IMG/VR virus record: IMGVR_UViG_3300033489_000049 | Coordinates: 1 to 28,169 of that record | DNA: 28,169 nucleotides | Source: a virus | Taxonomy: Duplodnaviria; Caudoviricetes | Direction: 5' to 3' (one strand) | Part shown: positions 1 to 28,169 of the stretch, piece by piece | Layout of the letters: the number at the start of each line of letters is the position of its first letter | Position numbering within the stretch: position 1 is the first letter of the stretch | Notes under the pieces: generated by a model | Database searches by the model: none | Told to the model about the DNA's origin: nothing | The model's input: only the letters and a program-made list of their open reading frames with translations | Made by a program: the position numbers and the translations under genes

Positions 1-1
1 C

Positions 2-658
2 CTCTTTGGTTTCAACCGCCGTTTCTATTAACTGTAACGATGCCTTTATAGTTTGGTTATCCGTGATCGTGGACCCGGTGAATGTGCCCAAATGTGTGGC
101 GCCCTCACTTATCCCAGAGAGCGTGATAAGGTCATCGACGGACAGGCTGGAAGCCGTGGGCAATTCCGAATCCCGCGCGATCGTGCTAACGATAACGCCG
201 TCATCGATCGCATTATCATCCACCGTATCGCCGTTTAACCGGTCAGAATCGAAATTATTCGAGGTGGTTGTTTCATACGTAGCGCTCAGATCGGGGATCG
301 AAGAGCTGCTGATATCCGCAAGCTCCCACTGCCCCTGGCCGGAGCAGTCCGTGGCCCGGTCGTCGGGCACGATAATCGACGGGCTGTTTTCAGAGTCTGT
401 GCCTGTAGCATTATAATGGTAGATGTACGTCACACCGGAGGACACCACGATGGCCACATCGCCATCCTTGATGGGGGCGTCTTCATTGGCGCCGGTGACG
501 TCTTCGCATTCCAGTTTGTCCAGGGCGTAGGTAACCCCGCCGGTTAAATACCGGAACGGCGCATAAATGTGCGCTTTGTTTTCATCGTAGGCTTCCGATG
601 TCCCGGATAGAAGTGCGATCACAGACAGGATGATAATAATCGGTTTTACAATTTTCAT
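2..658 (-). CDS. Signal-peptide-bearing protein in tail region (possible tail fibre/virion-associated protein), truncated by window edge
   Basis: Hand-translated, not in ORF track: MKIVKPIIIILSVIALLSGTSEAYDENK...LGTFTGSTITDNQTIKASLQLIETAVETKE. Open to position 2; its ATG overlaps the GT stop (ATGA); GAGGG RBS upstream. Confidence 0.75.
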   Translation of the reverse strand, partial: MKIVKPIIIILSVIALLSGTSEAYDENKAHIYAPFRYLTGGVTYALDKLECEDVTGANEDAPIKDGDVAIVVSSGVTYIYHYNATGTDSENSPSIIVPDDRATDCSGQGQWELADISSSSIPDLSATYETTTSNNFDSDRLNGDTVDDNAIDDGVIVSTIARDSELPTASSLSVDDLITLSGISEGATHLGTFTGSTITDNQTIKASLQLIETAVETKE

Positions 659-1232
659 TTCGATCCCTCTCTTTTCACGGCCAGTACCGCTTCTATCATG
701 GCCATCAGCCGGTTGGGCTGATCGTAGGTGCCTCCCGCATATGGCAGAAACCCCTGCTGATAATCGTTTGCCAGACCGAACGCTTCGTTGATCATATCGC
801 CATCCAGATCTGCCACCGGGCACAGGGTAACCGTCTCTCCGTCCAGCTCATACAGAACCCCGTCGGGAATCAGCCATGTTTCTTTTTCGATTTCCGGGCA
901 GTGCCGCTGCTCCCGGAGTCCGTTTTTTCTGCAATCGCCACAGTCGTATACTTTTCCCCGGAGACTGAGGGCTGTGGCGATGCGGAGTTTTTTCTTTCTT
1001 CCCCGGTGATGTAGGTCTGCGCGGCGATCCGGGTATACAGCTCAAGCGCTTCGCCCGGCGTTAAATCGTCGGCGTTCATTCCGGGGCATGCCAGATTAAA
1101 TATTTTGTCCAGGGCTTTGTCCCGTTTTTCTTCATCCAGCGATTCCAATCCTCCGAGCCGTACGCCTTCCTTTCGCAGCGATTTGAGCTCTCCCCGCGTC
1201 AACCCGCGGATGTTCATTTTATTGATATCCAT
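655..1232 (-). CDS. Tail assembly chaperone GT (-1 frameshift product)
   Basis: Slippery A AAA AAC at 987-993. The -1 frame reads KKLRIATALSLRGKVYDCGDC...GFLPYAGGTYDQPNRLMAMIEAVLAVKREGSK* ending at 655. Confidence 0.8.
870..1232 (-). CDS. Tail assembly chaperone G
   Basis: 120-aa ORF right after the tail tube; 'EERKN' at the slippery site, low-complexity tail in the 0 frame. Confidence 0.8.
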   Translation of the reverse strand: MDINKMNIRGLTRGELKSLRKEGVRLGGLESLDEEKRDKALDKIFNLACPGMNADDLTPGEALELYTRIAAQTYITGEERKNSASPQPSVSGEKYTTVAIAEKTDSGSSGTARKSKKKHG

Positions 1233-1273
1233 TTTTTCTCCGTGCCTTTCCGTGAAAAATCCGTGGTAATTTT

Positions 1274-2200
1274 TTAAGTGAACGCGAGAGACAGCTCATC
1301 GTCTCCGCTGTCCCGCCTCAGGATAGCGCCGATCTCAGCAACCGCATTGCCGTTGCGGCTTCCCGGGGACAGCTTGCCGTACTGGATCTTTGGAGCGGTG
1401 ATCGTGCAAATGTTTCCGGCTGCTGAACCGACAACGGCGGACAGGGCTACTAAATCCCCGGACTCCCAGTCGTCCCAGAAATCGTGTGTAGCCAGCAATA
1501 CATCTTCGGGATTTAAGCTTAATGTTGCCATACGTTTTGTTATGTTCGCGCTCAAATAGCCCTGTATTGAGTTTGCGCTATCACGCAGCGCCAGGGCGTT
1601 TCCGCTGCCGATGACCATCGCCTCGATAATGGCGGCATAGCTGTTGATCGTAAAGTTCGCATTCTGAAACGCTTTGGCAACCGACGACTGATAAGAAACA
1701 CTGCTGAGCAATGCCACGTCGGAATCGGCGACGGATGTGCCGATAAAATCAAACGAAATAATGCCCGGCTTACCGGAATTTAAGTTTAAGGTGAAGTTCC
1801 CCCGGGCGCCAGCCATGAGGTAGCGTTTGCCATCCAGATAATGGGCCATTGTCAGCGATGGAATGCCTGAGGAGGCCGGAAGATACGTCACACTGGTACT
1901 CGCCACAACCGTGTCATCATAGCCGCAGGCTTGTAACAGTTTGCCGATCTCCGGCGCTGTCCCGGCCGCGCCTGAGCCCTTGAACGGGCACTTAAATGTC
2001 AATTTCGCCATACGGTGGCCTGGGATACCGGAAAACGGGCTGAGAGAACTACTGGACAAGTTGAGCTCCTCGATGCTGATATCCGGATCGAATTTAATTT
2101 CTGCCGCCAGTACCGCGTCGGCCGCGGCCAGAGCTTCGGCAGTGCCTTCCACTGATTCAATTTTTGCGGCCAGTTGAGACCGCGCTTCTACTAACGGCAT
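1274..2200 (-). CDS. Tail tube (major tail) protein, non-contractile type
   Basis: 308 aa, Ala/Gly/Ser rich; begins 'LAAKIES', ends 'GDDELSLAFT'; no sheath gene upstream; followed by G/GT chaperones. Confidence 0.8.
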   Translation of the reverse strand: MPLVEARSQLAAKIESVEGTAEALAAADAVLAAEIKFDPDISIEELNLSSSSLSPFSGIPGHRMAKLTFKCPFKGSGAAGTAPEIGKLLQACGYDDTVVASTSVTYLPASSGIPSLTMAHYLDGKRYLMAGARGNFTLNLNSGKPGIISFDFIGTSVADSDVALLSSVSYQSSVAKAFQNANFTINSYAAIIEAMVIGSGNALALRDSANSIQGYLSANITKRMATLSLNPEDVLLATHDFWDDWESGDLVALSAVVGSAAGNICTITAPKIQYGKLSPGSRNGNAVAEIGAILRRDSGDDELSLAFT

Positions 2201-2243
2201 AAGGTTTCTCCCTTGAAGCGTTAAGAACGTTTAAATGGTTTGT

Positions 2244-2696
2244 TCAGTAATTATCCAATGTGCCGCTTGAATTATCCGACGACTTTCCACGGCTGAAAAT
2301 GCGATCGCTTTTCGATGTACTGACTGCCACGCCGTAATCTGCGCCCGCATCCGGATCCGGCACATCCAAACTCATGGTTCCTTTTGCGATCCGGTCCAGG
2401 TCTTTGCGTATTCTCTCGCAGATTTCTTTCCGGGTTTCGGTAATGGTATCATACCGCCGGGCGTACAGATTGCATATGGCCAGATCCACAGCCATTTTCC
2501 GGACCAGATTCGGCGTTACAGCAAAGGGCAGGCTGTACTTCACGGCCAGATAAGCATCGATTTCTTCATCTGCGTCATCGATAGCCCGGTCCAGCACATC
2601 CGTGTCCACTTCGCCGGCTTCCGCATCGTCGGTCAACTGGATGAGGGTCTCCTCATCCAGTTGTTTGGTGATATCGCTTTGAGTGCAATATGCCAT
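2244..2696 (-). CDS. Mu gp36-like head-tail adaptor (DUF1320)
   Basis: MAYCTQSD...LIQLTD...AIDDADEEIDAYL..Y.LP...LDRIAKG signature; follows the capsid gene. Confidence 0.9.
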   Translation of the reverse strand: MAYCTQSDITKQLDEETLIQLTDDAEAGEVDTDVLDRAIDDADEEIDAYLAVKYSLPFAVTPNLVRKMAVDLAICNLYARRYDTITETRKEICERIRKDLDRIAKGTMSLDVPDPDAGADYGVAVSTSKSDRIFSRGKSSDNSSGTLDNY

Positions 2697-2738
2697 TGCC
2701 TATTCCTCCGGCCTTCAGTCTTCAGCCTTCAGCCTTTT

Positions 2739-3719
2739 TTATGTCACTATCGTGTCGTACCAGAGGAATCCGAGATCCGATCCGGTCTGCACAATATCCG
2801 TATCCTCCGCAACCTCATAAACGTCCTGATGCTCGGCAGATTCTCTCCAAGTGGTAGTCCGGCGCGGCAGACCATCCTCATAGGCCGTTCTCGCCTGATA
2901 TCCGGCAGAGGGGATTTTCAACCCTGGCGCCGTGGGGCGATACGCGAGGAATGCCGATCCTTTCGTGGCGGTCTTTTCCCACACGTTGACGCTGGTGAAA
3001 TCAGTGCCGGCTTTAGTCTCTTTTGCGCTTGAATAGATGGCATCGCCCACAAGGACTTCTTCTAGCCCGAATACGGCAGCTATCAGGTCAGGAGTGAGCA
3101 CGCCGCGCTGGGTGTACTTGATTCTATCGAGCAGATCGTCGAGCATCTTGAGCTTGGATAGCGTGTTGGCCGATATCACCAGGACGTTCGGCCTCATGCC
3201 GGTATTGGATCTGATCGTCTCGATGCGGGTTTCCACATCATCGACAAATGTATTTGTGGCGTCGTTGGGTGCCCATAACCCCGCCGCATCCTCACCGGCG
3301 ACTGCCGACCATGTCCCCGCAAGGATCAGGGCCGCAACTCTGCGCTCTTTCTTCAGGTCGATTTTGTCCGCTGCAAATTCGAGCGCGTCCTGGTCGGGTT
3401 TCAACGGTGGCCCGCCGGCAACCTCTACCGCACGACGGTCCTCGTCGGTAACCTCTTTTGCAAATGCGTATTCTTTTGTGGCGATATCGATGAAATCCAC
3501 CGGATAACCGCCCCGGTTTGCACGGCTGCCAGGGCCTCTGATACCAGCTTCATCCCGGAACCAGGCGCCCTTGAGATACCGGGCGATCTTGGCTTTCGGC
3601 GATACTTTGTCAAGGATCGGAAAAACACGATCCGCTATATAACTTTTGTTCCGGTACGCAATGCTGACATTTTGCAGCGGACCGGCTACGATAGATTCTC
3701 TTACATTCGGTTGGGGCAT
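2739..3719 (-). CDS. Major capsid protein
   Basis: 326 aa; LQNVSIAYRN..YIADRVFP N-terminal motif, RPNVLVI; position after protease and decoration genes. Confidence 0.9.
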   Translation of the reverse strand: MPQPNVRESIVAGPLQNVSIAYRNKSYIADRVFPILDKVSPKAKIARYLKGAWFRDEAGIRGPGSRANRGGYPVDFIDIATKEYAFAKEVTDEDRRAVEVAGGPPLKPDQDALEFAADKIDLKKERRVAALILAGTWSAVAGEDAAGLWAPNDATNTFVDDVETRIETIRSNTGMRPNVLVISANTLSKLKMLDDLLDRIKYTQRGVLTPDLIAAVFGLEEVLVGDAIYSSAKETKAGTDFTSVNVWEKTATKGSAFLAYRPTAPGLKIPSAGYQARTAYEDGLPRRTTTWRESAEHQDVYEVAEDTDIVQTGSDLGFLWYDTIVT

Positions 3720-3789
3720 TTTCTATATCCTCCCTGCTTTTAAAATTGAAAATTGATTATTTTCTCGTTTCCCTTTTTACTTCCTTCAG

Positions 3790-3830
3790 CCTGCCCCGTT
3801 AAACCAGCTTTTTCTTTTGTTTAACTGGGG
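3790..3830. repeat. 41-42 bp REP-like hairpin CCTG-CCCCGTTAAAC-N14/15-GTTTAACYGGGG, copy 1 (others 17938-17978, 18548-18589, 20707-20747)
   Basis: Four near-identical copies in the same orientation, read directly. Confidence 0.9.
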
Positions 3831-3858
3831 TCTTCAGCCTTCAGTCTTGTTCACTTTT

Positions 3859-4257
3859 TTACGCTTTGACTGTTAGTGGAGTTAAAAGACATGTCCCCAA
3901 ATCGTCCTCAACCCCGCCCTGAAGCAGCGGCCCAACGGGATACTGTGTTGCCACCGCCGCCTGAGCCTTGCCTGCATCGCTGGCGCTAACATATTCCATT
4001 CCCACAATAGCGCCGACGCCTAGTGTTGCACCAAGTTGAATCTTGGAAATCCCGCCACAACCGATGGGTCGTACTACTGCTGCTTTGTCTGCTGCGTCCG
4101 GAGCGTTCTGCAGCACGCCAAGCGGAATGTCTGTTACCGCATTAGGCCTCCGCACCTTTTCGGATGTGGCGTCCAACACAACAATCCGATACTGGTCGTT
4201 GCTCAGATCTTCATCCGCCGGGAATGATACATCTAAAACTTTGTTTTCCGTTGCCAT
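3859..4257 (-). CDS. Capsid decoration/cement protein (DUF2190-like)
   Basis: 132 aa; 'GVLQNAP' motif; between scaffold and capsid. Confidence 0.75.
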   Translation of the reverse strand: MATENKVLDVSFPADEDLSNDQYRIVVLDATSEKVRRPNAVTDIPLGVLQNAPDAADKAAVVRPIGCGGISKIQLGATLGVGAIVGMEYVSASDAGKAQAAVATQYPVGPLLQGGVEDDLGTCLLTPLTVKA

Positions 4258-4319
4258 TTCATTTTCTCCTTACTTTAGCCGTTTGAATCGCTTGAACCGC
4301 CTGAACCGTCTTGAGCAGT

Positions 4320-4934
4320 TTAAGCCATTATTTCCTGTTGATACTCCTTCGCCAAATCCGGATGCTCCCGCTGAACTTCGGTAAAGGCTGCAGAATATCC
4401 GAGATCCTTATTCTCTTTCCGTTTTGCCGTGATCAGTGCTTCGATCTTTACGGTCGCATTGCCGGCGGCCGCCGCCCCGTCGCGAGTCGCCACTTCCCTA
4501 AATTCGATCACCTTCGGCAGCACGGTTTCAAACAACCCCTTGAACCGGTCAAACAGGGTGGCCTTTTCTTTCGTTTCGCCGAACTCGATGACGTCTTCTT
4601 TCTCCGCAAATGCGGAAAGCATTTCAGGTACGCCGTATTTGATCATGGCAGGGGTCATTTTGCCTGCCTTGACCTGAGTATCACACCATGCCGATATCTC
4701 TTTTTTACGCGCATCCTGGCGTGCAAGGCGCTGGGATTCAGCAAATTCCGCCGTTACCTTTTCCCGCTCCTTTTTGGCGGCTTCTTCGGCTGCCTGTTTT
4801 TTTGCGGACTCGATATCTGCCTCCGAAAATTTCAAATCTGAACTTTGAGATTTGAAATTTTCACCCGGCCCGTCATCCGGCATTTTTCCGATTAGTTCGC
4901 TGAAAAACGCTGTGAGTTTTTCCTTGAAAGTCAT
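4320..4934 (-). CDS. Nested in-frame scaffold protein (Mu Z-like)
   Basis: AAGGAGG RBS before internal ATG (MTFKEK) at 4934; charged helical sequence downstream. Confidence 0.6.
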   Translation of the reverse strand: MTFKEKLTAFFSELIGKMPDDGPGENFKSQSSDLKFSEADIESAKKQAAEEAAKKEREKVTAEFAESQRLARQDARKKEISAWCDTQVKAGKMTPAMIKYGVPEMLSAFAEKEDVIEFGETKEKATLFDRFKGLFETVLPKVIEFREVATRDGAAAAGNATVKIEALITAKRKENKDLGYSAAFTEVQREHPDLAKEYQQEIMA

Positions 4935-5603
4935 ATCTTTACCCTCCTTGCTTTTGTTTTGGCGCTCGGCAACGGAAAATTTCAAATTTGAGATTTGAGA
5001 TTTGAAATTTCCATTAATTGCCTCAACGCCGGTTGTTTCGGTTGGCCGGTTAGCCACTTCGCCTATATACGTTACATCCCAGTCCGGGATGATGGCGTCT
5101 GCTTTTTCCGTTCCTTCTTTTTCGATCAGATAATCTCGCAGCTTCCGGAACATCCGGGCGATGGCGCTAAGACCTTCCTCGTAAAAATAAAAATTCTCTT
5201 CTTTCTCATCAAAGCCGATATCAGCCAGGCCTTTTATGGCAGGGGGCGTAGCGCCCAGAAATCCCACATGCCGCAAACGGCCGTCCGGATAAAACGAGGC
5301 AGATCTCTTTTTGTACATGCCATTTTTCACCAGGTCCTCGAATTCCGGGACCACCTGCCTGAATTTCGCATACAAGACTTTTGCACCGTCAACGACCGCC
5401 TCCTTGAGATTTTCGACCCATCCGAAGGCGGGCGCGTTTTCTTTTGGGTGGCCTACCACCACGGGCGGCTCATGGTGTTTTAGGTTGAAGGTGGAGATGG
5501 CGCGGTCAATCAGCAAATCGCCATCATGGATTCGGCCCTCACTGTCTGTCTGTTTTCCGCCTCGAAAAATCTCGATCCAGTCTCCAAATCCTTTAAAATC
5601 CAT
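4320..5603 (-). CDS. Mu I-like capsid protease with C-terminal scaffold
   Basis: WIEIFRGG, PPVVVGHP, PAFGWV, YKKRSAS, LRHVGFLGATPPAIKGL. Start moved to ATG 5603 (GGAGGG RBS). Confidence 0.9.
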   Translation of the reverse strand: MDFKGFGDWIEIFRGGKQTDSEGRIHDGDLLIDRAISTFNLKHHEPPVVVGHPKENAPAFGWVENLKEAVVDGAKVLYAKFRQVVPEFEDLVKNGMYKKRSASFYPDGRLRHVGFLGATPPAIKGLADIGFDEKEENFYFYEEGLSAIARMFRKLRDYLIEKEGTEKADAIIPDWDVTYIGEVANRPTETTGVEAINGNFKSQISNLKFSVAERQNKSKEGKDMTFKEKLTAFFSELIGKMPDDGPGENFKSQSSDLKFSEADIESAKKQAAEEAAKKEREKVTAEFAESQRLARQDARKKEISAWCDTQVKAGKMTPAMIKYGVPEMLSAFAEKEDVIEFGETKEKATLFDRFKGLFETVLPKVIEFREVATRDGAAAAGNATVKIEALITAKRKENKDLGYSAAFTEVQREHPDLAKEYQQEIMA

Positions 5604-5653
5604 ATTCCTTCCCTCCTTTTGGTGCATAAAATACACCCTAGTTCTCCCGTATC

Positions 5654-5726
5654 TAACCGCAAATACACGCTAATATACGCCAATGGTTTTTCCTAATTTG
5701 CGTTCATTCGCGTTCATTCGCGGTTA
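5654..5726. repeat. ~72-bp hairpin of 3x10-mer arms (AACCGCGAATACACGCGAATATACGCTAAT / ATTTGCGTTCATTCGCGTTCATTCGCGGTT); other copies 12096-12186, 19639-19710, 23163-23234; solo arms 12041-12070, 14511-14542
   Basis: Direct sequence comparison of copies. Confidence 0.9.
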
Positions 5727-6250
5727 CCTAACAAATGATCCTTTATCGCTTCGCCGATCTCTTTCCAGTCCTCATCCTGCACCATCAAAAATGGCCTTGC
5801 AGGTATATCTCCCCAGGGGAGTTTTGCCTGCCGGGAGTGAGACCGTACTTTCGACGGCTTTCCGGATTTGGTATTCCGTATGTGCTCCTTAACCAGTGCG
5901 GTAACTACACCAAAGCTGCCCTTTTCAGCGCCGAATTGATGCACGGCGGCATAGGCCACGTTGGTGCCAACGGCGACGCTGCTTTTGTTTGCCTGGACAT
6001 TGATGCTGTTTCTCAGGCGATGCGATTCGGAAAGGGTTACCCCACCGTCATTTTTTACCCGTTGGGACACTGCCCAGCGCGGCCTTCCCCCTTTTTCGAA
6101 ATTCCGTATCACCGATGTCCGTACAACTTGGCCGATAGTTTTCATTGCAGGTGTCAGATCTTCCAGGCCGCCCTGAAGATGCGACAGCAAAGCTTTTAAC
6201 TCACTGTCATCGATCTTAACGGTTATTACGGCTCCTGACACTTTTGTCAC
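5714..6250 (-). CDS. Mu gpG-like virion morphogenesis protein
   Basis: VGTNVAYAAVHQFG and IPARPFL motifs. Confidence 0.9.
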   Translation of the reverse strand: MTKVSGAVITVKIDDSELKALLSHLQGGLEDLTPAMKTIGQVVRTSVIRNFEKGGRPRWAVSQRVKNDGGVTLSESHRLRNSINVQANKSSVAVGTNVAYAAVHQFGAEKGSFGVVTALVKEHIRNTKSGKPSKVRSHSRQAKLPWGDIPARPFLMVQDEDWKEIGEAIKDHLLGNRE

Positions 6251-6256
6251 CTTTTC

Positions 6257-6322
6257 ACCACGGATTCACACGGAAAAAATCACAGATATTTTTTCAGTGA
6301 AAACTCCGTGGATTTCCGTGGT
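6257..6322. repeat. Hairpin of 3x TCCGTG 10/11-mer arms; solo arms at 1239-1269, 21794-21825, 22405-22437
   Basis: ACCACGGATTCACACGGAAAAAATCACAGA ... TCAGTGAAAACTCCGTGGATTTCCGTGGT. Confidence 0.85.
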
Positions 6323-6335
6323 AAATTTTTATCCT

Positions 6336-6364
6336 TTGACTTTTCCTTTGTATTTACTTATAAT
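6336..6364 (+). promoter_or_regulatory. Sigma70-type promoter antisense to the late operon
   Basis: TTGACT (6336-6341), 17-nt spacer, TATAAT (6359-6364). Confidence 0.75.
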
Positions 6365-6370
6365 TCCCTC

Positions 6371-6445
6371 TATGCAGGTTTGGATCGGGCCGCGGCCTCT
6401 ATGATCCATTCCGGGCGCCCAGGTTGCTGCGGAACCTGAGGTTTT
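6371..6445 (+). ncRNA. Putative small structured RNA convergent on the MuF 3' end
   Basis: GC-rich island right after the promoter; stems TGGATC/GATCCA and CAGGTT/AACCTG. Confidence 0.45.
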
Positions 6446-7694
6446 ATCTTTTATAGATTAATTTGCCTTCCCGCTGTGCATTTAAATATTTAAAGTTGGT
6501 TGTCGGCAGCATGGTCCACGCTTCCAACATTCCTTTACGGGCCTGCGCCACAAGCAGCAATCCTCTTTCTTTTTCCAGTTCTACGGCTTTGATAATGCGC
6601 TGTCTTAATTCAACCTTGCCGGTGCCTTTGTGTTTTTCAAATGCCATCCAGATTTCATACGGGTTTTCCAGGGCTTCGGCTATCAGGGGTAAAAACGGGG
6701 TGCGTTCAGCCGGAATATGTTGGGACAGCGACTCCGCATTGACCAGGATATCATGCCTGAATTTTTTATCGTAAAACGAAAAGACCTTTTCTTCTCCGCC
6801 CAATATCTCTTTAAGGGAAGAGGCAATGGATTCCGTTGAATTGAGTTTTTTCCCGGGCTTATTTACTGCCGGATCGGCTGGTATCATTTCCGGGCGGCCG
6901 GCGCTCTGCCAGTTTCCGGAAGATAGCCGTTCCCAGGATTTTGCTCCCTGGAAGCGCCAGGCTTCCATTACTTCTTCGGAAAGTTTTTTCCCCCATGCCG
7001 CTTCTCCTACATTGTAATCCCATCCCGGATTGATTCCTTCGGGAATGCGGTACGCTTTGCCGGTGGCTTTGTCTGTCCACCGGTAGTATTTGTTTTTGGG
7101 CGCTGTTTCTTTTATGGGAAATTCACCGCCGGATTCTTCTTTTTTGAGCCGTTCCACTTCCCGTGCGCTATGACTGACCACGCCGCATTTACAGCCCCAG
7201 CCATTGGGCGGATAGTGGGTTTTCCACCAGGGATCATCGGCAGACAGAACCATGTTGTACCACTGCATATGCTCCGGCCTGCGGTTCCTGGATGTGGATG
7301 CCACATACCGCCAGTATGGCCGGGCTTTTAATACATCCGGGTCCGTCATCTGAGCATAATGCCCGGCGGAATAGGCCGTGCTTAAGTTGGTGTTGAAAAT
7401 CACCGCACTGCGCCAGCCCTTACCGCCCTTGTATTGCCAGCCGTGGCGGGTGACAATATTGTCAAAATCCTTCCGGAACTCACCGAGGGTTGTCCCCTGC
7501 GAAATGGCTTTATCCACCGCAGTATGCAACTCTGTGAGCAACTCGTCTTTCATGGCGCCGGCAGAGACAAACGCCCTAGTGTGCTGCCCCTGCCAGAGAT
7601 CCTTCCATGTGCGGGTGGGGAGATTGACCTTTTGTTTGAAAAACTCAATCGCCTCATCAAATGGCAAATTCATATAGTCAGCGCTCTTTGGCAT
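6444..7694 (-). CDS. MuF minor head protein with C-terminal PBECR2-like ribonuclease domain
   Basis: MuF core (PFDEAIEFF, RPEH, WWKTHYPPNGWGCKC) plus extension ALENPYEIW...RQRIIK...WTMLP...YLNAQREGKLIYKR. Start moved to ATG 7694. Confidence 0.88.
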   Translation of the reverse strand: MPKSADYMNLPFDEAIEFFKQKVNLPTRTWKDLWQGQHTRAFVSAGAMKDELLTELHTAVDKAISQGTTLGEFRKDFDNIVTRHGWQYKGGKGWRSAVIFNTNLSTAYSAGHYAQMTDPDVLKARPYWRYVASTSRNRRPEHMQWYNMVLSADDPWWKTHYPPNGWGCKCGVVSHSAREVERLKKEESGGEFPIKETAPKNKYYRWTDKATGKAYRIPEGINPGWDYNVGEAAWGKKLSEEVMEAWRFQGAKSWERLSSGNWQSAGRPEMIPADPAVNKPGKKLNSTESIASSLKEILGGEEKVFSFYDKKFRHDILVNAESLSQHIPAERTPFLPLIAEALENPYEIWMAFEKHKGTGKVELRQRIIKAVELEKERGLLLVAQARKGMLEAWTMLPTTNFKYLNAQREGKLIYKR

Positions 7695-9204
7695 CAAATC
7701 TCCCGGATAAATCGGCCAAAGTAAAGGCCTTTTGCATGAGATCCCCCAAAGAGGATGTGTCCATGTCTCCATATAGTTCCAGCAATCGGTCTCGGAATTC
7801 CTCTATGGAACTGACCGAAGACAGCAGCTTTTCAACCGGCGCCATAAGGTCGTCAATGGATGCGCTTTCCAGCGTTTTTTCTGATAGGGCATCCAGCGTA
7901 TCCGCCGGAGACGGGTCTGCCGCTTCCGCAAACTCCCTGCCCGTATTGGGTACTGGATATTGGGTATCTGCTGCCTGATACCTGGCCACTACAACCTCCT
8001 CCCCCTCTTCGGGTTCCGGGATATTGTAGGTTTCATAAAAATATTGTTTCGAGATGGGCACACCAATTCTGGTCAATATCTCATCCCGTTCAGCCAGAGG
8101 CTTCAGATCTCCCTCTTCCTTTGTCCTGACCCATAATTTCGGATAGTCCGAAACATCTGGAAAGTTGTAATCCACGATCCATTTCACCAGGGTATCGTTT
8201 AAACATTCACACAACAGATCCGCATCGGCTTTGAGAACATCTTCCCGGACATCGTTATGCGTCTGGCTTGCCGCATAAGATCCTTCTCCCTTAACTTCCG
8301 TTGTCAGCGTCTGGCCCAGGACGGCTTTGGATATCTGCCGGTCCATGTAGTCGCAAAGTGTCTCATAAGATACATGCCCCTGTCTGGCAGCTTCCAGTAA
8401 CTCGATAGCCATGTTTTCCGGAATGATAATGCCCGTCTCTTGGTGAATCGCTTCGAGGGCGTTGAGCAGCTTTGCCTGCTCAGCCGGATCGGCGCCGGGC
8501 GGGTACTTCCCCACGCCTGTGGGTCCCCCAAACTTTTCCAGGAAAACCAGCCAGAATTTAATGCCGTTTTTCTTGAACCATACCGGCCACCAGAGCTTTT
8601 GCCCCAGTCCCGAACCGTAAGGGTTGTCGCTGGAACCATAGGTAAAAACGATGAACTTACGGTCTGGCACCGGCTCTCCGTCGATCATATTGTTTAGTGT
8701 AAGCAGCCGAAGCTCCCGGTCCATCGTAAAAACAAATCTCCTGGGATGTTTGGCCCGAATCTTTTGCGGGATCACATATCCTGAAACCACCTGCCATAGG
8801 ATTTCCGCCACATAAAACCCATACAAAATCCCCTGCAATAATTCCTGCCGGAACTGGTCGAAATTTATATTCACCAATACTTCCCGGACAAAATCGGCAA
8901 TTGCCTGCGCCCTTTCTTCAGTCCCCGCCTTTCCCGCTTTTCCCGCTTTTCCCGCTTTTTCCTGTCCTGGCAACACTTCCCACTCTTTCCCGGTAACCGC
9001 CAGATACCGGGTTTGAAGCACCGCGCCCGCATGGGCATCCCGGTCTACTTCATCGTAAAGTTTCAATCCCTTGCCGGACGCTTCCGTGCGCAAAACCGGA
9101 TCAGGATTCTCCAGCCGTTTCAGCCATCCGGCAAAGATATCCAGGTCTTTGGATGTGGTTGCGATCTCATCAGTAACCGGTTTTTTTATGTTTTTTCCCG
9201 CCAT
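7678..9204 (-). CDS. Portal protein (Mu gp29/DUF935)
   Basis: NPYGSGL...WWPVWFK...FLEKFG.P, ISKAVLGQTLTT, GSYAASQTHNDVR. Confidence 0.93.
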   Translation of the reverse strand: MAGKNIKKPVTDEIATTSKDLDIFAGWLKRLENPDPVLRTEASGKGLKLYDEVDRDAHAGAVLQTRYLAVTGKEWEVLPGQEKAGKAGKAGKAGTEERAQAIADFVREVLVNINFDQFRQELLQGILYGFYVAEILWQVVSGYVIPQKIRAKHPRRFVFTMDRELRLLTLNNMIDGEPVPDRKFIVFTYGSSDNPYGSGLGQKLWWPVWFKKNGIKFWLVFLEKFGGPTGVGKYPPGADPAEQAKLLNALEAIHQETGIIIPENMAIELLEAARQGHVSYETLCDYMDRQISKAVLGQTLTTEVKGEGSYAASQTHNDVREDVLKADADLLCECLNDTLVKWIVDYNFPDVSDYPKLWVRTKEEGDLKPLAERDEILTRIGVPISKQYFYETYNIPEPEEGEEVVVARYQAADTQYPVPNTGREFAEAADPSPADTLDALSEKTLESASIDDLMAPVEKLLSSVSSIEEFRDRLLELYGDMDTSSLGDLMQKAFTLADLSGRFDAKER

Positions 9205-9298
9205 CCCTTTATCCTTCTAAAACCGTTTGAACCGTTTGAACGGCTTGAACTGTTTTTCCCGTCTTTCCCGCTTTTCTCGCTTTTCTCGCTTGCCGTTC

Positions 9299-10717
9299 TT
9301 AAGCCCCCATATAATTTCCTATCCGGGTGAAATTTCGCTTGCGTCCTGTGGATTGATATTCAATAACCCCCGCGGGCCTGCTGCCCGCATGAATAGCCAA
9401 AGCCAGCGCCCAAAATCTGTCCGCATGGCCGCCAGGTCCGTGATCCGCATCAAACCGGATATTGCCCGCGGCCGTTGTGGTTTTCCGGATGCTGCGCAGA
9501 TCCGCCCGGATCTGATCATCTCTCGGGATCCGGATGGCTTTGTCCTCGAATGCCGCCCGCACCGGGTAGGCCAACTCTTCTTTGACCGGGCCGGTAAACC
9601 GCACCGGCTCAACTTTGTAGCTGCCAAACCGCTCAACCGCTCGCTCGGCAAATTGCATACCCAGGCCTGTATCGTCGATGCAGCACCGTCTCAATCCGGG
9701 CATTGCCAGCAATGGCCAAAGCGCTGCTTCCTGTGCGCTGAACGTCTCTCCCTGGTATGTCCAAAGCCCCCGGGTGAAAAACACGCCTGAAACGCGCTCC
9801 AGGAGCCAAAACACTGTTAAATCATTCTGCCGCCCAACATCCACCCCCAGATATAATTCTTTGGTCTGTGTTTGTCTGTGTGGGTCTGTGGCTAATTTCC
9901 ATTGCTCGTCATGCCTATACTCGCATGAGGCGATCAGGTCGTAAGACAGAAACGCCCCTGCATCGTCTGCCGGAATGCACATATATTCCTGCGCAAATTG
10001 TTCTGAGCTCGCGCACCCTTTCCGGATGTAATCGAAGTACTCGGCCTCATCCATCTCCTGGATGGGATCGTCTTTGGGAAATACCTGCTGCAATTTATAT
10101 AAAAAACCCTGATCTAGGGCGTTTTGCAGAGTAACCGTATGAAGGGAAAAGCCCATCGGGTTGCCCCGGTGCTTTACGTCCTCGCAGATCTCGTTGAAAA
10201 AGTTTACGCTTCCCCTGTGCGTGCTGATGATTTCCAGTTGACCGCCCCAGGTAATCCCGGGATAAGCGATGCTGTATAATTTGCGCGGATCGGGATGAAG
10301 GGCAAACTCATCGAGGATGCGTCCGCCTTTCTTTCCGGACTGCGCGTCGGGGTTGCTGCTCATGCTATGAATTCTTAAACCATTTGCAAATTCCAGCACA
10401 TAAGCGGAAAATTTTTTCTCTTCGTCGATGATCACGGCCCCCAAATCTTTGGCTGCCACATTAAGCATCCGGGCAAAGCGTTTGCAATCTTCCAAGAAAA
10501 GTCGCGCCTGGATGTCATCCCGGCTGCTCACCCATTGCTCATTCCGGGCATCCCTGGGAGCAGTGCGTTCTACCGCACCGTAGGCTGTCCCCCAGGAGAT
10601 TCCGATCTGGCGGCTTTTTTCCATCAGCTTCAACCGGTGATCGTCATCGATCCACCGCTGCTGATAGGGCAGAAAAACCTTGTCGGATCTTTCCGGTATG
10701 ATTTTCGCTTTTCCCAC
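9299..10717 (-). CDS. Terminase large subunit (Mu gp28-like)
   Basis: FLPYQQRW, EKSRQIGISW, ILDEFA, QEYMC, LGVDVGR, HADRFWALALA. Confidence 0.95.
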   Translation of the reverse strand: MGKAKIIPERSDKVFLPYQQRWIDDDHRLKLMEKSRQIGISWGTAYGAVERTAPRDARNEQWVSSRDDIQARLFLEDCKRFARMLNVAAKDLGAVIIDEEKKFSAYVLEFANGLRIHSMSSNPDAQSGKKGGRILDEFALHPDPRKLYSIAYPGITWGGQLEIISTHRGSVNFFNEICEDVKHRGNPMGFSLHTVTLQNALDQGFLYKLQQVFPKDDPIQEMDEAEYFDYIRKGCASSEQFAQEYMCIPADDAGAFLSYDLIASCEYRHDEQWKLATDPHRQTQTKELYLGVDVGRQNDLTVFWLLERVSGVFFTRGLWTYQGETFSAQEAALWPLLAMPGLRRCCIDDTGLGMQFAERAVERFGSYKVEPVRFTGPVKEELAYPVRAAFEDKAIRIPRDDQIRADLRSIRKTTTAAGNIRFDADHGPGGHADRFWALALAIHAGSRPAGVIEYQSTGRKRNFTRIGNYMGA

Positions 10718-10735
10718 TTTCTTGCCTTTCCCTTT

Positions 10736-10763
10736 GTATGGGCGAATAATTATTCGCCCCTAC
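10736..10763. repeat. GTAG-family REP palindrome
   Basis: GTATGGGCGAATAATTATTCGCCCCTAC, a near-perfect palindrome that supplies the small-terminase stop codon. Confidence 0.75.
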
Positions 10764-11332
10764 AGAATCTGCTCTCGAATCGCACGTATTGTTTCCTTGT
10801 CCAGGATGCGGCTGGTTTTCTCTTCTTCCACACCGCTTTCTGTGTATTTCGATTTCATCTTCTCAATCAACGCCATCGTCTTTTCCACTTCCTGCACTGC
10901 TTTCAGGTTGAGTCCTTCGGGCTGTGTCAACATGGCGTTGAGCCGCATTTCCAGGGCGTCGGACAGTGCGGCCACTGCGTCCGCCGGAGTATTGATTTCA
11001 CGGGAGACCCCCATTGCAGGGGATGTTTCATTCCGCTCCGAGCGGGCCGCGATATCTTCCAAACGGGCAAATACATACGCCTGCTGTGGATCTCCCGAGG
11101 TGAGGGCGCGTTCTAAAAATCCCTTTCTCAGCTCGATCTTTTTCCGCCGGATGTCGGATAAGGTTTTCCGGTATTCGGCTTGTTTTTCCTTCCATCCTTC
11201 TTCCGCACTCCAACGCTTTAATGTGGGCAGGGCAATCCCCGTGCGACGGGCAGTTTGCTCTAATGTAATCCCATCCACGATGTACAGATCCTCGGCTGCA
11301 AATCTCAATTCCAGGTCGATGCTTTCACCCAT
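10760..11332 (-). CDS. Terminase small subunit (HTH, DUF1804-like)
   Basis: AEDLYI..GITLEQTARRTGIALPTLKRW..EGW HTH; directly upstream of the large subunit. Confidence 0.8.
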   Translation of the reverse strand: MGESIDLELRFAAEDLYIVDGITLEQTARRTGIALPTLKRWSAEEGWKEKQAEYRKTLSDIRRKKIELRKGFLERALTSGDPQQAYVFARLEDIAARSERNETSPAMGVSREINTPADAVAALSDALEMRLNAMLTQPEGLNLKAVQEVEKTMALIEKMKSKYTESGVEEEKTSRILDKETIRAIREQIL

Positions 11333-11347
11333 TGCGTCAGCTCCATC

Positions 11348-11393
11348 GTAGGGTGCGGCTCCCGCACCGATTGGTGCACAATGTGCACCCTGC
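11348..11393. repeat. Inverted REP doublet (REPIN-like)
   Basis: GTAGGGTGCGGCTCCCGCACC-GATT-GGTGCACAATGTGCACCCTGC. Confidence 0.75.
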
Positions 11394-11431
11394 TTTTCTG
11401 ACCTCCGGCCTCTGACCTCTGACCTCTGGCA

Positions 11432-11680
11432 TTATTGCCTCCCCAGGATTTTTTTCAGCTTGGAGATATCTTCCAGCGCGGCTTTGAGATCGATCTGGGT
11501 CGTTATCAATTGCATGGCCAGCTCCCCGATCATATCGGCCCGGAGCTCTTCTTCTTTCTCCATCGGGTCAAGCAGCTCCCTCAACGATCCCACCATCCCG
11601 CCGATCCGCAACCGCAACCCTTTGATCTCAAGCTCTTTCAGCACCAGCCTTCCTTCGTGTTTCAACCGCTCTTCCGTCAT
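11432..11680 (-). CDS. Hypothetical coiled-coil protein
   Basis: 82-aa helical ORF in operon orientation; GGGGG RBS. Confidence 0.7.
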   Translation of the reverse strand: MTEERLKHEGRLVLKELEIKGLRLRIGGMVGSLRELLDPMEKEEELRADMIGELAMQLITTQIDLKAALEDISKLKKILGRQ

Positions 11681-11692
11681 TTTTCCCCCATT

Positions 11693-11992
11693 TTATGCTC
11701 TCAAGCGCCCCGCCAGCCGGTCTCCCAGCCGGGTCATAGCCTCGGTGTTCATCATCACTACGTCTTTCAAATCTCTCGCCAGCCCTTCATAGCTTTTTAC
11801 CAGATCCACGTTACATTCATACATCCTCACCACCGCCTCGAATCGTCTCATCTGCCAGTAACTGAGCAGCATGGCGAGAATCCACGGACCAATCACGATC
11901 ATCAGCAGCGTCGTCCATAATGGCCAGGTGCCGATCCGTTCCACGATCAAAGCCAGCGAGGTAAGAAACAAGTTGATCTGTTCCGGTGTCAT
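11693..11992 (-). CDS. Membrane protein, putative holin-like lysis protein
   Basis: Hydrophobic N-terminal half, coiled C-terminus; lysis module position. Confidence 0.6.
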   Translation of the reverse strand: MTPEQINLFLTSLALIVERIGTWPLWTTLLMIVIGPWILAMLLSYWQMRRFEAVVRMYECNVDLVKSYEGLARDLKDVVMMNTEAMTRLGDRLAGRLRA

Positions 11993-12201
11993 GCGCTATT
12001 TCCTTTTTTTCGGTTTAAACCGCTTAAACGGTTTTTCCTTTTTGCGTTCATTCGCGTTCATTCGCGGTTACTTTTTTCTCGCCTTTCCCTCTACCAACCG
12101 CGAATACACGCTAATATACGCAAATAATGTATCTTTTTTATTCTTCTTTTATCCCATTCGCGTTTATTGGCGTTCATTCGCGGTTACTTTTTTCTCGCCT
12201 T

Positions 12202-12726
12202 TCATTTGATTTTTACCGCGTCATCGAATACCCCCAGCCCCGGAATGTCGCACGGCCTTGGCGCTTTTCCCGTAGGATTTTTCATGGGGATCCCCGCATT
12301 TTGCCAGGCGAGGTAGGCAAATTCGGAGCAGAAAAACCGCTTCGCTTCGGCGGACACCCGCCCGAATACCTGTCGAAACAGGCTTTCGTAATCGTATTCA
12401 ACGCCAACGAACGATAAAGCCCATGCGCCGATGGCATATCGCTTGTTGTCAAAATCGGTCGATAGCGGCAGCCAAAACGCTTCCCCATTGTGCATAGCAA
12501 GACGCCTGGAAAGAGACGTCAAAACGATCCCCGGCTCCAGCGCTTCTAGCAAAAACACACGATCGTACGGATCATAATATTCTATCCGCACCACCAGGCT
12601 CGTGTGGTTAACGCCCTTGGAAAACATCCGGATCAAAAACCCCAATGCCGTATGTGAACGCCACTGAATCGCATCCCCCGTTTTGATCCTGTGACGATTA
12701 TCCTGATATGCATCATTTACTACCAT
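12202..12726 (-). CDS. Permuted papain-like amidase (YaeF/YiiX, peptidase C92 family)
   Basis: GD.I, NHTSL (His first), YDY, FFCSEF (Cys last). Confidence 0.85.
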   Translation of the reverse strand: MVVNDAYQDNRHRIKTGDAIQWRSHTALGFLIRMFSKGVNHTSLVVRIEYYDPYDRVFLLEALEPGIVLTSLSRRLAMHNGEAFWLPLSTDFDNKRYAIGAWALSFVGVEYDYESLFRQVFGRVSAEAKRFFCSEFAYLAWQNAGIPMKNPTGKAPRPCDIPGLGVFDDAVKIK

Positions 12727-12839
12727 TTGTACTTCCTTCTACCTTCATTATTTCTCGCCCTTCTCGCCTTTCCCGCCTTTCTAACTACTCCTACTACCTC
12801 ATAAACCCTTCATTTACCTGCATTCCGTCAATGTACTTT

Positions 12840-13247
12840 CTACGTACTACCTGTTGTAGTTATAAGTTCAAAATGCGCTAAATCGTGAAAGTCTTCATCA
12901 GATAAAATGAAATTCCGGTTCCAGTCGCCTCCCCACCGGAGGGGTATATCCATCTTTGTGGCGACACCCAGTATATAGCCTGCCATTAAAATAAACCGCT
13001 CCCGGTCATCCCAGTTAATAGGGTAAGGGGCCACATCCACCGCTTCGGATGGCTCCCGGTTATGTTTCGAATTCGGCCATCTCACCTTCGATTTGCCTGT
13101 TTTATATGCTTTGTCCTGGGACACCTGCCCCCGGTGCCCACAGATAATCGTGCAATCGAAGCTCTGAATCACAACGTCAAACACCCGTTGGATATCCGGA
13201 TGACAGGTCGCCAATCGCTTTTTAGATGTTTGGCTGTATTCTGGCAT
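12840..13247 (-). CDS. Endolysin, peptidase M15 (L-Ala-D-Glu peptidase type)
   Basis: CHPDI, GHRG, SKHN..S.AVD, RWGGDW, DLAHFEL. Confidence 0.9.
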   Translation of the reverse strand: MPEYSQTSKKRLATCHPDIQRVFDVVIQSFDCTIICGHRGQVSQDKAYKTGKSKVRWPNSKHNREPSEAVDVAPYPINWDDRERFILMAGYILGVATKMDIPLRWGGDWNRNFILSDEDFHDLAHFELITTTGST

Positions 13248-13272
13248 GTTATTTGCTCCCTTGCCCTAAAAT

Positions 13273-13313
13273 AAAAAAGCCCGGCCACTATACATTTGTA
13301 TAGTAACCGGGCT
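13273..13313 (-). terminator. Intrinsic terminator upstream of the lysis/late operon
   Basis: Minus strand AGCCCGGTTACTATACA-AA-TGTATAGTGGCCGGGCT-TTTTT. Confidence 0.8.
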
Positions 13314-13388
13314 GCGTAAGCCGCTATGTGTTTTTAATTAGGCGTGCGAAACGCGCTTATCTTTTCAACTACAAAAAAACACTGACGT

Positions 13389-14237
13389 TTATTTAAAATA
13401 ATTTAGAACCTTTGGAATGAACTCTACGAGAAGGGGAATCAACACTGCGCTCATCAGGGCACATAATACCCACCAACCTCCTTTTATAGTTGCAAAATTC
13501 CTGTTTAACTCCTCAATGGCCTTAGAAAATTTATCTTCCCCTTTTTCTCTTGCCAGCTTTTCAGATTCAAGTCCTTTAATGATATTTTCGATTTGGCCAT
13601 CGTGGCGATCCAGGCGCTGCCGCCAGTCCTCATGCTCCCTCAACTCTTTTTTTATATTGTTTATATCATCCTGAACCTTTTGGATTGTTTCAATAAAGCC
13701 TTTTGTTCCAACGGGGATGTATTTTTGCATTACATCAACCAACTCGTCAGGAAAATCGTCAAGGCATTCTGTGCAAACTTCAATCTCGTTTAATTCAGGC
13801 TCGCTTAATCGTAAAAAAGTGGCGGCAATAAGTTTTTTGCCGGGTTTGAGATTAAAGGACGTTGATGAAAAATTTAAAAGGCCTACTAAAAGACGCCCTT
13901 GATATCCAGGATCAATTATGAGCCCCCCGAGCGTGAGTATGCCTGCCTGGCTCAATTTGCGCTTTGGACTGAGTTGCGCTATCATATCCTTAGGCAGGCA
14001 TAATCGTTCTTCTGTAAGAACAAACACCACCTCGTTGGGTTCAACAATTAAATCGGCAAATTGAACTTGGGAAAGCTTTGCTGCATCTATCGGCTGCCCA
14101 AACTTGGCTTTCAATATGCGGGTGCTGAGACGGAAATCATACTTGACACCTTCTACGCACTGCTCTAGACCGTTCTGGATAAACGATTGAGATGAAACCG
14201 CGTTCTTAAGCTCTGTTCCGGTAATCATCATCGCCAT
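13389..14237 (-). CDS. dCTP deaminase/dUTPase-fold protein with coiled coil and C-terminal TM helix (moron)
   Basis: YDFRL, VLTEERLCLP, IIDPGYQG, LKPG; C-terminal WWVLCALMSAVLIPLLVEFIP; AT-richer than flanks; GGGAGG RBS. Confidence 0.8.
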   Translation of the reverse strand: MAMMITGTELKNAVSSQSFIQNGLEQCVEGVKYDFRLSTRILKAKFGQPIDAAKLSQVQFADLIVEPNEVVFVLTEERLCLPKDMIAQLSPKRKLSQAGILTLGGLIIDPGYQGRLLVGLLNFSSTSFNLKPGKKLIAATFLRLSEPELNEIEVCTECLDDFPDELVDVMQKYIPVGTKGFIETIQKVQDDINNIKKELREHEDWRQRLDRHDGQIENIIKGLESEKLAREKGEDKFSKAIEELNRNFATIKGGWWVLCALMSAVLIPLLVEFIPKVLNYFK

Positions 14238-14305
14238 AGCGCGCCTCCCTTAAATGTCTGAAGGATGTCATGTGTAAATGCCTGCATCTTGATGATATAT
14301 ATTAT

Positions 14306-14334
14306 TTTTTATACAACATCTTGCGCAATGTCAA
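14306..14334 (-). promoter_or_regulatory. Putative promoter for the Dcd-like gene
   Basis: TTGACA (14334-14329) followed by TGTATAAAAAATAAT. Confidence 0.5.
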
Positions 14335-14485
14335 CTTTTTTTATGGCCAAAACCCAATGTTTGCATTTGGGGCATCGTTTTAAAAGCGATACGAACTCCG
14401 CCTCAGCCAGGATGCGTCCGCACTTGGGGCAAACCACCAAAACGCCTTTATATTCCGGCTTGTTTTTATATGTTTTCAGATGCAC
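14309..14485 (-). CDS. Com-like zinc-ribbon regulator
   Basis: CPKCGRILAEAE....KRCPKCK. The track ATG (14524) lies inside a repeat; GTG 14485 with AAGGGG RBS is preferred. Confidence 0.7.
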   Translation of the reverse strand: MHLKTYKNKPEYKGVLVVCPKCGRILAEAEFVSLLKRCPKCKHWVLAIKKVDIAQDVV

Positions 14486-14541
14486 CGGTCCGCCCCTTAA
14501 TCCCTTCTTTTCATTCGCATTCATTAGCGTTCATTAGCGGT

Positions 14542-14736
14542 TCACACCATCTCAATCGTTTCTTCCACCCGCTCCTGAATATCCCGGAGCCAGATCTCGA
14601 TGTCTTCACGTTGCTGGGTCGGTTTCTCCCCGGTCGGATTGATCAGAAACAACACCGCGCCCAACATGCCACGCAGACGCATGAGATTGTCCGTAATCGC
14701 GTCCCTCCGTTCAAAATTGTCCATCTCGTTTTTCAT
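14542..14736 (-). CDS. Hypothetical protein
   Basis: MKNEMDNF...; GGAGG RBS; overlaps the rha stop. Confidence 0.6.
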   Translation of the reverse strand: MKNEMDNFERRDAITDNLMRLRGMLGAVLFLINPTGEKPTQQREDIEIWLRDIQERVEETIEMV

Positions 14737-15443
14737 AGGGCGCCTCCGATCCGGGGGCAAAACATTCCCGCCGCTTTCAAGGCGTCTTCGTACCGTTGCC
14801 GGATGATGTTCTTTCGTTTGTTCCCGGGTATATACGCAAATTCAACGCCGTGCCGGTCCAGTACTCGCTCGATGTGCCCGATGTTATCCTTCGAAATACC
14901 GCTCAGGCTGGCCGCTTCCCTTTGGGTGAGGCCGATCAGGCGATACCAGACAATCTGCTGCAACAGGTCATCGTCGAGATCGAGCTGCTGGATCAGCAGC
15001 CGGATATCCAGGGAGAGCATGACCCCGGCGGCGTAGCCATCCCTACGGGCTTTCGCCATAGACTCGGGATCCGGAAGTGCGGTAAGTTCCTTATGCCGTA
15101 AACGCTCTTCCATTTGATTGAAGGCTTCCAGAAAGGCGATCTTGAACTGTATGACTCTATCGCCGGTAAACCCCATGACCAGAAGTATGAATCCGTCCCG
15201 GGTGAGACTGTAATGGGATATCTCTTCGCCGGAGGGATTGTTTAACACCTTGATTTTATTAGCCTCAAAATTTTCGGCAGCGAATTCTTCAGGAACTTTT
15301 TCAATGAGATCGTTGATGTCCCTAATGACGTTATCGTGTCGCTTGTCAAAGACCTCTGCGACGTTCAGGCTGGTTGTTTTGGCTTGTTTGTTGATGATAT
15401 TGACGACGGGGTACTTTTCGAATGGTGTAAATAGATTACTCAT
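14733..15443 (-). CDS. rha: Rha family regulatory/antirepressor protein with C-terminal HTH
   Basis: TTSLNVAEVFDKRHDNVIRDI...LTRDGFILLVMGFTG...FKIAFLEAFNQME. Confidence 0.92.
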   Translation of the reverse strand: MSNLFTPFEKYPVVNIINKQAKTTSLNVAEVFDKRHDNVIRDINDLIEKVPEEFAAENFEANKIKVLNNPSGEEISHYSLTRDGFILLVMGFTGDRVIQFKIAFLEAFNQMEERLRHKELTALPDPESMAKARRDGYAAGVMLSLDIRLLIQQLDLDDDLLQQIVWYRLIGLTQREAASLSGISKDNIGHIERVLDRHGVEFAYIPGNKRKNIIRQRYEDALKAAGMFCPRIGGAL

Positions 15444-15485
15444 TTTGTGCCTCCTTGTTGGTTAGTGGTTTCGCCGGATGTGAGC

Positions 15486-15563
15486 GGCGGGACTCAACTA
15501 CCGCAACAAGACGGCCGGGCGTATTCCCCTTGCGGGTGTTGTATTCGGCCCTGTCGACCCGCC
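15486..15563 (-). ncRNA. c4-like antisense RNA controlling rha
   Basis: Closing stem GGCGGG/CCCGCC, GCAA-loop hairpin; CUUGUUG complementary to CAACAAG targets at 15629-15635 and 15454-15460 (overlaps the rha RBS). Confidence 0.7.
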
Positions 15564-15648
15564 ATAGAAGCGTACTAACCCTGATTCCAGGCACAAAAAA
15601 ACCGCTGCTGACGGGTGCGGAAAGACCGCTTGTTGAAATAGTGCGATC

Positions 15649-15678
15649 AGGATAGGCGAAAACCGTGGTGTTTGTCAA
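15649..15678 (-). promoter_or_regulatory. Promoter of the c4-like RNA/rha unit
   Basis: TTGACA, 18-nt spacer, TATCCT. Confidence 0.6.
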
Positions 15679-15679
15679 G

Positions 15680-16000
15680 TTATTTTTCATGCCGTATATA
15701 TTCCATAAATCCAATGACCTGCACATCGGTTACATAATGGAAGATTTCATCGATAAACTCATCCAGTTCTTTGCTTTTAATCCAGGAATTTCCTATAAAA
15801 TCCGAAAACGCCTTTACGCTCTCCATGCCGTTTTGCCTGGCAGTGGTCATGATAAGATTGAGCATTTTCCTTGCTCTTGATCTGGGCGTTTTTTCAAATT
15901 CCCTGTACGCCATAATGCATACCAACTTGACAACGCCTTTTGCGCTAAGAAGAAGCACCTTCTCATCGTCGGCTTCGTTATTTTTTATATTGTCAAGCAT
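15680..16000 (-). CDS. Hypothetical protein
   Basis: 106-aa ORF with AAGGA RBS. Confidence 0.6.
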   Translation of the reverse strand: MLDNIKNNEADDEKVLLLSAKGVVKLVCIMAYREFEKTPRSRARKMLNLIMTTARQNGMESVKAFSDFIGNSWIKSKELDEFIDEIFHYVTDVQVIGFMEYIRHEK

Positions 16001-16087
16001 TATTCCTTATTTCCTTTTCCCCATCCCTGTGATACGGGGTTTTTATCGCCAGATATCAACCCCATACCACAAAGGAGGTGATGCAAA

Positions 16088-16264
16088 ATGGATGACAAGC
16101 AAGCCCTCATGGTAATAGCCAAAGATCTACTCGTTGCGGCAATGCAATCAAAAAACATCGGTCATTTTAGCGCCAGAGATAACGCGGATAGTGTCGCTAA
16201 AATGGGTGAGCTGCATGCAGCACTGACAAAGATCCTCGCAGAAACACTCAAATCTCTCGAATAG
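16088..16264 (+). CDS. Small counter-oriented protein (58 aa)
   Basis: AAAGGAGGTG RBS; MDDKQALMVIAKDLLVAAMQ...ILAETLKSLE*; below the ORF-track cutoff. Confidence 0.7.
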   Translation: MDDKQALMVIAKDLLVAAMQSKNIGHFSARDNADSVAKMGELHAALTKILAETLKSLE

Positions 16265-16268
16265 CGCC

Positions 16269-16424
16269 CTAAACGTACTTAAGCTCAAAGCGCACACAAA
16301 GGAGGCTGGCAACGGTATGCAGCGTCTCGAATTCGAATCCGCTGGCCTCCGCCTTAATCGTTTCCGCAATTTTCAGGGCAAGCGCGGCCCTTTCCGTAAG
16401 TGTCAATGTCTTTTCTTTTTCCAT
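16269..16424 (-). CDS. Small hypothetical protein
   Basis: MEKEKTLTLTERAALALKIAE...; convergent with the 58-aa ORF. Confidence 0.5.
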   Translation of the reverse strand: MEKEKTLTLTERAALALKIAETIKAEASGFEFETLHTVASLLCVRFELKYV

Positions 16425-16599
16425 TTGCTTTTTCCCCGTCCTCAAATCCATGTTTATACCCATGCTGAAATTCTTCCCGTGCGATCTGTTCAACGATCGG
16501 CGACAGCAGACCCACCAGCCAAGTCGCGTGCGCCCCACCCAGCCGCTTCGCCGTTTCCTGCCAGGATTCATCCTTCGATGTCCGATGTTCAGCGTTCAT
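16354..16599 (-). CDS. Hypothetical protein
   Basis: MNAEHRTSKDESWQ...EEFQHGYKHGFEDG; GAGGTG RBS. Confidence 0.55.
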   Translation of the reverse strand: MNAEHRTSKDESWQETAKRLGGAHATWLVGLLSPIVEQIAREEFQHGYKHGFEDGEKANGKRKDIDTYGKGRACPENCGND

Positions 16600-17395
16600 T
16601 TCTTTGCACCTCAAACGTTTTAACCTCCAACCTCGCCAGAGCCAATATGCTCGGTTTGATTTCCTCCGGCGCATCCTTATATCCGTGTTTGTTCAATCTG
16701 AGCAATTCAGACCTGGAGACCAGCGCCAAATTGTCCGGATCGAAATTCAGTTTGTCCCCGTCTTTAAAGATCACCGCATGGCCGTCCGGTACCGGTCCGT
16801 GGATCTGCTCCCAAATATGGACGTGTTTTGCCTTATATCTCGTAGGAAAACCGGCGTAAGGGTTGCGTTCCCGCACCTTGATCATCACATAGTCCTTCTC
16901 GATCCGTTCGGAACCGTCCGGTTTCCGGTTGGCGGGCACGTTTCCCTTTCGGAAACTGGTTTTGTTTGCTCCCGTAAGCCCCTGCCCCTTTGTACCTTTG
17001 TTCCAGGGCGTAAATCCTTTTTCAAAAAACCCGGTCCGGCCAGAGGTGATGCCCCGGTTATGCACGAATGTTTTGATCTGATGATGTGTCATGGACGTGT
17101 CGAATCTTTGGTTGAATATATCCGTCATCTCCGCAATGCTTCGGCCCGCATAATTATCCCGTATGAACCGGATCTGCTCCGGAGTAAACAGCCGGATCCG
17201 GTTGACCAGCCGGTCTTTTGGTTTTCGCCCGCAGGTGATGTGGTGGTTTTTAAGCGCAGATTTTATCTGGCACTCGTTTTTTTTCTGCCCAAAGGCCCGG
17301 TTGAATGCCGCTGTCAGATCGCTCACCTTCATAGACCGGTATTCGTCTTTTAAAAATGCCAGGGCGCCCGGTGTGTATCTATTCCTTCTCGTCAT
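16589..17395 (-). CDS. HNH endonuclease family protein
   Basis: FEKGFTPWNKG, FRKGNVPAN, KHVHIWEQIHGPVP.GH.V.FKDG...N...NL. Start moved to 17395. Confidence 0.85.
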   Translation of the reverse strand: MTRRNRYTPGALAFLKDEYRSMKVSDLTAAFNRAFGQKKNECQIKSALKNHHITCGRKPKDRLVNRIRLFTPEQIRFIRDNYAGRSIAEMTDIFNQRFDTSMTHHQIKTFVHNRGITSGRTGFFEKGFTPWNKGTKGQGLTGANKTSFRKGNVPANRKPDGSERIEKDYVMIKVRERNPYAGFPTRYKAKHVHIWEQIHGPVPDGHAVIFKDGDKLNFDPDNLALVSRSELLRLNKHGYKDAPEEIKPSILALARLEVKTFEVQRNER

Positions 17396-18179
17396 AACCT
17401 TCCACTCCGAGCATCGGTACCGGATGGCGGATAAGCCGGTCGTTAACGGCGATATGGGCATCCAGCACCAGCCTGGCGTTGCCGATAATCTGCGAGGCCA
17501 CATGACTGATCGTTTTTGCCCGGATAATTTCCTTGCTAAAGGCATCTCCGGAGAGGTTATCGCTGGACAGCCGCTCCATCTGATCGAACAGATAATCGTT
17601 TAAATCCGCCAGCTTGTTTTTAATCCCCGAACCTCCTATGTCAGGCTTTTTTGTGTTACCGTTATTTTTCGCTTCTTCATTGTTCGATGTTGGATGTTCG
17701 GTATTCGATATTCGACATTCGTCTTTTTCTTTTTCGCTGCTCACTGATAACGGCTCACTGCTCACTTTCTTCCCCTGATCCCTGTCTTTTTTCGGTTCAT
17801 ACCTGGTCCACGGATATTTCTCGATGCAATCCTCACAGCTTTTCAGCCGTTTGGCCTTTTTTATTGTGCCAAAAGGGAATTTCTCTATCGGCTTCACATG
17901 CCTACAGATGTTACATCTCCGCTCCTTTTCCTCCAGGCTTGCCCCGTTAAACCCGGTTTTGCTTTTGTTTAACTGGGGTCCCTCGTCCATCATCCCTCGT
18001 CCCTCAATATTCATCCCCGCATTTCCCGCAAGCATAATTCCCTCCGGTACACTGTGCGTCATGCCCCCCAAGGCCTCCACATATGCCCACCGTTTCTCGC
18101 ATTTCCGGCAGGTCTCGTTCCCCTTATCCTCATGCAGCAATTCACACGACAAACACGGATTTTTTAGTTCAACTGCCAT
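17379..18179 (-). CDS. Cys-rich hypothetical protein with C-terminal helical phage domain
   Basis: Four CxxC pairs; C-terminal KNKLADLNDYLFDQMERL...EIIRAK; several repeat-derived inserts. Confidence 0.7.
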   Translation of the reverse strand: MAVELKNPCLSCELLHEDKGNETCRKCEKRWAYVEALGGMTHSVPEGIMLAGNAGMNIEGRGMMDEGPQLNKSKTGFNGASLEEKERRCNICRHVKPIEKFPFGTIKKAKRLKSCEDCIEKYPWTRYEPKKDRDQGKKVSSEPLSVSSEKEKDECRISNTEHPTSNNEEAKNNGNTKKPDIGGSGIKNKLADLNDYLFDQMERLSSDNLSGDAFSKEIIRAKTISHVASQIIGNARLVLDAHIAVNDRLIRHPVPMLGVEGYDEKE

Positions 18180-18239
18180 TTTTACCTTCACTCGCGCAGA
18201 GGCGCAGAGAAATGTTTAAGTTTTTTCTTCTCCCTTCCT

Positions 18240-18827
18240 TCAGTCTTCAGTCTTCTCTCGCAGGGTGGGACTGTCACCTTCAGTCTTCAGCCTTCTACCT
18301 TCAGTCTTTCTTGCCTCAATCTTTTTCATAGCCTCGATCACCTGGTGCGCCTTCTCAAACGTGAGAAAATTCTCATGATCCACCCGGAACCGTTTTTTCA
18401 AAAATCCCCGCAGGGCAGGAAGGGCTTTGCCTTTATCATAATACCCCGCCGGCATCGAATACCACAGCGCATAAATCTTTTTAACCTGTCCATCCGTCGC
18501 CATCCCCGGCCGGTTCTGCTCTTCCTGGCTCTGATATTTTTTCTCCGCCTGCCCCGTTAAACCCGTTTTTGTGTTTTGTTTAACCGGGGCGCCCTCTGCG
18601 CCTCCGCGGTGAGCGACCTTTTCCCGCATTTCCCGCTTTTCTCGCGTTTCCCATTGGAACCCACTCTCTTCAAAATGCTTCACCACCGCCAGATACCCGG
18701 CGTAGCTCAAATCCCGCGAACTCTTAACCCCGCCGTGCGCCAGCAAAATATCCCTGTAGGTATCCTCATCCAGCCCAAGCTGAGACTTTGCTATATGAAC
18801 AATGGCTTTTTGTTTATTGCTGATCAT
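18240..18827 (-). CDS. gemA: Mu GemA (DUF1018) protein
   Basis: VHIAKSQLGLDEDTYRDIL...SSRDL...GF...QVKKIYALW...VIEAMKK. Confidence 0.88.
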   Translation of the reverse strand: MISNKQKAIVHIAKSQLGLDEDTYRDILLAHGGVKSSRDLSYAGYLAVVKHFEESGFQWETREKREMREKVAHRGGAEGAPVKQNTKTGLTGQAEKKYQSQEEQNRPGMATDGQVKKIYALWYSMPAGYYDKGKALPALRGFLKKRFRVDHENFLTFEKAHQVIEAMKKIEARKTEGRRLKTEGDSPTLREKTED

Positions 18828-18905
18828 ATCTATTATCTTTCACCACAGAGACCACAGAGGTCACAGAGAAAAACATTTTAATTAATTGTCTGTGTTTGTC
18901 TGTGG

Positions 18906-19616
18906 CTAAAAAATATTTTTTACCAACAGTTGCAACCGTTCCGCCTGCGCCGCGATCTCCGCCACCCGCGCCCGCGGCAGCAAAATAGACCCGTATTTCT
19001 GCCCTATTTTTCTTAAACCATCTGCAAATTTCTCCGGATCTTTGCTCATCCGCTCCAGAAAAGCGTCCACCACTTCTATCGGCGCGGGATCTCCCACCCG
19101 TCTTTTAATCGGCCCCGTATAATCCGTTTTATCCACCAGATCCTCAAACTCAAACGTGAGCTGCTCCACCATTTCTACCATCGCGGCCTTCTTCCCGCGC
19201 GAAGCCTTGACCAGCCCGGTCATGCCTCTCGCCCGGAATGTTGCGTAAAACTCGTCGGCCTCTTCTTTGCTCTCCGCAATCCAATACCCCCCGCCGGTAC
19301 CGGCCTTGGAAAGCAAAGGTACGTGATCGTGCTTGACGAGGATATGATTATGTAAATACCTGATTTCCCGCTTAAGCCCGTCGATCATATAAGGATGCTC
19401 TTTGCATTGATTGAGATAAACAGGGATATTCTCCTCCAGCAGCCCGATATCTCCATTTGCAACGGCAAACCTTACCGCCAGCTCGTCGGCGGCAATCGCA
19501 TTCTCCGGCCCCACATGATCCTCCCAGAGAATCCCGACAAACGCGCTTTCCACGGTGGTCAAATGCTTATCGTGAACACCTGTCTTTAGGTTGAATCCCA
19601 GATCTTCGAGTTTCAT
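18906..19616 (-). CDS. Hypothetical protein, possible winged HTH
   Basis: HVGPENAIAADELA...GGYWIAES. Confidence 0.7.
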   Translation of the reverse strand: MKLEDLGFNLKTGVHDKHLTTVESAFVGILWEDHVGPENAIAADELAVRFAVANGDIGLLEENIPVYLNQCKEHPYMIDGLKREIRYLHNHILVKHDHVPLLSKAGTGGGYWIAESKEEADEFYATFRARGMTGLVKASRGKKAAMVEMVEQLTFEFEDLVDKTDYTGPIKRRVGDPAPIEVVDAFLERMSKDPEKFADGLRKIGQKYGSILLPRARVAEIAAQAERLQLLVKNIF

Positions 19617-19731
19617 ACTTTCTCGCCTTCCCCGATACTAACCGCGAATAAACGCGAATATACGCTAATGGTTTTTTTTGATTTGCGTTCATTCGCGTTC
19701 ATTCGCGGTTCCTTTTTTCTCGCCTTCCCCG

Positions 19732-19950
19732 TTAAATCTTTCCGTCGGTAACCAACTGCTCCACAGCATTTTCATATTGCCGCTCATACCCCTGACCGAT
19801 CCGGACGTACAAGCCCTCGCGCATATGTGGCGGCAGCGCATAATAGCAGTTATAGCAAAACGCAAACCCCCGCCGTTTCGTAGCCCCGCAGATGCACTCC
19901 TCACTGGCCAGTTCCTTCACATAATATTCTGTTTCAGCAATCCGGCTCAC
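19732..19950 (-). CDS. Small Cys-rich hypothetical protein
   Basis: CxC...CxxC; overlaps the upstream stop codon. Confidence 0.6.
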   Translation of the reverse strand: MSRIAETEYYVKELASEECICGATKRRGFAFCYNCYYALPPHMREGLYVRIGQGYERQYENAVEQLVTDGKI

Positions 19951-20483
19951 TTCTCATCTACCCCCAATATCCAGTTTCGATTTTCCAGTTTCCGGAAATC
20001 CTTTAACGACATCAACCCTTCATCCTTCGATGTTCGATGTTCGATGTTCGACGTTCGACGTTCAGTTCTTTTTATTTCTTCCCTTTCCATTTCTTCAGCC
20101 GCTGTCATCCCCTCAGCGCTGATCCGCTCCGAATGCTCAGTCAAAATCTTCTTGAAATAATTATGATTTTTAAATCCGAACTTATCCAGATTGCATACTA
20201 CCTGGAGCCCCGCTTTGATCGATGGTTTATCCACCCGGTATTGTTTTCCGGAATAACTATACATCCCCGTCTCCCAGAATTTGGCCAGATCGGAAAGCAG
20301 TCGCACCCGTTTTTTCAGGCTCACGTCGCTATGTTTGTCTGCCCGGAATGCGTCCACATATTCGTTTGACAGTGCCCAGATGGGAGACATCGCAGCTGCC
20401 AGCCGCACCATCTCCTCCAGCGCTGTATGGTTCAGAGCCTCATCAAAGTTAAACTTCTTTCTACAGTGAGGACAAACGATCAT
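19947..20483 (-). CDS. Hypothetical protein, Mu-like semi-essential region
   Basis: N-terminal CPHC, Y..AFR, NHNYFKKIL. Confidence 0.7.
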   Translation of the reverse strand: MIVCPHCRKKFNFDEALNHTALEEMVRLAAAMSPIWALSNEYVDAFRADKHSDVSLKKRVRLLSDLAKFWETGMYSYSGKQYRVDKPSIKAGLQVVCNLDKFGFKNHNYFKKILTEHSERISAEGMTAAEEMEREEIKRTERRTSNIEHRTSKDEGLMSLKDFRKLENRNWILGVDEK

Positions 20484-20510
20484 TTTCCCAGTTTCCAGTT
20501 TTAATTTTTC

Positions 20511-20681
20511 CTATCTCTTTTCCGCCCGCATCATCAATATATACGCCGTCGCACATGCCTCAACGCATGAGCACAGTGTGATGATGCATTGCGCATCCTC
20601 GATTTTTATTTCGTTGTCCAACGCGTCCGTATGCGCCTTCAAATCTTCAACCAACTCTTTTAACTGTTCGACGTTTTTCAT
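20511..20681 (-). CDS. Small hypothetical protein (56 aa)
   Basis: Hand-translated MKNVEQLKELVEDLK...MRAEKR*; GGAGG RBS. Confidence 0.6.
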   Translation of the reverse strand: MKNVEQLKELVEDLKAHTDALDNEIKIEDAQCIITLCSCVEACATAYILMMRAEKR

Positions 20682-20764
20682 CTTGTTTCCTCCAATTTTC
20701 CTTCAGCCTGCCCCGTTAAACCAGCCTTTTCTTTTGTTTAACTGGGGTCTATCTACCTTCAGCC

Positions 20765-21163
20765 TTATTCCCTATTGACCACACTCAAACCCGGACCGGT
20801 GTCTACATTTATCGACACGTTAACATTGACGGTTATCGGATGCAGGTTTTTCGGGGACGCAGGTGGAGTGGTGTCTATGCGATGGACTAGCTCAACAGAA
20901 TAATCGCTTTCGTTTTTATCATTATCGTACGCTTTGGCTGCAAAATAATAGATAGTGTTATCATTGAGGCCTTTAATGGTGTATTGGGTTACCTTCCCCA
21001 CATTGATTGCAGGGCTGTAGCTCCGGGATGAGATCCCGTAATATATTTTATACCCGGCCAAATCAGTCTCGGTATTGGCATCCCAGGCCAGCGTTACATC
21101 CGCCGCCTGCGCTGAAACGCCGCACAATATAATCGCAACTAATATAAATAGAATTTTTTTCAT
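20765..21163 (-). CDS. Secreted fibronectin type III domain protein
   Basis: Signal peptide MKKILFILVAIILCGVSAQA; VTLAWD..LAGYKIYYG...YTIKGL...YYFAAKAYD...ES.YS. Confidence 0.88.
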   Translation of the reverse strand: MKKILFILVAIILCGVSAQAADVTLAWDANTETDLAGYKIYYGISSRSYSPAINVGKVTQYTIKGLNDNTIYYFAAKAYDNDKNESDYSVELVHRIDTTPPASPKNLHPITVNVNVSINVDTGPGLSVVNRE

Positions 21164-21231
21164 TTTAATCTCCCCTTTCGTCATTTATTTTTAATTTTCC
21201 TGCATTGTCTTCTAACAGGTGCACACTTCCC

Positions 21232-21501
21232 TCACTCAAACCGGTTGTGATAATGAATAATATGTTGCTCAATCCGATAGAGCATTTCCCATATCGGGAT
21301 TTCATCTCGTAGATACCTGGCCACAGCCAGCCCAATTTGAATGGATAGATCTATGGCCGCATCTATGGTCTGCTGTTGGGGAGGTTTTCGACGTTTCTGT
21401 AACGATTTTTTTAATTGTATTAAGTGTGCCCATAGGATATGCAGTTGTCCTTCAACTGTGATGACTTCATCCAATAACTCATGGTTTTTATATGGCATTA
21501 C
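21232..21501 (-). CDS. Hypothetical protein
   Basis: Helical ORF in operon orientation; start uncertain. Confidence 0.45.
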   Translation of the reverse strand, partial: VMPYKNHELLDEVITVEGQLHILWAHLIQLKKSLQKRRKPPQQQTIDAAIDLSIQIGLAVARYLRDEIPIWEMLYRIEQHIIHYHNRFE

Positions 21502-21607
21502 CATAAATCCAAACAATGTATGCTATGACAATAAGTGTTGCGATAAAACATATTGAATCGAAGATGATCCGGGAGGCTATTTTTCTTTTCGTGTTTTTTG
21601 AGCCCAT
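21488..21607 (-). CDS. Small membrane peptide
   Basis: MGSKNTKRKIASRIIFDSICFIATLIVIAYIVWIYGNAI; GGAGGAG upstream. Confidence 0.5.
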   Translation of the reverse strand: MGSKNTKRKIASRIIFDSICFIATLIVIAYIVWIYGNAI

Positions 21608-21608
21608 A

Positions 21609-21788
21609 TCATCCCGTCTCCTCCTGGTTGCTCGCGGATTTTTTAATTTCGTACAATGGCAGCATCCATTTTTTGAGAGGGTATACCGCCCGCGACCCGC
21701 AACGCGGGCAATTCCCCTGAGCCAACTCCCTGCAATCGCATATTTCGTCACAATTCATACATAGATAGGCATAATTAATCTGTGTCAT
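21609..21788 (-). CDS. Small zinc-ribbon protein (59 aa)
   Basis: Hand-translated MTQINYAYLCMNCDEI...NCPRCGSRAVYPLKKW... Confidence 0.65.
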   Translation of the reverse strand: MTQINYAYLCMNCDEICDCRELAQGNCPRCGSRAVYPLKKWMLPLYEIKKSASNQEETG

Positions 21789-21789
21789 A

Positions 21790-22313
21790 TTATCCCGTGT
21801 CCTTTCCGTGAAGAATCCGTGGTGGTTTTTTGTTTTCCCTGATCCTTTTCAGCTTCTCCCGCTTCGCCTCATTCACCGGCGTATCCGGCCCAGGATCGTT
21901 AATCATCTGCCATGTATCCATCGATGTTTTTTTAATAATCCCAGCCCGTTTCAAAAACCCAAGAAACTCCAAGACCGTGGACCGTTTAGCCCCGGATAAT
22001 CTTTCGATCTCTCCGGTATCGAAAAACCGGTGGGACCGGACCAGATGCCACATGATGTCGTTGTATGTCCGGGAAGTGATATTTCTCGGCTGGTACCGGT
22101 ACCGTCCAGGCTCGATAATAACGTGCTCCCCGGTCCGCTTCATGTTGGCAAACGCTCCTTTGATTTGCATGGTGGAAAGATAGGGCGCAAAATCTTCTAT
22201 GTCCGGCAGCGTATATTCTCCAAACATCTTCGCAACTGCCCGCACCTTAAGCGTAATCGTCGGAAGCGCCGTAATATTTTTACGAATTTTCTGCTTCTCT
22301 GATTGTTTCATCA
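21790..22313 (-). CDS. Putative DNA-binding protein with tandem wHTH-like regions
   Basis: MWHLVR...F...EIERLSGAKRSTVLEFL..L..AG.I...W.MINDPGP; follows MuB. Confidence 0.65.
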
Positions 22314-22399
22314 TCTCTCGCCGCCACACATAGCCCTAAAATGATTATGCCGACATTTGCCCCAATAAAAACCCCTATAAAAAACGCAACCCAAATCAT
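22280..22399 (-). CDS. Small hydrophobic protein (39 aa)
   Basis: MIWVAFFIGVFIGANVGIIILGLCVAARD... Confidence 0.55.
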   Translation of the reverse strand: MIWVAFFIGVFIGANVGIIILGLCVAARDDETIREAENS

Positions 22400-22437
22400 T
22401 TTATTCCGTGCCCTTTCCGTGATAAATCCGTGGTAAA

Positions 22438-23136
22438 TTATTTCCCACGGAGTCCTTGTTTGATCGCCATCCGCACCAGATCATCGCTGATTTTATCAGG
22501 TTTATTCACGGCGATCATGTCTTCAAGCCGACGGACATCTCTGGCGACCAGCCGGAAGTCCCCGTCAGAAGCCTCCCGGATCATTTCTCCCTGGTTAGCG
22601 GTCAGCGCCAGATCGGCCGCCTGCTTGGCAAAGAACAGAATGTCGGTTGTGGTGATTGGCCCGAACTCCACGCACTGATGCGTCCGGCTCCATATCCTTT
22701 TTTCTTTTTCCATTTTGTGCCGGATCAGGAGCTCTCCCACCAGGGCAAATGGCGTAAGAGAAACATCGGCCAGGTCCCGAATCCAGTCCAGGAGCGTTTC
22801 GGAGAGTTTATCCGCCTCATCCACGACTACTGTACGACCGGTGGATAGCAGAGTTCTTTTTATAGCCTCAAACGCCGGTTTCTTACGTCCGGGAATGGGA
22901 TCAACGCCCAACTCAAAGCAAAAATCCTGGAGCATCCATAATTCGGTCCAGCCCCGCAGCGCCCGGACGTAGCACCATCCCTCCTGTGCCGCAAAAAACC
23001 TAGCTGCGGACGTTTTTCCCCGGCCCGCCTGCCCGTAAAATACCAGCAACGCAGGCTCGGATTTGATCTTCTCCGCCTCCCGCATAGGAGCGATAAAATT
23101 CTTTACATTCTGCGTATGAACAAACACGTTTTTCAT
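22438..23136 (-). CDS. muB: MuB-like AAA+ transposition ATPase
   Basis: Walker A GQAGRGKT, Walker B VVVDEAD, WSR, GDFR; downstream of the transposase. Confidence 0.93.
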   Translation of the reverse strand: MKNVFVHTQNVKNFIAPMREAEKIKSEPALLVFYGQAGRGKTSAARFFAAQEGWCYVRALRGWTELWMLQDFCFELGVDPIPGRKKPAFEAIKRTLLSTGRTVVVDEADKLSETLLDWIRDLADVSLTPFALVGELLIRHKMEKEKRIWSRTHQCVEFGPITTTDILFFAKQAADLALTANQGEMIREASDGDFRLVARDVRRLEDMIAVNKPDKISDDLVRMAIKQGLRGK

Positions 23137-23276
23137 ATTTCAAATTTCCAGTTTCCAGCTATTAACCGCGAACACACGCGAATATACGCTAATGATTTCT
23201 TCTAATTTGCGTTCATTAGCGTTCATTCGCGGTTCCTTTTCACTTTTCTCGCTTTTCTCGCTTTTTTCATCAGCCT

Positions 23277-25391
23277 TCAGCCTTTTTCAATTTCAATCGG
23301 CCCAACAATATAAATCTCCCTCAAAAACTCAAACCGATCCTTAAATTCTCTATATCCAGACGTGTTTTCGTAGTACCGCATGAACGACATACCATCCAAG
23401 TCCATCTCTATCCCCTTGCATTCCTTCTCCAGTAAAGCTTCATACCGGTCCGCCTCACTCAAATATACCGGAGCCTTGGGCTTGAATTCAATCACCGTCA
23501 TTTTTGCCGCTGCCGCCTCTATCCGCTCAGCTTCCGCCCTGGGTAGTTCAATCCGTTTACTCGTGTTTTTCGTGGTTTTCGTGGTTAAAACTTCTGTGAC
23601 CTCTGACCTCTGACACCCGACCTCTATCAGAGCCGGCGCATCAGCCACCCACGCCCTGGCTTCAGCTTCCGTCTGTTTCGCCAGCGACCTCTTGAGCCTA
23701 ATCCCTTCCTTAACCGCCGCCAGATCCTCCGGCTGACCGAGTAGCCTGGCCATCGGATGCACTGGCGTAAGCGCTTTGGCTTCGCAAAGCAGTTTTTTCC
23801 CGGTTTGATCATACACGTGCACCTGGCTAAGGTCTTCCAGATCATACCGGATCATCACCCGGTCCCGGTATCCATACAGAGACTCATCGTAGTACCACCG
23901 GCCCATAAAATTAACGCCGTTGCGCTGCACTGTCTTGATTTCCATACTCATCATCAGGTACCGCAACGTCTCCTCGTTAACGCCAGGCCCTTTGCCCGCG
24001 GCGAAAATTTCACCAGGCTGAAGGCCTTTCAATCCCCGGTGCGGACGCTGCGCGTACTCGTTTACCCATCCTTTGATAATCCGGTGAGTGTCATCGATGG
24101 TCGGCATCCATCCGCCATATTTTTTCTCGTGAAGTTTCTGATGAAGTTTTTCATTGCGAAGCATTCGGGCAGGTTTATCGTCTATGGACGTGCCGGTAAA
24201 TGTCGGCATCAGCCGTTCGAGCTCGGAAAACGTTCCAAAGAACCGCTCCACCGGCTTGCTTTGCGCATGATACGGCCAGGCAAACACCGTTTCAATCCCC
24301 AGCCGGGCGAACATCCCGTAAAATCCGGCTTCCTCGAAATCGATGTCCGTATTGGTGAAAAGTTTGGCTTTGAAAGCCCTACCGTTGTCCAGATACGCCA
24401 CTTTCGGCATTTTACCCAGGGTAAGGATTGCTTTCCGAAGCCCGGCGGCGACGCATTGAATGTTTTCCGTGGGCAGGATCTCCCAGCCCACGGGCATGCA
24501 GGATGCCCAGTCGTACCAGGTAACCATCGTCATCCGGGACGGTTTGCCGGTAAACGGATGAAGCGCGACAAAATTCAGCGTGTGCCCGTCGGCCACCAGA
24601 ACATCGCCCACCTCCAGGAGATTGATATCCCGGTCCATATAGGGCAACACTTTATCGTTGAGCGCCTTCTCTCCCTCGCGCGCGAATACCCATTGGTCGT
24701 AATGCGCTTTTCTAAAATCCTTTAGCGCTCTTCGTAGTGTGTCTTTTGAGGATGGCGACGGGATTTGCTTCCGGGTCAGCGCGGTCTTGGTTAGGCGGGC
24801 AACCTCTGCGATCCGGAGGCGGTTGGGGTGGAGAGCGAAAGACAGCATGGCGTTGAATTCGTCGTCGGTAACCTTCCTCTGTCCCAGGCGGTTGCCATAC
24901 TGCGGCGCCAGCGCCATGTAATCGTAATGGCTGTCCCGAAATTTCTTGGCCCATGCGTCCAGGGTCTGCCGGGAGGTGTTCCCCAATACGCTATATATAA
25001 TAGGTAGCAACTGCCCCGTGTTGTATCCTCTCACAAACAAACCGGCCGCAGCGACCACCGATTCTTTTTTAGCCCTGGCCTCATCTTTTGAGACCTGATA
25101 ATGCCGGATCAAATCCGCCCGCGCCAGGGCGACCTTATTCTGCTGCTCGCTCAATTCCGGCGATCCCACCGCCACGGGTGCTTCTTTTTCTGCCAATACC
25201 GGATACCGAATACCTGATACCTGCAACCGCACTCCCTCCGGGAGGTCGGCCAGCAAATACCGTTTTGCATTGCCGTCTCCGTTTAAATAGGGCCACGCTT
25301 CTTTTTCTGCCCGGAGATTAACCGCACGTTTCGTTATACCTATTATATTAGCCAGCTCGGCTGCGGTTTTGGTTTCAGGTTCCAGATTCAT
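23277..25391 (-). CDS. muA: MuA-like DDE transposase
   Basis: N-terminal HTH, VADGH, YLDNGRAF, SKPVERFF, C-terminal IRYD..DL..V.VY. Confidence 0.95.
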   Translation of the reverse strand: MNLEPETKTAAELANIIGITKRAVNLRAEKEAWPYLNGDGNAKRYLLADLPEGVRLQVSGIRYPVLAEKEAPVAVGSPELSEQQNKVALARADLIRHYQVSKDEARAKKESVVAAAGLFVRGYNTGQLLPIIYSVLGNTSRQTLDAWAKKFRDSHYDYMALAPQYGNRLGQRKVTDDEFNAMLSFALHPNRLRIAEVARLTKTALTRKQIPSPSSKDTLRRALKDFRKAHYDQWVFAREGEKALNDKVLPYMDRDINLLEVGDVLVADGHTLNFVALHPFTGKPSRMTMVTWYDWASCMPVGWEILPTENIQCVAAGLRKAILTLGKMPKVAYLDNGRAFKAKLFTNTDIDFEEAGFYGMFARLGIETVFAWPYHAQSKPVERFFGTFSELERLMPTFTGTSIDDKPARMLRNEKLHQKLHEKKYGGWMPTIDDTHRIIKGWVNEYAQRPHRGLKGLQPGEIFAAGKGPGVNEETLRYLMMSMEIKTVQRNGVNFMGRWYYDESLYGYRDRVMIRYDLEDLSQVHVYDQTGKKLLCEAKALTPVHPMARLLGQPEDLAAVKEGIRLKRSLAKQTEAEARAWVADAPALIEVGCQRSEVTEVLTTKTTKNTSKRIELPRAEAERIEAAAAKMTVIEFKPKAPVYLSEADRYEALLEKECKGIEMDLDGMSFMRYYENTSGYREFKDRFEFLREIYIVGPIEIEKG

Positions 25392-25810
25392 AGCTCTCTC
25401 TCAATCTCTCTAATTCTGCGCAATTTCTGTTGAACCGTAAGTTTTTCCTCCGCCCACTCTAACTTTCTCCGCTCCTCCGGCCCGATCACCTCTGCGCCAA
25501 GTCCCCTCGCTATAATATCCAGCGAAGAAACATCTTTCATTGCCGCACAAAAAACTGGCAGAGCTTTGATCGGCATCTGGCGGTTAGTTTCGTTAGGATT
25601 GAGCCACTTTTCAAAAGTATCTAGAGTTAAACGATTTCCATTCCCTGTCGCCAGACTCATGTCATGCTTTTTAGCTATATCGTTCATTTTGTCCACAACC
25701 TGTTCACGGGACAAATCGCTATTTTTTACAATTTTATTCATATGAACTTTCAAGTCTGGAACGATATCGATTTTTACAGGATCAAAAAGATTTGTCTGAT
25801 AAGGTCTCAC
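25388..25810 (-). CDS. Putative phage regulatory protein (CII-like)
   Basis: LSREQVVDKMN...TFEKWLNP...ALPVFC; GTG start; between ner and muA. Confidence 0.65.
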   Translation of the reverse strand: MRPYQTNLFDPVKIDIVPDLKVHMNKIVKNSDLSREQVVDKMNDIAKKHDMSLATGNGNRLTLDTFEKWLNPNETNRQMPIKALPVFCAAMKDVSSLDIIARGLGAEVIGPEERRKLEWAEEKLTVQQKLRRIREIEREL

Positions 25811-25886
25811 TTTGTTGTCCGTTTTTTGGTTTTAATCTGTCGGAAAAAATGAAAACATTCACATTGACAATATGTTACTTGCTGAC

Positions 25887-26159
25887 TTATAAAATAGCCG
25901 AATATTTGCAACGAGGCCGGCCAGGCCTTTGAGGACCGTCCTTTAAATATGTGGATGGCCATATAAGTTTAATATCAATGCCGATGGCTTCGGCAATCGC
26001 TGTTCGAATTTTATGAGAAACGCTTTTTCCGTTGATTACGCCGTTTACGGAAGGCTGTTTTACGCCGAGAGATCTTGCGATTGCTGATTGAGAAACGCCA
26101 GCGCGTTTTAAAAGAATAATAGTTTCAATCGGGGGCATGTCGCTTACGTACTGTTTCAT
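25887..26159 (-). CDS. ner: Ner/Cro-like HTH protein
   Basis: LKRAGVSQSAIARSLGV...IAEAIG....IWPSTY; divergent from the repressor. Confidence 0.85.
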   Translation of the reverse strand: MKQYVSDMPPIETIILLKRAGVSQSAIARSLGVKQPSVNGVINGKSVSHKIRTAIAEAIGIDIKLIWPSTYLKDGPQRPGRPRCKYSAIL

Positions 26160-26260
26160 TGTGTTTGCCTTTTTGTTTTGTTTCGTTTCTAAATAACCTA
26201 TAATGGTCTTTTGTATAACCTATAAATCGGATAATCTTAACAGTCAAGAAAAAAATTAAG
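26160..26260. promoter_or_regulatory. Immunity switch: divergent promoters/operators
   Basis: ATAACCTATAA direct repeats (26193-26203, 26215-26225); minus-strand TTGACT (26247-26242), 17-nt spacer, TATAGG. Confidence 0.6.
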
Positions 26261-26869
26261 ATGAACGATAATATTTTAGGAGATAATTTAAAAGCATTTC
26301 GAAAGCGCTTTAACCTAACACAGGTTGAATACGCTAATAAGTTAGGTATAACTAATGGTTATGTGTCTGATTTAGAAAAAAACAAGGCAGTCCCGTCGGA
26401 ATCTCTTATAAGAAATATTGAGACCATATTTCAGATAAACCGGAATTGGCTTTTAACTGGCGAAGGTGAGATGTTTCGGAAGGAATCGGAGGACCCTTAT
26501 ATATATAAGGGAGGGGGTGGTGATAAGAAAAACACACCTTTATATAATAATGCACCGGGAGACGATATTGATAGGCTTCCTGGTGTAGATGAATTTGCTT
26601 ATGCGGTTGCTGGCCTGAAAGAAATATTCGATTCTCGTGATCCTGTGTTGTTACCTGCGATCCAGGCGAACATCCGGGCGTTCCAAATATCCGTTCGCCG
26701 GGAGCGCCAGATATATAAACAGGAAAAAGAAATTGGTGTTTTAAAAGAAGAGTGTAAGGATTTAAAAGCGCGTCTCTCGGCTCTTGAGGAAAAGATCCGT
26801 AACGCGGAACTGGAAAGAGATAAGGAGTTGAACCACGACCCACCTTTGGAGAAGAAACTGGCCGGATAG
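26261..26869 (+). CDS. XRE-family phage repressor with C-terminal coiled coil
   Basis: LKAFRKRFNLTQVEYANKLGI...VSDLEK..P...INRNWLLTGEGEMF; no S24 peptidase motif seen. Confidence 0.88.
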   Translation: MNDNILGDNLKAFRKRFNLTQVEYANKLGITNGYVSDLEKNKAVPSESLIRNIETIFQINRNWLLTGEGEMFRKESEDPYIYKGGGGDKKNTPLYNNAPGDDIDRLPGVDEFAYAVAGLKEIFDSRDPVLLPAIQANIRAFQISVRRERQIYKQEKEIGVLKEECKDLKARLSALEEKIRNAELERDKELNHDPPLEKKLAG

Positions 26870-26981
26870 CGATAGCTTATCCCTTTTTTACGGGATGTTT
26901 TTATAATTTTTCACAAAAGCCAGCAGATGTGATATCGTTTAGGTTAAAATATCTCGAAAAACAATTAAAATCTAAAAATAG

Positions 26982-27596
26982 GTGGTTTCCGTGTGTAAGC
27001 TAATAAATAAACTAAAGATTGCTTTAATCTTAATTTTATTTTTAGCATTACAGGCTGACGCAGAATTGAGAGATAATGGCGGCGGCCTTATATACGATTC
27101 AGATTATGATATTACTTGGCTCCAGGATGCTAATTATGCAAATACTTCGGGTTATAAAGGTACAAATCACGCAAACGGCAAAATGAATTGGCAAGATGCT
27201 AAAGATTGGGCTGGAAGCTTATCGTACCAAGGAGCTTATACTTGGCGGTTACCTGAAATGGTTGATATAAATAGCTCTCCTTGTACGGGTCTGGATTGTC
27301 TGGAAACCGAAGCGCTGCATATTTTTAATAATAAAAATAAAAGTTCATCGTTAGGTTTGTTTAAAAATTTAGCTTCACTAGAAGATTATTGGTCTCAAAC
27401 CGAATCCCAGGCTAATTCGGATTATGTAAAATCTTTTTCCTCTAATAACGAATATAATGAGGAGTTGAAAAGCGCCAAGCTTTATGTTTGGGCTGTTCAT
27501 GACGGTGACCAAAAACCAAAACAAGATTCATCTAGTGATAGTGAAGAGGATGAGGGTAATATTATAGGGTGTTTTGTCTCGACTATTCATAAGTAG
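26982..27596 (+). CDS. Secreted DUF1566 (Lcl-like) protein with C-terminal GCF motif (cargo)
   Basis: Signal peptide; DNGGGLIYD...ITWLQDAN, MNWQDA..WA, WRLP, YWS.T, VWAVHDGD; ends GCFVSTIHK; AT-rich. Confidence 0.75.
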   Translation: MVSVCKLINKLKIALILILFLALQADAELRDNGGGLIYDSDYDITWLQDANYANTSGYKGTNHANGKMNWQDAKDWAGSLSYQGAYTWRLPEMVDINSSPCTGLDCLETEALHIFNNKNKSSSLGLFKNLASLEDYWSQTESQANSDYVKSFSSNNEYNEELKSAKLYVWAVHDGDQKPKQDSSSDSEEDEGNIIGCFVSTIHK

Positions 27597-27790
27597 GATT
27601 TTATAAAAATTTATTATAAGTAATATTATATAGTTGTGTTATTTTTAAAAATATTTTCACTTTTTTTTAAAAAAAGTGATTTGTTCAAGTGTTACTTTAA
27701 CTTTTTTACCCTTTTTTGACCTAAAAACTGTCTTTTTATTGGTTTATTATAAACAAAAAATCCTTCATTTTCTCACTTTTTTTAAAAAAA

Positions 27791-28169
27791 CCACTTCCCA
27801 CCTGATGGGAAGTTTATTGCCGCTATGTCGTATATATTATTTAATTATATCAATAGCTAATGCTGTTACTTTAGCACTTCCCACCCAACTTCCCACCTAA
27901 ACCTATTAAGTGGGAAGTGGTTTAAATATTATTTTGTTCGTTATCTTTTTGTAATTATTATATATACCGTCACATTATGGGTTTTCATAAAGCCGAAACC
28001 ATCTGCAAATAAATGTCAAAAATCGCCCAAAAAGCCGAAACTAAATTTTACGCAAAAAATTGATTTGTTCCACGCATAAGTATCTGATCGGTATATACAT
28101 AGTTCCATATAAGCCTATCCCACACCAATAAAATCCAATTCTTAAACCATCTGCCTCCCCAAATTCACC
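27791..28169. repeat. Putative phage end with repeated protein-binding sites
   Basis: ACTTCCCA at 27793, 27876, 27888, inverted at 27806, 27911; AAAGCCGAAAC at 27989, 28031; AAACCATCTGC at 27996, 28144. Confidence 0.6.

Follow-up and report, generated by a model that had tools for sequence, protein, structure and literature searches.

Repeat blocks of a Mu-like phage

The stretch of DNA analysed here (the window, 28,169 nucleotides) is a 28 kb record of a Mu-like phage. The record is partial, and most tail genes are missing. It brings together more than ten words of 7-10 nt, in about 44 short repeat blocks, catalogued by hand, which lie both between and inside genes. The main features are listed below.

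1239-1270, minus: three-core CACGGA arm (GxxExxY-type), unpaired
2214-2244, minus: degenerate 9-mer block, weak (score 7-8)
2711-2736, minus: 7-mer CTGAAGG array, unpaired, capsid to adaptor junction
3742-3756, minus: 7-mer AAAATTG (plus strand), 2 units
3782-3848, minus: 7-mer CTGAAGG array broken by nested 45-bp hairpin (about 3789-3831)
4279-4309, minus: 9-mer GGTTCAAAC array
4827-4862, unstranded: self-complementary 7-mer (TTTGAAA/TTTCAAA) block, in frame, protease gene
4975-5010, unstranded: second self-complementary 7-mer block, protease gene
5654-5726, unstranded: 10-mer (CGCGAATGAA) two-armed hairpin
6254-6325, unstranded: CACGGA two-armed hairpin
8924-8959, minus: four units of 9-mer AAAAGCGGG, in frame, variable loop of portal protein
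9221-9291, minus: two stacked 9-mer arrays, terminase to portal junction
9864-9893, minus: three-core CACAGAC arm, in frame, large terminase
11397-11428, minus: 7-mer CAGAGGT array
12009-12200, unstranded: stack of 9-mer variant, unpaired 10-mer arm (12041-12070), 10-mer hairpin (12096-12185) and single 9-mer units
12751-12782, minus: 9-mer array; GTAG-type hairpins instead in a relative of about 93% identity
14510-14544, minus: unpaired 10-mer arm
16574-16590, minus: 7-mer CATCGAA array
17681-17766, minus: two 7-mer arrays (CGAATAT/CATCGAA, GTGAGCA) inside ORF 17379-18176
17934-18005, minus: nested 45-bp hairpin abutting GAGGGAC 7-mer array, in frame
18190-18308, minus: CGCAGAG arm in reverse sense and two CTGAAG arrays, 3' end of ORF 18240-18827
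18545-18650, minus: nested hairpin, CGCAGAG arm and 9-mer array, all in frame, ORF 18240-18827
18840-18908, unstranded: hybrid hairpin, CACAGAG arm pairing with TCTGTG arm
19640-19710, unstranded: 10-mer two-armed hairpin
19970-20063, minus: CTGGAAA and CATCGAA arrays, in frame, ORF 19947-20483
20488-20501, minus: 7-mer CTGGAAA, 2 units
20700-20765, minus: CTGAAGG units split by nested hairpin
21795-21825, minus: three-core CACGGA arm, gene end
22404-22436, minus: three-core CACGGA arm, just past MuB stop codon
23131-23284, unstranded: 140-bp MuA-MuB spacer of stacked blocks (two 7-mer arrays, 9-mer array, 10-mer hairpin)
23561-23625, minus: CCACGAA arm and CAGAGGT array, in frame, MuA C-terminal linker
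25196-25223, minus: 7-mer CAGGTAT array, in frame, MuA N-terminal linker

The periods of these arrays fall into a narrow spectrum. Runs scoring at least 9, with low-complexity runs taken out, were compared with 40 order-4 Markov nulls. The window holds 11 arrays of period 7, nine of period 9 and nine of period 10, against null means of 0.15-0.23 (maximum 2). Periods 4, 5, 6, 8, 11, 13, 15-17, 19 and 20 give 0-1 arrays each and period 12 gives three; 14 and 18 are harmonics, and TRF agrees with this spectrum. The original prediction, that mini arrays of periods 7, 9 and 10 are pervasive, is thus borne out, and block frequency is not matched by a composition-matched null.

A family scan recovered the predicted blocks at, or a few bases from, their expected places: CCTTCAG at 2711, 3832, 18237, 18277 and 23270; TGACCTC at 11397 and 23597; TTCGATG at 16574, 17681 and 20026; TTTCCAG at 19970, 20488 and 23138; GAACCGTTT at 4279 and 9221; TTTTCTCGC at 8926, 9254, 12751, 18618 and 23243; CACAGAG/CGCAGAG at 18194, 18593 and 18842; GCGTTCATTC in six forward copies and one reverse; and TGTCTGTG at 9864 and 18886. 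Weak cases are 2214, 20700 (two single units with a nested hairpin between them, score 10-11) and 12012, which fits the variant unit AAACCGTTT only (score 16). Spacing is uneven in the TCCGTG blocks at 1239, 21795 and 22404, which are caught by a three-core motif. This motif has 15 matches in the window against 0.34 in the null and was defined after the window and the gene flanks had both been inspected. Different families stack side by side, as originally noted, at 9221-9291, 12009-12200 and 23131-23284.

Blocks occupy 22 of the 40 gene junctions (22 of 35 within the span originally described), and 31 of the 44 lie at most 50 nt from a junction, compared with 13.4 by random placement (maximum 23 in 2000 draws). 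The claim that they sit at most junctions therefore holds narrowly, and it has to be qualified: 13 of the 44 fall within coding sequence, and two-armed hairpins account for six stretches (5654-5726, 6254-6325, 12096-12185, 18840-18908, 19640-19710 and 23164-23234). The accessory stretch at 13260-16260 has only one block, and there are none to the right of 25400. In-frame arrays add peptide segments to the portal, terminase and transposase proteins. Relative to distant orthologues of terminase and MuA, the net gain in length is small, which calls for overwriting or subsequent trimming.

Of the 25 arrays classed as unpaired, 20 are purine-rich on the mRNA and 2 pyrimidine-rich, as had been noted for solo blocks. 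Same-family unpaired arrays share their mRNA orientation in this phage, by 14 pairs to 0. Polarity is weaker elsewhere, with 95 of 109 same-orientation pairs in other phages coming from one phage counted on two overlapping loci. The A-richness of arrays is in line with the flanking background (47:20 vs 186:59), and a 5'-arm/3'-arm classifier divides intergenic arrays 31:26. Blocks overlap 5 of the 41 terminator-like sites, in every case on the non-coding strand.

One model for this placement is that the phage keeps the blocks for a function: they would mark RNA for processing or translation, or act as recombination handles during gene shuffling. The excess at junctions and the uniform orientation fit such a role, and the five 10-mer-type hairpins are more stable on the mRNA strand, by 2.7-6.3 kcal/mol; a related IVS stem is excised by RNase III, according to part of PMC4990558. 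Of the other eight hairpins folded, however, just one has this bias, and four of the five biased hairpins are copies of one master. Blocks lie between core genes and avoid the accessory region, and recombination between co-oriented blocks would be expected to delete core genes. Many relatives have bare junctions of 40 nt or shorter (21 of 64, 21 of 27 and 22 of 29 at three junctions), and words are replaced within about 7% divergence. Recombination handles and RNA marks, both raised in the original prediction, are not supported, and retention for function is improbable.

Sites in related phages and the structure of the arms

Alignment with related Mu-like phages, as had been proposed, reveals matching sites that are empty or filled with other words. 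An example is the MuA-MuB junction, which holds 140 bp of stacked blocks here. In seven of the nine distinct close relatives with MuA directly before MuB (L001=L287, L002, L004, L286, L293, L294 and L297) the junction is an ATGA overlap, and in the other two (L284, L285) it holds other elements. Past the MuB stop codon, an array is found in 8 of 16 relatives, with differing words, compared with 1 of 112 control windows within MuB.

In phage pairs that share 80-90% identity (L017/L020, L023/L026, and L034 and L036 vs L043), arrays are clean insertions of 33-65 nt, one of them in frame, and whole arrays turn up at sites with no visible seed. Words differ between phages in orthologous linkers, and orthologues of ORF 19947-20483 hold the same or other words at its second array site (CATCGAA). 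At 12737-12816, the relative of about 93% identity has GTAG-type hairpins in place of the 9-mer array (contigs of depth 2-5, one sample).

Tandem words make up the arms, whose outer end is TTHRCC-like. The 10-mer family comprises six 5' arms and four 3' arms, each made of three cores with position-specific spacers and a shared outer end. The same 10-mer arm occurs in three further viral contigs, again at gene junctions and with its mRNA orientation unchanged. Because these arms are fixed templates common to several loci, local slippage alone does not explain them; together with the empty or swapped orthologous sites, they uphold the earlier view that the blocks are not plain local slippage.

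A rival model dispenses with any dedicated enzyme. Chance seeds would grow by slippage of 7-10-nt units and be spread between junctions by ectopic gene conversion, with the small four-helix-bundle and GxxExxY genes only hitch-hiking in the same permissive gaps. Unit number does differ between close phages (L081/L082, L070/L074), and in the first pair slippage has altered it after arrival. The 7-mer arrays span 2-5.9 units, and four of the six 10-mer arms share about 15-20 nt of adjoining 9-mer sequence, like conversion tracts. Mismatch repair also drops for loops above 3 nt, as part of PMC4060949 describes. This model is nevertheless unlikely: enrichment is confined to periods 7, 9 and 10, with none at 5, 6, 8 or 11; arms of the fixed three-core type are found again in other viral contigs and a bacterial genome; the three-core motif sorts by gene family; and whole arrays stand at sites without a seed.

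Two bacterial gene families beside the same words

Repeats of this kind had been linked with four-helix-bundle and GxxExxY genes of anaerobe genomes. For six window words this proved correct, in the family of a Desulfobacteraceae MAG, where they lie beside a TIGR02436 or TIGR04256 gene. CTGAAGG, CAGAGG and AAAATTG occur in flanks of bacterial four-helix-bundle genes, CCACGAA and CACAGAG in those of GxxExxY genes, and the CGCGAATGAA 10-mer in three hairpins around a GxxExxY/PDDEXK_3 gene in G037. The three-core motif is present in 23 of 32 GxxExxY flanks versus 1 of 38 four-helix-bundle flanks. Other words could not be tied to either gene. In a strict scan of 70 flanks, 9 of 16 units had no match, among them the 10-mer, which is tied through the G037 locus. 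None of 27 CATCGAA loci has either gene within 300 nt, nor does the one locus of the GGTTCAA 9-mer; the AAAAGCGRG 9-mer has no three-unit match among 301 genomes.

As predicted, neither gene is in the window: an HMM search, run with a positive control, gave no match there or in 77 phage loci. Any machinery would therefore act in trans. The hosts are likely Desulfobacterota. In the likely host family, 38 of 41 and 30 of 41 genomes exceed the cut-off for the two genes, and among named genomes the closest MuA relatives share 54-64% identity. Five genomes with 0-1 four-helix-bundle matches have 0-0.5 7-mer arrays per 100 kb and six with 8-18 matches have 1.5-15, the gene-rich genomes being sampled as host chunks from contigs already known to carry these genes. 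Exceptions are G004, which lacks a TIGR02436 match but contains 8-mer arrays at 4.8 per 100 kb, and G040, where eight genes go with only five arrays in 200 kb. Such repeats enter mobile DNA and are denser there than in all host samples analysed, with 89 arrays per 100 kb in the phage against at most 26.

The suggested co-occurrence with RAYT or reverse transcriptase genes was not observed. Among 129 neighbours of the 70 cassette loci there is neither a Y1_Tnp nor a reverse transcriptase, and the latter is also absent from the 41 window proteins scanned. These results bear on a model of RNA-templated writing, in which a reverse transcriptase (or an SOS polymerase), encoded elsewhere, is brought in by an Avd-like four-helix-bundle protein and repeat cDNA is written into transcribed DNA, giving single arms, strand bias and overwriting. 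PF05635 resembles Avd, the partner of the DGR reverse transcriptase, according to part of PMC10053308. All 12 G/C-skewed intergenic unpaired arrays are G-rich, as 5' arms are; in-frame arrays often replace rather than add; and imuB-like, lexA or polymerase III alpha genes adjoin 10 of the 70 loci. Besides the missing enzyme, the opposite arm is retained in L008, L061 and L029, and close pairs show insertion, not replacement. Such writing has little probability.

Origin of the blocks and known repeat systems

Since sites are empty or hold other repeats in relatives, and several words flank the two genes, the blocks are likely to be selfish mini-elements of host origin that reached the phage as copies. 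More specifically, they are probably gene-less arms and hairpins of host repeat families, copied into the phage from outside templates, most plausibly by host genes in trans. The active writing of short cassettes proposed originally agrees with the swapped sites and fixed templates; its enzyme is putative.

Copying would take place while the phage is resident in its host. A GxxExxY nuclease-fold protein (or an Avd-like protein and a partner) may recognise its own word, cut, and let a copy be pasted; part of the copying may occur between junctions of the phage itself. Selection would then retain only those insertions that fall between a stop codon and a ribosome-binding site or that keep the frame within variable linkers, in the orientation that leaves a stem plus U-run out of the mRNA. 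Slippage changes unit number afterwards.

A bolder and doubtful proposal is an undescribed machine for writing repeats, in which the four-helix-bundle (Avd-like) and GxxExxY proteins would serve as word-specific parts. A 7-10-nt word would be pasted in trans, from RNA or a single-stranded template, into transcribed DNA including resident prophages, and the arrays would breed a second, hyperparasitic hairpin. Should this long shot hold, each phage would be a readable record of the hosts it has passed through. These questions bear on the origin of bacterial 7-11-nt tandem repeats and on what two very common families of orphan proteins do. Compact, well-conserved phage operons offer clean empty, filled and swapped versions of one site, in which insertion can be dated and put to the test. 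A literature search found neither a link in print between such repeats and the two genes nor a published name for the repeat arms of their cassettes.

Several known systems share traits with the blocks. REP/REPIN elements with RAYT (PMC3733652, in part) are also tiny non-autonomous repeats 3' of stop codons, sometimes in frame, with a candidate enzyme gene between its own repeats, as at the G037 GxxExxY locus. They are GTAG- or CGTC-tagged single palindromes, whereas the arms here are tandem words and the flanked gene is PDDEXK_3 or four-helix-bundle rather than Y1_Tnp. This candidate was rejected; the only GTAG-tagged hairpin in the window is a separate one at 10735-10764, and the cassette neighbours lack Y1_Tnp.

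The 23S rRNA intervening sequences with S23p (PMC4990558, in part) resemble the host cassettes in having a four-helix-bundle gene between complementary arms. Unlike them, the window has no rRNA, no such ORF and mostly single arms, and its Rfam matches are sRNA-Xcc1 only. The Avd of diversity-generating retroelements (PMC10053308, in part) belongs to a family related to the four-helix-bundle genes beside window words; a retroelement of this type was rejected in the absence of a reverse transcriptase among window proteins and cassette neighbours, and no template/variable repeat pair was found. Long 1-6-nt phase-variable tracts were also rejected, with periods 4-6 at null level and arrays below six units.

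Of MITE traits, terminal inverted repeats could be represented by the six two-armed hairpins, yet most blocks are single arms. Target-site duplication was absent at 33 sites of the nested hairpin and not evident by eye in the close-pair insertions, and no common insertion sequence was seen for the arrays. A cargo gene between or beside the arms, as in four-helix-bundle/GxxExxY cassettes, is absent from the window and the 77 phage loci.

The blocks also resemble heptamer repeats. Elhai et al. 2008 are said to describe cyanobacterial STRR with nested small dispersed repeats. As here, these reportedly form intergenic few-unit 7-mer arrays near stop codons, often as convergent inverted pairs, with filled sites that differ between related species and small hairpins nested in arrays. 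The same holds for the Xanthomonas and Nostoc heptamers, which part of PMC4692102 reports as not found on plasmids, naming no source for them. Unlike both, the phage combines more than ten words of 7-10 nt in one record, mostly as single arms in one orientation, with 13 of 44 blocks in frame.

Precise hairpin insertion into heptamer arrays, another trait reported for STRR, has its counterpart in the nested 45-bp hairpin, a second element that inserts into arrays. It was found at none of 24 Y1_Tnp loci in four genomes. Once it is excised, the array periodicity runs on across the junction at 14 of 33 sites, compared with 12% of 1056 swapped controls, and a G directly precedes it in 28 of the 33.

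The phage and its repeat blocks

The window is an entire virus record of 28169 bp, that of a Mu-like phage, as identified by PHROG matches in a scan of 41 ORFs. The minus strand encodes nearly all of the genes, and most tail genes are missing because the record begins within the tail region. The genes identified are as follows.

23277-25391, transposase (MuA), PHROG match
22438-23136, MuB, PHROG match
Within the window, terminase, portal, protease, major head protein and repressor, PHROG matches

Relatives of this MuA at 54-64% identity are held by two Desulfobacteraceae MAGs and one Deltaproteobacteria MAG, thus suggesting a host in this group. Soil metagenomes, the runs containing the full record, may be its source. 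Contigs of the likely source run have 0 differences from the window over thousands of bases, which rules out an assembly artefact as the origin of the blocks. A second assembly reproduces them with 1 difference in 11723 bases; it departs from the window in the last bases.

The blocks are a real feature of the window. Arrays with periods of 7, 9 and 10 nt number 11, 9 and 9, far above the means of 0.15-0.23 under a composition-matched null, and adjoining periods are at the null level. This excess rules out chance or base composition as the cause. The individual blocks listed in the original prediction were located as described, apart from those at 2214, 12012 and 20700, which are weak or variant. 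The placement at most gene junctions also stands, narrowly, as blocks fill 22 of the 40 junctions. Of 44 blocks catalogued by hand, 31 are no more than 50 nt from a junction (random placement gives 13.4, at most 23) and 13 are inside genes. Two-armed hairpins occur in six stretches.

The occurrence of units in threes might be explained by stop codons in three frames. This explanation fails, since several words contain no stop codon when read as mRNA, and since three cores are also seen in extragenic host arms.

Several other features were observed in the window. An extra 7-mer run (GGGTATT-like, score 19) lies at 7945-7975 in the C-terminal region of the portal gene, outside the catalogue. A REP-like hairpin with a GTAG tag (10735-10764) lies where ORF 10760-11332 meets the large terminase. 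The accessory stretch, nearly without blocks, includes a dCTP-deaminase-like gene (13389-14237) with a coiled C-terminus ending in a membrane segment. An Rfam match to sRNA-Xcc1 (15478-15563, 66 bits) lies upstream of a Rha-like gene. Near the right end, TTCCCAC words repeated in both orientations (27790-27900 and 28163-28169) may be transposase binding sites.

Matching sites in related phages

Related Mu-like phages, of which 88 loci were retrieved by MuA and capsid protein and 22 by MuB, provide both the empty and the filled sites that were to be looked for. An example is the MuA-MuB junction, where the window has 140 bp of stacked blocks. Among distinct close relatives, 7 of 9 have an ATGA overlap and 2 have other elements, in a count that omits the window's own copies, loci with an intervening gene, and three loci whose MuA identity is 25-29% and whose gaps, of 24-55 nt, are plain. 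Downstream of the MuB stop, an array is present in 8/16 relatives versus 1/112 control windows. All five head-gene junctions are filled in the window; relatives have arrays at 9/64, 6/48, 4/63, 1/27 and 2/29 of them, and many of their gaps are 40 nt or less. In one linker of ORF 19947-20483, the window's word is shared by one orthologue, and the remaining orthologues have other repeat-like segments.

Arrays can also lie in frame within genes. Such arrays add little net length relative to distant orthologues, which implies trimming or overwriting during or after insertion; for two in-gene sites in the related phage L002, the comparison is based on protein alignment.

Phage pairs that are 78-90% identical yield 22 listed length differences with a periodic side. 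Slippage with gene conversion, requiring no enzyme, is an unlikely alternative for the origin of the blocks. These differences do include plain changes in unit number; they also include clean insertions of an in-frame single arm (33 nt), a 7-mer hairpin (52 nt), and an arm with a hairpin (65 nt). At 12737-12816 the window has a 9-mer array, and short contigs of a relative about 93% identical end in GTAG-type hairpins (depth 2-5, both contig sets coming from one sample). Some run contigs join distant blocks. These joints were not counted as evidence of recombination, because they have additional letters or short sides and probably originate in other organisms.

The load of arrays differs greatly among phages. 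The 77 phage loci (88 minus 11 duplicates) carry 232 arrays, or 2.3 per 10 kb versus 10.3 in the window, with a dispersion of 3.7, and each heavily loaded phage has words of its own. One related phage (L003, 5380-12030) has 18 7-mer arrays in 14 kb, with up to about 15 units, nearly all of one word family and one orientation.

The arms have a polarity. Where arms are paired, the 5' member is G-rich (12/12 in phages, 7/9 in hosts) and the 3' member C-rich (8/8 and 6/8). Intergenic single arms of the window are G-rich in 12 of 13 cases, with one tie. Single arms of the same family share their mRNA orientation by 14:0 in the window, 21:4 in hosts and 109:6 in other phages; of this last figure, 95:1 is due to a single phage represented by two overlapping loci. 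Retention of the 5' arm holds without exception in the window (12:0) but is no strict rule, being broken by the related phages L008, L061 and L029; some phages retain the 3' arm instead. A dictionary of 5' and 3' arms proved too noisy as a classifier and was dropped. In another related phage (L013, 1938-2200), the arms are in outward order, C-rich first and G-rich second, around about 230 nt.

We infer that the polarity reflects selection against a stem plus U-run in mRNA; transcription-coupled insertion could also produce it. Terminator-like sites between 8000 and 26500 overlap blocks in 5 of 41 cases, all five in the non-coding strand. A-richness of the arrays equals that of their flanks, and host single arms have no significant A/T skew.

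Host cassettes and the probable copying of arms

The blocks are probably selfish repeat arms of the host. Such arms would be copied into the phage in trans, edited by slippage after arrival, and filtered by selection once inserted. The four-helix-bundle and GxxExxY proteins, judging from their association with these arms, would take part in the copying. A function of the blocks for the phage itself is improbable. The blocks behave like REP/STRR-type miniature elements, yet fall outside the definition of those elements. The literature covered, which takes in a minority of subscription journals, contains no published tie of these repeats to either gene and no published account of them in phages.

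As originally stated, neither gene is in the window: a search with a positive control detected neither there nor in the 77 phage loci. In the likely host family, TIGR02436 (four-helix bundle) exceeds the cut-off in 38/41 genomes and TIGR04256 (GxxExxY) in 30/41. Flanks were inspected for 38 four-helix-bundle and 32 GxxExxY genes, mostly the best match per genome. The four-helix-bundle flanks have mostly 7-9-mer arms, including CTGAAGG, CAGAGG and AAAATTG. Three-core arms occur in 23/32 GxxExxY flanks versus 1/38 four-helix-bundle flanks, and the motif, defined after inspection of both window and flank sets, has 15 matches in the window versus 0.34 expected. The window's 10-mer is present in 1 of 41 genomes, where four of five matches are gene-less hairpins around a GxxExxY/PDDEXK_3 gene; PMC3424549 enters PDDEXK_3 as a family of unknown function.

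The predicted link to these genes holds for six words, CTGAAGG, CAGAGG, AAAATTG, CCACGAA, CACAGAG and the 10-mer, but 9/16 window units have no match in the 38 + 32 flanks. Likewise, neither gene lies within 300 nt of CATCGAA arrays at any of 27 loci, and exact three-unit searches of 301 genomes found the two 9-mers (AAAAGCGRG and GGTTCAA types) in 0 and 1 genomes. Over 1.42 Mb from 11 genomes, the density of 7-mer arrays is 0-0.5 per 100 kb where four-helix-bundle matches number 0-1, and 1.5-15 where they number 8-18. The chunks rich in these genes were taken from contigs known to carry them; two bacterial genomes (G004 and G040) run counter to this trend.

Evidence for copying from templates comes from the 10-mer family. 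Its six 5' arms and four 3' arms each consist of three cores with position-specific spacers and a common outer end. Neighbouring 9-mer sequence is common to four of the six 5' arms as well, suggesting that some copying also takes place between the window's own junctions. Three other viral contigs carry the same 10-mer arm at junctions, a fourth match being the window. RNA-templated writing would be another way of copying repeats, and an improbable one. The co-occurrence with reverse transcriptase or RAYT genes that was to be tested failed to appear, neither reverse transcriptase nor Y1_Tnp being found among the 129 genes that neighbour 70 cassette loci.

Of these 70 four-helix-bundle/GxxExxY loci, 10 adjoin genes of an SOS-type mutagenesis operon and 5 others lie between gmd- and fcl-like genes. 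Both settings may represent hot spots or common ancestry.

Beside imuB-like, lexA or polymerase III alpha genes: L107, L114, L128, L129, L132, L135, L136, L138, L140, L141

A hairpin nested in arrays

A 45-bp imperfect hairpin has four copies in the window, each adjoining an array.

3789-3831, 45-bp hairpin
17936-17980, 45-bp hairpin
18547-18590, 45-bp hairpin
20705-20750, 45-bp hairpin

The hairpin was not found in the related phage loci searched; its family is present in 22/41 host-family genomes. RAYT was rejected as its mover, as the hairpin lies beside 0 of 24 Y1_Tnp genes. No target duplication is seen in 33 sites. Excision in silico restores a periodic run at 14 of these 33, versus 12% of controls, and the preceding base is G at 28. 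From these sequences, the hairpin appears to insert into arrays after G, without duplication.

Follow-up and report, generated by a model that had tools for sequence, protein, structure and literature searches.

Whether something other than a protein could restrain a nuclease carried in a phage head is the question raised by this locus. The DNA analysed, a stretch of 28,169 nucleotides (hereafter the window), covers the late region of a Mu-like phage. Its longest open reading frame (minus strand, 6444-7772, 442 aa) encodes a MuF minor head protein, which matches Phage_Mu_F in Pfam (E 1.5e-16) and, over aa 27-441, PHROG 220 (E 1.1e-91); translation probably starts at M27 (position 7694), where the homologues begin in alignment A2. 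Of 243 matching records in a deposited phage collection, 128 span most of the protein. The first-pass annotation had described an RNase-like C-terminal extension, and Pfam identifies it as PBECR2 (PF18810; E 2.3e-23, 83.1 bits against a cut-off of 27.1), the match spanning aa 325-441 (minus strand, 6450-6800) and profile positions 11-120 of 120; at E <= 0.01, Pfam gives nothing in this frame beyond Phage_Mu_F and PBECR2. A column read-out of alignment A8 shows the signature H, R, E, W, T, R, G in the domain, with the H in the context SLSQHI, a T in EAWTML and an R in AQREGK. The passages on PBECR2 in Iyer et al. 2017 (PMC5512222) name a conserved His within the N-terminal helix together with a C-terminal Thr/Ser, and the window domain has both the His and the Thr. 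According to the same passages, PBECR2 is the C-terminal domain ordinarily found in MuF proteins of the Mu gp30 type; its role, and how the producing cell survives it, are left open there and in the corresponding part of PMC5576092.

The next gene on the minus strand (5714-6250) is of the gpG type, for virion morphogenesis or tail completion (Pfam Phage_tail_S, E 6.3e-24; PHROG 26), and may alternatively start at the GTG at 6241. Between it and MuF lies a gap of 193 bp (6251-6443) that had been described as devoid of open reading frames. This is correct for frames of at least 30 aa on the gene (minus) strand; at a floor of 20 aa, however, three frames overlap the gap, of 35 and 43 aa on the plus strand, neither with a Pfam match, and of 26 aa on the minus strand. 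The last was discarded as a gene, its start codon being missing in relatives compared by eye. A 10-codon peptide (MQVWIGPRPL) that could be read from the 5' end of the predicted RNA described below was likewise dropped: similar frames occur in L051, L060 and L079-type loci, but inspection by eye finds no start codon in L045, L047, L080 or L023 and a stop that is not kept in L063, so that the frame is not conserved. The 5' arm of the first RNA hairpin, inside that frame, covaries with an arm outside it.

The data strongly suggest that the plus strand from 6336 to about 6455 is a genuine small-RNA gene convergent with MuF, a conclusion drawn with high confidence from comparative sequence analysis; no RNA run is listed among the sequencing datasets that contain this stretch. 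Upstream stands a sigma-70-type promoter-like site, TTGACT-17-TATAAT (plus strand, 6336-6364), which agrees with the consensus at 11 of 12 positions and is the sole site above 9/12 within 5000-8000. The transcription start predicted from it, near 6371-6372, falls 0-3 nt ahead of a conserved element of 72 positions (plus strand, 6374-6445), delimited by covariance models under which the window copy scores 65.1 bits (model R1) and 67.1 bits (model R2, E 9.5e-7). The element consists of two hairpins joined by a linker, with their loops paired to each other. The first hairpin (6377-6412; arms 6377-6386 and 6403-6412), supported by covariation in alignment A6 and by the minimum-free-energy fold, contains a TT/TT internal mismatch and a 16-nt loop (6387-6402); the second (6420-6438), supported by the same fold and by covariation in alignment A10, pairs CAGGTT with AACCTG around a 7-nt loop. 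A loop-loop pseudoknot (6390-6432), found by covariation, joins CCGCGGC (6390-6396) to GCTGCGG (6426-6432) with one G·U pair. Beyond the second hairpin, the U-rich tail GTTTTATCTTTTATA (plus strand, 6441-6455) overlaps the last MuF codons and is the predicted 3' end, the hairpin and the following AGGTTTTATC being scored as a terminator-like site at the MuF stop. A hairpin followed by a U-run was found in just 3 of 22 family loci, which rules out the terminator as a family-wide feature.

Every sequence element that the first-pass annotation had named, including the plus-strand promoter, was found where it had been placed, and two of its stems, TGGATC(6381)/GATCCA(6403) and CAGGTT(6420)/AACCTG(6433), both belong to the plus-strand minimum-free-energy fold. 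Its proposal that a further CAGGTT copy, at 6375, competes for AACCTG finds no comparative support, and in the family these bases form the outer part of the first hairpin. Folding of the window sequence taken singly is not remarkable, whether on the plus strand (z = -1.55; 20 of 200 shuffles fold equally well) or on the sense (minus) strand (z = -0.42, not significant).

The case for a structured RNA comes from its relatives. Alignment A8, built from diverse PBECR2 domains, was too varied for the locus search, for which the closer alignment A9 was used. The covariance models recover the element in 22 loci (97 sources searched) and, within a further set of 79 PBECR2 loci, in 43; it invariably lies antisense to PBECR2 (22/22, then 45/45 matches) and is single-copy except for tandem pairs in two loci (L151 and L152). 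Conservation with compensatory changes thus extends over some 50 Mu-like loci in which MuF identity is just 33-69%. Among 39 distinct sequences, 89.1% of the cells are paired as against 67.0% in shuffles (none of 500 reaches the observed value) and at most 53.4% when the pairing partners are slid, and compensatory changes on both sides are seen in 21/21 pairs, in agreement with the earlier expectation of covarying structure downstream of MuF-PBECR2 genes. The first hairpin (A6 columns 4-13 with 37-46) is 82.5% paired and 9 of its 10 pairs change on both sides, while the second (A10 columns 76-80 with 91-95) is 88.3% paired. The loop-loop helix, which is not included in the covariance model, was 90.2% paired in an earlier set (75.4% in shuffles), 92.5% in the 39 distinct sequences, where both sides change in 7/7 pairs, and 93.1% in 26 new sequences, for which the maximum of 1000 shuffles was 84.4%. 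Conserved unpaired bases are also present in the element. G·U pairs outnumber A·C pairs, 26 to 12 and, on the 26 new sequences, 38 to 7, which identifies the plus strand as the folded one, as the first-pass annotation had supposed; a sense-strand reading was rejected on these counts and on the promoter test.

This promoter test, in which a site had to match at least 9/12 positions and end 4-11 nt ahead of the element, detects a promoter-like site in 15 of the 22 family loci (shuffled mean 0.16, maximum 3) and in 33 of the 43 loci of the further PBECR2 set, with a 12/12 match in two loci; the control on the sense side gives 0/22. The convergent promoter-like site pointed out by the first-pass annotation is therefore a conserved feature. 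In most relatives its -35 hexamer lies immediately next to the bases complementary to the gpG start codon, and where the element is displaced from the start of the next gene (the window, L045, L057 and L050), the promoter keeps to the element. At the other end, the start of the element ranges, in 42 of 43 loci, from 44 nt within the PBECR2 frame to 34 nt beyond its stop, and other genes stand between MuF and the element in L053, L096 and L099. A simple antisense silencer of MuF, which had also been suggested, is unlikely given these positions, at most ~44 nt of the element overlapping the coding sequence.

The family appears to be new. At gathering score, neither the gap of the window nor the gaps of 20 relatives match any Rfam 15 family; at E <= 10 the element (window and L051) yields only a 19-nt chance match to bZIP (15 bits), and regions away from it yield miRNA-type noise. 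Our search of the literature outside subscription journals found no paper describing an RNA beside MuF/PBECR2. The module thus does seem to be undescribed, as initially proposed, and, whatever its function, a strongly covarying family of ~50 members that Rfam lacks merits description.

The distribution of the element points to the RNase-like domain. Loci encoding a short MuF have no element match, though some of them are the closest N-terminal relatives of the window protein (65-71% identity). Searches that started from the RNA found matches in 2 of 151 genomes, each time in the MuF-gpG interval, and, in a smaller set, in 1 of 5 genomes, at the MuF locus; a pattern scan for the element gave 8 matches, of which 6 are true and all at MuF loci, the other two (L135 and L137) being chance matches within coding DNA with no MuF nearby. 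The H-R-E-W-T-R-G signature is intact in 22/22 and in 43/43 RNA-bearing loci, whereas at least one signature residue is missing from each of six PBECR2 genes (Mu, L017, L087, L103, Ps59 and MT835710) that leave no room for the RNA by overlapping or directly adjoining the next gene. His is absent in five of them; L087 keeps it but is without Thr and one Arg. The Mu domain, which is without His, Thr and Arg, is called inactive in the relevant section of Iyer et al. 2017 (PMC5512222), its orthologues being likely RNases. In L114 the PBECR2 gene overlaps a predicted ORF yet has an intact signature, and part of the element can be seen there by eye. The correlation between residues and RNA is confounded by descent, the RNA-bearing loci forming one broad clade and the RNA-less ones being more distant, and perhaps five or six independent lineages stand behind it; the patterns used to assemble the further set include signature residues, and its count of 76/78 intact domains is therefore biased. 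Joint loss of domain and RNA could stem from adjacency alone. Taken together, the exclusive placement of the element and the residue pattern suggest a link between the RNA and PBECR2.

It is tempting to speculate on the nature of this link. The PBECR2 RNase domain may have its cognate partner, most plausibly an inhibitor, in the predicted RNA, a reading that we put forward tentatively and hold to be a little short of probable. The RNA would be made from the 6336-6364 promoter, probably constitutively and hence also in the lysogen, would end at the hairpin and U-run by the MuF stop (~75-85 nt) and, once folded, would bind the active RNase domain. It could render the RNase harmless to the cell that makes it for as long as the protein is not yet packaged in the head or, alternatively, protect a lysogen into which an incoming related virion delivers the protein. 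That immunity to a virion-carried BECR-fold RNase of Mu-like phages is conferred by the folded RNA instead of a protein is possible but doubtful: a constitutive pseudoknot RNA would bind the PBECR2 active site, and both the producing cell and kin lysogens would be shielded from the injected enzyme. We know of no BECR-fold RNase with an RNA inhibitor; the known inhibitors are proteins.

Lying inside the late operon on the opposite strand, the gene might instead regulate that operon without a direct tie to the RNase. Its full complementarity to the F-G intercistronic late mRNA could direct cleavage there, or the convergent promoter could lower the level of transcripts running on into gpG and the head genes, including, for instance, leaky late transcription in lysogens. 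While the -35 hexamer against the gpG start codon and the overlap of up to 44 nt between element and MuF stop in several loci fit such a role, a plain antisense RNA needs neither conserved loop-loop pairing nor conserved unpaired bases, and the pairing would hide the very loops that antisense RNAs normally present. Regulation of this kind would also leave unexplained the absence of the element from short-MuF phages with the same F-G junction and the degenerate catalytic residues of RNA-less PBECR2 genes, and it sits poorly with the genes that separate MuF from the element in three loci; on balance we regard it as rather improbable. These same inserted genes, together with the tandem element copies in two loci, would suit an insertion hot spot at the F-G junction and a trans-acting prophage small RNA ("moron") directed at host or phage genes, as would the presence of a promoter-like site of its own, the small size of the RNA and its conservation as a separate unit. 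However, the element has no complementarity longer than 11 nt elsewhere in the 28-kb window, its loops are taken up by internal pairing and it co-occurs strictly with PBECR2 in the RNA-first searches, which makes a moron unlikely.

The complement of the element is necessarily present in the late mRNA, and in most loci the element begins a few bases from the MuF stop, as would suit a sense-strand structure acting as 3' stabiliser, processing site or read-through/frameshift signal. The G·U excess on the opposite strand, the opposite orientation of the conserved promoter, the poor sense-strand fold and the variable position of the stop codon (-44 to +34 nt relative to the element, with no fixed spacing) all argue against this, and we give it very little credence. 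A site acting at the level of DNA, such as a centrally located strong gyrase site or a late promoter plus its activator site, was considered because the comparable central gap of Mu (G-I, 196 bp) has an annotated gyrase cut site, the window gap would lie near the middle of a genome of ~40 kb (an estimate, the contig being 56% complete) and a CCACGGA palindrome in the gap could bind a protein. That three helices, including a pseudoknot, carry compensatory changes indicates a single-stranded fold rather than a duplex site, and the palindrome sits in a separate, dispersed cassette; such a site seems to us barely credible. This leader cassette (95 nt, 6243-6337) is found with exactly these limits and with other flanks in soil metagenome contigs and is related to repeat family D7. 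It holds the palindrome (6253-6325) and the ribosome site and start of gpG, and its region folds well on the minus strand (z = -3.79); it is no part of the RNA gene, and in the window phage it comes between gpG and the promoter.

The inhibitor reading recalls type III toxin-antitoxin systems (ToxIN, CptIN and TenpIN), in which an endoribonuclease of the ToxN/AbiQ type is blocked by an adjacent small pseudoknotted RNA made of tandem direct repeats encoded upstream of the toxin gene. Here too a predicted RNase gene adjoins a predicted pseudoknotted small RNA in a setting of phage-bacterium conflict, and by analogy the same mode of action may be proposed. The window RNA, however, is single-copy, with no tandem repeats detected in 6336-6455; it lies downstream of the RNase gene, convergent with it and behind a promoter-like site of its own; and the RNase is of the BECR type (PBECR2) and forms the tail of a late virion protein. 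Other small structured RNAs of temperate phages include P1 c4 and P4 CI (Rfam C4 family) and the orphan motif Mu-gpT-DE, which is also positioned after a Mu-like head gene; the window RNA differs from them in fold and gene context and has no Rfam 15 match. Mu gp30 (MuF) is the same two-domain protein in the same place of the late operon, but Mu F overlaps G by 4 nt and leaves no RNA gene, and its domain has lost the residues that the window domain, which does have the RNA, keeps in full. The MuF polymorphic toxins, as treated in the main account of Jamet et al. 2017 (PMC5576092), similarly join an N-terminal MuF domain to a variable C-terminal effector in temperate phages, and the logic would be shared, an active cytosolic nuclease needing an antidote. 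In that account a small ORF follows 89.4% of 191 MuF toxin genes, and the Proteobacterial extension Ct_MAD is left without known function or immunity; unlike the toxins with protein immunity, the window has an RNA gene where the small ORF would be expected. The suggestion that RNA takes the place of an immunity gene at this locus is thus correct in that no small ORF is present but not in making the window special, none of the Mu-like loci inspected having a small immunity ORF after MuF.

MuF proteins with a C-terminal PBECR2 (Ct_MAD or MuF-C) are common in Mu-like temperate phages, and a conserved, structured, promoter-bearing RNA found only beside PBECR2 domains predicted to be catalytically intact is a testable candidate answer to the question of how their hosts survive. 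If the RNA inhibits the RNase, the reach of RNA-based antitoxins would grow to take in a new enzyme fold as well as effectors delivered by virions. Were the RNA in addition the immunity factor, it would define a class of RNA antitoxin that is new, set apart from type III by its toxin fold, the order of its genes and the architecture of its RNA, and would supply the missing antidote for a widespread Proteobacterial MuF C-terminal domain.

A wider class of such loci may exist. Model R2, run with filters off, gave only noise in 22 further PBECR2 loci and in seven deposited phages (Ralstonia YO357_1, Ps59, MT835710, Lsp-JY19, EBPR siphovirus 4, RR1-B and Mu). Altogether 33 loci with an intact PBECR2 have no model match at E <= 1, yet their gaps are similar and promoter-like sites occur in 13/33 on the antisense side versus 1/33 on the sense side, as they did in 7/24 versus 1/24 of another set; the wider class accordingly rests on layout, not homology. 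The gap of Rhizobium phage RR1-B, which has no model match, is by eye laid out alike.

The window contig (28,169 bases, viral, completeness rating 56%) covers both the late and the early region of a transposable Mu-like phage, with almost every gene on the minus strand, including those for the large terminase (9299-10717), Mu-type portal (7678-9204), MuF (6444-7772), gpG-type morphogenesis protein (5714-6250), protease (4320-5636), scaffold (3859-4257) and major head protein (2739-3719). The MuF protein is of the ordinary Mu gp30 type, with Pfam matches to Phage_Mu_F (E 1.5e-16) and, at residues 325-441, to the RNase-like domain PBECR2 (E 2.3e-23). Its longest ORF begins 26 codons (7694-7772) ahead of the MP.. 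start common to all aligned homologues; the true start is probably the ATG at 7694, with a 17-nt overlap with the end of the portal gene (7678).

The 193-bp gap between MuF and gpG was described in the first-pass annotation as free of ORFs and as carrying a plus-strand promoter and a small structured RNA, and these features are indeed there. The gene strand has no ORF of at least 30 aa (a 20-aa floor yields three short ORFs at the gap), TTGACT-17-TATAAT at 6336-6364 agrees with 11 of 12 consensus positions and is the top-scoring promoter-like site within 5000-8000, and the stems TGGATC/GATCCA and CAGGTT(6420)/AACCTG(6433) both appear in the plus-strand minimum-free-energy fold of the 72-nt element (6374-6445). 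The RNA is predicted to start near 6371-6372; in the window, the second hairpin and U-run, which scored as terminator-like, would end it at about 6450-6455 and give a transcript of 75-85 nt. Such a terminator is not general (3 of 22 family loci), and, folded from the window sequence alone, the element does not stand out (z = -1.55 for the plus strand and -0.42 for the minus strand).

Protein searches with MuF returned few close relatives (the nearest full-length ones being in a Syntrophobacteraceae genome bin, 54% identity, and a Lentisphaerae bin, 51%), and an alignment-based scan of viral contigs added 80 loci. After long MuF genes (~400-440 aa) there is mostly a gap of 90-150 nt, whereas short ones (~240 aa) are followed by the next gene without a gap; Pfam finds PBECR2 in 46 of the 48 long proteins and in 0 of the 7 short ones. 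Compared with one another, the gaps prove to contain a common GC-rich element of two hairpins with complementary loops, and a MAFFT alignment of 13 elements supports three helices. A covariance model built from that alignment with the loop-loop helix omitted was run on both strands of 97 sources (441,574 bases) and gave 20 matches, which share a single orientation. Re-aligned in the opposite orientation, these 20 sequences have 82.6% of cells paired against 62.9% in shuffles (0 of 500) and at most 47.4% when the partners are slid, and 19 of 21 pairs have changed on both sides. A second model, R2, gave 22 matches, and a scan started from PBECR2 yielded 45 matches, spread over 43 of the 79 loci it covered, with 29 of them on contigs outside the earlier 22-match set. 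In the 39 distinct sequences of this last set, 89.1% of cells pair (67.0% in shuffles), with compensatory changes in 21 of 21 pairs. Model-fitted alignments are biased towards nested helices, and the loop-loop helix, which lies outside the model, is nevertheless paired in 90.2% and 92.5% of cells in the two alignments. In the 26 sequences outside the seeds, it is 93.1% paired against a maximum of 84.4% in 1000 shuffles. Loop pairs across the family include CCGCAGC/GCTGCGG, TCGTGGC/GCCACGA, ATGTGGC/GCCACAT, CCGCGAT/ATCGCGG and ACGCGGC/GCCGCGT. Two related loci (L151/L152) carry successive element copies (2177-2248 and 2401-2469) behind one PBECR2 gene, the second with a different loop-loop sequence.

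The convergent promoter and plus-strand RNA proposed at the outset are favoured by the comparison. In the window's plus-strand orientation, the helices contain 26 G·U against 12 A·C (38 against 7 in the new sequences), and the unfitted loop-loop helix alone has 7 against 1 in the new sequences. On the same strand, a sigma-70-like site whose -10 box stops 4-11 nt short of the element occurs in 15 of 22 loci (shuffled mean 0.16, maximum 3 in 1000; mirrored sense side 0 of 22), and 33 of the 43 loci have a site so placed, two of them a perfect 12/12. The promoter also travels with the element: its -35 box adjoins the complement of the gpG start codon in most relatives, it has moved 14-155 nt from that start but kept its 16-18-nt spacer in the window, L045, L057 and L050, and in L053, L096 and L099, where extra genes separate MuF from the element, the two remain joined. 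Because the G·U excess, the promoter site and this co-movement all point the same way, the RNA would be encoded on the strand opposite MuF. The inserts at the MuF-RNA junction, which appears to be an insertion hot spot, include a low-GC ORF that by eye resembles a RelA/SpoT-type small alarmone synthetase and, after it, an 89-aa ORF (L096, 2710-3820), and a 185-aa lipoprotein-like ORF (L099, 2724-3281).

Every model match lies next to a PBECR2 gene, and in 42 of 43 loci the distance from the stop to the start of the element falls between -44 and +34 nt. Searches started from the RNA led to no other kind of place. Of five genomes, one of 6 Mb carries a single match, which falls at the MuF locus, and the other four carry none; among 151 genomes of that phylum, the 2 with a match have it between MuF and gpG; and in the viral collection a pattern search gave 8 matches, of which 6 are true, each of the six adjoining MuF. 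Short-MuF phages are without the RNA, some of them 65-71% identical to the N-terminal half of the window's MuF. In eight matched loci (L143, L144, L146, L147 (= L046), L150, L162 (= L063), L170 and L196), the PBECR2 reading frame has only 183-249 aa; MuF is therefore split there into N- and C-terminal frames, and the RNA stays beside the PBECR2 part. Recurrence of the split on several contigs speaks for a genuinely divided gene or a programmed shift and against a sequencing error.

The PBECR catalytic residues are described by Iyer et al. (2017, PMC5512222) as a conserved His and a C-terminal Thr/Ser, and Mu's own domain is called inactive there. The signature H, R, E, W, T, R, G stands at conserved columns in 22 of 22 RNA-bearing loci of the first set and in all 43 matched loci of the PBECR2-started scan. 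At least one signature residue is missing from each of six PBECR2 genes that run into or directly up to the gene after them (Mu, L017, L087, L103, Pseudomonas phage Ps59 and record MT835710), the His from five, and PBECR2 is likewise degenerate in L115, L117 and L122, where small ORFs come next. Several observations qualify this correlation. The RNA-bearing loci form one broad clade, and the sample of the PBECR2-started scan was drawn with patterns containing signature residues. L114 has an intact PBECR2 though a predicted ORF overlaps it, and by eye part of the element seems present. Another 33 intact PBECR2 loci gave no model match; their gaps resemble the family in layout only, with antisense promoter-like sites in 13 of 33 (sense, 1 of 33) and a predicted start-to-stop distance of mostly 70-85 nt. 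Among MuF relatives with other C-terminal domains (L008/L026 and L022), one domain is a DRAT-type ADP-ribosyltransferase (E 7.2e-9) and the other a weak metallopeptidase-type match (ATLF, 21.1 bits) under the Pfam cut-off; a search of the representatives L008, L022 and L026 gave no hit to the element. The aligned loci show a conserved, separately promoted element of predicted pseudoknotted fold opposite MuF, limited to PBECR2 loci, and as an RNA gene it is well supported by comparison. It matches no family of Rfam 15, and our search of the literature found no description of it.

The best-supported hypothesis, which we hold tentatively, is that the predicted RNA is the partner of the PBECR2 RNase. 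Its promoter looks strong and unregulated, so that the RNA would be present in lysogens too, and the conserved fold may serve to bind the RNase domain. An antidote would be needed against an active cytosolic RNase made late in infection, and likewise against one that a related phage injects, along with its DNA, into an immune lysogen, an argument made for MuF toxins by Jamet et al. (2017, PMC5576092), who report small ORFs after 89.4% of 191 MuF toxin genes and leave the Proteobacterial extension unexplained. An RNA antidote, if true, would take the immunity place for that extension; a decoy or substrate role also fits the data. The proposed function resembles that of type III toxin-antitoxin systems, but tandem repeats, an upstream position and a ToxN-type toxin are missing, so the system would be a variant of type III rather than a member.

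A cis-antisense or interference regulator of the late operon, for which the position opposite MuF would be apt and which leaves the restriction to PBECR2 loci to be accounted for, is an appreciably less probable reading. The separate promoter and conserved fold would also suit an unrelated trans-acting RNA, which we consider unlikely given how constantly PBECR2 lies alongside. The G·U and A·C counts, the promoter site and the co-movement of promoter and element speak against the MuF-sense strand, and a sense-strand mRNA element is very improbable; a DNA site, for example like Mu's central gyrase site, is at odds with the compensatory pairing and is no more probable.

The stretch 6243-6337 carries the ribosome site and start of gpG together with a palindrome built from CCACGGA units. 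It recurs exactly, joined to other flanks, in contigs of soil metagenome runs, and one palindrome arm is similar to leaders ahead of three other window genes; the stretch is a dispersed leader cassette, and in the window phage its insertion separates gpG from the RNA promoter. Ahead of most minus-strand genes, a 7-11-nt unit is repeated in tandem, in 2-4 copies that reach the ribosome site (e.g. 1233-1275, 2697-2740, 9205-9300, 11396-11431, 12727-12800, 16566-16604, 18828-18880, 20018-20070, 21789-21831 and 22400-22442), the units being of the types CACGGA-N4-5, GAAGGCT/GAAGACT, GGTCAGA, AAGCGGGAA, GGTTCAAAC, TCGAACA, AAACTGGAA and GTGACCTCT, a very unusual leader architecture. Intergenic palindromes of ~89 nt, with arms of three tandem CGCGAAT-type units, lie at 5643-5731, 12025-12205 (two copies), 19628-19716, 23152-23240 and, in part, 14498-14562. 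One of them, at 5654-5726 between gpG and the protease gene, is found between different flanking sequences in contigs from four soil metagenome runs (summed depths at most 75.8) and is therefore a widely dispersed repeat. Among the small early or middle genes, 15478-15563 on the minus strand is a match to the whole length of the Rfam model sRNA-Xcc1 (RF02221), scoring 66.1 bits (gathering score 53; E 4.3e-10).
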